Position numbers and translations under genes: made by a program | Notes under the pieces: generated by a model | Seen by the model: the letters and a program-made list of their open reading frames with translations, nothing else | The model's database searches: none | Told to the model about the DNA's origin: nothing | NCBI GenBank assembly: GCA_004524535.1 | Contig: SDNY01000024.1 | Coordinates: forward strand, 1-37,695 | Direction: 5' to 3' | Source: Promethearchaeota archaeon | GTDB taxonomy: Archaea > Asgardarchaeota > Lokiarchaeia > Sigyniarchaeales > SOKP01 | Length of the DNA: 37,695 nt | Shown: one piece after another, positions 1-37,695 of the stretch | Position numbering within the stretch: position 1 is the first letter of the stretch | How the letters are laid out: every line of letters begins with the position of its first letter

Positions 1-248
1 GTAGTCTCTTCAATCCATTGACCAAGTTCATCATCAACTCTACAAAAAGTAACAATTTTATCTAAATCTTGAAGATTACTAAATGAGCATTCGATAATCA
101 GATCCCAACCACCATAGACTGGTGTAGAATATGTAACCATCCAATTTTGACCAGGTTCGGTGGATTTTAAATTTTTCAATTTTTCTACTACTTTCCATTC
201 AGTACCAATGATTTTAAGACGGACTAAAATATATCCTCGATAATAAAT
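1..248 (-). CDS. Small Lrp/AsnC ligand-binding (RAM)-domain-like protein; 3' end runs off the window; probable ATT start
   Basis: Not in the ORF track. Manual translation gives (M)YYRGYILVRLKIIGTEWKVVEKLKNLK...TPVYGGWDLIIECSFSNLQDLDKIVTF..., where the V-Y-G-x-W-D-L-I-I pattern fits the AsnC C-terminal fold. AGGTGT (260-255) lies 6 nt before the ATT at 248-246. Confidence 0.7.
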   Translation of the reverse strand, partial: MYYRGYILVRLKIIGTEWKVVEKLKNLKSTEPGQNWMVTYSTPVYGGWDLIIECSFSNLQDLDKIVTFCRVDDELGQWIEET

Positions 249-410
249 TTTAAAACACCTATTTTTATTATATCTTCTTTTATTATATTTGTGTTTTTTT
301 ATTCATATTTAAAAATTCTTAATAATTTTTTGATAGAAAATATTAATTATATAGTGTTTAAAATTTGGAAAATAATTTCATTAAAATATCTATAAAGATG
401 AGTAACATTC

Positions 411-2174
411 ATGGATGATGAAGAGATAAAAAAGATTCTTTGGATTAGCGGTTTAAAAAATGCCATAGAATTTAATGGAAAGCCTAACAAAAAGGCTATT
501 ATGGGAAAGTTAATGGCACAAAGAAAAGATTTAAGATCTCAAGCCAAAACTGTTATTCCTATCTTAGATCAAATTATTAAGGAGATTTCAAAATTAAGCA
601 TAGAAAAACAAAAAGGGAAATTATTACAATTAGACCCGAAAGCCTTAGAGAAAAAGGAAAAAATTGAAGAAAAAAAAGAGCTTCCTCCATTACCTAATGT
701 AGATAAATATGATAAAGTTATAATGCGTTTAGCTCCTTACCCTAGCGGGGCATTACATATTGGTAATGCAAGAATGATCGTGTTAAATAATGAATATGTT
801 AAAAGACATGGGGGCGAACTAATTCTATTCTATGACGATACTATCGGAAGTCCTAAATCATTAAGAGACAGTCCTAAGGCAAAATATGTACTTCCTGAAG
901 CTTATGATTTAATAAAAGAAGGATTAGAATGGCTTGGTGTTAAATATTCAAAAGTATATTATAAAAGCGATAGGATAGAAATCTTCTACGAATATACAAA
1001 GAAACTAATAAAAGATGATGTAGCATATGTTTGCTTCTGTTCTGCCAAAAAATTTAAAGAAAAATATAAAAATAAAAAAGAAAATTGCCCGCATAGAGAA
1101 CAAACGGTAGAAACTAATTTAAAAGAATGGAATAACATGCTTAATGGGAACTATCATGAACAAGATGCTGTTGTTAGATTAAAAACGGGAATGGATCAAA
1201 AAGATCCCGCATTAAGAGACCAAATTATTATGAGAATATCTGAGGCAGAACATCCAAAAGTTGGAAATAAATATACCGTGTGGCCCATGTTAGAGTTTTC
1301 CTGGGCAATCGATGACCATCTTATCGGAGTCACACACATTTTACGTGGAGCAGATTTAGTAAAGGAAGATTTTATAGAAGACTTTATTTGGGAACATTTT
1401 AAATGGAAAAAAGCGGAATTTCTTCATTATGGCAGAATTAATTTCCCAGACATAAAATTAAGCAAAACCTCAGCGAGAAATAATATCCAAAATGGTATAT
1501 ATAAGGGTTGGGATGATCCCAGAACATGGAGTTTACAATCTCTAAAAAAGCGGGGGATCAATCCTGAAGCTCTAAAAGAAGCATTAATAGACCTTGGCAT
1601 GTCGATGACAGGAATAACATTTTCAGTTAATTGGCTTTATTCAAAAAATAAGGATATAATTGATGAGATTTCAGATAGATATTTTTTCGTTGAAGATCCA
1701 ATTTTAATAGAGATCGATGAGGTCCCATTTGAGGAATATATAGCTGAACCCTTCCTATTACCCTCCAGTCCTGAAAAGGGAAAAAGAATAATTAAAGGAA
1801 AATCTAAGGATAAGCAATTAAAGATTTTTATTGCTTCATCAGATGCAAAGAAGTTAAAAGCGGGGAATATTATTCGTCTAAAAGACTGTGTTAATATTCA
1901 AATCCTCTCTATCGATTTAAAAAATAACAACATCAAAGCTTATTACCACAGCTTAGAATTAAATCGAGAGTATTCCATTATTCATTGGGTTCCCGAAGAT
2001 GAGAAAATAAATGTCCAAATTCTTAAACCGGATGGTACAATTTCTAATGGTTATGGTGAAATAAACTTACTTAAAATTCCAATGAATAAAACTATACAAC
2101 TGGAACGGTACGCATTTGTCAATCCAATCAGATTAGAGAATAAAGAATTATTTTGTTATTATACACACAAATAA
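411..2174 (+). CDS. gltX: Glutamate--tRNA ligase (archaeal-type GluRS)
   Basis: RLAPYPSGALHIGN (HIGH motif), KLSKT (KMSKS equivalent), GWDDPR, DDHLIGVTHILRG, archaeal N-terminal extension, C-terminal IQLERYAF. Confidence 0.97.
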   Translation: MDDEEIKKILWISGLKNAIEFNGKPNKKAIMGKLMAQRKDLRSQAKTVIPILDQIIKEISKLSIEKQKGKLLQLDPKALEKKEKIEEKKELPPLPNVDKYDKVIMRLAPYPSGALHIGNARMIVLNNEYVKRHGGELILFYDDTIGSPKSLRDSPKAKYVLPEAYDLIKEGLEWLGVKYSKVYYKSDRIEIFYEYTKKLIKDDVAYVCFCSAKKFKEKYKNKKENCPHREQTVETNLKEWNNMLNGNYHEQDAVVRLKTGMDQKDPALRDQIIMRISEAEHPKVGNKYTVWPMLEFSWAIDDHLIGVTHILRGADLVKEDFIEDFIWEHFKWKKAEFLHYGRINFPDIKLSKTSARNNIQNGIYKGWDDPRTWSLQSLKKRGINPEALKEALIDLGMSMTGITFSVNWLYSKNKDIIDEISDRYFFVEDPILIEIDEVPFEEYIAEPFLLPSSPEKGKRIIKGKSKDKQLKIFIASSDAKKLKAGNIIRLKDCVNIQILSIDLKNNNIKAYYHSLELNREYSIIHWVPEDEKINVQILKPDGTISNGYGEINLLKIPMNKTIQLERYAFVNPIRLENKELFCYYTHK

Positions 2175-2271
2175 CGGTCTCCACTTTATTTTTTAAACAT
2201 TAAATATTGAATTATTTTATAATTTGAAAAGTAAACATATTTGTATTTTAATTTATTCTTTTAATTTAATA

Positions 2272-3396
2272 ATGACCGATAACGAAGAACAAAAAATTGA
2301 ATGGACATATTGTCCGGCATGTGGAAGTGCGATCCCAAGCATCGAAAGAATAAGATTTTGTATAAAATGTGGTGTAGACTTATATTATATAAAAGAGCAT
2401 AAGACCTTACCTTCACGTCAAGAAGAAAATACATACGCACAGCCTAGAGGATACCCTTCGCCTCCTGCTTATTACAAGCAAGATAAAGTTATGTCTAAAG
2501 ACGCCATTCTTGATAATAAAGACAACTCTCAGGGTCGTTATGATGGCCCATATGGACTCATCACAGATGATAAACTTCTTGATACCAAGGAAAGAAGATT
2601 ATGGAGCGGTTGGGCATCTATATCAATACCTCTTCTTGGTTTTCTTGCAATGCAGGGAGTTCTCTTTGGAATTATTATTTTAATTGTATTTATCGTTATG
2701 GATATAAATGCCATAATCAATATCGTTCTCAATCCCTTTTTTCTAGTTATCATAACTCTAGTAGAATTAGTCCTAATATTATTCCCTATTTGGTGGTCAG
2801 GTAGATATCTACAGAATCCTAATTTAAAAAATCGTTTAACTGTGTTGGGCTTCAGTACAAGAGGTTTTGATCGAAAAGGAATTATGAAAGAAGTAGGAAT
2901 CGGTATAGGATTTGCATTTATTGGATTGTTAGTAGTTATAGGATCTAGTTTACTTATTCAAATTATCCTAGAGTTATTTGGAGTCCGAATAATTCCTCAG
3001 GAGGATCCTTACGTAACTATTACAATATATGACCTCATTACTTTAATTCTTATGATTTTGATGATGATCTTAGTCGTTGGTCCGTGTGAAGAAATTGCAT
3101 TTAGAGGTTTTATGCAACGAGGGCTTTCAAGAGTTCTAAGTAAAAACTGGGGATTTATAATTACCGCATTAATTTTTGCGGGAATTCACCTGATTAACAT
3201 CTTTATTCTCTCAGAGAACCTCGGAGATTTATTTATATCATTTCTTTTAGTATTTCCCCCATATCTCGCCATAAGTCTTATGATTGGAGGGTTATATCGG
3301 TGGCGTGAAGAAAATCTGATTGCAGTATCAATCACGCATGGAGTTTATAATAGTTTAACTCTCATTATTGCTTTTTTATATATGATTTTTTATTAA
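2272..3396 (+). CDS. CPBP/CAAX (Rce1/Abi-like) intramembrane glutamic protease with N-terminal zinc ribbon
   Basis: EEIAFRG, FAGIH and HGVYN motifs plus many TM helices; N-terminal CPACG...FCIKCG. The ATG at 2272 is preferred over the TTG at 2224. Confidence 0.9.
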   Translation: MTDNEEQKIEWTYCPACGSAIPSIERIRFCIKCGVDLYYIKEHKTLPSRQEENTYAQPRGYPSPPAYYKQDKVMSKDAILDNKDNSQGRYDGPYGLITDDKLLDTKERRLWSGWASISIPLLGFLAMQGVLFGIIILIVFIVMDINAIINIVLNPFFLVIITLVELVLILFPIWWSGRYLQNPNLKNRLTVLGFSTRGFDRKGIMKEVGIGIGFAFIGLLVVIGSSLLIQIILELFGVRIIPQEDPYVTITIYDLITLILMILMMILVVGPCEEIAFRGFMQRGLSRVLSKNWGFIITALIFAGIHLINIFILSENLGDLFISFLLVFPPYLAISLMIGGLYRWREENLIAVSITHGVYNSLTLIIAFLYMIFY

Positions 3397-3431
3397 TTAT
3401 ATTTAGACCATAAATAATTTTTTGATTTTTT

Positions 3432-4292
3432 ATGCCAATCCTGGAGATAATTAAATCAATAGCAAAAAATCATGAGGCTATTATTGGAATTTGTTTAGGA
3501 GATTTGGAAGATCATAATAAAAAGGTTTATGAGGCTTCTTTACAGTTTTTAAAAATGTATCAATCCATAATAGTTCTTTTTGGCAATGAAAAGGCAATTC
3601 AGGATATTAAACGTAGCAGTGTTTATGATATCCATAATAAAAGAATCGAATTCACAAAATCTAATGAACCAGAAGAGACTATTTTTAATTCTTTAAATAA
3701 GAACGGGATTCATGCAATCGTGAGAGGCAATATGAGCTCAAGTAAATTTTTAGCTAATTTAAAAAAGAAATTTAATATTTCTGAGATATTTCGATTAGCC
3801 TTAATGGAAACATATGATGGATTTCAGTTCTTTTATGGTCCAGTTGGAATAGATGAATGTAAGAATATTGAAAGTAAAGTATCATTTGTCAATAAAGCTA
3901 TTGAAGAATTAGAAGCGTTAAATATTATTCCTAAAATTAGTATCTTAAGTGGTGGTAGATTAGGAGATCTTGGACGAGATTCCCAAGTAGATAAATCAAT
4001 TAATAATGCTAAGGAAGTAGTTGATCTCCTCAAAAAACAACATCCAACCTTAGAAATAAACCACGATGAAATTCTAATTGAAAATGCTATTTATAATAAA
4101 TCAAATGTTATTATAGCTCCGGAGGGAATCTCTGGAAATCTAATATATCGCACCTTAGTTCATTTGGGGGGTGGTAAGGCTTACGGGGCAATTTATATGG
4201 GGTTAGATAAAGTAATAATAGATACATCCAGAGTAGGAAAACCAACAGAAATATATGGAGCATTAGTTTTAGCCTCTGCTTTAGGACATTAA
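3432..4292 (+). CDS. mtxX: MtxX / methanogenesis marker 4-like protein (phosphotransacetylase-like fold)
   Basis: AIVRG, PVGIDE, LSGGRLGDLGR, ILIENA, APEGISGNLIYRTL, GGG..GA and IDTSR motifs typical of MtxX. Confidence 0.75.
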   Translation: MPILEIIKSIAKNHEAIIGICLGDLEDHNKKVYEASLQFLKMYQSIIVLFGNEKAIQDIKRSSVYDIHNKRIEFTKSNEPEETIFNSLNKNGIHAIVRGNMSSSKFLANLKKKFNISEIFRLALMETYDGFQFFYGPVGIDECKNIESKVSFVNKAIEELEALNIIPKISILSGGRLGDLGRDSQVDKSINNAKEVVDLLKKQHPTLEINHDEILIENAIYNKSNVIIAPEGISGNLIYRTLVHLGGGKAYGAIYMGLDKVIIDTSRVGKPTEIYGALVLASALGH

Positions 4293-4362
4293 ATAACTCT
4301 TATATGAAAAAGATAGGATTCTTTATAAGTTTCCAACTCGATAATACTTTTTTTAATTCAAA

Positions 4363-4496
4363 TGGGAGAGGGGGGATTCGAACCCCCGACCAATACCGGG
4401 CTTTTTTTTTATTAAAAGACCACTCGGCCCCCAGCCGAGTTTTAAGCAATAAGGTGGAAGCCCTTATAGAATCATACCAAGCTAGACCACCCTCCC
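4363..4496 (-). tRNA. tRNA-Pro(GGG) with two non-canonical introns (4441-4470 at 25/26; 4393-4422 at about 43/44); CCA not encoded
   Basis: Removing both 30-nt segments gives a 74-nt cloverleaf: GGGAGGG TG GTCT AGCTTGGTA TGAT A CTCGG CT GGG GG CCGAG TGGTC GGGGG TTCGAAT CCCCC CTCTCCC A. The anticodon is at 4432-4430. Confidence 0.92.
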
Positions 4497-4650
4497 ATAT
4501 GAAGAGAGTTTGAAAGTTATTTAGGGTATTATTAAAAATCTTCGTCAAAATTTATTTTTAACCATCTTAATTTTTAAAACCAATAATTTTAAAATTTTTT
4601 AAAGGCTTAAACACTAAAATTTAAATTAGTGTGAATAGATTAATTATTGT

Positions 4651-5472
4651 ATGAGTGAACGATACAAAAAGGTAAATGTTACTTGTCCTATTTGTAAAAA
4701 ATCTAATAGTCTTGATATTCCAAGTATTGTGTTTTCTCAAAAGAAAATTGGGACCATTAAAATTCAAATACCTAAAGGAGTAGTGTGTCCTGATCATCAA
4801 TTCATAATTTTTTTTGACTCCGAGGGCAATGTTCGAGGTTACGAGAAAATTGACATTAGTATGGCAATGCCCAAGAAGAAAAAGGATGAAACAGAAATTA
4901 TGGAAGAATTAACTCTAAAAAAAATGATTAGCATATTTGGTACCTATGAATTCTATAGTTTAATACACGCAAAAATATTTAATTATCCTGTCTTTATTGT
5001 AATAGGCGAGGATTTTAAATATAGTTCTAATTTCTTAAATAAAATTGGCAATTCAATATTACCAGAGAGATATACGGGCGGGAGAACACTACATTTATAT
5101 AAAGAAAGCGATTATGATAGCATTGAGATTACTACAAAGGATGGATTATTATTAGATGTAAATAAACAGATTTTACAGATTCCGTGGGAACAGAAATTAA
5201 AATTCGAAGAGAATATCGTAAATAAAGCATTAGAAATCATTGATGATCAAGAACAATTATTTGTCTTTCAACAAATTGTCTCAGATTTTTGTAAAGAAGC
5301 TGAATGTGCTTTAGATATCCTTGAAAGCAGAAATGATATTTCCAAAAAAGACTTAATAAAAGAAATATCAAAGAGATTGTTTAAACCAAAAATAAATAGC
5401 TATCGTTTTAATCTAATAGTAGAGTTTATTAACCAGAGATTTTCCCCTAAATTCACAGAAAAGATTAGATAA
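4651..5472 (+). CDS. Hypothetical protein with N-terminal zinc-binding motif (CPIC...CPDHQF...VRGY) and helical C-terminus
   Basis: 273-aa ORF with CxxC plus CxxH ligands; resembles an uncharacterised family I recall from Lokiarchaeia. Confidence 0.75.
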   Translation: MSERYKKVNVTCPICKKSNSLDIPSIVFSQKKIGTIKIQIPKGVVCPDHQFIIFFDSEGNVRGYEKIDISMAMPKKKKDETEIMEELTLKKMISIFGTYEFYSLIHAKIFNYPVFIVIGEDFKYSSNFLNKIGNSILPERYTGGRTLHLYKESDYDSIEITTKDGLLLDVNKQILQIPWEQKLKFEENIVNKALEIIDDQEQLFVFQQIVSDFCKEAECALDILESRNDISKKDLIKEISKRLFKPKINSYRFNLIVEFINQRFSPKFTEKIR

Positions 5473-5533
5473 TCAAAGAAAAATTAAAATTTTCGATATT
5501 ATAACATCTAATATTAAAAAAAAGATGAAATAA

Positions 5534-7351
5534 ATGCTTCAAGGGTATAAAGGAAAACTCTTACATATTGATCTTAGCCAACAAACGCATAAAACTATTC
5601 CTATTTCTGAGGAAATATTAACAAAGTATATCGGAGGGCGCGGTTTAGGGGCAAAACTCTATTGGGATCTTATTCCGTCAGAAACAGATCCTTTGGCTCC
5701 TGAAAATATCTTCATGGTCCTTACTGGTCCATTGGGGGGTACAATGGCACCAGGTTCTGGCAAACATCTAATTGTCACCAAATCTCCAGCAAGCGGAGGT
5801 TGGCTGGAATCTTATTCCAGTGGCAGAATGACTCCAGAGCTGAAATTTGCTGGATATGACGGACTAATAATTACTGGCAAAGCTAAATCTCCAAGTTCAC
5901 TGATTATTAAAGATGATAACGTGGAGTTCTTAGATGCTACTCATCTATGGGGGAAAGGTTCTTTTGAAACAGAAACTTATGTTAGGAAAAACTTCCATCC
6001 GGAATGTGGATGTCTTTCAATTGGTCCTGCTGGAGAGAATATTATCCCATTTGCTTGTGTTGGCAGTGATTTTTTTCGAAAAGCTGGTCGTGGTGGTGCT
6101 GGTGCGGTACTGGGCTCTAAGAACCTTAAATACATTGCCGTTAAAGGGACTGGAGGTATCAATTGTGCTGACATGGAAGGGCTCTATCAACTCATCTTTA
6201 AACATCAAAAGAGATGTAAGCATAAAATTATCACTCCAATGACTTTAAGCATTACTAACACAGCGGGCATGCTTCCTACTCGAAATTTTTCCAAAGGTCA
6301 ATTCAAGAAGGCTATTGGTAAAATCGATAGGGACGCTGTAATCGATGCCACAGTAAGGGATCGAGCATGTTATGCATGCTTCGCAGGATGTGCTAGTATA
6401 ACGCAAGTTAAGGAAGGTATTTTTAAAGGTCTTACGATTGAAGGACCAGAGTATGAGACTCTCGCTATGCAAGGTGCTAATCTAGAAATAGATTATTTAC
6501 CGGCAATTATGAAAGCAAATTATCTCTGCGATGACTTAGGTATGGACACAATATCTGCAGGGGTTGTAATTGGATTTGCTATGGAATGCTACGAACGAGG
6601 CATTTTGACCAAAGAAGATACAGGGGGTTTAGAACTAAAATTCGGCAATTATATGGCTGTAGTTGAATTACTGGAATTGATTGCTCGTAAAAAAGGTTTC
6701 GGTGCTTTATGTGCTAAGGGTGTGAAAGAAATGGCTCGATTACTAGAGCATAATACAGAAGAATTTGCTATACATTGCAAGGGTTTGGAATTTCCAGCCT
6801 ATGATCCCCGTGCAGGTTGGGGATCAACCATAACATATTCAGTGACACCTAGAGGCGCTTGTCATCGTAGGGCTTGGCCGCCCGCAGTAGAAATTGTAAG
6901 TGGTGTAAATCCTTTCATCATTGAAGGAAAAGCGGAACGAGTAAGAGCACTGATGACTGATAGGTGTATAATGCACTCTCTTTTAGTTTGTGACATGCCC
7001 GGAACAAGAATGCGACTCACTGCTAACGATTGGGCTAACTATCTTAATGTTGTAACTGGATCTAATTACTCTGGAAATGACCTAAAGAACCACGCAGAGA
7101 TTGTTGAGACTTTAATCAGACGTATTAATATTCGGGAGGGTTTTAACTATAAAGATGATATCTTGCCCAAACGGATATTAGAAGAAAGTCTTCCCGATGG
7201 TCCACCAGCTGGGAAAATTATTGGAAATGATAATTTTTTGAAAATGAGAACGGAATACTATTTATGCCGGGGATGGGACAGCGAAGGTATGCCAACTCAA
7301 GAAATAATCGATAAATATGAATTCAACACTGAACCAATCATGAGGATTTAA
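5534..7351 (+). CDS. aor: Tungsten-dependent aldehyde:ferredoxin oxidoreductase family protein
   Basis: YIGGRGLG, TKSP, LKFAGYD, GRGGAGAVLGSKNLK, CxxCxxxC, EGPEYET, DDLGMDTIS, RGACH and YY..RGWD..G.P motifs. Confidence 0.93.
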   Translation: MLQGYKGKLLHIDLSQQTHKTIPISEEILTKYIGGRGLGAKLYWDLIPSETDPLAPENIFMVLTGPLGGTMAPGSGKHLIVTKSPASGGWLESYSSGRMTPELKFAGYDGLIITGKAKSPSSLIIKDDNVEFLDATHLWGKGSFETETYVRKNFHPECGCLSIGPAGENIIPFACVGSDFFRKAGRGGAGAVLGSKNLKYIAVKGTGGINCADMEGLYQLIFKHQKRCKHKIITPMTLSITNTAGMLPTRNFSKGQFKKAIGKIDRDAVIDATVRDRACYACFAGCASITQVKEGIFKGLTIEGPEYETLAMQGANLEIDYLPAIMKANYLCDDLGMDTISAGVVIGFAMECYERGILTKEDTGGLELKFGNYMAVVELLELIARKKGFGALCAKGVKEMARLLEHNTEEFAIHCKGLEFPAYDPRAGWGSTITYSVTPRGACHRRAWPPAVEIVSGVNPFIIEGKAERVRALMTDRCIMHSLLVCDMPGTRMRLTANDWANYLNVVTGSNYSGNDLKNHAEIVETLIRRINIREGFNYKDDILPKRILEESLPDGPPAGKIIGNDNFLKMRTEYYLCRGWDSEGMPTQEIIDKYEFNTEPIMRI

Positions 7352-7419
7352 AATATTTTTAAAGCAAAATTAAACATGATATTATAATTTTTATTAAAGG
7401 AGTTTAAAACAAGATAACT

Positions 7420-7998
7420 ATGGGCATTAGAGTATTGACTATTCAATCGGAAAAATGTACAGGATGCCATATGTGTGAATTGGCATGCTCTAGCGTCAAA
7501 GAAGGAGAGTTTATTCCCAGCCGTTCACGCATAAGGGTCGCTACCAATGGATTGGAAGGATGGTCTAGACCAAATGTCTGCTTACAATGTGAAGATGCAA
7601 TGTGTTTGGCTGCATGCCCGACGGGAGCTATTTTCAAGACCAAAACTCAACAAGGGGACCCACTTATTGCCGTGGACCAAAATAAGTGTACTGATTGCGG
7701 TGCTTGCGTTGATGCCTGCCCATTTGGAGCCCTTGATTTTATCAATGGACTGAAAGCGATCAAATGTGATTTATGTGGAGGTTCCCCAAAATGCGTCGAT
7801 TTTTGCTTCTATGGATGTCTTAATTTTATAGAACTTTCAGATGAGGCATATCAAACCCGAACCAAAAAAATTAAAGCCCTTGCACTCAAAGCAAGCAGGG
7901 AAATCAATAATCTCGACCCTTATCAACGTCGGATTGAATTCTTTCTGGAAGCATCTAAATTTACTACGGTCTCAAGCGATAGTAAAGGAAATAAATAA
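7420..7998 (+). CDS. 4Fe-4S polyferredoxin (DmsB/AorA-like electron-transfer subunit)
   Basis: CTGCHMCELAC, CLQCEDAMCLAACP, CTDCGACVDACP, KCDLC...CVDFC; lies directly after aor. Confidence 0.9.
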   Translation: MGIRVLTIQSEKCTGCHMCELACSSVKEGEFIPSRSRIRVATNGLEGWSRPNVCLQCEDAMCLAACPTGAIFKTKTQQGDPLIAVDQNKCTDCGACVDACPFGALDFINGLKAIKCDLCGGSPKCVDFCFYGCLNFIELSDEAYQTRTKKIKALALKASREINNLDPYQRRIEFFLEASKFTTVSSDSKGNK

Positions 7999-8085
7999 AA
8001 AATCTTATCTTTTTTCAGACTAATAATTTTTATATTTTTTAGAGAGTTTTTTATTTTAACAGAAAAAACATTAAAAAACGAGGAG

Positions 8086-8382
8086 ATAAAATTTCGAACA
8101 CGAAAACCATTTCTTATTTTTTGGCCTCAATACTTTGATGCAAAGCGAAGTAGAAGTGATGGAAGACGCCTTCCTACCAAACTTGCAATTGATAAAGTGA
8201 CTCATAAAGAAATCGCAACAGCAGCAAAAAGATTGGGATATCAAGTAGAAATAGAAGGAAATTATAGGTATCCTAAAACGTGGTGGGAAAATCCTGGAAG
8301 GGTTCTCATAAATACAAAAGGAAAGAAAAAATCTAAGGTAATTTTAGAAATAGCAAGAGAAATCAGAAAAATGCGAGGCTAA
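8086..8382 (+). CDS. srp19: Signal recognition particle 19 kDa protein; non-canonical start (ATA 8086 or TTT 8092)
   Basis: The frame upstream of the tracked GTG (8197) encodes RKPFLIFWPQYFDAKRSRSDGRRLP, the conserved SRP19 N-terminus. The C-terminal part has YPKTWWENPGRV...KSKVILEIA. Confidence 0.9.
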   Translation: MKFRTRKPFLIFWPQYFDAKRSRSDGRRLPTKLAIDKVTHKEIATAAKRLGYQVEIEGNYRYPKTWWENPGRVLINTKGKKKSKVILEIAREIRKMRG

Positions 8383-8394
8383 TGATAACTATTC

Positions 8395-8766
8395 ATGCAT
8401 GAATTTGGTTTTGCGATGCAGATATTCAAAGTTGCTGAAGCTACAGCGATTAAATATAATGCCAAAAAGATTTCTGAAGTGTATTTAGAAATCGGGGAGC
8501 TGACATTAATTGTGCCTGAGTTACTTAAGCAATCATTTAAAATGGCTACACATGGCTCAATTGCTGAAGGAGCAGAGTTAATAATTGAGATTCTTCCCGG
8601 AAAAATTAAATGTCGAGAATGTGGTGAGATTTCAACTGTTAGCTTAAGCCAAGAATCCTATCTGACGGGTCTTCAATTGTTTCAATGTCAACATTGTGAA
8701 AGTAAAAATACAGAAATAATTGAAGGTAAAAAAGCAAATGTGAAAAATATTAAGATTCAAGAATAA
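8395..8766 (+). CDS. hypA: Hydrogenase maturation nickel metallochaperone HypA
   Basis: N-terminal MHE, IGEL, CRECG and CQHC zinc motifs, C-terminal EIIEGK. Confidence 0.93.
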   Translation: MHEFGFAMQIFKVAEATAIKYNAKKISEVYLEIGELTLIVPELLKQSFKMATHGSIAEGAELIIEILPGKIKCRECGEISTVSLSQESYLTGLQLFQCQHCESKNTEIIEGKKANVKNIKIQE

Positions 8767-8771
8767 TTTTT

Positions 8772-9200
8772 TCAGTGTTTTAACACTATTTCAAGTTCTG
8801 TGTTAAAATCTTCATACTGATCTACATATACCAAACTCTTTCTATTATATTTGTCTTTGAATTTTTTTAAGACATCATCTAGTATTGGTTTAATTTTCTT
8901 AGTAATGATTTTTTCAGTTTTCTTTCTATTTTTAATATTGAATATGGCGTATGCAATAAGATCCTCATAATATTCCTCTTCAATGGATTCGATCCGAGTT
9001 ATACTAAAGAATGTGATGTGGTTTGTCGCTTCAATATAGGATAATTCTTCTGAAAATAAACTTTTACTGAAAGAATTTATAGCAGAAAAAAAAGCACCTT
9101 TTTTAAAATCTTGTATTTCACTTATTTCTTCCTGAAAATTTTTTCTGTAAAGAACAAATCCTCGACAAACAATACCTATCTCTTCTATTAACAAAAACAC
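8772..9200 (-). CDS. Hypothetical protein, possible longin/roadblock-like fold
   Basis: Pattern IGIVCRGFVLY...GAFFSAINSFSKSLF.EELSYIE followed by beta strands and a C-terminal helix. GGAGG SD upstream; the true start may be the TTG at 9194. Confidence 0.6.
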   Translation of the reverse strand: MFLLIEEIGIVCRGFVLYRKNFQEEISEIQDFKKGAFFSAINSFSKSLFSEELSYIEATNHITFFSITRIESIEEEYYEDLIAYAIFNIKNRKKTEKIITKKIKPILDDVLKKFKDKYNRKSLVYVDQYEDFNTELEIVLKH

Positions 9201-9253
9201 CCCTCCTCATTATTAGAAAAATATAAATCTTGAATAATAAGAAGTTACTTCGT

Positions 9254-9326
9254 TATATAAATCCATAAGGGAGGATTTTTGACTAGTTCATTGATATATA
9301 AATCCATAAGGAGTGATTTTTGACTA
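9254..9326. repeat. Two-copy 32-bp direct repeat, 41-bp period
   Basis: TATATAAATCCATAAGGGAGGATTTTTGACTA (9254-9285) versus TATATAAATCCATAAGGAGTGATTTTTGACTA (9295-9326). Confidence 0.9.
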
Positions 9327-9387
9327 AAGTATTTTCAATCCCGTATGATATTGATATAGGTAAAATAAAAACTTCTTTAAGAAGGAT

Positions 9388-9765
9388 TTATATTAAAACT
9401 GCGTTTAAAACTCCGTGTTGACCTGGACGGCTAGTAATCTTGGCTTTACCAAGTTCAGTTTCAACTACAGCTCCCCGTGTAAGAATGTGTCTTCGATTCA
9501 AATCTAACGATGCCTCGTTGCTTTCAAATTTTAATATTTTCACTTTCGAAGTTTTATTGGTATTAAGGTCAGTCACATTTACAAAAACAGAAGAAAACAA
9601 CTTTAACTTACTATTTCCTCCCATTACTCGTTGCTCTTTCCTTCGCTCAGTCCCAATTTCAGTGTTGATTGGAGGCCTTTCTAATTCTCTTTTTCTTTTT
9701 TTACGGAAATGTTTATATTTCTTTCCAGTGTATCTTCTTTTACTTCTCCGCTGACTTCTTGCCAT
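9388..9765 (-). CDS. rps8e: 30S ribosomal protein eS8 (S8e)
   Basis: RSKRRYTG, RKRELER, RVMGGN.K.KL, ILTRGAVVETELGKAKITSRPGQHGVLNAVL. Confidence 0.97.
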   Translation of the reverse strand: MARSQRRSKRRYTGKKYKHFRKKRKRELERPPINTEIGTERRKEQRVMGGNSKLKLFSSVFVNVTDLNTNKTSKVKILKFESNEASLDLNRRHILTRGAVVETELGKAKITSRPGQHGVLNAVLI

Positions 9766-9961
9766 AAGAAAATAGACCGTTCTAATTCTAATTCAATATT
9801 ATTGCTAATAAACAATATCTTTAAAGTTTTTTCATATTCAATATTCAATAAATTAATTTTAAACCAAAAAAAATAATTTAAAAAGTTTTTAAATGTAATT
9901 ATAATAATGGTATAAAAATTAGACTTATAATGAAAACAACTAGATTTTTTTAATCTTTAAA

Positions 9962-12817
9962 ATGAAAAAGCAAGAAAAAGTAATTGTTAAAAAACTAATT
10001 ATCGTTGGATTTATTACTGGATTAACCTTCTCAGTTTTTTCCCTTCCAATAATTGAAATGCTTACTGGATCTCCTGTTGCTCCTCTTGGAAATATCCTTT
10101 TTCCGGGTAATGGTGTATGGAACGTCCCAGGAGAAGTTCCAGAACACGAAACATTATATATTGAGGATCTAAATGATGAAGTCACAGTCTATCGTGATGT
10201 CTGGGGCATACCTCACATTTACGGAAACGACGAAGAGGATTTAATGTTTGCGGCGGGGTATGTCCATGCCCAAGATAGATTATTTCAAATGGAAATGGTC
10301 AGAAGGCTTGTCAGAGGAAGATTATCTGAAATTGCTGGTGAGGAGTATATAGAATCCGATAAATACAATCTAGCATTAGGGATGGAATATTGGTCGAAAA
10401 AAACACTTCTAATGTTAGAGGAAAAAGAGGAAAGAGGGGAAATTGATCTTTTAGAACCATTTGAACGATATGTTGACGGAATTAATTATTATATAGATAC
10501 CCACCAAAATGAGCTCCCTATTGAGTTTGCAATATTGGGTTTTAAGCCAACTGAGTGGACAATGACAGATTCATTATGTTTTGCAAAGTATATGGGGTAT
10601 ATGCTTACCTGGGATTACGATGACTTGTATAGATTGATTAATTTTGAGGCATTAGGCAGTGAAAGATATAATGATTTATATAGTCAATATGCTCCTTATC
10701 AAATCCCTATTTGTCCAAATTACGGGTCTTATAACGATAGTGTTATGGCATTAACTCATTTAGAAAGTGAACCACAACCAAGTTCTTCGGCGTTAAATGC
10801 CATATCACGTTTTCTAACCAATGTTGAAAATATTGAATCAGAAAAGCAATTAATAAATATAAAAAAACAGAATATTTTGGGCTCTAATAATTGGGTAGTA
10901 GATGGAGTATTAAGTGATACAGGTAAGCCAATTTTATGTAATGATATGCATTTAGCGTGGGGCTTACCGGGAATATGGTATGAATCTCACATTTCCGCGC
11001 AAGATCCGGATTTAAATGTCTATGGATTCACACTTCCGGGAGTGCCGCTAGTTATTGTTGGACATAACGAACATATAGCTTGGGGATTTACTAATACAAA
11101 TTACGACGTTTTAGACTGGTACTATTACAACGAGATAGATTCTAATCATTATATTCATAATGGTAAGGTAAAAGAATATAAAACAAGAGATTATAAGATT
11201 CGTGTAAAAGGAAAAGATCCAGTGGAATTTAAAGTGAAAGAAACAGTGCATGGTCCTGTTTTAAACGATTTCTTAGATGATGCGGTTCCGGACTCCCTTG
11301 ATTACGAAAATATAGTTATTGCACCCCAATGGACTGCTAACGACATAACATACGAAGCTTTAGCATTTTATGAATTCTTTTTTGCGAAAAATAGGGCAGA
11401 ATTTAATGAATCTTCAAGATGGTTTGTCAATCCTGCTCAAAATATGATCTATGGGGATATACACGGTAATATCGGAATTAGACCAACTGGATTAGTGCCT
11501 ATAAGAGATGGAAACGAAAATGGAACGTTCCCATATGATGGATCGAGTGGCGAAGGCGAATGGATTGGATACATTCCTTTTGAAGAATTACCCCATACTG
11601 AAAATCCCGACCAGCATTATCTGGCTTCTGCAAACCAAATAGTTGCGGGTCCTAACTATAAAAAGTATTTCCTTCAACACCCCTATGCTGCAGGCTATCG
11701 AGCAAGACGAATTAACGAATTACTTAATAATTCTGAAGATGGGACTGTAAGCGTAGAAACGATGAAAGAAATCCAATTAGATATAAGATCCACTCCCGCA
11801 GAATACTTTACACCCTATTTAATCAATGTAATTGAAAAAGGTGGGTTTTCTGAGAAAGCTTCAGTGATAAATCAAATTTATTCACATCTTAAATCTTGGC
11901 AATTTGATATGGATAAAGATAAAGCAGCTCCCACGATATACCGCAAATGGCGCGATTTATATATGGAATATACATTTGAAGACGAATTTGATGCGTTAGA
12001 TGCTTATCAGTATGTTCAATTAAATGTTTTAGAGAAATTAACCAGGGAAGATCCAAATTCAACGTGGTTTGACGATATTTATACACCCATAGTTGAAAAG
12101 AGAGATGATATTATTCTAAGAGCATTTTTGGATACGGTTGATTGGCTTGAAGACTTCTACGATTCAGATGATGTCGATGATTGGGAGTGGGGTGATCTAC
12201 ATAAAGGGTATTTCGAGCATCTTTTAGAAATAGAAACTTTTAGTAAAGGTCCTTATGAATTGGATGGAGAGGGCTACACAGTAAATCCTTCTTGGGTAGA
12301 TATAAGCGATGGGGAAGGAAGAGCAGGTGGAGGAGCTTCAGAGAGAATGATTATCGACTTTAGCGATCTTCAAAATTGTTTAAGTGTAATCCCATCCGGA
12401 CAACGTGGATATTCAAACTCAAAACATTATGATGATCAATTAGAATTATTTTTAGACGGAGAATATCATCCTCAATATTTTTATGATGATATTGAGGATT
12501 TTCCTGAAAGTAAAATTGAATCCCAACTCCACTTTATTCCGGCTGAAAAAGTTATCGTGTGGATAGCTTTCACAACAATTTTCTTAATTATTGGGATTAT
12601 TAGCCTCATAGAAATTCGCTGGATAAGAAAGTATGATATAATTCCAAAAATTGAAGAAAAGAGAAATTTATTAGTTCAATGGATCAAAAAAAACGAGCTG
12701 ATTTCAAAAATTAAAGAAAAGAGAAATGTATTAATTCAATGGATCAAAAAGAACGGGAGAATTTCAAAAATTAAAGAGTGGAATCATTCTTTGGTTCAAT
12801 GGATCAAAAAAAGGTGA
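9962..12817 (+). CDS. Penicillin acylase family (Ntn-hydrolase, S45) amidase, anchored at both termini
   Basis: VYRDVWGIPHIY, GYVHAQDRLFQM, autocatalytic G-SNNW (Ser codon 10883), NDMHL, PGIWYE, ETVHGP, SANQ, PSGQRG...HYDDQ; hydrophobic N- and C-terminal helices. Confidence 0.93.
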   Translation: MKKQEKVIVKKLIIVGFITGLTFSVFSLPIIEMLTGSPVAPLGNILFPGNGVWNVPGEVPEHETLYIEDLNDEVTVYRDVWGIPHIYGNDEEDLMFAAGYVHAQDRLFQMEMVRRLVRGRLSEIAGEEYIESDKYNLALGMEYWSKKTLLMLEEKEERGEIDLLEPFERYVDGINYYIDTHQNELPIEFAILGFKPTEWTMTDSLCFAKYMGYMLTWDYDDLYRLINFEALGSERYNDLYSQYAPYQIPICPNYGSYNDSVMALTHLESEPQPSSSALNAISRFLTNVENIESEKQLINIKKQNILGSNNWVVDGVLSDTGKPILCNDMHLAWGLPGIWYESHISAQDPDLNVYGFTLPGVPLVIVGHNEHIAWGFTNTNYDVLDWYYYNEIDSNHYIHNGKVKEYKTRDYKIRVKGKDPVEFKVKETVHGPVLNDFLDDAVPDSLDYENIVIAPQWTANDITYEALAFYEFFFAKNRAEFNESSRWFVNPAQNMIYGDIHGNIGIRPTGLVPIRDGNENGTFPYDGSSGEGEWIGYIPFEELPHTENPDQHYLASANQIVAGPNYKKYFLQHPYAAGYRARRINELLNNSEDGTVSVETMKEIQLDIRSTPAEYFTPYLINVIEKGGFSEKASVINQIYSHLKSWQFDMDKDKAAPTIYRKWRDLYMEYTFEDEFDALDAYQYVQLNVLEKLTREDPNSTWFDDIYTPIVEKRDDIILRAFLDTVDWLEDFYDSDDVDDWEWGDLHKGYFEHLLEIETFSKGPYELDGEGYTVNPSWVDISDGEGRAGGGASERMIIDFSDLQNCLSVIPSGQRGYSNSKHYDDQLELFLDGEYHPQYFYDDIEDFPESKIESQLHFIPAEKVIVWIAFTTIFLIIGIISLIEIRWIRKYDIIPKIEEKRNLLVQWIKKNELISKIKEKRNVLIQWIKKNGRISKIKEWNHSLVQWIKKR
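12641..12817 (+). repeat. Coding tandem repeat, 60-nt (20-aa) period, about 3 copies
   Basis: IPKIEEKRNLLVQWIKKNEL / ISKIKEKRNVLIQWIKKNGR / ISKIKEWNHSLVQWIKKR; TTCAATGGATCAAAAA recurs every 60 nt. Confidence 0.92.
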
Positions 12818-12823
12818 TCATAA

Positions 12824-13303
12824 ATAGCTCTCAAGAAAATAAGAAGAAAAATTAAGAATGGTTTTAAAAACAAAGAGATTAATCCAGAACTTAAACTAGC
12901 TCGAATAAATTTTTTAATCGGGACTCTTTTTGCGGTTATTATTACGTTTTTTCTTTTATTTGTAGAAATATGGCATTTAATTATAATTCCTGGTTTGGTT
13001 GCCGGAATATTTAATAAAAAGATGAAACGTGGAATATATAGTGGAGCTTTAGGAGTTACTTTAGTCTGGTTAATTTACATGACTTTAGCTATTCTTACTC
13101 GAAATGCTTATGCTAATTTAGATCAATTTGCGGGCTTAATTTTTGGTGAATTAGGGTACGGATGGATTCTTTTTATAATGATCTTGTTATTTGGAACATT
13201 ATTTGGAGCCCTGGGTGGAGCAATTGGAAGCGGCCTTGTGATCTTTATTGACCTTAAACAAATGGATCGAGTGGATAACGCTCAGACTCGAGAGGAGAGA
13301 TGA
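12824..13303 (+). CDS. Small Gly-rich membrane protein (DUF5518-like); probable ATA start
   Basis: The frame opens right after TAA 12821-12823 and encodes a basic N-terminus plus an extra TM (FLIGTLFAVIITFFLLFVEIWHLIIIPG) before the tracked TTG at 12995. AGGTGA lies 6 nt upstream; GALGGAIGSG motif. Confidence 0.75.
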   Translation: MALKKIRRKIKNGFKNKEINPELKLARINFLIGTLFAVIITFFLLFVEIWHLIIIPGLVAGIFNKKMKRGIYSGALGVTLVWLIYMTLAILTRNAYANLDQFAGLIFGELGYGWILFIMILLFGTLFGALGGAIGSGLVIFIDLKQMDRVDNAQTREER

Positions 13304-13372
13304 ATCAAAAATTTTACATTTAAAATATTAAAAGAAAAATATATTTAGTTCTATTCTTTTAAATAAAATGAT

Positions 13373-14017
13373 ATGATGGAAAATAATTTAAAAAAAAATT
13401 CTAGCAATTTAGATGAAGATAACTTAAAAAAAGTTCTATCAGGCACTACAACCGTAGGGTTAATTGTAAAAGAAGGGGTTGTAATTGGGACAGAGTCTCA
13501 AGCGACAGCTGGTTATACGGTTGCAACGAAGCAGGCGCAAAAATTATTTGAAATCAATAAGTATACTGCCGCTACTATATCTGGTGGTGTTGCCGATTGC
13601 CAATATGTAATTAATCAAATACAAGCATTATCCCGATTGAAACAAGTAGAGGAGGGGCAAAGTCCTGAACCTAAATATGTAGCAAATACAACAAGAAACA
13701 TACTCTTTTCAGGACGGTCTTATTTTCTCTCGCTGATGATTGTAGGCGGGTATTCTCTTGACGAGAAGAAGGGTGTGCTTTACGGAATAGATTTATTAGG
13801 CACTCTTTTTGAAGAAGATAAATATATCTCTTTTGGCTCCGGTTCTCCTTTTTCTTTGGGCGTATTAGAAGCAGATTGGAAGAAAGAAATGTCTCTATCT
13901 GAAGGGATAGATTTAATAAAGACCGCCATTTCGGCGTCAAGGGAACGCGATGCCGCCTCAGGATTTAAGATACAAATATGTACCATAGACAAAGATGGAT
14001 TTAAACAAATTCAATAA
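13373..14017 (+). CDS. psmB: 20S proteasome beta subunit
   Basis: Propeptide followed by G-TTTVG (catalytic Thr), KLFEIN, SGGVADCQ, GSGSPF, RDAASG. Confidence 0.96.
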   Translation: MMENNLKKNSSNLDEDNLKKVLSGTTTVGLIVKEGVVIGTESQATAGYTVATKQAQKLFEINKYTAATISGGVADCQYVINQIQALSRLKQVEEGQSPEPKYVANTTRNILFSGRSYFLSLMIVGGYSLDEKKGVLYGIDLLGTLFEEDKYISFGSGSPFSLGVLEADWKKEMSLSEGIDLIKTAISASRERDAASGFKIQICTIDKDGFKQIQ

Positions 14018-14036
14018 ATAATTTGGATGAAAATTT

Positions 14037-14513
14037 CTACTCTTTCTTTATTTCTACGAGAATTTGGTAAAATTCTTTATTAAAGTAAATAAATCCGTTT
14101 AGATCGTAATTTCCAGCACTCATAATTGTCCAAATTAAGTTTTTAAAAAGCTTAAATTCATTTAAATGTTCCATGTTATCCGTATCTACACCACTTGGAT
14201 AGGAACCAGCTGGATGGGAATGAAAAATGCTAATTAGCCGTTTATTATATTTTTCCGCAGCCGTTTTATATATTTCATTCAATTCTTCTATATTATCTAT
14301 TAAAAACGCTACAGTGGACTTATTGGTAGATTCAATACATTCAAACTTTTGCCCTAAATAATGATATTGAAATCCATCTTCTACTTTTTTCTCATTAATT
14401 TCACCAAAAATTAGACCACAGGCTTCGTAAGGACTGGCATTTTTCACACATGTAGTTAATTTCTTAAAAATCTCATCATCTATGATGAATTTAATATCTT
14501 CCAATAATTTCAT
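14037..14513 (-). CDS. JAB1/MPN/Mov34 (JAMM) metalloprotease
   Basis: EACGL...FHSHPAGSYPSGVD, an intact E..HxH..S..D JAMM motif. Confidence 0.9.
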   Translation of the reverse strand: MKLLEDIKFIIDDEIFKKLTTCVKNASPYEACGLIFGEINEKKVEDGFQYHYLGQKFECIESTNKSTVAFLIDNIEELNEIYKTAAEKYNKRLISIFHSHPAGSYPSGVDTDNMEHLNEFKLFKNLIWTIMSAGNYDLNGFIYFNKEFYQILVEIKKE

Positions 14514-14535
14514 ATTATTCCCTAATTAACGTATA

Positions 14536-15216
14536 TTAAAATAATGTTAGTGCAGCATTAACTGCGGCTAACCTTGCCCTTTCAAAATTTTCCCCTAATC
14601 CAATAATTACTACATCGTTAGGTTCTAATTTTGAATCTAATTTATTGATTTCTCCTTTAAAATACTCATAAACCTTTTCGTTAACGATTGAATCTGCCCG
14701 TTTTGTATTGATATCATAACCAGATGGAAAAACTAATTGTTTCCCATCATAAACAAGACATGTTGCTCCAAGACCACCAACTTTTATAGCAGCATCTCTC
14801 TGCTCTATACCGTTAGTCAATTTATCACCATAGTTCTTGACTTGACAGAAGCATACTTTATTATTTTCCATATCGATAATCGTTTCTTGTAAAATTGAAA
14901 GATCACCCTCTTTGATAAAAGGGATTATTTGTTTTATCTTCTCCAAGAATATTAACCCTGCTTTAGTCAAAACGTGCCCCTTCCTTATATTTTCATCTAA
15001 AACCGAAATAAAATTAATAATTTTATTCAATCTTTTAATTAGGGATTTGGCGGTTCCCGAACCAATTAATAATTCCTTCTCAAGACGATATCTACCAATT
15101 CCATCTCGATTTTCTCCAAATATAAATATTGCTAAAATTGCGTGAACAATCTCAAAGGAAGGTTTTATAGTTTCACTTTTAAATAGCTCTTCTAGTTCTT
15201 CAAGGATTTTAGACAT
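14536..15216 (-). CDS. DUF4443-type protein with N-terminal winged helix
   Basis: IGRYRLEKELLIGSGTAKSLIKRL...GHVLTKAG (wHTH) and GIEQRDAAIKVGGLGA motif. Confidence 0.75.
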   Translation of the reverse strand: MSKILEELEELFKSETIKPSFEIVHAILAIFIFGENRDGIGRYRLEKELLIGSGTAKSLIKRLNKIINFISVLDENIRKGHVLTKAGLIFLEKIKQIIPFIKEGDLSILQETIIDMENNKVCFCQVKNYGDKLTNGIEQRDAAIKVGGLGATCLVYDGKQLVFPSGYDINTKRADSIVNEKVYEYFKGEINKLDSKLEPNDVVIIGLGENFERARLAAVNAALTLF

Positions 15217-15285
15217 TAATAACAGTATCGTTTTTCTTTATTCTAAGTAATATCAAACAAGGAAAATTAAAAAATGTAACAATTA

Positions 15286-16080
15286 TTATTTCTTTTTCAG
15301 AATTATCGCCTTATGTGGACATTTGGAAACGCAAATTCCGCACCCAAAACAATTATTAGAATTAAAACGCAATCTACCATTAACTATTTTTCTTGCTCCA
15401 AAATAACACCTTGGTTCGCATTCTCCACAACTTTTACATGTATTTAAATCCGTCTCCGCAATGAAATCGCTTTTAATCATCTGTGGAGATCCGCCCTTTA
15501 GAAAATTACTCATTGTCATACAACAACAAGGGCAGCAATTACAAATTACATAATAAAATTGAGGACTGGGGAAATAAATAAGTTGGTGGACTAACCCTCT
15601 ATCATCGCACTCATTCAACAATTTTATTATCTCTTCTTTAGAGATTCTTTTTAGGTTCTCTGATCTTCCAGGGATTTCGTATAAAGATTTGCCAAACCCT
15701 ATATGAAAACAAGTATAGAGGGGATGGTCGCAATTAGGAGCATTATATTTCCTCTGAACCGATCTACAATAACACCAACTTACACCAACTACTTTTGAAC
15801 GAAGAATTATTTCTAAGATTTCCTGCGTTGGTAGAAATCGAGTATCGACTGAAATATTCCGATTTAACGGAACCACTTTGCTACCCCACCTGCCTTTCAA
15901 AATAGACCTACTGAGCCAAGCAATTGAATATTTATTAAATTTCTTGCTAATTCTTCTAAGAAATTCTAGTATAGAAACCTCAAATAGACCAAATAAACTA
16001 GATAATAGCTTTCCAAATTGAGGAAATCTTTTAAAAATCTTGTCAATCTTGGATTTGAATTTATTAGGTGAAGGTTCCAT
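15286..16080 (-). CDS. Cys-rich 4Fe-4S dicluster protein (CxCR...LVH...CNCCPCCC family)
   Basis: CYCR, GLVH, ICNCCPCCC, C-terminal CKSCGECEPRC and CFGCGICVSKCP. Confidence 0.88.
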   Translation of the reverse strand: MEPSPNKFKSKIDKIFKRFPQFGKLLSSLFGLFEVSILEFLRRISKKFNKYSIAWLSRSILKGRWGSKVVPLNRNISVDTRFLPTQEILEIILRSKVVGVSWCYCRSVQRKYNAPNCDHPLYTCFHIGFGKSLYEIPGRSENLKRISKEEIIKLLNECDDRGLVHQLIYFPSPQFYYVICNCCPCCCMTMSNFLKGGSPQMIKSDFIAETDLNTCKSCGECEPRCYFGARKIVNGRLRFNSNNCFGCGICVSKCPHKAIILKKK

Positions 16081-16552
16081 TATGAAAATCGAAGAATTTT
16101 ATTATATTTTATGAATTAATAAAAATATTTTAACCTATTATAAGGTAGCTTTTTATTATTTTATATTTTTTCTATAACAAAATGATTTTTATTAACTCAC
16201 AGATAATATAAAAATTCATAAATCAGCGTACCGGAATTTAATTTTTTTTGCTTTTTTTATTTCATTTTAAGCCAAATTGGTGAATTAATATCAAATCATC
16301 AAAAATCATAGTAATCTGGATTCATTTTTTCACAAATTTAAAAATTTGGCAGAGACTCACGAAATTACACCAGATTGATCATTGATATATCTTCCGACAA
16401 AATTTTTTAAACATTTTCATTTTTTTCTTCATAAATTTATCATAATATCAAAATCTTTAAATATATATTTGATCTTCATTTATGTAACAATTAAAATAAA
16501 AATTAATCCTAAAATAAAAATAAAAAATTAAAAAGTGGAGGAATGAATTAGT

Positions 16553-16768
16553 ATGGCAGGTAGAGATTATATCAGCTGGAGTCCAATTAGACGCCTTATG
16601 AAACACAATGGAGCCATTATTGTTGCTCGAGATGCAGTAGACGAATTAGTTGATTGGATGGGATCCTCAGCTGAGAAAATCACAAAAACAGCGTTGTCCT
16701 TAACAAAACATGCAAAAAGAAAGAAGGTAACGCGAGATGATATACTTTTAGCAATTAAATACTTCTAA
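16553..16768 (+). CDS. Archaeal histone (single histone fold, no tail)
   Basis: PIRRLMK..GA..VARDAV...HAKRKKVTRDDI.LA; GGAGG upstream and a TTTAAATA box near 16456. Confidence 0.93.
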   Translation: MAGRDYISWSPIRRLMKHNGAIIVARDAVDELVDWMGSSAEKITKTALSLTKHAKRKKVTRDDILLAIKYF

Positions 16769-16774
16769 ACGTAA

Positions 16775-16837
16775 TTTTGGTTAACTTGGTTAACGAAAAC
16801 ATAAAATAAAACAAAATATTTTTTTTTTTTTTTCTTT
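16775..16837 (+). terminator. Putative histone terminator: hairpin followed by long T-tract
   Basis: TTTTG-GTTAAC-TTG-GTTAAC-GAAAA then an uninterrupted T run at about 16819-16833. Confidence 0.5.
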
Positions 16838-16975
16838 AGAAAGAAATAGTTATTTATTACTTATTCAATAGATAAAAATAGATTTTTTTTAATAAGAATA
16901 ATTCAATTGTATACTTAGATTAATTAATAGATTAAATAATATATATTACTAAACAAATAGAAAAGTTGATTTACT

Positions 16976-17470
16976 ATCAATAGTGCTAATTTCGAAAAAA
17001 AGCATACTCAAAAATTATGTAATGCTATATCTATTCTTTTAACTGTTTCATATTCTCTATTTATGGCAGCCGCTGGACACGCACCAATTAAACATGAAGG
17101 ATATAATGAAGATAAATTCACTATCGAAATTGATATTTCTGATAGAGAATTATTAAAGAGAAACATTAATAATTTTTATTTAAAAGAATCAATGGAATTA
17201 GTTAGTGAACTTAATTTAAATAATAGAGATCATAAAAGAATCTTTAAAAAATTTAAGAAAATATTTGAAAACTCAGAATTAATGGAAAAGTTACACATAA
17301 TTAACTCCAAAATTGCGTTTAATGAAAAGTCTGAATTTAAAGAGATAATGTTAGAAATCGTAACTAAAATTGACATTGATGAATTAATTCCATTTTTAGA
17401 ATACATATTTAGAAAAGATGATTTGATTTATTTCATTCAAGATTTATTTAATGCCAAATACATGAAATAA
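16976..17470 (+). CDS. Hypothetical protein; ATC start at 16976 possible, otherwise ATG at 17063
   Basis: The frame is open from the in-frame TGA within AGTTGA; the ATC is 6 nt later and adds a hydrophobic stretch (AISILLTVSYSLF). Confidence 0.55.
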   Translation: MNSANFEKKHTQKLCNAISILLTVSYSLFMAAAGHAPIKHEGYNEDKFTIEIDISDRELLKRNINNFYLKESMELVSELNLNNRDHKRIFKKFKKIFENSELMEKLHIINSKIAFNEKSEFKEIMLEIVTKIDIDELIPFLEYIFRKDDLIYFIQDLFNAKYMK

Positions 17471-17508
17471 ATGGCAGAAAGATTTTTGTGAACTAATTAC
17501 TTCTAAGC

Positions 17509-17560
17509 GTTTGATCTATAAGATCAAGCAAAATATATTATAATTTTCTTTTTTTTTTTT
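17509..17560 (+). terminator. Hairpin (GTTTGATCT-ATA-AGATCAAGC) plus T-tract
   Basis: 7-bp perfect inverted repeat, 9 bp counting a G-U pair, about 40 nt after the stop and followed by poly-T. Confidence 0.5.
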
Positions 17561-17603
17561 CTTATTCTTAATAATAGGATATCTTTCCCTAAAATCTCAG
17601 TAA
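17552..17603 (+). repeat. Imperfect direct repeat, copy 1 (upstream of 7TM-RING gene)
   Basis: T9CTTATTCTTAATAATAGGATATCTTTCCCTAAAATCTCAGTAAA aligns to 18831-18881. Confidence 0.8.
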
Positions 17604-17743
17604 AAATAGATTAAATAAAGATTTAAATGTTAGAATATTCACTCTCATTACATTAAAGTAAAATTTCGTCTTAAAAAGAAAATCCGAACGATAAATCTAC
17701 TAACAAAGCATATGCTTGGATTAATGTTTTTGGTGTTTAATTT

Positions 17744-18826
17744 ATGATTTCACCTATTAGTTGGATAAATGGATTTAGCGCTTTAGCGCTAGTTTCCGCT
17801 TCTTTTATCTTTGCATTTTATTTCGTGTATATTTATTGGAAGACAAAAAATAATATTTTACTCAATGGTGCTATTTTAGGTATTGCTTGTGCATTTGGTT
17901 GGATGGGAATTACATTGTCATTTTTATCTGTTGTAATATATGGATATAATCTGCCTGGGCTCAAATTATCTGTAAATATACTTTCCTATTCTACAATGCC
18001 CATTGGGTCTATGGCAATCTTAAATATAGCATGGGAGATGTTATTGCCTCCTAAACATAAAAAAAAAGTATTGATGGCAATAGGGATATTTAGTATTTTC
18101 TATTATATAGTATTATTTATGACATTTAATAGCGCAGTAGTATGTCCTGATGTCCCACCTGGAGAAATCTACGATGATTGGCTTTCATCTGAGGAACTCC
18201 CTTATTATTTAATATATGTTTTGATTTCAGGTATTACAATAATCTTTGCAATCGGTATATTAAGATTTTTTAAAGTTGTAATAGGTGATTTGCGAAAGAG
18301 AGCAATTTGGATTATTATTGCTACTCCAATAATGGGTAGTTGCATCTTGCTTGACACGGTGATTATTACAGATGCCATGTTTCAAGATCTTTTATTTATT
18401 GTTCGATTCCTAATGATTGTATCACTTTTTTGTACATACAAAGGTTTTAAACCACCTGAAGAAAAAATCATCGATTCTATTAAAGAAGATCGCGTGGATG
18501 ATGTACGAAGATCAGCAATCGAGAGAATGTTTGCCTCTAGACCTGAGAAGATTACCGAAGAGGAAATAAAGTTTTATAAAGAAAAAACAATTTGTTTAGT
18601 ATGCAGGAAAGAGGAAACTGGTTTTATCAATCTATTTATATGCCCAGAATGTAAGGCACTTTACTGCGAAAAATGCGCTCGAGCGTTAATTAAATTAGAG
18701 AACGCATGTTGGGCGTGCAACGAGGCAATCGACAAGTCAAAACCAGTAAAACTGCCAGAGAAAGAGGAAGAGAAAGTTATAGTAGAAGAAAAGAAGACCA
18801 AAAAAAAACCCACAAAGATAAAATAA
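17744..18826 (+). CDS. Seven-transmembrane protein with C-terminal C8 RING-like zinc finger
   Basis: Seven hydrophobic segments in aa 1-235, then CLVC-x12-CPEC-x4-CEKC-x10-CWAC (18593-18718) and a Lys/Glu-rich tail. Confidence 0.85.
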   Translation: MISPISWINGFSALALVSASFIFAFYFVYIYWKTKNNILLNGAILGIACAFGWMGITLSFLSVVIYGYNLPGLKLSVNILSYSTMPIGSMAILNIAWEMLLPPKHKKKVLMAIGIFSIFYYIVLFMTFNSAVVCPDVPPGEIYDDWLSSEELPYYLIYVLISGITIIFAIGILRFFKVVIGDLRKRAIWIIIATPIMGSCILLDTVIITDAMFQDLLFIVRFLMIVSLFCTYKGFKPPEEKIIDSIKEDRVDDVRRSAIERMFASRPEKITEEEIKFYKEKTICLVCRKEETGFINLFICPECKALYCEKCARALIKLENACWACNEAIDKSKPVKLPEKEEEKVIVEEKKTKKKPTKIK

Positions 18827-18830
18827 TTAC

Positions 18831-18881
18831 TTTTTTTTTCTTTTTCTTAATAATAGTATCTTTCCCCGTAATCTAAGTAAA
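18831..18881 (+). repeat. Imperfect direct repeat, copy 2 (downstream of 7TM-RING gene)
   Basis: T9CTTTTTCTTAATAATAGTATCTTTCCCCGTAATCTAAGTAAA. Confidence 0.8.
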
Positions 18882-18902
18882 GATTTCAATTTTTAGAAAA
18901 AG

Positions 18903-19277
18903 TTATGTTGGAATATCTTTTAATTTTCCCTTTTTTAATAATTCTATCAAATTTTTAATATCTTGTTTGGGCGATCCCTTCATTGGGCTCTCAATTGCCT
19001 CCTTTGTTTTCCGAGGATGAAAATGATGTGGTCGACTAGATACATTCCAACGATCATCATAATTATCAAATCTACATCTATCTAATTCTAGTTTTGAAAA
19101 TATAATTGAGTAGCTATATTCTTCATAATCATTATATACAATGTAAAGATGGATTCCATCATGAAAAATAATATGAAGTTGTTTATCATCTACATTTATA
19201 GAGATAGTTTTTATTTCATTTGATAAATTTTGCTCGAAAATATCTCTAGCGATGTTTAATTTCGCGATTGCTTTCAT
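18903..19277 (-). CDS. DUF6516/TumE-like putative toxin
   Basis: YSY...RFDN...W..VSSRPHHFH motif. The ATG at 19277 overlaps the upstream stop (TAATG) and is preferred over 19292. Confidence 0.75.
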   Translation of the reverse strand: MKAIAKLNIARDIFEQNLSNEIKTISINVDDKQLHIIFHDGIHLYIVYNDYEEYSYSIIFSKLELDRCRFDNYDDRWNVSSRPHHFHPRKTKEAIESPMKGSPKQDIKNLIELLKKGKLKDIPT

Positions 19278-19528
19278 TATTGGCTTAACCAAATAGCTTT
19301 TCGATGCTCTAATCTATCAATTTCATCTTCAAGATTTTTTAAAATTATTGCCTCCTCTTCTGCCTCAGAAATAGTTCCATTTTTAGCATCTTCTAAGAAC
19401 TTGTTAGAAGATGTGTATCCCCACTTTTTTAAGATTTTTTCAATTTTTTTTCTTAAATGATTTAATTTGAAATCTACTAATTGAGCCAAATATTCCTTTT
19501 CTATTTTTACTTGAGTCATATCCATCAT
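19277..19528 (-). CDS. Small helical protein, putative antitoxin
   Basis: 83 aa, IEKILKKWGYTSSNKFLEDAKNG pattern, translationally coupled to the DUF6516-like gene. Confidence 0.65.
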   Translation of the reverse strand: MMDMTQVKIEKEYLAQLVDFKLNHLRKKIEKILKKWGYTSSNKFLEDAKNGTISEAEEEAIILKNLEDEIDRLEHRKAIWLSQ

Positions 19529-19821
19529 TTTTTATAATATCATTATTAATATAAATATTTATCAATTGAATTATCAAATGAACTTAAGAAATTGGATTTG
19601 ATTTCTTTTCCAATTAAAATTAATTTCATTTAATATCCAAATACCTATGGACTTTACCTTTTATTTTTTTTATTATTTTAATAGGATATTAATTAACTTT
19701 TCTTTTAGAAAAATTATATTTAACTATTAGAACAGATATATTTATTATGAAAAAACCTAATAACTAATTTAAGATATAGATTAAAATAAAAGAAAATTAT
19801 TTCATTGATTGGATTTTATCT

Positions 19822-21525
19822 ATGAGTCGTAATAATCCTTATAAACCCGAAAAAATCAAACTTGCCCTCCACAAGAAAATAATTTGGTTAATTTCAATGA
19901 TCGGATGTGGTATTTACGCTATAATTGTGATTTTTATCTTATTATCCAATCAAATACCTGCATCTGTGAAATTAATTACGATCATTAGCTACATGATAAT
20001 CGGACCATTAACCATCTACATATTATGGATATTATTTTATATTTGGAAAACAAAAAAATATCCTCCAAGTGAAAAATTAGTCAGTGATCGTAAACAATAC
20101 TTAATAATGCTTTTCCTTATTGGGATTTGCGTAGTTAATTTCGCAGCATACTGGAATTCGGGAATCATGGATCTTTGGCTTCTTGCCGCAAATGGGGTTT
20201 ATTTCGTTACAGGAGATGAAATTTTGGCTTCAGTATACTATTACGTTGGAGCTTATGGAATTACACCCGCACTTGGGGAAGAGTTTTTGAAATCTCTTCC
20301 CAGTATCTTAGCATTTTTCATTGTATTGCAGAGGAACAGTAATTCTGAACAAAAAGGAAAGGGCATGCTTGGAAACGAATTAAATGGATTTTTGTTTGGT
20401 TTGATAATAGGAATAACATTTGAGATATTAGAACTCATATCTTATCTTGGATTTACAGTATTATATGGTGGAAATGCCTTTGATATTTATATTCAGGTAA
20501 CAATTAGAGATTGGGCTCCAATTCACATATTAGGTGGTTCAATTGGAGGATTTGCAGCAGGGAGAGCAGAAAGACTTCGATTTGAGCGAGGAGAAGAGAA
20601 TCACCCCATGGGAAGTCAATTTATAAAATTTTTAAAACGATTTACCCCTCTCTGGCTCATCCCCGTTTCTATACACTTTCTATGGAATAGTTCTTCAATC
20701 TGGATTTTACTTTACGTTTATACAATTAACGCTCAAGGCACAAACCTAGATCTAATCCTTCAAATTATTGTATTTGTAGTATTAGGTTCTTTGTCTTTTG
20801 CTTTATTGTTATTCTTTTTAAGGCGAGCAAATAAAATTGCTAAAAAAACTTTTCGTTGCCCTGAAACAGGTATTATTGTTGTTAATGAAGATATTGTATG
20901 TACTTCTTTCAATGATAGAATCCCTTCTGAAGATATCCAATTCTCACAAATAAAGCCTGCCAATTTTTGTACTAATTGTGGCGAGCCTGTTAAGATTAAT
21001 GCCCGCTTTTGTATTAAATGTGGATTTAATATAGAGCAATTCAATTCAACTCCAACTACTTTATCACCAAATCCTACAAAACTCTATGATGGGTTTACAA
21101 TAGCTCTCTTTATTATCTCTTTAATAGCGACTCTAATTTTTCTCGTATTTGAGATAATTTTGTTTTTTTCAAATCTATTAATATATGGACCTGAAATATT
21201 ATTTATCCTAATTTTTCAGATTAGTATCAGCTTATTAACTTTAGGATTAATGATATACGCTGTCATACGTCTTTTAATGTTAATAAATGATTATGATGGA
21301 AGAAAGAGTATCTTGTATTGGTTGATCTTAATTTTTAATGTAATCGGAATGTTTGGAATATTATTTATAATTGGTATAGTTTACTTGTTGTATGCACCAT
21401 TTTATTATTATAGTACATTAGGAATAGGTATTCCATTTTTAATAGGAGCGGTAATTCTTCTCATTTTTATGATATTCGTAATATTAAAGGGACAACAAAC
21501 ATTCCAATACCAACGATTCATTTAA
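19822..21525 (+). CDS. PrsW-family intramembrane protease with internal zinc ribbon and extra C-terminal TM bundle
   Basis: P..EEFLK, FEILE, PIH and IHFLWN motifs; FCTNCG...FCIKCG; four further TM helices. Confidence 0.85.
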   Translation: MSRNNPYKPEKIKLALHKKIIWLISMIGCGIYAIIVIFILLSNQIPASVKLITIISYMIIGPLTIYILWILFYIWKTKKYPPSEKLVSDRKQYLIMLFLIGICVVNFAAYWNSGIMDLWLLAANGVYFVTGDEILASVYYYVGAYGITPALGEEFLKSLPSILAFFIVLQRNSNSEQKGKGMLGNELNGFLFGLIIGITFEILELISYLGFTVLYGGNAFDIYIQVTIRDWAPIHILGGSIGGFAAGRAERLRFERGEENHPMGSQFIKFLKRFTPLWLIPVSIHFLWNSSSIWILLYVYTINAQGTNLDLILQIIVFVVLGSLSFALLLFFLRRANKIAKKTFRCPETGIIVVNEDIVCTSFNDRIPSEDIQFSQIKPANFCTNCGEPVKINARFCIKCGFNIEQFNSTPTTLSPNPTKLYDGFTIALFIISLIATLIFLVFEIILFFSNLLIYGPEILFILIFQISISLLTLGLMIYAVIRLLMLINDYDGRKSILYWLILIFNVIGMFGILFIIGIVYLLYAPFYYYSTLGIGIPFLIGAVILLIFMIFVILKGQQTFQYQRFI

Positions 21526-21563
21526 GAGTTTATGAGGAGATAAAAAATAAAAGGTGATTAACA

Positions 21564-22319
21564 ATAAAAATTCATGACAAATTTCAAAAGGGTGTAGAAA
21601 ACGTTTTTTTTAAGGGAGAATCTACAAAATGGAGCCGAAAACTTACCTTCATTTTTGGAAATTTATTTTTGATGGTTTTTTTATATGGAATTATCATAAT
21701 GCTTATTTTATACACTTGGACGGGTAGTTTATATCCTGAAGGTACAGGTTATAGATTAGATTTTCTTGGTGAAAATTTTATTCCATTTGTTCCAGAAATG
21801 GCCATTTTCTATATTTTTTTATTTTTTCCAATGTTAATTCTAACTTTAATCTATTTCGGTTTTCTTGATGAAGAGAAAGGTTACGGTTTAGGATGGTCTA
21901 TCGTGATAATGAATGCTATCGCAACTATTATCTATATCATTTTTCCCGTATCAACTTACTGGTGGAGACAAGAGCTTTTGGCTAATAAAATTGAAGGCAA
22001 TTTTTTCGCAGATTTAATGTACTTCTATTACACGCACGAGACAAGTTTCAATTGCTTACCAAGTATGCATGCTGGAATGTCGACTATTTGTTTCTTCACT
22101 TGGTATCAGTACTATAAAATAAATCCAACTTTTAAGAGAAAAATTATAGCAATTATTGCTTTAATCATAGCAGTTGGAGTTGTGCTATCAACATTATTTG
22201 TGAAACAGCACTACATAATTGATGAGATTGCTGGAGTTGCATTAGCTTTTGCTGTTGGAATGTTTGTTTTTAGACGATCTAGCGGTTGGAATCCCTCTGA
22301 AATAACAAATCAAACCTAA
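21564..22319 (+). CDS. PAP2-superfamily (Aur1/PAP2_3-like) membrane phosphatase or phosphotransferase; probable ATA start
   Basis: IIFPV, NCLPSMH, STLFVKQHYIIDEIAG. AGGTGA (21552-21557) lies 6 nt before the in-frame ATA at 21564. Confidence 0.85.
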   Translation: MKIHDKFQKGVENVFFKGESTKWSRKLTFIFGNLFLMVFLYGIIIMLILYTWTGSLYPEGTGYRLDFLGENFIPFVPEMAIFYIFLFFPMLILTLIYFGFLDEEKGYGLGWSIVIMNAIATIIYIIFPVSTYWWRQELLANKIEGNFFADLMYFYYTHETSFNCLPSMHAGMSTICFFTWYQYYKINPTFKRKIIAIIALIIAVGVVLSTLFVKQHYIIDEIAGVALAFAVGMFVFRRSSGWNPSEITNQT

Positions 22320-22377
22320 TTTCTTGCTAATCCTAAAATAACATTTTAAGTACATAATAATAAAATATTGATTAAAA

Positions 22378-23208
22378 ATGGGAAAAAGTAAGAAAAAAAC
22401 TGGTAGATCTGTAAGATATGTAAATATGCTCAAAAGACTTTATCGCCATGCTGATTTTTTAGCAAAATTAACCAAACTATCATTTATCCAAAAGCGTATT
22501 GATAAATCAACAGTGAACGATGAGATGATTTATCTAACAAAAGATAAAGTAATCCCCATAAATCAAGAAGTTGAAAAACCAACAGATATGGTTTTACCTT
22601 CAGAAGTTGTTGAATATTTCGTTAATAAAACAAAATATCATTGGATAATGAATTTTTGTATTTGTAGAGATTCTTTGAAATGTGAAGATTATCCTAGACA
22701 ATTAGGGTGCCTATTTATGGGTGAACCTGTCGTAGGAATTAATCCTGCATTTGGGAGATTGGTTACTAAGGAAGAAGCTTTAGAGCATCTTAAAAAATGT
22801 CGTGAGGCTGGATTAGTACATGTAATAGGTCGAAATGAACTAGACGCAAAATGGCTCGGAATTGGACCAGGTAGTAAACTACTTACAATATGTAATTGTT
22901 GTCCTTGTTGCTGTATAACTAGATATGCCCCAAAGGTAAAATTTGTTGGTAATACTCTTAAAAAGATGTCAGGAGTAGAAATAAAAGTAACTGATAAATG
23001 TATAGGATGTGGTACTTGTACGAGAGGCGTTTGTTTCGCTAATGCAATTGAAATTATTGATAATAAAGCGGTTATTAATGAAGAATGCCGAGGATGTGGT
23101 CGATGTGTAGATATATGCCCTCAAAAAGCAATTGAACTAATAATAAATGACGATAATTTCATAAAAAATTCAATAAAAAGAATAGATGAATTAGTAGATC
23201 TTACTTAA
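22378..23208 (+). CDS. Cys-rich 4Fe-4S dicluster protein (CxCR...LVH...CNCCPCCC family)
   Basis: CICR, GLVH, ICNCCPCCC, CIGCGTC...C, CRGCGRCVDICP. Confidence 0.9.
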   Translation: MGKSKKKTGRSVRYVNMLKRLYRHADFLAKLTKLSFIQKRIDKSTVNDEMIYLTKDKVIPINQEVEKPTDMVLPSEVVEYFVNKTKYHWIMNFCICRDSLKCEDYPRQLGCLFMGEPVVGINPAFGRLVTKEEALEHLKKCREAGLVHVIGRNELDAKWLGIGPGSKLLTICNCCPCCCITRYAPKVKFVGNTLKKMSGVEIKVTDKCIGCGTCTRGVCFANAIEIIDNKAVINEECRGCGRCVDICPQKAIELIINDDNFIKNSIKRIDELVDLT

Positions 23209-23412
23209 GTAATATTTCAATTCCATTTTATTTCCTTTCATTTCGAAAATTGTATAGTAAAATATGTGGAACGACGTAATTTAACTCAAAGACCATCTTT
23301 CTTAACCTAATAAATGATCGAGGATTTAATTTAATAAACTAAAATCTTTTAAATTTCAATTTTCATAATTTAATATAGATTTATAGTTTATTATTGAATA
23401 ATTAAAATTATA

Positions 23413-25497
23413 ATGATTCCAATGATTAATACTACTAATTCCGAGTTAAAAACTGCTAAAGAATGGACTAATAAAGGAGTTTCCTTTGCCGCAAAGGGGA
23501 TATATCATAAGGCAATTGATTGTTATGAAGAAGCGCTAAAGATTGATCCTAATCATTACATTGCGATTCTAAATTTAGGACATGCTTACGCTCATTTAAA
23601 AATTTTTGATTTAGCAAAAAAACACTATGAGAGGGCAGTTGAATTAGACAGTAATGATCCACATGCTTGGAGTTCTCTTGGGAATCTCTATGCCAGTAAA
23701 AATCATAATGCAAACGCAATTAAATATTTTGAAAAAGCTATCAGCTTAAATCCAAAAATTCCCGAGATATGGAACAATATGGGCAAAGTATATGGTTCCA
23801 AAACGAATGATAAAAAATCTTTTCGTAAAGCAATTAATTGCTTTCAAAAAGCACTAGAGATTGATCCAAACTCTAATGAAGCATGGAAAAATTTAGGATA
23901 TTTAGAAAAAAATAAGAAAAATTATGATGATGCCATTAAAAATTTTGAGAAAATAAAAGATTATGATAATATCATCAAATGTTATGCGGAAATACTTAAA
24001 TTAAAACCAACTGATATTAATTCCTGGAACAATTTGGCTGCTACACTTGCTGCCAAGAAAGAGTATAATAAAGCAATCGAATGCATTGAATTTATCTTAG
24101 AATTAGATCCAAATAATGACCTAGCAAGAAAGAATTTAGAAGACTTTCTCGAATTAAGAAAATCTACTTTAGAATCTCCAAGAGAATGGTGCGATATGGG
24201 AAATTATTATCAATCGAAGGAAGAATTTGATAAATCCATTGATTTCTATCAAAAAGCCATTGAATTGGATAAAAAAAATAAAGAACCTTGGATGCTTTTA
24301 GCTTCTATTTACGATGATCTAAAATTTTACTATAAATCAATTGTTTGTTATGAAAAAATAGTAGAATTAGATCCTTCTAATATTAAGGCATTAAATAACA
24401 TGGGCGCTGCGTATGTCGCCATTAATAATTTTGATAAAGCCATCGAATCTTATGATAAAGCCCTTGAACTCGAGAGCAGCGCACTCATTTTGACTCATAA
24501 GGGAAATGCATATGCTGCTAAAAATTCATATGATAAGGCGATTGAATGTTATAATAAAGCACTTACTCTAGACAAAAAGGAACCAATTGCGTGGAACAGT
24601 TTAGGAAATGCATTTATGGCTAAAGAAGACTATAGTAATGCAAATCAAGCTTATGATAAAGCTATAAAGCTAAATCCAAATTATGTTGATGCCTTAAATA
24701 ATAGGGGTTCTCTCTATCTTAAAAAGAAAAAATACGATAAAGCATTTTCCTATTTTGAAAGAGCTACCAATCTAAATCCTAATATTCCATCAATATGGGT
24801 CAACATGGGTAAAATACGGCAACATAAACATAAACTAGATGAAGCAATTATTTGCTTTGAAGAAGCGATAAATCTGGAACCGGAATATCAAGAAGCGTGG
24901 AACGGCTTAGGCGACACGTTTTTTTCTAAAAAAGAATACGAAAAAGCTATAAAATATTATGAAAAAACTCAAAATTATGCTAAAATAATTGAATGCTACG
25001 AAGAAATAATAAAAGTAAATGCAGATATAGTAGAGCCCTGGGTGGGGCTAGCTAATGCATATTCTAAAGAAAAACAATTCGAAAAAGCTATAGCTTTTCA
25101 CAATGCGGCACTGAAATTAGACCCCAAATGTATTGAAGCCATCAAAAATAAAGGGCAAATCTATTATATTCAAGAGAATTACGAAAAAGCTGCGAGGAAT
25201 TTTCAAAAAGTAATTGAATTATCTGTGGGAATTGAATTAGATCAAGAGGAGCAATGGCAAATGCCCATATTTGAGTGTTATGAAAAAATGTTAGAACAAA
25301 ACCCAAATGATGTTATCGCATTGATAAATATGGGAATAATGTATGGTTATAAAAAAGAAATCGATAAAGCTGTTGAATGCTTTGAAAAGGTTTTTGAAAA
25401 CGATCCCTATAACGCTTCTGCTCGACATAATCTAAATATAGTTCTTGGGAAGGGTAAGACTTACGATAGCTATGCATTTGCAAAGCGTGAAAAATAA
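23413..25497 (+). CDS. Tetratricopeptide repeat protein
   Basis: Continuous 34-aa W..LG..Y......AI..Y.KA.EL.P repeats; no other domain visible. Confidence 0.93.
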   Translation: MIPMINTTNSELKTAKEWTNKGVSFAAKGIYHKAIDCYEEALKIDPNHYIAILNLGHAYAHLKIFDLAKKHYERAVELDSNDPHAWSSLGNLYASKNHNANAIKYFEKAISLNPKIPEIWNNMGKVYGSKTNDKKSFRKAINCFQKALEIDPNSNEAWKNLGYLEKNKKNYDDAIKNFEKIKDYDNIIKCYAEILKLKPTDINSWNNLAATLAAKKEYNKAIECIEFILELDPNNDLARKNLEDFLELRKSTLESPREWCDMGNYYQSKEEFDKSIDFYQKAIELDKKNKEPWMLLASIYDDLKFYYKSIVCYEKIVELDPSNIKALNNMGAAYVAINNFDKAIESYDKALELESSALILTHKGNAYAAKNSYDKAIECYNKALTLDKKEPIAWNSLGNAFMAKEDYSNANQAYDKAIKLNPNYVDALNNRGSLYLKKKKYDKAFSYFERATNLNPNIPSIWVNMGKIRQHKHKLDEAIICFEEAINLEPEYQEAWNGLGDTFFSKKEYEKAIKYYEKTQNYAKIIECYEEIIKVNADIVEPWVGLANAYSKEKQFEKAIAFHNAALKLDPKCIEAIKNKGQIYYIQENYEKAARNFQKVIELSVGIELDQEEQWQMPIFECYEKMLEQNPNDVIALINMGIMYGYKKEIDKAVECFEKVFENDPYNASARHNLNIVLGKGKTYDSYAFAKREK

Positions 25498-25585
25498 ATT
25501 ACTTTTTATGAAATTTTTTTTAAAATATTACCTTTATTTAATATAATGAATATTTATTCAAAATCTAAAATGAGGAATAGATCAA

Positions 25586-26599
25586 ATGAGTATTAATATT
25601 TCGGAAGGGATAGAAAGTGGGAAGATTACAATAAAAGTTTTAACTACTAATGAAGTTAGTTTAACAGTTTTGACAGAAGATAAATTTAAAGGTAAAGTTA
25701 TTCAACCAGGGACGGCAGCTAGTAGATTTAAGGCAGAACATGGACTTGCAATGAGTATTGAAATAAAGGATGATGAATCAAGTCATCTTTTTTTATTAGA
25801 TACAGGGGGTTTACCACAAACTATAATAGATAATAGTAAGCATTTAAATATAAATTTAAATGATGTTGAAAAATTAATCCTAAGTCATGGGCATTTAGAT
25901 CATTTTGGTGGTTTAAATAAAGTAATTCCAGAATTGAAAGAAGGATGCGAAATGTATTTAAATCCAAATTGCTATTTGCAAAACTTTTGGGCTATAACTA
26001 ATTCAGGGGAGGAACTTCCACCTGAGGAGCTGTTAACTTCAGTAAAAGAATTAAAAAACGAAGGAAAAATTAAATTATCAGGAAAGATACCGCAGTTAAA
26101 TAAAACTTTAATTCACAATTTAGCAAACCAGCATAATATAAAAATAATTGAAACTAATGAACCCGTTAAATTGTACAATGGCATCGTGACGAGCGGAGAA
26201 ATTGAATTATTTGATAAAAACGAGGTAACAAAAGGATTTTACATCCAGAAAAGTAGAAAAGAGTTTGAAAAAAATTATTTTCGTGACGAAACTTCAATTT
26301 ACATTAATGTGAAAGATAAAGGTTTAGTTGTGATAACGGGCTGTGGACATACAGGCATTATAAATACTATTAAACATGGACAAAAATTAACTGGGACGGA
26401 TAAAGTTTACGCCGTAATAGGTGGATTCCACGAAGAATGGAACCCTATTGAGGTTATTGAGGAAAAAGTAAAATATTTTGAAAAACTAAATCCAGAAGTA
26501 ATATGTGGTATGCATTGTACGGGATTTGGATTTAATAAAGTCATGGGCTCTCATCCTTCTCACACATTAGGTTTTGTTGGGACAGAGTTTCATTTCTAA
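25586..26599 (+). CDS. MBL-fold metallo-hydrolase (archaeal dihydropterin-synthase-like subfamily)
   Basis: AEHGL, LLDTG, LSHGHLDHFGG, DE, ITGCGH.GI.N, GGFH, HCTG. Confidence 0.88.
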   Translation: MSINISEGIESGKITIKVLTTNEVSLTVLTEDKFKGKVIQPGTAASRFKAEHGLAMSIEIKDDESSHLFLLDTGGLPQTIIDNSKHLNINLNDVEKLILSHGHLDHFGGLNKVIPELKEGCEMYLNPNCYLQNFWAITNSGEELPPEELLTSVKELKNEGKIKLSGKIPQLNKTLIHNLANQHNIKIIETNEPVKLYNGIVTSGEIELFDKNEVTKGFYIQKSRKEFEKNYFRDETSIYINVKDKGLVVITGCGHTGIINTIKHGQKLTGTDKVYAVIGGFHEEWNPIEVIEEKVKYFEKLNPEVICGMHCTGFGFNKVMGSHPSHTLGFVGTEFHF

Positions 26600-26762
26600 T
26601 TAAATTATTCAATCTCATAAAAAAATTGGTTTGTGAAGTCATAAATTTCCACATTTTTTCATAATTTTCACATTAAGGTTCTTTTTTTTTTATTCTCATT
26701 ATATTTCAAAAATTCGTAACTGTAGGGGGGTTTAAAAGTACTGAATAAGAATTAAAGTTAAG

Positions 26763-28913
26763 ATGCATACTGGTTTTCCCGAATATTTTAATGGTACTTT
26801 TTTAAAGCAGAATAAGATTTTTTACCGACATTATCAAAATAATATTTTTCATGCATGTAAGAACAAGAATTCGTTAGTAATTTTGCCTACAGGGTTAGGA
26901 AAAACGATAATTGGAATCCTGTTAGTGGCAAATACACTTAGAAGGTATTCTAAGGGAAAGGTGATAATACTTGCTCCGACTAGGCCTTTGGTTTCACAGC
27001 ATAAGAGCACTTGTAAGAAATTTTTAGCAATTAATGAAGAAGAAATAGTATCTTTAACTGGAAAAGTAAGCCCTGAAAAGCGTATCCTTCTATTTAAAGA
27101 ATCTCGAATCATCGTTTCAACACCTCAGATTATGAAGAATGACATAGAACGAGGAAGATATAATTTAAAAGAAATAGCATTGATAATCTTTGACGAGGCT
27201 CATCGTTGTAAAGGAAATTATGCATATAATTTTATTTCTGGTGAATATATTAATAGTTGCACTGATCCATTAATATTAGGATTAACCGCATCCCCTGGAA
27301 AGGATTATGAACATATTCAACTGATATGCGACAATTTATACATAGAAAATGTAGTCTTTAAGTATTATGAAGATAATGATGTGAAAGATTACATTCATGA
27401 GATCGATACTTTTTTAGAAAGAATAGAATTGCCCATCAAATTAATTGAATTAAGTAAGGTTTGGGATCACCTATTTAAGAAATGTCTAAGATTTTTTATA
27501 GAGCGCAACTTGATAAATCCATATAAGAAATATTATTCAAAATTAGATTTTTTGAGAATAAGCCATGATTTAACCTATTCGCTAAAATACGAGAATTATC
27601 GTGATTCTAAAATATATGATGATAATCTCTTAAAATATCTATATTATCATGATCCTAAAATAATAGATATTGTAAAAGAAAAAAAATTAAACATCCAATC
27701 AATATTTTCTTATTGCTCAAGTTGTATATCTATGCTTCACGCTAAAGATTTATTAGAGACTCAGGATATTTCGCTTTTTAAGTCTTTTTTGGAGAAACTG
27801 AAATATAAAGCAGATCAAGATATATTATCTGCTAAAAGAATTATAAATTCTGAGAATTATAAATTCATAAATTCCATTATTGAAAAAGCGGGGCAATCAA
27901 ATTTATCTCATCCTAAAATAAATAAATTGTTCTCAATTATTAGAGAGGAATTAGAGGAATTTCAAAATAAAAAAATCATTATCTTTACACAATATAGAGA
28001 AATGGCAGAGCTTCTAAAAAATAAATTGAGAGAGGAATATAAAAATCATCTTGTCATTGAGAAATTTATTGGTCAAACGACGAAAATAGACGATTGTGGC
28101 TTCCCTCAACTCAAACAAATCGAAATTTTACAAGAGTTTAGAGAAGATAAAATAAATATATTAATCGCAACGAGCGTTGCAGAAGAAGGATTAGATATTC
28201 CGAATGTTGACGCAATAATTTTTTACGAACCAGTCCCCTCAGAAATTAGATTAATTCAGAGACGTGGTAGAACCGGTAGATTTGCGGCGGGAAGGTGTTA
28301 TATCCTTTTAACAGAAAATACAGTTGACGTTCCGTTTCATATAGTCGCTAAGAGAAAAGAAAGTGAAATGAACTCGATCTTAATGGAGCCTAAACAATTA
28401 GAATTAAATAAAAACTTAAAGCGAGAAAAAATCAAGTTTTCTCCTAATGTTAGTAATTATTCAGAGTTAGATATTATCAATAATTTTAAAGAACGGCGAG
28501 AAAAGGAAAAGGAAATCTTGGCAGATCGTTCAATTGAAGAAATTATTATAGAGATTGATAACTTTGCAAAAAGCTCAGAATATAAGAAACTTAAAAATTA
28601 TGGATTATCCTTCATTGCAGATTTGATTAGAATAGATGAGTCAAAATTAAGAAAAAACGTTTTAAAGTTAAAAGGGAAAAAAATCATAACTTCAAGAGAA
28701 AGAAAACGTTATTTAAATAGGAATATAAAGACTTTAATTAATATTGTTAAATTAAATGAAAATGGGAAAATGAAATTTTCAGAGTTCCAAGATCTCGCTC
28801 GAGAGGAGGATATACAAGATAAAAAACTTCATACTCACTTAAATCAAGCCTGTCATTTAGGATATTTGAAGAAACTCCCTAAATATATTCAATTTATTAA
28901 AGACTACGATTGA
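26763..28913 (+). CDS. hef: Hef/FANCM/Mph1-like SF2 helicase (no ERCC4 nuclease domain seen)
   Basis: R.YQ, LPTGLGKT, LAPTRPLV.QH, FDEAHR..GNYAY, GLTASPG, ATSVAEEGLDIP, YEPVPSEIR.IQRRGRTGR. Confidence 0.9.
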   Translation: MHTGFPEYFNGTFLKQNKIFYRHYQNNIFHACKNKNSLVILPTGLGKTIIGILLVANTLRRYSKGKVIILAPTRPLVSQHKSTCKKFLAINEEEIVSLTGKVSPEKRILLFKESRIIVSTPQIMKNDIERGRYNLKEIALIIFDEAHRCKGNYAYNFISGEYINSCTDPLILGLTASPGKDYEHIQLICDNLYIENVVFKYYEDNDVKDYIHEIDTFLERIELPIKLIELSKVWDHLFKKCLRFFIERNLINPYKKYYSKLDFLRISHDLTYSLKYENYRDSKIYDDNLLKYLYYHDPKIIDIVKEKKLNIQSIFSYCSSCISMLHAKDLLETQDISLFKSFLEKLKYKADQDILSAKRIINSENYKFINSIIEKAGQSNLSHPKINKLFSIIREELEEFQNKKIIIFTQYREMAELLKNKLREEYKNHLVIEKFIGQTTKIDDCGFPQLKQIEILQEFREDKINILIATSVAEEGLDIPNVDAIIFYEPVPSEIRLIQRRGRTGRFAAGRCYILLTENTVDVPFHIVAKRKESEMNSILMEPKQLELNKNLKREKIKFSPNVSNYSELDIINNFKERREKEKEILADRSIEEIIIEIDNFAKSSEYKKLKNYGLSFIADLIRIDESKLRKNVLKLKGKKIITSRERKRYLNRNIKTLINIVKLNENGKMKFSEFQDLAREEDIQDKKLHTHLNQACHLGYLKKLPKYIQFIKDYD

Positions 28914-28917
28914 TCCA

Positions 28918-31900
28918 TTAAATCTTAACTTTTTCTTCCTTGCCCTTTTTGAAAATGAAATAAAAAATGATTACTAAGACAAACAAAATGGGAATTGCAA
29001 AAGAGACTGGATTCCCACCAGAAAATATAAAAATATAATAAGTTATTGCTAATAAAGACGCAAAAAAACCAATAATTGGACCGTATAAACTAGTAAAGCT
29101 TTTAAATCGTTTCCAAAACATATAAACTCGGAAGTTCATCTTCTTAAAAACTTCTAACTCGTCCTCATCTAATTTATCTAAAACATCAGGATTTTCATAA
29201 TATAATCCTAAGCGTGGATCATATTTGCCTTTTAAATCGCCACTGCTTATAAGGTAAATCAAATGTTCTTGGAGATTTTGCTTTTTTATTTTGAGCTCAT
29301 TGGCTAAAAAACCAACAGTGAGGTACTCATTAGCCACAGCTTTTATGGCCATTGTTACATATGATTTAATTATTAATTGCTCTAAGCTTTTAATTTTTTC
29401 AGTTAATGTTTCATAAAAATTTTTGAGAAATCTGTCAAAGTCTTTTAAAAGATATTTACTTTTTGTTTTAAAATCTTTGGAATCTTTATTAAATTCCTTT
29501 GTCAAATTCTTTATGTTCTTTTTAATTAATTTTATATGAGTAGAAATATTACTTGCTCGGTCATTTATCTTATAGTAGGCCCTCTTAAATTCTTGTGCAT
29601 CTATGTCCTCTTCAATTTTTATCTGGAGTGTTCCTAGCATTTGGGTTATACGCATCTTTTGTTCATTAATAAAGTTGGTTAATTTTCCACGGAAAACTTC
29701 CTCTTTTAAAATAATTATTTCAGTGCTAATTTTTTCTTTTTTATTTTCATAATCTTTTAAAAACTCACTTTTTTTCTTCACAAAATATTCACTAAGTTCA
29801 AGTCCCATTTTATTTGAATCGTTAATATTGCTTAATGACGATTTTAAGTCTTCTTCAATTCTTTGCTGAGTTTGATTAAATTTATTTGCCAGTTTTCTCC
29901 ATTCATTCTCAAAACTTTCCTTTATTTTAATATACGATTCTCCATGTGATTTCTCAATATCTTTGGAAATTTTTGAATTTTTTGCCTTCAACTCTGTTTC
30001 TAAATTGTTAAATTCCTGAGTTATGAAATTTTGCTTATTAATGAACAATTCAAGGTTGATTCTTATTTTATTTATCGCTAATTTGTTATTTTCCAAAACA
30101 GATTCAAAATAGTTTTTAGTATCAATAAATTCCATTCGCGTTTGCTCGATTTGGAGTTCTTTGACTTTTTGTTTAAATTGCTCTCGGACAGTTTCTTCAA
30201 AATTCAACTCGTTTATTCGATTTTGAAGTTCTAATATATTTACGCTTAATGTTCTTTTTCTTATGCTGGAGTCATATAAGGCAAGTATTTTCCCTATTCT
30301 CTCTCGTACTAATTTTAATAATTTATTGTCAATATAATTCTTTAATTCCTTGTTTTTATAATAATGATCTGTATATAATAAGACACATTTTTCGGTATCA
30401 TAAAGTTTTGCATTTAATTTAGAAATCTCGATCATCTCTTTTATCCTAGACATTAGAACGTTACATTTTAAGCCAAGTTCCTTTTTTAATTCGATAACTT
30501 TTATTGTATTCGTTTTTCTCTCGTTTGATATAGAATTAATTTTTTCTGTAATAACATTATTTATATACTCCTCTTTCAATATATCAACTTCATGATTAAA
30601 ATATTCTTTAAAATTGTTCCATTGAATAATAGTAACATTGGATTTTTCTTCAAATTTTTCAATCAAATCATTACATTTTTTTAATTTTTTTAAATATAAT
30701 CTATCAACCTCATTAAACTGATTTCGAATATCATCAAATCTATTATTTATATCTTTAACTCCTAACTTATCACTTGGTTGATCCAGACCATCTTTATATT
30801 TTTTCAATAAATCCTTGAATTTAGAGATCTCTTGCGAAACAAAATCATCAAAATCCTCTATTTTTGCCCTGTTTCTTTCCTCTACTACTTTTTTTTTAAG
30901 AGATTTGACTTGTTGTGCTATTTCTGTAAGTAAATTTTCCTCTAAATCCTCTAACCCCTCATTTAATTGTTTATATAGCAAAGATAATCTTTGTTTGGAT
31001 TTTATTTCTTTATTGATGATCTCTTGAAGCTCTTTAATTTCATTTGTTTTAGTTTTTAATAAATTATTTGCTTCAATTTTAATGACCTCGAATGCTTCTT
31101 TAAATTGACTTTCTTTTGCTTTAATTTTGGCTTTTTCAGTTATAGTCTGAACTTCTTGAATAATTGTACTTTTCAGATTATTGATCTTTTTCACATTCTC
31201 CCTGAAGAAGGTAAAACCATTAGAATAATAATCAAAGATGTCATTAAATCCCTTTTTTACTTCAATCCAATGATTTATTACCTCATTTCGATTCTGAATA
31301 ATCTCCTTTTCTTCTGTAATTATTTTTCGAGAAATTTCATAAAATTTTTTATCAAATTCGTTTACATTCTTTCTAATCTTTTCAAAATCTTGAATAACAA
31401 CTGATAATCCTGTATCTGAATATTTTTCACTAACTTCTCTTAAATTATTTCTAAATTTATCTAAATCTCTATCTATCGATTCTCTAAATATGGTAATTTT
31501 ATTTTCTAAATTCTCAATTGTGTTATTGAACTTTCTTATATCTTCCTTTTCTGAAATTTTTTTCAACAGAAACAATTCTGTGTCCTTCAGTTCTTTACTT
31601 AAAATGGAATATAATTCGTTCCAGTGGGTAATTTCTGATTCAAAAACAGTTTGAATATTAGTATAGTATAAATCTTCATTAAATGAATTTTCAATATTTT
31701 CGTTTAAGAAATCGGCTTCCATTAATGCGTCTCTTAGAATGAATTTTAGCCGTTCTTTGGCGAGATCAATTTCATTTAGAATTAAATAGGATTCGATTTC
31801 TTCTTTTATTTGAGAGGATACATTCTTTAATTTTAAAATCATGTTAAAGATATTATTTTTAATTTCCTTTAATTTCTCTTTTTCAGAAAATAATCTATCA

Positions 31901-33345
31901 GGATTTATTTTAGTGTCAGAAACAATTATTTTTTCTAAAAGGAAATCTAATTCAAACCGATTTTTTGCGGTCTTACCCTTAAAAAAGTTCCTTTCGATCA
32001 TATTATTTATTAATGGAAAAATGTCTTCCTTTAATTTAAAAGATTCATTATGATATTTTGATTTAAATTTTTTAAGATTCTTTTTTTTGAAAGAAACTAT
32101 ACTATTTTTTTTGATTTTATCATAAAAGTCTAAGGCAAAATCTTTTAATCCGGGACTTAAATCACGAATATAATTATTAAATTCTAATTGATTATCCAAA
32201 ATACGTATATTAAAAGTGTAATATTCATTAATGTAAGAAATTACCTCTTCAATTCCATGTGTCAATCCAAATGATGTTTTAATTTGATTTGAATCAACAT
32301 ATTCTTCCTGCTCTAATTGTTTGAATAAGACTCTCTCAATGGTGTTAATGAATTTTTTCCAAATTATCGATAATATTATTATTAATTTTGAGAGTTCCAT
32401 CATTTTAATAAGGTTTCGATTGGAATCCTCACTTAATATTTCATTTAGTTTAGAGTTTATAAAAGAATAGATTCCAATAGGGTTATAATCTATTAGCCAA
32501 GAATATATATCGAGAACATAGACTAACCAAAATGTTGTATTTATTGTTCCATCAATTTTTTTAAAACTAAAACCGCCATTTTCTTTTTGAAATTGATGAA
32601 GATATTGAAGAGATTTATCATTAACATTAGAATCAAGATCTAAAAGCTTAAAACATAACAACTTGAAAACCAACGATGGATCTCGCTTTTTATCAGTTAA
32701 ATGGGACTGAAACGAGTCTTTACTTAATCTTGTATCTATTCCCAAAAGCCTTAAAATCTCCAATGCGAAATATAGTGTTCTTGCCGATGATGTCTTTTTG
32801 CAAATTTCGCAATCTTCAAAAAAACAGTGTAAAAATCTATCACCTTTATTGTGAGGGAGGACAAAGTTTTTAATTTCTCGGGCGATCTGTTTTTGTCCCT
32901 TTGAAGCAAGAAATTCCTTCAAAACCCCTAATAATTTCAAGCTTGCTAAAGCAAAATAAGTGGACCAAATATCCGGTTCTTTTTGATTTGAATAGGGAGA
33001 AAATTTAAATCCTAATTTATCACTCCCTTTTGTAAATTTACATTTCTTAATATAATCATATAATTCTTTCTTCTTTTCTTTCTTATGATCTTTCAAATAC
33101 TTTCTTAATAAGAGGAAATAGTAAACATTTTCCAGGTTGAGGGGTCCTTCATTTAGTATGTTTTCTTTAATATTTTGATAAAATTTTAAGACTTCATCAT
33201 AATTACTTATATAAAATGGTCCAATCTCCCTACTTTTCACTGAAAAAAAGGATTTAAACGGTTCTTTCTTAAATATCGTAAGATAAGGGTATAATGATTT
33301 TCCTTCAACCAAGTCTTCCTTAAAAATAAAACTCTCTTTTATCAC
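28918..33345 (-). CDS. Giant coiled-coil protein with N-terminal prenyltransferase/squalene-cyclase-like repeats, PCI-like winged helices and two C-terminal TM helices
   Basis: GFKFSP...PDIWSTYFALASLKLLG and FQKENGGFSF...TTFW repeats; E/K/L/I-rich heptads; LTVGFLANELKI...LIYLISSGDLKGKYD; hydrophobic hairpin at the C-terminus. Confidence 0.8.
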   Translation of the reverse strand: MIKESFIFKEDLVEGKSLYPYLTIFKKEPFKSFFSVKSREIGPFYISNYDEVLKFYQNIKENILNEGPLNLENVYYFLLLRKYLKDHKKEKKKELYDYIKKCKFTKGSDKLGFKFSPYSNQKEPDIWSTYFALASLKLLGVLKEFLASKGQKQIAREIKNFVLPHNKGDRFLHCFFEDCEICKKTSSARTLYFALEILRLLGIDTRLSKDSFQSHLTDKKRDPSLVFKLLCFKLLDLDSNVNDKSLQYLHQFQKENGGFSFKKIDGTINTTFWLVYVLDIYSWLIDYNPIGIYSFINSKLNEILSEDSNRNLIKMMELSKLIIILSIIWKKFINTIERVLFKQLEQEEYVDSNQIKTSFGLTHGIEEVISYINEYYTFNIRILDNQLEFNNYIRDLSPGLKDFALDFYDKIKKNSIVSFKKKNLKKFKSKYHNESFKLKEDIFPLINNMIERNFFKGKTAKNRFELDFLLEKIIVSDTKINPDRLFSEKEKLKEIKNNIFNMILKLKNVSSQIKEEIESYLILNEIDLAKERLKFILRDALMEADFLNENIENSFNEDLYYTNIQTVFESEITHWNELYSILSKELKDTELFLLKKISEKEDIRKFNNTIENLENKITIFRESIDRDLDKFRNNLREVSEKYSDTGLSVVIQDFEKIRKNVNEFDKKFYEISRKIITEEKEIIQNRNEVINHWIEVKKGFNDIFDYYSNGFTFFRENVKKINNLKSTIIQEVQTITEKAKIKAKESQFKEAFEVIKIEANNLLKTKTNEIKELQEIINKEIKSKQRLSLLYKQLNEGLEDLEENLLTEIAQQVKSLKKKVVEERNRAKIEDFDDFVSQEISKFKDLLKKYKDGLDQPSDKLGVKDINNRFDDIRNQFNEVDRLYLKKLKKCNDLIEKFEEKSNVTIIQWNNFKEYFNHEVDILKEEYINNVITEKINSISNERKTNTIKVIELKKELGLKCNVLMSRIKEMIEISKLNAKLYDTEKCVLLYTDHYYKNKELKNYIDNKLLKLVRERIGKILALYDSSIRKRTLSVNILELQNRINELNFEETVREQFKQKVKELQIEQTRMEFIDTKNYFESVLENNKLAINKIRINLELFINKQNFITQEFNNLETELKAKNSKISKDIEKSHGESYIKIKESFENEWRKLANKFNQTQQRIEEDLKSSLSNINDSNKMGLELSEYFVKKKSEFLKDYENKKEKISTEIIILKEEVFRGKLTNFINEQKMRITQMLGTLQIKIEEDIDAQEFKRAYYKINDRASNISTHIKLIKKNIKNLTKEFNKDSKDFKTKSKYLLKDFDRFLKNFYETLTEKIKSLEQLIIKSYVTMAIKAVANEYLTVGFLANELKIKKQNLQEHLIYLISSGDLKGKYDPRLGLYYENPDVLDKLDEDELEVFKKMNFRVYMFWKRFKSFTSLYGPIIGFFASLLAITYYIFIFSGGNPVSFAIPILFVLVIIFYFIFKKGKEEKVKI

Positions 33346-33552
33346 TTATCTAAAAAACCTCGTAAAAATTTTATAAATTCTTCTAAATATTAATGATGAT
33401 ACGCTCTTTTATTTTTATGTTTCCCCCACTTATTCTTATGTAAATAATAACATTATTTTAATACCAATTACTTTACTGCAAAATAACAATTATTAAAATA
33501 AAGTAATAATTTCAGATTGTTATAAATTTTTATATTTTTCCAGTGAATTTGA

Positions 33553-34737
33553 ATGGTTTCAAGGAGAGTCACTGATTTAGAATATGCGATAAGGGATGTT
33601 GCCGTTGTTGCTAATGAAGTTGTAAAGAGTGGCAGAAAAGTCTACCACCTAAATATTGGGGATCCTGTAAAATACGATTTTAAAACACCTAAATATATCT
33701 CACAAGCATTAGCCAATGCGACTTTTAAGGGCCAAAATTTTTACGTTGATTCTTTGGGCGTATTCGAGCTTCGTGAAGAAATTAGCAAATATGAAAATCA
33801 TAAAAACAACATATCAATTACAGCTGATGATGTCTTAATTACTTCTGGTGTTACTGAGGGAATCTTTTTCGTTTTTGCAGGATTAATTGAGAAAAACAAA
33901 GAAATCTTAATTCCTGGACCATCATATCCAGTTTATATTAATTACGCTAAGTTTTTTGATGGCAACCCCGTTGAATATGAACTTGATGAAAGCAACGATT
34001 GGGATCCTAATATTGATGATTTAAGAAAGAAAGTAACGGATAAAACCCAAGCTATCGTATTAGCCTCCCCAAACAATCCAACTGGAGTAGTTTATAGCAG
34101 TAAAAAGATAAAAGAAATAATAGACATTGCCGGAGAATATGACCTGCCAGTTATATCAGATGAAATATACGATCAGATTATCTATGAAAAAGAATTTACA
34201 TGTCCCGCATCCCTTAGTAAAGATGTTCCCATAATAGGAATGAATGGCTTTTCAAAAGCTCATCTTGCTACTGGATGGAGAATCGGTTATCTTTATTATC
34301 ACGACCCCGAAGATAAACTTAATGAGTTGAAAGAAGGCTTACAAAAAATGGCGCGAGCAAGATTATGCGCAAATTCTATAGCACAATTCGCAGCCATAGA
34401 AGCTTTAAAAAATCCAGGACATCATACTGATGATATGGTCAAGAAATTAAAAGAAAGACGTGATTATTCCTATAAGAGACTACGACAAATCGAAGGCATT
34501 TCATGCATTAAGCCAGAAGGAGCTTTTTATTTATTTCCGAAAATTGATTTCAATGAATATACTCAATGGAAGAATGATAAGGAATTTGTTATAGATCTGG
34601 TTAGAAACACAGGAATCTGCGGAGTTTATGGGTCTGGTTTTGGCACTTATGGTAAAGGACATATAAGGCTCACATTTTTACCGAATTTGGAAATTTTGGA
34701 AACAGTCTACAATCTCCTTGAAGACTTTTTGAAATAA
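33553..34737 (+). CDS. PLP-dependent class I/II aminotransferase, probably alanine aminotransferase
   Basis: LEYAIRDV, LNIGDP, PNNPTG, SDEIYD, NGFSK...TGWRIG, GAFY, GSGFG. Confidence 0.9.
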   Translation: MVSRRVTDLEYAIRDVAVVANEVVKSGRKVYHLNIGDPVKYDFKTPKYISQALANATFKGQNFYVDSLGVFELREEISKYENHKNNISITADDVLITSGVTEGIFFVFAGLIEKNKEILIPGPSYPVYINYAKFFDGNPVEYELDESNDWDPNIDDLRKKVTDKTQAIVLASPNNPTGVVYSSKKIKEIIDIAGEYDLPVISDEIYDQIIYEKEFTCPASLSKDVPIIGMNGFSKAHLATGWRIGYLYYHDPEDKLNELKEGLQKMARARLCANSIAQFAAIEALKNPGHHTDDMVKKLKERRDYSYKRLRQIEGISCIKPEGAFYLFPKIDFNEYTQWKNDKEFVIDLVRNTGICGVYGSGFGTYGKGHIRLTFLPNLEILETVYNLLEDFLK

Positions 34738-34815
34738 TCTACTAGTCAAAAAAAACCTAAAGATATATCTTTAAAATTAATAAACAGTAAAAAAAAAAGA
34801 GAAATAAATTAATTT

Positions 34816-36216
34816 TTAAATTAGGGCTTCCTCAGTACTTAAAAAATCTTCATCTGTAGGTTGTTCAATTATATCCAAAAGATTATACTCACTAATCATT
34901 TGAAGAATTCCCATAACTACCATGCCATGACTGTAGAGCTCATTTGCGTCATAGAGATTCCTCCAACAGAAGGGACATTCAGTTAATAAGAAGTCTGCTT
35001 TAACAGCGTTAGCCTCATCACATCTTAAGCTCGCAGTCCTAAGAGAAAAATCCGGATACCCTGCTCTTACTCCACCACCGGCACCACAACACATGCTATT
35101 GAGCTTTATTCTATACATCTCTTTAAATACGAGTCCAACATCCTCTTCGAGCTTTCTTAGAATGACTCTTGGTTTTTCAAACCATCTATCGATTTCTTGT
35201 CCGATTTTTCTCATGTCAAACATGAGGTTTTTAGATTCCTCAATCATCCTTTGCTCATAATCCACAGCAAAATGTCTGCCTGTGTGGCAAGGATCATGGT
35301 AAGTAACTATTTTCCCTTTTAGCTCTTTGTTTGGTTTGAATTTTATTTTTTCTTTTGTAATTAATTCTTTGATAAGTTCGAATGCATGTTTTGTTTTAAA
35401 TGGAAGTTTCTCATCTTCTGCCATCCATTTTGGATAATCAATCGTAAGGGTTCTATAACAACCAGCACATGAGAAATAGAGTATTTCTACGTCTTTAAAC
35501 GCTTCAAGGTTTTTCCTCATTAGTTCTTGTGCGGTATCCACGGCACCTATTCTGAAGAAAGGGCTTCCACAGCAGACTTCGTCTTCAACTAGGGTAAAAT
35601 TAATACCTAATTGTTCAAAAAGCTTTGCTGTTGCAATAGCAACTTCTACTTGACGATAACTAGCAGTACAGCCAACATAATAGGCAACATTTGCATCTTT
35701 ATTGTTAATGAACTTTTCTAAACCTGCATCTTTTGCCCATTTAAACCGATCTCCTGCTTCACCACCATAAGGATTGTTCCTTTCTTTAACAATGTTATCT
35801 ACTAATTGGTGCTTATCAATCATTGGGACTCCGGCTTCTTTACACGCAGCACGCAGAGATTCAATAATATCCACAGTGCGAATTTTATTTTCACATTGTG
35901 CTTGACACTGTCCGCACGTAATACAAGGCATTATAACATCTCTTAAATCTTCAGAAAATTCTAAATCGTCAGTCAAAATAGAACGAGCAATCCAAATTTT
36001 TCCGGCATTCCAAAATGCCTCCCAACCATATTCAATACCTGCCGGGCATGAATCAACCATACCTTCGTAAAGAACAGATTTTTGTTTGCCTTTCCATTCG
36101 CCGATTCCTTTTCTGCTAGGCTCACCTGAGTAAGCGAAGCGACATGCTTTGCAGTGAATACATTTAAAGATATCTTTTTTTAGTTCTTCTAACCTTTGTT
36201 TACCAGTTTTAGCCAT
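34816..36216 (-). CDS. HdrD/GlcF-like Fe-S oxidoreductase with two CCG domains
   Basis: CIHCKAC, CITCGQCQAQC, YYVGC, EVCCG, CAGC, YHDPCH, CCGAGGG, CPFC. The ATG at 36216 sits 5 nt after AGGTGA; the tracked GTG at 36225 is part of the SD. Confidence 0.9.
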   Translation of the reverse strand: MAKTGKQRLEELKKDIFKCIHCKACRFAYSGEPSRKGIGEWKGKQKSVLYEGMVDSCPAGIEYGWEAFWNAGKIWIARSILTDDLEFSEDLRDVIMPCITCGQCQAQCENKIRTVDIIESLRAACKEAGVPMIDKHQLVDNIVKERNNPYGGEAGDRFKWAKDAGLEKFINNKDANVAYYVGCTASYRQVEVAIATAKLFEQLGINFTLVEDEVCCGSPFFRIGAVDTAQELMRKNLEAFKDVEILYFSCAGCYRTLTIDYPKWMAEDEKLPFKTKHAFELIKELITKEKIKFKPNKELKGKIVTYHDPCHTGRHFAVDYEQRMIEESKNLMFDMRKIGQEIDRWFEKPRVILRKLEEDVGLVFKEMYRIKLNSMCCGAGGGVRAGYPDFSLRTASLRCDEANAVKADFLLTECPFCWRNLYDANELYSHGMVVMGILQMISEYNLLDIIEQPTDEDFLSTEEALI

Positions 36217-36233
36217 TTTTTTCACCTCTTTTT

Positions 36234-36452
36234 TTATGGAAGAGCGAGTCTTCCTGGATGCATTATCATATTAGGATCTACTAACTTTTTAAACGCTCTT
36301 AAATATTTCCAATACATTCCTGCTTGATAATACGCTTGAATGTGGATAAATGGATCAGGCCTATAATTTAACCATCCTCTCTTCAATGCATATTCCGTTG
36401 TAACAGCGTTTAAGTCTTGTACTTTTTCAAAATCTTTATCTTCATTTTTCAT
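36234..36452 (-). pseudogene. Isolated C-terminal fragment of a FAD-linked oxidase (GlcD/D-lactate dehydrogenase type)
   Basis: Ends in LRAFKKLVDPNMIMHPGR, the terminal K..(L/F)DP..I(L/M)NPG motif of this family. It is only 72 aa and the upstream DNA is AT-rich and non-coding. Confidence 0.6.
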
Positions 36453-36605
36453 TTTTTTTTCGATTATTTCAATATTTTTATAATTAATAAATTAAAAAAA
36501 TAAATAATTTATGGATAAAAAAAATTATGATTTAAAATTATAAAAGTAAAAAAACAGATTTAAAAGGCTGTCTATTTAAGAAAATTTACTTTTTTTTTAA
36601 GAGTC

Positions 36606-37271
36606 CTAACACTTTATTTCAGAACTAAATTCTAGAAGAATCTCTCTCTCTTCTTTAGGGACTAGTTTTAAGGCTTTCTCAACAATTAATCCTACTTCTT
36701 TTTTAAAGCCAGCGTTATAACTTGTGCGAATCACATCTATAAAATCATTAATACCGATTTCAATAATGCCACTCCTTAGATATTCAGCATCTTGAGCATA
36801 TCTGAATGTTTCTTGATTTAAAACTTTAAATGTATTAGAAATTATTTTACAGAATGTGGAAAAATTGTTTTGAATTGTTTTGAAATCTCCGCCAGAATAA
36901 ATCGGAGAAATAACATCTTGTATTTTTTCGAATCTAAACGGTTTGTTTAAAGCATCATCTACTAATATTTGAAATCCGTCAATGGTTATCTTTTGCTTCC
37001 CAAAAATGATATCGTGTTCGGGGCGTGAATACCAATAGTAAAACTGATTTTCACCAAGTTTCTGGAATGCAATTCCATCCATAGCTAAAAGAACATGCGT
37101 AAGAAGAAATTGATTATCTTTGTTTTCCTTATAATCCGCACGACATATTAGACTGCATAAAATTGGATGGTCGTTTTTCACTATGATTTTATAAAGATCG
37201 GTTGCGTCAATGGGAACAAAATACCGAACCATTTTTTCACTTATATCATCAATTTCTTGATCGGTTAGAAT
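36606..37271 (-). CDS. Hypothetical protein; ATT start at 37271 possible, otherwise ATG at 37232
   Basis: 208-aa tracked ORF. AGGTGA (37284-37279) lies 7 nt before an in-frame ATT that adds (M)LTDQEIDDISEK. Confidence 0.65.
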   Translation of the reverse strand: MLTDQEIDDISEKMVRYFVPIDATDLYKIIVKNDHPILCSLICRADYKENKDNQFLLTHVLLAMDGIAFQKLGENQFYYWYSRPEHDIIFGKQKITIDGFQILVDDALNKPFRFEKIQDVISPIYSGGDFKTIQNNFSTFCKIISNTFKVLNQETFRYAQDAEYLRSGIIEIGINDFIDVIRTSYNAGFKKEVGLIVEKALKLVPKEEREILLEFSSEIKC

Positions 37272-37498
37272 GTGAATATCACCTAAATCTTTATATCTTT
37301 CATTGAAGTTATATTTTTGTGGTTTATATTTTTATTGTTTTTTAATCTTACCATAGATTGAATGTTCTTTTTAGTTTAACAATAATAATAGATTAGTAAA
37401 TTTCTGATTTTAGGATAAATGAAAAAAAAAAGAAAAAATATAAAATAGGATTAGATCAATCCGAATTGCCTTAAGGGGTTTTTCCAATCGCATCAAAT

Positions 37499-37695
37499 AT
37501 GAGAAACGATAGAGAAGTGATGATAATACAAAAAGACTATGATGGTGATGGCGAATTTGATAGAGAAATTATTTCAGAACAGGTATATATGTCGGCTGAA
37601 TATAAGTCAATTATATATGAAAAGACAGACGTGTACTGGAAGCGGGGAGCTGCAAATCTTTATTATTTATTTTCCGAGAAAATTTTAGAGGAAAA
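37499..37695 (+). CDS. Partial ORF running off the window; contains a DxDxDG motif
   Basis: Manual translation MRNDREVMIIQKDYDGDGEFDREIISEQ...; open to the end of the window. Confidence 0.5.
   Translation, partial: MRNDREVMIIQKDYDGDGEFDREIISEQVYMSAEYKSIIYEKTDVYWKRGAANLYYLFSEKILEE

Follow-up and report, generated by a model that had tools for sequence, protein, structure and literature searches.

Initiation at AUU and AUA behind a Shine-Dalgarno (SD) sequence is known from bacteria. The available text of two reports names infC and pcnB of E. coli (AUU), as well as infC (AUA), cvfC1 (AUU), ccpN and citZ (AUA) of S. aureus, with two to four such genes per genome and about 10% of AUG output in S. 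aureus reporters (PMC13009471, PMC4705826). The archaeal starts described here resemble the infC-type starts, as far as that text describes them, in two respects: AUU and AUA are used with a strong or extended SD at the right distance, and the gene of a fidelity factor, here aIF1, itself appears to use a near-cognate codon. Unlike the bacteria, which have IF3, this archaeon relies on factors of the eukaryotic type (aIF1/aIF2).

Among Asgard archaea, the available part of a 2026 report in Science Advances describes a single "rare ATT start codon" in the tubulin AtubA from Kariarchaeaceae (PMC13394414). As in the present case, an Asgard gene had been deposited too short, and starting at an ATT farther upstream brings back the first beta-strand and leaves a likely ribosome-binding site at a plausible distance (PMC13394414). 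Unlike the family studied here, AtubA is one gene from another Asgard lineage, its start is termed rare, and that part of the report contains no genome-wide analysis (PMC13394414). Our searches of the literature outside subscription journals and supplements turned up neither an account of AUU/AUA initiation across an archaeal genome nor one of an aIF1 with a start other than AUG. Mitochondria use AUA and AUU as starts in an AT-rich genome; they have no SDs, and many lineages read AUA as Met via a modified tRNA. In contrast, nearly all resolved cases described below require an SD, and AUA, as far as observed, has its ordinary meaning of Ile.

Here we present evidence that AUU and AUA are very probably working start codons in a family of Promethearchaeota (Lokiarchaeia-type Asgard archaea), placed by the SD, presumably read by an ordinary initiator and possibly permitted by a low stringency set by aIF1. 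Dozens of genes, including essential ones, appear to use ATT or ATA as the start codon downstream of a ribosome-binding site.

Putative non-canonical starts in the window

The window, that is, the whole stretch of DNA analyzed (37,695 nucleotides), contains the following features.

246-260, minus strand: ATT start (248-246) behind SD AGGTGT (260-255), N6 spacer
248 to 3 and then off the window, minus strand: product of the ATT-248 gene, a small conserved protein (IYYRGYILVRLK...)
8080-8382, plus strand: SRP19 gene, no canonical start codon; GAGGAG at 8080-8085, ATA at 8086, TTT at 8092
12812-13303, plus strand: ATA start at 12824 behind SD AGGTGA (12812-12817), N6 spacer; membrane protein
16964-17470, plus strand: AGTTGA (16964-16969), N6, ATC at 16976; rejected as a start
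17728-17746, plus strand: ATG control, GGTGT-N7-ATG at 17744
21552-22319, plus strand: ATA start at 21564 behind SD AGGTGA (21552-21557), N6 spacer; PAP2-family membrane protein
36216-36232, minus strand: ATG control, GAGGTGA ahead of ATG 36216
36606-37284, minus strand: ATT start (37271-37269) behind SD AGGTGA (37284-37279), N7 spacer; protein of unknown family

An earlier note on this DNA had proposed that six genes start at non-canonical codons behind SD-like hexamers, and all six motifs, together with the two ATG controls (36216 and 17744), are present. The first in-frame ATG, GTG or TTG lies 23 codons (TTG) downstream of the candidate start at 248, 37 downstream of ATA 8086 in SRP19, and 57, 29, 35 and 13 (ATG) downstream of 12824, 16976, 21564 and 37271, respectively. 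Four of the six proposals (248, 12824, 21564 and 37271) held as SD-led near-cognate starts, that for SRP19 held in part, and ATC 16976 did not hold; the affected genes are 5 of about 33 in the window.

At each of these four sites, the aligned codon of relatives is ATG, ATT or ATA, or else paralogues retain the site. The codon aligned with 248 is ATT in the window's genome (G000) and in G008, G005, G007 and G013, and ATG in G003, G004, G001, G009 and G016. At 21564 it is ATA in G000 and G008, ATT in G001, G003 and G006, and ATG in G004 and G017; Pfam places PAP2_3 over residues 79-231 of this protein. For 12824, G008 has ATA at the identical SD+6 position. Distant orthologues of the encoded protein have N-termini aligning at residues ~5-30, well before the first TTG (residue 58), and there is a weak Pfam match to DUF5518 (E = 4e-4, residues 29-136). 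The protein starting at 37271 has no orthologue that we could find among 29 relatives, and two of its paralogues in the same genome (contigs C45 and C19) retain the same SD and ATT. Judging from these alignments, ATG, ATT and ATA interchange as putative starts at one codon among close relatives.

The SRP19 gene is truly without a usable ATG, GTG or TTG: the first is GTG 8197, residue 38 counted from ATA 8086, and position 2 of the Pfam SRP19 profile already corresponds to residue 12. However, ATT or ATA at the usual SD spacing is absent. In 25 of 26 loci the ATG of relatives aligns to TTT 8092, and G029 has ATT there. The likeliest candidate start is ATA 8086, with TTT 8092 occupying the Met1-equivalent position.

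The proposed start at ATC 16976 is not supported. The AGTTGA hexamer is not an SD, and homologues, in open frames of 98-113 aa, match only residues 57-162. Thus, ATG 17063 suffices and spans all homology, and the gene most likely begins there.

Genome-wide signal behind SD motifs

The source genome is a metagenome bin of 198 contigs, with a contamination of 4.4% and a GC content of 30%. Its 16S rRNA ends at a contig edge, at model position 1343 of 1478, short of the anti-SD. At such a base composition ATT and ATA are frequent triplets, and the pairing of SDs with ATT/ATA, like the open upstream frames, might be a product of AT-rich chance, with the true starts at the first downstream ATG, GTG or TTG. 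We counted GGTGA ahead of long open reading frames (ORFs) and read the codon at a spacing of 5-7 in frame and out of frame. The 228 start-like contexts comprised ATG (88), TTG (30), GTG (12) and in-frame ATT (32) and ATA (21). In contexts without a canonical start, ATT/ATA occurred at this spacing in 53 of 98 in-frame readings vs 4 of 196 out-of-frame readings (Fisher p = 3e-26), a contrast far beyond chance. AAA, AAT, TTA and TTT showed no enrichment behind GGTGA in this genome. The earlier note had expected in-frame ATH codons to be enriched behind SDs; this was the case for ATT and ATA but not for ATC as a class (2 in frame vs 3 out of frame), which was confined to single genes, namely uS12 and aIF1.

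By these counts, about 29% of GGTGA-led genes appear to begin at ATT/ATA. Such starts belong to at least 53-85 of ~3000 genes, as opposed to the two to four in the available accounts of bacteria, and to 85 of 404 SD-led genes, or about a fifth. The genes include FtsZ, TFB, HisA and small GTPases, and an SD precedes nearly all resolved cases. Its spacing is tight for ATT/ATA (5-7 nt) and 4-10 nt for ATG. Unlike the extended SDs of bacteria, these SDs do not exceed the length found ahead of ATG (6.1 vs 6.2 nt).

A codon-usage log-likelihood score, intended to show whether the sequence ahead of the first NTG is coding, discriminated poorly in 20-codon windows (21% sensitivity at 5% false positives) and was dropped. 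Another 53 ORFs had at least 40 open codons before the first NTG without a strict SD and ATT/ATA; by eye, many were apparently spurious or antisense, and the real genes among them were classed mostly as having a relaxed SD or ATC/CTG. An ABC ATPase (C78) lacks a canonical start and also a properly spaced ATT/ATA. As the same is true of SRP19, something beyond the simple SD rule operates.

These codons could also be tolerated through translational coupling, with ribosomes reinitiating after an upstream cistron rather than initiating de novo. ATA 12824 fits this pattern, as the preceding gene ends 6 nt ahead of it in a stop codon that the SD overlaps, and archaeal SD motifs are often tied to distal cistrons. 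However, a co-directional ORF of at least 100 codons ended between -30 and +20 nt of only 10 of 84 ATT/ATA starts vs 51 of 125 SD-led ATG starts, and 56 of the 84 have no such ORF within 100 nt. Coupling is therefore a very unlikely explanation.

Protein domains, structures and orthologues

The first NTG lies at least 12 codons downstream in 75 candidates, 53 of which were run against Pfam; 7 shorter than 150 aa and 15 that were apparently low-complexity or duplicated were omitted. Matches were obtained for 33 of the 53. In 21 of these the domain begins upstream of the first NTG, and 18 of the 21 would lose at least 10 residues if started there. About 12 of the 33 were uninformative, an upstream start not being required. 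Many solved uS12 chains have their residue 1 aligned with an ATC located 6-7 nt behind AGGTG. In FtsZ, the GGAGNN motif precedes the first NTG. Clean N-terminal alignments with relatives, which are kin from the same species collection and not independent replicates, were available in 17 cases, with ATG (8), TTG (2) or ATT/ATA (7) at the aligned codon. Thus 10 of 17 have ATG or TTG, two of the ATG alignments representing a single G000 site (C113:21811), which probably lies within HdrA.

Distribution among relatives

Scans covered 400-800 kb of five genomes of relatives. Within the same family, the share of ATT/ATA was 9 of 33 in G005, 5 of 27 in G001 and 6 of 13 in G015, and the trait is common to G000 and these three other genomes. 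The signal was absent from 800 kb of G025, an equally AT-rich genome of the sister family with 31% GC (2 of 54 in frame, 3 out of frame). Short pieces from relatives are also present in three other sediment runs (X3-X5).

The inference that SD-positioned ATT/ATA initiation is a property of the lineage, and that gene callers truncate its proteins, is hence supported by four lines of evidence: the contrast between in-frame and out-of-frame codons, Pfam domains and solved structures that begin before the first NTG, relatives in which the matching codon is ATG or TTG, and the lack of signal in G025 at equal GC. The same lines speak against downstream starts and chance, under which the 21 Pfam domains, uS12 and FtsZ would all be truncated. 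Chance does account for ATC 16976, one of the six window cases, and for CbiM (C187), clearly a false positive whose start is an ATG farther downstream, and it is compatible with the 12 Pfam cases that need no upstream start. As a general explanation it is highly improbable and is largely refuted here.

Loss of ATG through assembly or sequencing error or through pseudogene decay might be suspected in a fragmented and partly contaminated bin, where some ORFs resemble internal gene fragments and the 5' end of SRP19 departs sharply from that of a 95%-identical relative. Yet identical ATT/ATA starts are found in the separately assembled G005, G008, G001, G007 and G013. Contigs produced by a second assembler from the probable source run (depth ~49) match positions 7900-16790 and 19457-22400 with zero differences. 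Moreover, uS12, FtsZ, TFB and aIF1 are among the affected genes, and errors are not expected solely in frame and 5-7 nt behind an SD. We give almost no credence to this possibility.

Initiator tRNA and aIF1

In the favored reading, the SD would place AUU or AUA at a distance of 5-7 nt past the position pairing with ...GGUGA, and AUC and CUG would serve as starts only rarely. The ordinary initiator tRNA (CAU) would presumably read AUU and AUA by a third-position mismatch and insert Met. ARAGORN and the Rfam tRNA model detected only ~20 tRNAs in the bin, and the initiator was located by similarity to the G025 gene. It is the one initiator-like tRNA found and is canonical, with a CAU anticodon, A1:U72 and three G-C pairs; its anticodon arm is identical in relatives with and without the trait. 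The codons could instead have been made cognate by A-to-I editing of AUA, by reassignment of AUA or by a second initiator tRNA. Nothing positive favors this, and in the bin, where few tRNA genes are detectable, no initiator-like tRNA with UAU, AAU or GAU was found. ATT is used at least as frequently as ATA, so that neither editing nor AUA reassignment explains ATT; the equal use of ATT likewise argues against a change of the genetic code to AUA = Met. Cognate decoding is thus extremely improbable.

Fidelity substitutions, which the earlier note had envisaged in the initiator tRNA and in aIF1, were not apparent: the tRNA is canonical, and an aIF1 alignment judged by eye revealed no obvious substitution and no evident family-specific change in conserved motifs. 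What distinguishes aIF1 in this family is its start. In 14 of 16 family genomes there is no NTG before the CxxC (zinc) knuckle and a conserved ATT/ATC instead. The same was found in 21 of 21 close relatives, a set overlapping the 16 genomes, in contrast to ATG in 54 of 56 other archaea. This weak start sits behind an imperfect SD that is conserved across the family, throughout which the stringency factor would itself be made from AUU or AUC. In the available text, aIF1 of S. solfataricus is reported to discriminate against AUU (PMC4705826).

The conserved weak start of aIF1, a homologue of eIF1, is like the AUU of infC in bacteria and the poor-context AUG of eIF1 in eukaryotes. In infC and eIF1, a weak start on the stringency factor provides negative feedback, an architecture that aIF1 shares at the level of sequence. 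We infer relaxed start selection as the mechanism: the AUU/AUC start of aIF1 would keep stringency low and self-adjusting, so that AT-biased changes from ATG to ATA or ATT may be tolerated. The aIF1 start codon is tied to global stringency only by a correlation, one that spans three families.

Implications for Asgard genomes

Gene callers restricted to ATG, GTG and TTG would cut short or overlook the N-termini of roughly 2-6% of the proteins encoded here, by an estimate whose lower bound comes from the strict genome counts and whose upper bound is a rough extrapolation from the window. The affected classes, including small GTPases, cytoskeletal proteins, transcription factors and ribosomal proteins, figure in arguments on the origin of eukaryotes, and the too-short deposited Asgard tubulin, as described in the available text, illustrates the practical cost of such annotation (PMC13394414). 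SDs have been stated to be rare in Lokiarchaea in the available text of two papers (PMC7531240, PMC12993045). This statement needs qualification, as the 85 SD-led genes with ATT/ATA starts would escape analyses based on annotated starts.

We tentatively suggest, with somewhat more doubt than confidence, that the family lowered its start stringency via an aIF1 feedback loop, with AUU and AUA becoming regular starts for several percent of its genes, essential ones included. If true, this would explain why SDs seem rare where annotated starts alone are analyzed. The start of aIF1 itself suggests a feedback that can be tested. The family would represent a natural system in which third-position near-cognate starts are common alongside eukaryote-type initiation factors, with a sister family of equal GC as a built-in control.

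SD-directed ATT and ATA codons in the window and the genome

The window is contig C73 of the genome bin G000 (3.66 Mb, 198 contigs, ~30% G+C). The earlier note had placed Shine-Dalgarno (SD) motifs before unusual start codons at six sites, and all six arrangements were found: ATT 248 (minus), ATA 8086/TTT 8092 (SRP19), ATA 12824, ATC 16976, ATA 21564 and ATT 37271 (minus). At each of them the open frame reaches well upstream of the first in-frame ATG, GTG or TTG (canonical codons). Most other window genes start at an ATG without SD, and ATT or ATA occupies the SD-defined position in four of the approximately nine genes with an SD-like 5-mer.

The whole genome contains 3955 stop-to-stop frames of at least 100 codons (3097 after removal of overlapped frames), and 1492 first-ATG starts are preceded by a modest SD signal, with G rising from ~0.08 to 0.20-0.25 at positions -13 to -8. 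We defined a context as GGTGA followed by a frame open for at least 100 codons, with an in-frame stop no more than 20 codons before. Among 228 such contexts, a nearby in-frame ATG (88), TTG (30) or GTG (12) was present in all but 98. In these 98, the in-frame codon at a spacing of 5-7 was ATT in 32 and ATA in 21 (53/98), against two each at 196 out-of-frame positions with the same spacings (4/196; Fisher p = 3e-26), which bears out the predicted enrichment of such codons behind SD motifs. AAA, AAT, TTT and TTA showed no in-frame enrichment behind GGTGA. ATC (2 in frame, 3 out of frame) and CTG (3 and 1) were not clearly enriched either. With four SD 5-mers (586 contexts) the counts were ATG 232, TTG 64, GTG 23, ATT 53 and ATA 32, with 14 ATT and 4 ATA out of frame. 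ATT and ATA occur at SD spacings of 5-7 only, compared with 4-10 for ATG, and the SDs are equally long (6.1 nt versus 6.2 nt). Translational coupling to an upstream gene is an unlikely explanation, since a co-directional ORF precedes 10/84 ATT/ATA starts at -30 to +20 nt, versus 51/125 SD-led ATG starts.

Distribution among relatives

The same scan was applied to pieces of five related genomes.

In-frame ATT and ATA per GGTGA context in relatives of G000
G005, same genus, 400 kb: 9/33 in frame, 0 out of frame
G001, same genus, 400 kb: 5/27 in frame, 1 out of frame
G015, another genus of the family, 398 kb: 6/13 in frame, 0 out of frame
G025, sister family (31% GC), 800 kb: 2/54 in frame, 3 out of frame
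G026, third family (54% GC), 400 kb: 2/134 in frame, 3 out of frame

Since G025 lacks the signal at 31% GC, AT-richness alone does not give the pattern, and its absence from both G025 and G026 indicates that it is not created by the method. For several G005 candidates, the G000 orthologue is itself a candidate and has an identical codon. Sequencing or assembly errors as the source of these starts are excluded by their recurrence in separate assemblies and by the agreement of a second assembler's contigs from the probable source run.

Homology analysis of the candidates

Of 104 SD-led ATT/ATA candidates, 75 have their first canonical codon at least 12 codons downstream, and 53 of these were compared with Pfam. 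Matches were obtained for 33, with the domain starting upstream of the first canonical codon in 21; 18 matched candidates would lose at least 10 residues if that codon were the start. The upstream-starting domains include Ras/Arf/Rag-like GTPase P-loops, the FtsZ/tubulin GTPase domain, the TFIIB zinc ribbon, HisA, FtsJ, Usp and ECH. The FtsZ alignment starts ahead of the GGAGNN motif, itself upstream of the first canonical codon. Twelve matched candidates were uninformative on start position. CbiM was a false positive, with a clear start at a downstream ATG. In seventeen clean N-terminal alignments of G000 candidates with relatives, the aligned codon was ATG or TTG in 10 (ATG in 8, two of them derived from one G000 site, C113:21811, probably internal to HdrA; TTG in 2) and ATT/ATA in 7.

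Four of the six window starts were corroborated by related sequences. The codon aligned with ATT 248 (minus) is ATT in G000, G008, G005, G007 and G013 and ATG in G003, G004, G001, G009 and G016. At ATA 21564 it is ATA in G000 and G008, ATT in G001, G003 and G006, and ATG in G004 and G017. For ATA 12824, G008 has an identical SD+6 ATA, and the ATG-started N-termini of more distant orthologues align far upstream of the first TTG in G000. For the gene behind ATT 37271 (minus), no orthologue turned up among 29 relatives, and SD and ATT are kept in two G000 paralogues. Homologue comparison lent no support to ATC 16976.

For SRP19, the absence of a canonical codon before the Pfam domain was confirmed (the domain starts 26 residues ahead of the first GTG), but the start codon is ambiguous because the sole near-cognate candidate, ATA 8086, abuts the SD. 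The gene begins ATG-AGA-TCA-AGA-AAA-CC in 25/26 relatives' loci; G000 has TTT at this ATG and a distinct 5' flank carrying GAGGAG. In the remaining locus, from a relative in another family, the codon is ATT. The 5' end and flank (window 7999-8100) are wholly unlike L004, the G008 locus, with synonymous Arg codon changes and TTT instead of ATG, although the proteins are 95% identical, which suggests recent replacement of the 5' end.

The protein family of the 37271 gene is unmatched in the 29 relatives and may be mobile-element cargo. Its three G000 copies are:
window 36606-37331 (minus)
C45:3096-3752
C19:2693-3289

Starts outside the strict rule

We also inspected 53 frames that stay open for at least 40 codons ahead of their first canonical codon and lack a strict SD plus ATT/ATA. 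Among them were uS12, where residue 1 of solved chains aligns to an ATC 6-7 nt behind AGGTG and the first canonical codon lies 47 residues beyond; a metallo-beta-lactamase-fold protein with CTG behind GAGGTGA-N5; a GTPase and a parvulin with GGAGG-N6-ATT or GGAGG-N6-ATA; and some real genes behind GGGGG-type SDs. Because real genes exist outside the strict rule, the strict counts are lower bounds. An ABC ATPase (C78) and SRP19 are not accounted for by these patterns. SD-N6-TTT stands in frame with a gene lacking a canonical start in three places, which may be coincidence or an initiation feature beyond the ATT/ATA rule:
window 8080-8094, SRP19
C78 ~27510-27526 (plus)
C175 ~170-190 (minus; strand-oriented coordinates)

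Frames on C52, C115, C134 and other G000 contigs resemble internal acetyl-CoA synthetase-, TldD- and small-GTPase-like parts cut by an upstream stop. A frameshift, a split gene or faulty assembly could lie behind them.

Initiator tRNA

A special initiator tRNA reading ATT and ATA is made unlikely by the sole initiator-like tRNA found in G000 (C174 ~41450-41590, minus), which is canonical (A1:U72, three G-C pairs, CAU); none with a different anticodon turned up in this genome bin. The earlier note had proposed inspecting the initiator tRNA for fidelity substitutions; the acceptor end and anticodon arm are canonical, and insertions lie outside that arm. The two insertions are located after the anticodon arm and within the T-arm region, unlike that of the relatives, which adjoins the anticodon loop. 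Another tRNA gene (window 4363-4496, minus), missed by ARAGORN (Rfam score 32.9 bits), has a ~60 nt insertion in the anticodon region and is overlain by an 82-aa 'ORF' (window 4300-4548).

The start of the aIF1 gene

Passages of three reviews describe SDs as not prevalent in Lokiarchaea and name no archaeal starts other than AUG, GUG and UUG (PMC7531240, PMC12993045, PMC4705826). An isolated 'rare ATT start codon', accompanied by a plausible RBS, is mentioned for an Asgard tubulin gene (PMC13394414), and four AUA/AUU starts with extended SDs for S. aureus (PMC13009471). Our search of openly accessible article texts found no report of genome-wide archaeal AUU/AUA initiation.

The gene of the start-codon fidelity factor aIF1 is located as follows:
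G000 C174:10640-10852 and 5' flank, aIF1 (locus L155/L256; relatives L147-L171 and L257-L280)

In 14/16 family genomes it has no ATG, GTG or TTG ahead of the N-terminal zinc knuckle. A conserved Ile codon (ATC in G000, G005 and G002, ATT in the rest of these 14) lies six codons ahead of the knuckle and 9 nt behind a conserved AAGGTTGTGA. The family aIF1 appears to start at this ATT/ATC. A wider scan found the same pattern in 21/21 close relatives, a set overlapping the 16 family genomes. The start is TTG, ATA or ATG in the sister family, ATG in the third family, GTG or TTG in three other Promethearchaeota, and ATG in 54 of 56 other archaea (GTG and TTG in one each). The aIF1 proteins at L257, L259 and L272, titled Hodarchaeota or Odinarchaeota, are 89-95% identical to that of G000, and these record labels look inconsistent.

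S. solfataricus aIF1 is described as rejecting AUU (PMC4705826). The same review relates the AUU start of infC to IF3 autoregulation and calls the weak context of eIF1 likewise autoregulatory. The ATT/ATC start of the family aIF1 resembles these cases, in which the fidelity factor's own start is weak. By analogy, feedback through the weak start of aIF1 would keep initiation stringency low in this family.

Follow-up and report, generated by a model that had tools for sequence, protein, structure and literature searches.

A multipass membrane protein with a predicted C4C4 RING finger is a candidate membrane-bound ubiquitin ligase of an Asgard archaeon

The window is the whole stretch of DNA that was analyzed, 37,695 nucleotides from a Promethearchaeota archaeon of the Lokiarchaeia (contig SDNY01000024.1, assembly GCA_004524535.1). 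Near its middle lies an intact open reading frame of 360 codons that begins with ATG, and the list of open reading frames contains no in-frame start upstream of it. AlphaFold2 (AF2) modeling of the whole protein from a 77-sequence alignment gave a mean pLDDT of 87.4. The gene and the features assigned to its product are as follows.

17744..18826, + strand: coding sequence of the 7TM-RING protein, stop codon included
17753..18448, + strand: predicted 7TM domain, N-out/C-in (residues 4–235; pLDDT mostly >90, loop charges, VIA, hhalign)
18137..18196, + strand: acidic outer loop that joins TM4 to TM5 and contains a short beta hairpin (residues 132–151; AF2 secondary structure)
18449..18538, + strand: predicted cytoplasmic linker of low confidence (residues 236–265; pLDDT <50 for residues 243–254)
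18539..18586, + strand: conserved acidic helix before the RING, RP..ITEEE...KE.K (residues 266–281; helix in both models, conserved in alignments A2 and A3)
18593..18718, + strand: predicted C4C4 RING-type zinc finger (residues 284–325; regular expression, invariance, fold matches, and sequence and profile matches to the PDB)
18728..18751, + strand: tail motif I-D-x-S-K-P-V-K directly after the RING (residues 329–336; conservation of D330, K333, and P334)
18752..18823, + strand: Lys/Glu-rich, poorly conserved C-terminal tail (residues 337–360; sequence, low pLDDT where the model ends)

The initial annotation described seven transmembrane helices, and seven are present in the AF2 model: TM1 (residues 4–34), TM2 (37–66), TM3 (73–100), TM4 (103–131), TM5 (152–178), TM6 (182–207), and TM7 (211–235). 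The charged loops that it listed were all located in the sequence; the basic ones are KTK (residues 32–34), KHKKK (104–108), and RKR (184–186), and the acidic loop after TM4 is DVPPGEIYDDWLSSEE. A charge count by compartment gave 2, 4, and 5 Lys plus Arg residues in the inner loops, 1, 0, and 0 in the outer loops, and 6 Asp plus Glu residues in the TM4–TM5 outer loop. The modeled helices and the loop charges thus agree with the proposed N-out/C-in topology that places the RING on the cytoplasmic side. The cytoplasm is the site of the ubiquitin system, and this topology therefore counts in favor of a ligase. The model predicts with good confidence an external N terminus, a compact bundle of seven transmembrane helices, and a cytoplasmic C-terminal segment of 120 residues that consists of the conserved helix, a C4C4 cross-brace RING, and the D-x-S-K-P-V-K tail. 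Conserved polar residues (D204, R221, and D144-D145-W146) lie within the bundle or at its outer end, and the D144-D145-W146 triplet of the TM4–TM5 outer loop is nearly invariant in a 36-sequence alignment of the 7TM domain (A5). The outer face of the bundle is conserved, not variable, across close relatives.

The relationship of the 7TM domain to known membrane domains was analyzed by fold and by profile comparison. A wide VIA search against 48,161 representative chains returned GPCRs, rhodopsins, or designed GPCR-like proteins as all of its best 50 entries, with 197–232 aligned residues and Z scores of 12.5–14.6, values that can reflect a common helical arrangement. Foldseek comparison with GPCR and rhodopsin folds gave E-values of about 1e-3 and TM-scores of 0.2–0.57. 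GPCRs and microbial rhodopsins share the seven-helix arrangement, but their sequences are only 5–13% identical to the 7TM domain, and no Pfam 7tm family matches the window protein or its 77 relatives at E≤1. The description of the domain as GPCR-like thus holds for the arrangement of the helices and not for sequence, and sequence membership in a GPCR family is not supported. The domain was also rejected as a microbial rhodopsin: TM7 lacks a mid-helix retinal lysine, R221 stands in that place, and the only lysine of the helix, K232, is at the cytoplasmic end. Profile comparison by hhalign with the HisKA_7TM domains of Asgard proteins gave a probability of 81.7 (the usual level is 90–95%) with an E-value of 1.1e-5 over 211 collinear columns, compared to 0.5–8.7 for one reversed and ten block-shuffled controls. 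Like the window protein, HisKA_7TM proteins (PF16927) have seven N-terminal transmembrane helices over about 225 residues followed by a cytoplasmic output, but the identity is about 14% and the outputs of the Asgard proteins compared are PAS, HisKA, and HATPase domains rather than a RING. PF16927 itself (cut-off 28.6 bits) detects no host gene product at E≤1, the window protein included, and gives weak matches in 4/77 relatives (best E-value 1.4e-4). Atlas neighbors include clusters with HisKA_7TM in 10–29% of members, which is a lead only. These profile comparisons suggest a distant kinship between the 7TM bundle and HisKA_7TM, through which sensor kinases receive their input at the membrane. 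Such a kinship would make a role in sensing or recognition more likely than one of anchoring alone. Five 7TM paralogs in the host genome do not have a RING, which indicates that the 7TM domain has a RING-independent function.

The cysteine spacing reported on the C-terminal side of the 7TM domain, C-x2-C-x12-C-x2-C-x4-C-x2-C-x10-C-x2-C, was matched exactly by a regular expression at residues 284–325, with ligands at positions 284, 287, 300, 303, 308, 311, 322, and 325. All eight cysteines along with Y307 and W323 are invariant in 42 aligned sequences, and D330, K333, and P334 of the tail motif are nearly invariant in alignment A2 and invariant in A3. The window protein has 843 relatives at E≤1e-3 among the representatives of clusters at 50% identity. 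These data on relatives and invariance show that the 7TM-RING architecture is not a chance feature. A separate model of residues 250–345 (pLDDT 82) superposes by Foldseek on RING domains with an rmsd of 1.4–2.1 Å over 46–50 residues, with E-values all above 0.01; the RNF12 superposition (6w9d_B) has an rmsd of 1.4 Å over 46 residues. The best 50 entries of the VIA search with the Cys domain are all RING or U-box domains, mostly of E3 ligases, with modest Z scores of 4.2–5.2, and RNF165 (5ulk_C) has a Z score of 5.2 and an rmsd of 1.8 Å over 49 residues. Other fold matches are EL5, RNF38, RNF4, HRD1, and RNF13. A phmmer search of the PDB found RNF4 (1.5e-5) and MYLIP (0.0012), and the helix at residues 266–281 aligns with the helix ahead of the MYLIP RING. 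The helix and the tail that flank the RING recall dimeric RINGs such as MYLIP. A 10-sequence profile brought the Cys ligands into register with those of RNF4 (7e-4), RBBP6 (0.0017), TRIM37 (0.0025), and p44 (0.0087). This profile was built from the domain-only alignment A3; the whole-protein alignment A2 returned only noise from the composition of the transmembrane helices. The models and these searches support the cross-brace RING that the initial annotation had proposed, and the Cys domain is predicted to have a cross-brace RING-type fold.

Family models place the domain less sharply. Every Pfam RING model stays below its gathering score on the window protein; that of zf-RING_2 is 11 bits against a cut-off of 27.3 (E-value 0.5), and the best family is C1_2 (E-value 0.0036). 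In the 77 relatives, weak Pfam matches are to C1_2 (63/77), a B-box-like family (44/77), zf-RING_2 (44/77), and DZR (43/77), and the best score of a RING model is that of zf-C3HC4_3 (1.5e-5). No NCBIfam family matches the window protein. Two sequential zinc ribbons were rejected as the fold: the DZR matches and those to DZR_2 (28/77) are weak (best E-values 0.0069 and 0.011), and no zinc-ribbon structure is among the best 50 VIA entries. An Fe-S site was rejected as well; the cysteine spacing is not ferredoxin-like, and the sequence and fold searches return zinc RINGs. The finger had been likened to that of TFIIH p44/Ssl1. The C-terminal C4C4 RING of p44 does have nearly the same cysteine spacing, and all eight cysteines align in the profile match (1z60_A), but the profile scores of RNF4, RBBP6, and TRIM37 are better, and the structural match to p44 (8ebt_E, Z score 4.4, rmsd 2.9 Å over 49 residues) is equaled by many E3 RINGs. 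A specific p44/Ssl1 relationship was therefore not retained; p44 ranks fifth in the profile search and 25th in the structural list. The p44 profile C1_4 matches only 3/77 relatives at E-values of at least 0.38, and the N-terminal context of the window RING, a 7TM domain, is entirely unlike the vWA and Ssl1-like N terminus of p44. What the two have in common is the Cys spacing and the general fold.

Some non-Cys positions of the domain are conserved as well. V286 (C1+2), L315 (C6+4), and W323 (C7+1) are invariant or nearly so in A2 and A3, and they occupy the positions where, we assume from c-Cbl/UbcH7, RINGs touch E2s. RINGs usually have Pro at C7+1, and many active RINGs follow the 'linchpin' rule of an Arg or Lys immediately after the last Cys. 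The window protein has Trp at C7+1 and Asn after the last Cys, a residue that is variable across the family. Co-folding of the RING module (A3), two zinc ions, and the intact UQ_con E2 that the host encodes on contig C24 ended with a score of 0.00 in a run without controls, which speaks neither for nor against E2 binding.

The RING module is a lineage-restricted, multi-copy module. It is found in 36/60 sampled genomes of the same GTDB family with 1–21 matches per positive genome, in line with the statement in the initial annotation that such proteins are numerous in the lineage. Among the eight paralogs, the RING modules are 47–86% identical and the N-terminal parts 21–43% identical. The RING module is also found on TPR proteins, on other multipass membrane domains, on soluble domains, or alone. 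TM-RING genes occur in tandem arrays, for example three genes in locus L020 and three within 8 kb in each of L022, L023, and L024. At NCBI, relatives bear the submitter names 'B-box zinc finger protein' and 'PHD finger domain-containing protein'.

The genomic neighborhoods of 77 related loci, selected with the RING-module alignment A3 and not with the 7TM domain, connect the family to ubiquitin genes. A ubiquitin-like (Ub-like) gene of about 88 codons with a GG near its end occurs at 15 distinct places among these loci, and its protein matches ubiquitin in the PDB. At 12/15 places a RING open reading frame with the exact Cys pattern ends 23–380 nt upstream of the Ub-like gene on the same strand, and 7/12 of these adjacent frames match an HMM of the window protein's 7TM domain. 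A TM-RING gene stands beside Ub-like, E2, and E1 genes at 13 places in 13 genomes, out of 44 isolates counted by hand, and a JAB gene accompanies them at 12 of the 13. Locus L023 is an example, with the operon-linked relative at 10322-11395, the E1 at 7437-8315, and the E2 at 6784-7341. This gene context is the strongest new evidence for a ligase. The operon E2 matches UQ_con over the Pfam cut-off (4.8e-12), and the E1 matches ThiF (1e-47). The full linkage is confined to 13/77 loci, and the synteny is shared by descent among related genomes; the ubiquitin-linked places are therefore not independent. The operon neighbors are Ras-like GTPases and a roadblock-like GTPase, without defence genes. 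The host genome encodes Ub, E1, E2, and JAB, as anticipated for an Asgard ubiquitin system, with E2 genes on contigs C24, C123, and C181. The host paralog at C123:23868-25061 adjoins a proteasome beta gene and is 4.4 kb from a Ub-E1-E2-JAB operon. Upstream of the host Ub-like/E2/E1/JAB operon on contig C181, which includes the operon-type E2 (C181:1304-1813), the contig extends for 968 nt, and no RING gene lies there. The window gene has no Ub, E1, or E2 gene beside it; the ubiquitin-system-type genes near this copy are a proteasome beta subunit gene and a JAB gene 3–4 kb away. The association with Ub, E1, and E2 genes holds for the family and not for the window copy. The window gene is closely followed on its downstream side by a gene for a TumE-like toxin.

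Relatives of the gene adjoin the archaeon's ubiquitin genes and carry a RING of the type found in eukaryotic ubiquitin ligases, and the protein is therefore probably a membrane-bound ubiquitin ligase. The literature searched, which included few subscription journals and stopped short of the Asgard asCOG supplementary tables, contained no description of such a 7TM-RING family, and this candidate ligase is probably of a design so far undescribed. From the gene context, sequence comparisons, and models, we favor, with somewhat more confidence than doubt, the prediction that the gene product serves the Asgard ubiquitin system as a polytopic RING-type E3 ligase in the membrane. The RING would recruit the ubiquitin-charged UQ_con-type E2 of the host and promote attachment of the Ub-like protein to lysines on whatever proteins the 7TM domain brings near. 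These targets could be membrane proteins recognized within the bilayer or partners recruited upon a signal. The family may have diversified through fusion of a single constant RING module to a wide range of N-terminal modules, the route by which eukaryotic E3 families vary their substrates. Weighing against the ligase reading are the Pfam RING scores below threshold, the Trp at C7+1 and the Asn after the last Cys, the modest fold scores of the small domain, the place of the window copy away from Ub, E1, and E2 genes, the C181 operon without an upstream RING gene, the linkage at few and non-independent loci, and the 7TM paralogs that lack a RING.

Two other readings concern what the RING does and what the 7TM domain adds. 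The idea that the domain is a non-catalytic, RING-like binuclear finger that tethers a cytoplasmic partner, lipid, or nucleic acid to the membrane, making the protein a receptor or scaffold without ligase activity, is unlikely but has several observations behind it. The best Pfam matches all fall below threshold and belong to a mix of families (C1_2, ANCHR-like B-box, FYVE, DZR, and zf-RING), the p44 finger aligns over all eight cysteines and superposes on the domain, position C7+1 lacks its usual Pro and no basic residue follows C8, and the submitters' names point to B-box and PHD fingers. However, E3 RINGs outrank p44, PHD, and FYVE domains by sequence as well as by fold, hydrophobic residues occupy what we take to be the three canonical E2-contact positions, and a mere adaptor is hard to square with the conserved place directly upstream of the Ub-like gene in the operon. 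If the protein is a ligase, it could in addition be gated by a ligand. A signal outside or in the membrane would alter the availability or dimerization of the RING, which would make the protein a one-component signaling system, as the initial annotation proposed, and a special case of the membrane E3. The collinear HisKA_7TM alignment that stands well above its controls, the PAS, HisKA, and HATPase outputs of true HisKA_7TM proteins, the weak PF16927 matches in relatives and the Atlas lead, the conserved polar residues inside and at the outer end of the bundle, and the GPCR/rhodopsin-like arrangement are all consistent with gating. We nevertheless regard it as doubtful; PF16927 is silent across the host genome, the Z scores fall within the common arrangement of a helical bundle, and an outer face conserved among close relatives is unlike a family diversifying for many ligands.

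A third reading, that the Ub-like/E2/E1/JAB operon is an antiviral, Bil- or CBASS-like conflict system with the TM-RINGs as its sensors or effectors and not housekeeping E3s, appears very improbable. It would account for the tandem TM-RING arrays, the patchy copy number (0–21 per genome in one family), and the TumE-like neighbor. The E1 and JAB proteins match the PADLOC CBASS E1-E2 and JAB models (4.4e-18 and 6.3e-7), but these are generic superfamily matches, and the PADLOC defence models match no TM-RING, Ub-like, or E2 protein. The E2 is of the eukaryotic UQ_con type, the neighbors are Ras-like and roadblock-like GTPases and not defence genes, and a search of IMG/VR for a viral or mobile origin gave one 14-residue match only. 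A wider proposal built on the membrane E3 is speculative and rather improbable as we see it: these would be prokaryotic receptor-type E3s in which a sensor-kinase-like 7TM input was rewired to a ubiquitin-ligase output, so that a signal at the membrane leads to ubiquitylation of proteins in or close to it. Such ligases would supply the E3 activity of the compact Ub-like/E2/E1/JAB operon and would be functional forerunners of those membrane E3s of eukaryotes that deliver ubiquitylated cargo to ESCRT or the proteasome.

The eukaryotic polytopic RING E3s (Hrd1/synoviolin, Doa10/MARCH6, the RNF13-type PA-TM-RINGs, and Pex2/10/12) likewise combine a multipass membrane domain with a RING on its cytoplasmic C-terminal side. 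Foldseek ranks the zinc finger of HRD1 (6a3z) first among the matches of the window Cys domain and also lists RNF13, and the presumed common logic, by analogy, would be to bring E2~Ub to the membrane. In contrast, their membrane domains have no sequence or fold relationship to the window 7TM domain, their zinc ligands are RING-H2 or RING-CH rather than C4C4, and the host of the window protein is an archaeon without an ER. Two archaeal RINGs encoded beside Ub, E1, E2, and JAB/Rpn11 genes are reported to act as E3s in vitro: srfp of Caldiarchaeum (PMC5654768) and a Helarchaeial RING (bioRxiv 10.1101/2023.07.25.550441). Both are small and soluble and the Caldiarchaeum protein is modeled as a RING-H2, whereas the window RING is C4C4, has its own flanking helix and tail motif, and belongs to a module fused to 7TM or other domains.

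In archaea closely related to eukaryotes, a multi-copy family of polytopic RINGs with members encoded next to genes for Ub-like, E2, E1, and deubiquitinase proteins provides a concrete candidate, open to cloning, for a membrane arm of the ubiquitin system of archaea. To our knowledge, the archaeal RING E3s reconstituted so far are all small soluble proteins. In eukaryotes, ER-associated degradation and endocytic sorting rest on the ubiquitylation of membrane proteins by membrane-embedded RING ligases, and the candidate makes testable whether ubiquitin-dependent control of membrane proteins is older than eukaryotes. Linkage of a 7TM domain of the signaling type to an output other than a kinase would give the membrane sensors of prokaryotes a new class of output. 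Among the individual relatives, P0006, taken as the host C106 paralog, carries the precomputed label PF26037.1, a match that the local Pfam scan did not return, and P0002 is 78% identical to the window protein over its full length.

The gene at 17744–18826 (+) is an intact open reading frame of 360 codons. The window is AT-rich (GC about 24–40%) and archaeal, with a histone-fold gene 1 kb upstream of the 7TM-RING gene. The initial annotation described the product as a receptor-like 7TM protein fused to a p44/Ssl1-type C8 RING, a candidate membrane-sensor ubiquitin ligase. Residues 284–325 carry the eight-cysteine pattern exactly as described there. The loops that it noted, basic (KTK, KHKKK, RKR) and acidic (following the fourth hydrophobic segment), are likewise present in the protein. 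Hydropathy, scanned over 19 residues at a time, showed six clear hydrophobic segments, and a seventh, weaker segment below the scan threshold was placed by eye at about residues 75–99. The AlphaFold2 model, computed with 77 aligned relatives, is confident (mean pLDDT 87.4) and bears out the seven TM helices:

Residues 4–34, 37–66, 73–100, 103–131, 152–178, 182–207 and 211–235, seven membrane-length helices
Residues 132–151, loop with a short hairpin
C-terminal to the 7TM domain, a disordered linker, then a small domain

Lys plus Arg residues number 2, 4 and 5 in the loops after TM1, TM3 and TM5 and 1, 0 and 0 in the intervening ones, and the TM4–5 loop has six acidic residues. This charge distribution supports the N-out, C-in topology originally proposed and predicts that the Cys domain is in the cytoplasm.

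Curated Pfam had nothing above threshold for the Cys domain and NCBIfam had no family match for the protein; the sub-threshold Pfam matches were C1_2 (E 0.0036), FYVE (0.36) and zf-RING_2 (0.5). Weak matches among the 77 relatives are a mixture of C1_2 (63), B-box-like (44), zf-RING_2 (44), DZR (43), Prok-RING_1 (22) and zf-C3HC4_3 (20, best E 1.5e-5), and relatives are publicly annotated as 'hypothetical protein', 'B-box zinc finger protein' or 'PHD finger domain-containing protein'. A single-sequence search of PDB sequences returned RNF4 (1.5e-5, helped by its tandem construct) and MYLIP/IDOL (0.0012), and almost all remaining matches are RING E3s. A profile of ten domain sequences matched RNF4 (7e-4), RBBP6 (0.0017), TRIM37 (0.0025) and the p44 C-terminal finger 1z60 (0.0087) with the Cys ligands aligned in register. 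A separate AlphaFold2 model of residues 250–345 (pLDDT 82) was used as the PDB structural query. The Foldseek matches listed are, by a large majority, E3-ligase RING domains, including HRD1 (6a3z, E 0.018), with rmsd values of 1.5 Å over 47 columns for RNF165, 1.4 Å over 46 for RNF12 and 1.8–1.9 Å over 49 for RNF24 and EL5; none reached E ≤ 1e-3, as expected for a domain of 50 residues. VIA-align on the top 1000 Foldseek chains gave Z scores of 4.2–5.2, and the best 50 are RING or U-box without exception (50/50). The Cys domain is thus predicted to be a RING-type finger, and the predictions do not show two sequential ribbons or an Fe-S site, the outcome named beforehand as refuting. The p44/Ssl1-type label fits the C4C4 spacing, but other RINGs come closer than p44 both by sequence and by structure (p44 8ebt_E, rank 25, Z 4.4). 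E3 activity is compatible with a C4C4 RING, as in CNOT4.

The RING module extends beyond the RING itself, with a conserved flank on either side:

Residues 266–281, conserved acidic helix before the RING (RP..ITEEE...KE.K in the alignment)
Residues 329–336, tail I-D-x-S-K-P-V-K after the RING

The helix ahead of the MYLIP RING aligns with the acidic helix, and the tail is possibly a non-RING ubiquitin-positioning element or a dimer interface. The eight cysteines, Y307 and W323 are invariant in 42 sequences of different architectures; L285, L315, E319, N320, D330, K333 and P334 are nearly so, and V286 is invariant within the ten-sequence set. RING positions C1+2, C6+4 and C7+1 touch the E2 in c-Cbl/UbcH7 and related complexes. 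We take these to be V286, L315 and W323, which are hydrophobic and conserved. Position C7+1 is usually Pro in RINGs and is Trp here. Asn occupies the site following the final Cys, where many RINGs have a 'linchpin' Arg or Lys; this site varies across the family.

The module is combined with many N-termini. Relatives of the window protein number 76 by word-based search and 843 cluster representatives by exhaustive search (E ≤ 1e-3), and many of the closest (61–75% identity) are 237–246-residue proteins consisting of nothing but the 7TM domain. Four host genes encode 7TM-RING proteins of this type (contigs C73, C106, C142 and C135), and five encode RING-less 7TM paralogues of 233–246 residues (C90, C107, C109, C87 and C110), including:

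C90:7549–8289 (−), RING-less 7TM paralogue
C107:28708–29436 (+), RING-less 7TM paralogue

The C90 protein is 74% identical to the window 7TM domain, above every RING-bearing paralogue, whereas C106 carries the nearest counterpart of the window protein's RING module (86% across the module), a contrast that suggests recent domain shuffling or loss. The module also occurs on proteins of about 400 residues with a different multi-TM domain, on soluble proteins, on TPR proteins of about 600 residues (P0074–P0076) and in stand-alone forms of 92–112 residues. Eight host ORFs carry the exact pattern, one of which (C81, 512 residues) lacks TM segments. The variable N-terminus and constant RING that the initial annotation proposed to test for are evident, as eight paralogues are 47–86% identical to the window protein in the RING module and 21–43% in their N-terminal parts. 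The HMM of the RING-module alignment matches 82 of 84 pattern-bearing ORFs. The regular expression also caught proteins of 653–717 residues with a different N-terminal eight-Cys motif (CRFC...CQDC), which the HMM does not match:

C158:69–2030, ninth host ORF fitting the regular expression, unrelated N-terminal motif
L067:60–2051, related locus
L092:1741–3894, related locus

We take the two unmatched ORFs to be those of L067 and L092.

Foldseek matches of the 7TM domain to GPCRs are marginal (E 7e-4 to 4e-3, TM-scores 0.2–0.57, rmsd 6–11 Å, identity 9–15%). In an exhaustive VIA search of 48,161 representative chains, every one of the top 50 was a GPCR, a microbial rhodopsin or a designed GPCR-like fold (Z 12.5–14.6, rmsd 3.6–5.2 Å, 197–232 of about 240 residues aligned); Z scores up to about 13 are common among helical bundles, so the likeness is one of seven-helix arrangement and homology is not claimed. 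TM7 has R221 in place of a mid-helix Lys, and the domain is therefore not a rhodopsin. A language-model search, used as a lead only, pointed at clusters with HisKA_7TM in 10–29% of members. PF16927 (HisKA_7TM) had zero matches in the host genome at E ≤ 1 and a weak match in 4/77 relatives (best E 1.4e-4); HisKA_7TM was found at E ≤ 1e-3 in 7/81 genomes of the phylum. Nine true domains from other genomes of the phylum were aligned and compared by hhalign with 36 7TM domains of the window protein's family. The probability was 81.7 (E 1.1e-5) over 211 collinear columns, compared to 0.5–8.7 over 26–58 columns for one reversed and ten block-shuffled controls. The 7TM domain is likely, if not settled, to be a distant relative of the HisKA_7TM sensor-kinase input module. 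A Pfam scan of six true HisKA_7TM proteins found PAS plus HATPase in two (HisKA additionally in one), PAS repeats running off the locus in one and no known signalling output in three. N9, W53, G55, P86, G88, Y120, Y121, G181, D204 and R221 are invariant in the 7TM family and D144-D145-W146 nearly so, conservation that argues for a bundle with a function beyond passive anchoring.

A one-genome-per-species scan with the RING-module alignment gave 119 relatives, and 77 loci were kept. Their titles (hand count) are Promethearchaeota or Promethearchaeia (56), Hodarchaeota (5), Hermodarchaeota (5), Thorarchaeota (1) and 'uncultured archaeon' (10). Among 81 genomes sampled evenly from the GTDB phylum, seven contained the module at E ≤ 1e-5 (the host, five of nine further members of its family and a weak match, 6.9e-6, in another family), and it was not detected in the remaining 74; the NCBI phylum labels on some MAGs do not clearly agree with this GTDB-based sample. 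Within the host family, it is present at E ≤ 1e-10 in 36/60 genomes and 9/13 genera, with 1–21 matches per positive genome. IMG/VR gave a single match of 14 residues.

The gene context of the related loci, which were chosen by RING module, is the decisive result. Locus L023 is arranged as follows:

3945–4991 (+) and 5308–6291 (+), TM-RING genes 1 and 2
6442–6708 (+), ubiquitin-like gene, 88 residues, ..GG plus four residues
Next, minus strand, E2 (UQ_con 4.8e-12, 46 bits, over the cut-off)
Next, minus strand, E1 (ThiF 1e-47)
Next, both minus strand, JAB (1.3e-10), then a 307-residue protein
10322–11395 (+), third TM-RING gene, after the 307-residue protein

The ubiquitin-like protein matches PDB ubiquitin over residues 8–84. 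Full-length homology with the window protein is seen for the third TM-RING (tblastn 2e-32, residues 5–339), and P0042, its type, aligns to 98% of the window protein (E 3e-36). A ubiquitin-like gene is present in 16 loci, which count as 15 places because L024 and L044 overlap. E2 and E1 are also present in 13 of these, i.e. 13/44 isolates (hand-counted from titles), and JAB in 12 of the 13; one locus is truncated by the contig end. In 12/15 places, the exact Cys pattern is carried by an ORF whose 3′ end lies 23–380 nt 5′ of the ubiquitin-like gene on the same strand, and the 7TM-domain HMM matches seven of these twelve. In L028 and L082, a RING match is about 110 and 470 nt upstream, in an ORF without the exact regular expression. 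The places are in MAGs labelled Promethearchaeota, Hodarchaeota and Hermodarchaeota with E1s 66–100% identical to that of L023, and they are not independent events since gene order is common by descent among related genomes. Linkage was not found in 64/77 loci within the 6 kb fetched. Ras-family GTPases and the 307-residue protein, which has a P-loop-like motif (L023:1001–3294 and 8881–9804), are beside the ubiquitin operon and TM-RING array; the two GTPases, about 350 residues in length, both carry an N-terminal extension of some 180 residues, and copies of the 307-residue protein recur in L055 and L068, up to three in tandem.

The host ubiquitin operon on contig C123 encodes JAB, E2 (two ORFs), E1 and ubiquitin. 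A 690-residue protein with a C-terminal zf-RING_2 match and a proteasome beta subunit adjoin it, and a divergent multi-TM paralogue with the RING module is also beside it. The operons include:

C123:16739–17295 (−), equal to L019:6740–7296, split E2
C181:969–6819, second operon, the host's version of the L023-type operon, with ubiquitin-like (85 residues, ends GGF), E2, E1, JAB and 307-residue-type genes

The C123 E2 ORFs (85 and 94 residues, different frames) cover UQ_con positions 1–73 and 80–138; the gene may be truly split, or a frameshift or misassembly may account for the two frames. On C181, about 2.6 kb including a 220-residue ORF separates E2 from E1, and a RING gene is absent from the 968 nt between the contig start and the ubiquitin-like gene.

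The window protein is best explained, with modest probability in its favor, as a membrane-embedded RING E3 ligase, given the predicted cytoplasmic position and RING fold, the conserved hydrophobic positions, the constant module on many N-termini and the conserved place of relatives directly before a ubiquitin-like gene of a ubiquitin-like/E2/E1/deubiquitinase operon. The main rival, a RING-like finger lacking catalytic activity, is rather improbable. That the ubiquitin-like operon is a conflict system is possible but poorly supported. The 7TM domain may sense a ligand, as first proposed, which the HisKA_7TM link favors, or may recognize membrane proteins as substrates, which is favored by the attachment of this RING module to TPR and further N-termini of the recognition type. 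Caldiarchaeum (PMC5654768) and Helarchaeial (bioRxiv 10.1101/2023.07.25.550441) RING E3 cascades were each reconstituted with a small soluble RING protein. Full-text searches covering few subscription journals gave no account of polytopic RING proteins from Asgard archaea, and neither did passages of PMC10936438, PMC12962969, bioRxiv 10.1101/2020.10.19.343400 and PMC11354881. Within that literature, this candidate RING E3 is new in its membrane architecture and in its operon context.

The window gene's own surroundings are a weak ubiquitin-system context, the first three genes below forming a cluster 3–4 kb upstream:

13373–14017 (+), proteasome beta subunit
14037–14513 (−), Prok-JAB protein
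14536–15216 (−), DUF4443 protein
Upstream of the 7TM-RING gene, a 135-residue ORF of unknown family and the histone gene
18903–19292 (−), TumE-like ORF, 129 residues (PF20126, E 7.5e-6)
19277–19528 (−), 83-residue ORF without family, 16-nt overlap with the TumE-like ORF
19822–21525 (+), polytopic membrane protein, 567 residues, next after the TumE-like region

The TumE-like and 83-residue ORFs just 3′ of the 7TM-RING gene are a possible toxin-antitoxin pair, for which PADLOC had no match. The 567-residue neighbor has a central zinc ribbon (PF13240, E 5.8e-7, residues 382–402) between hydrophobic halves, a second membrane protein with a cytoplasmic zinc finger adjoining the 7TM-RING gene. Farther along, a 1475-residue ORF (28918–33345, −) has as its sole Pfam match a prenyltransferase alpha-alpha toroid near the N-terminus (E 9.8e-10).
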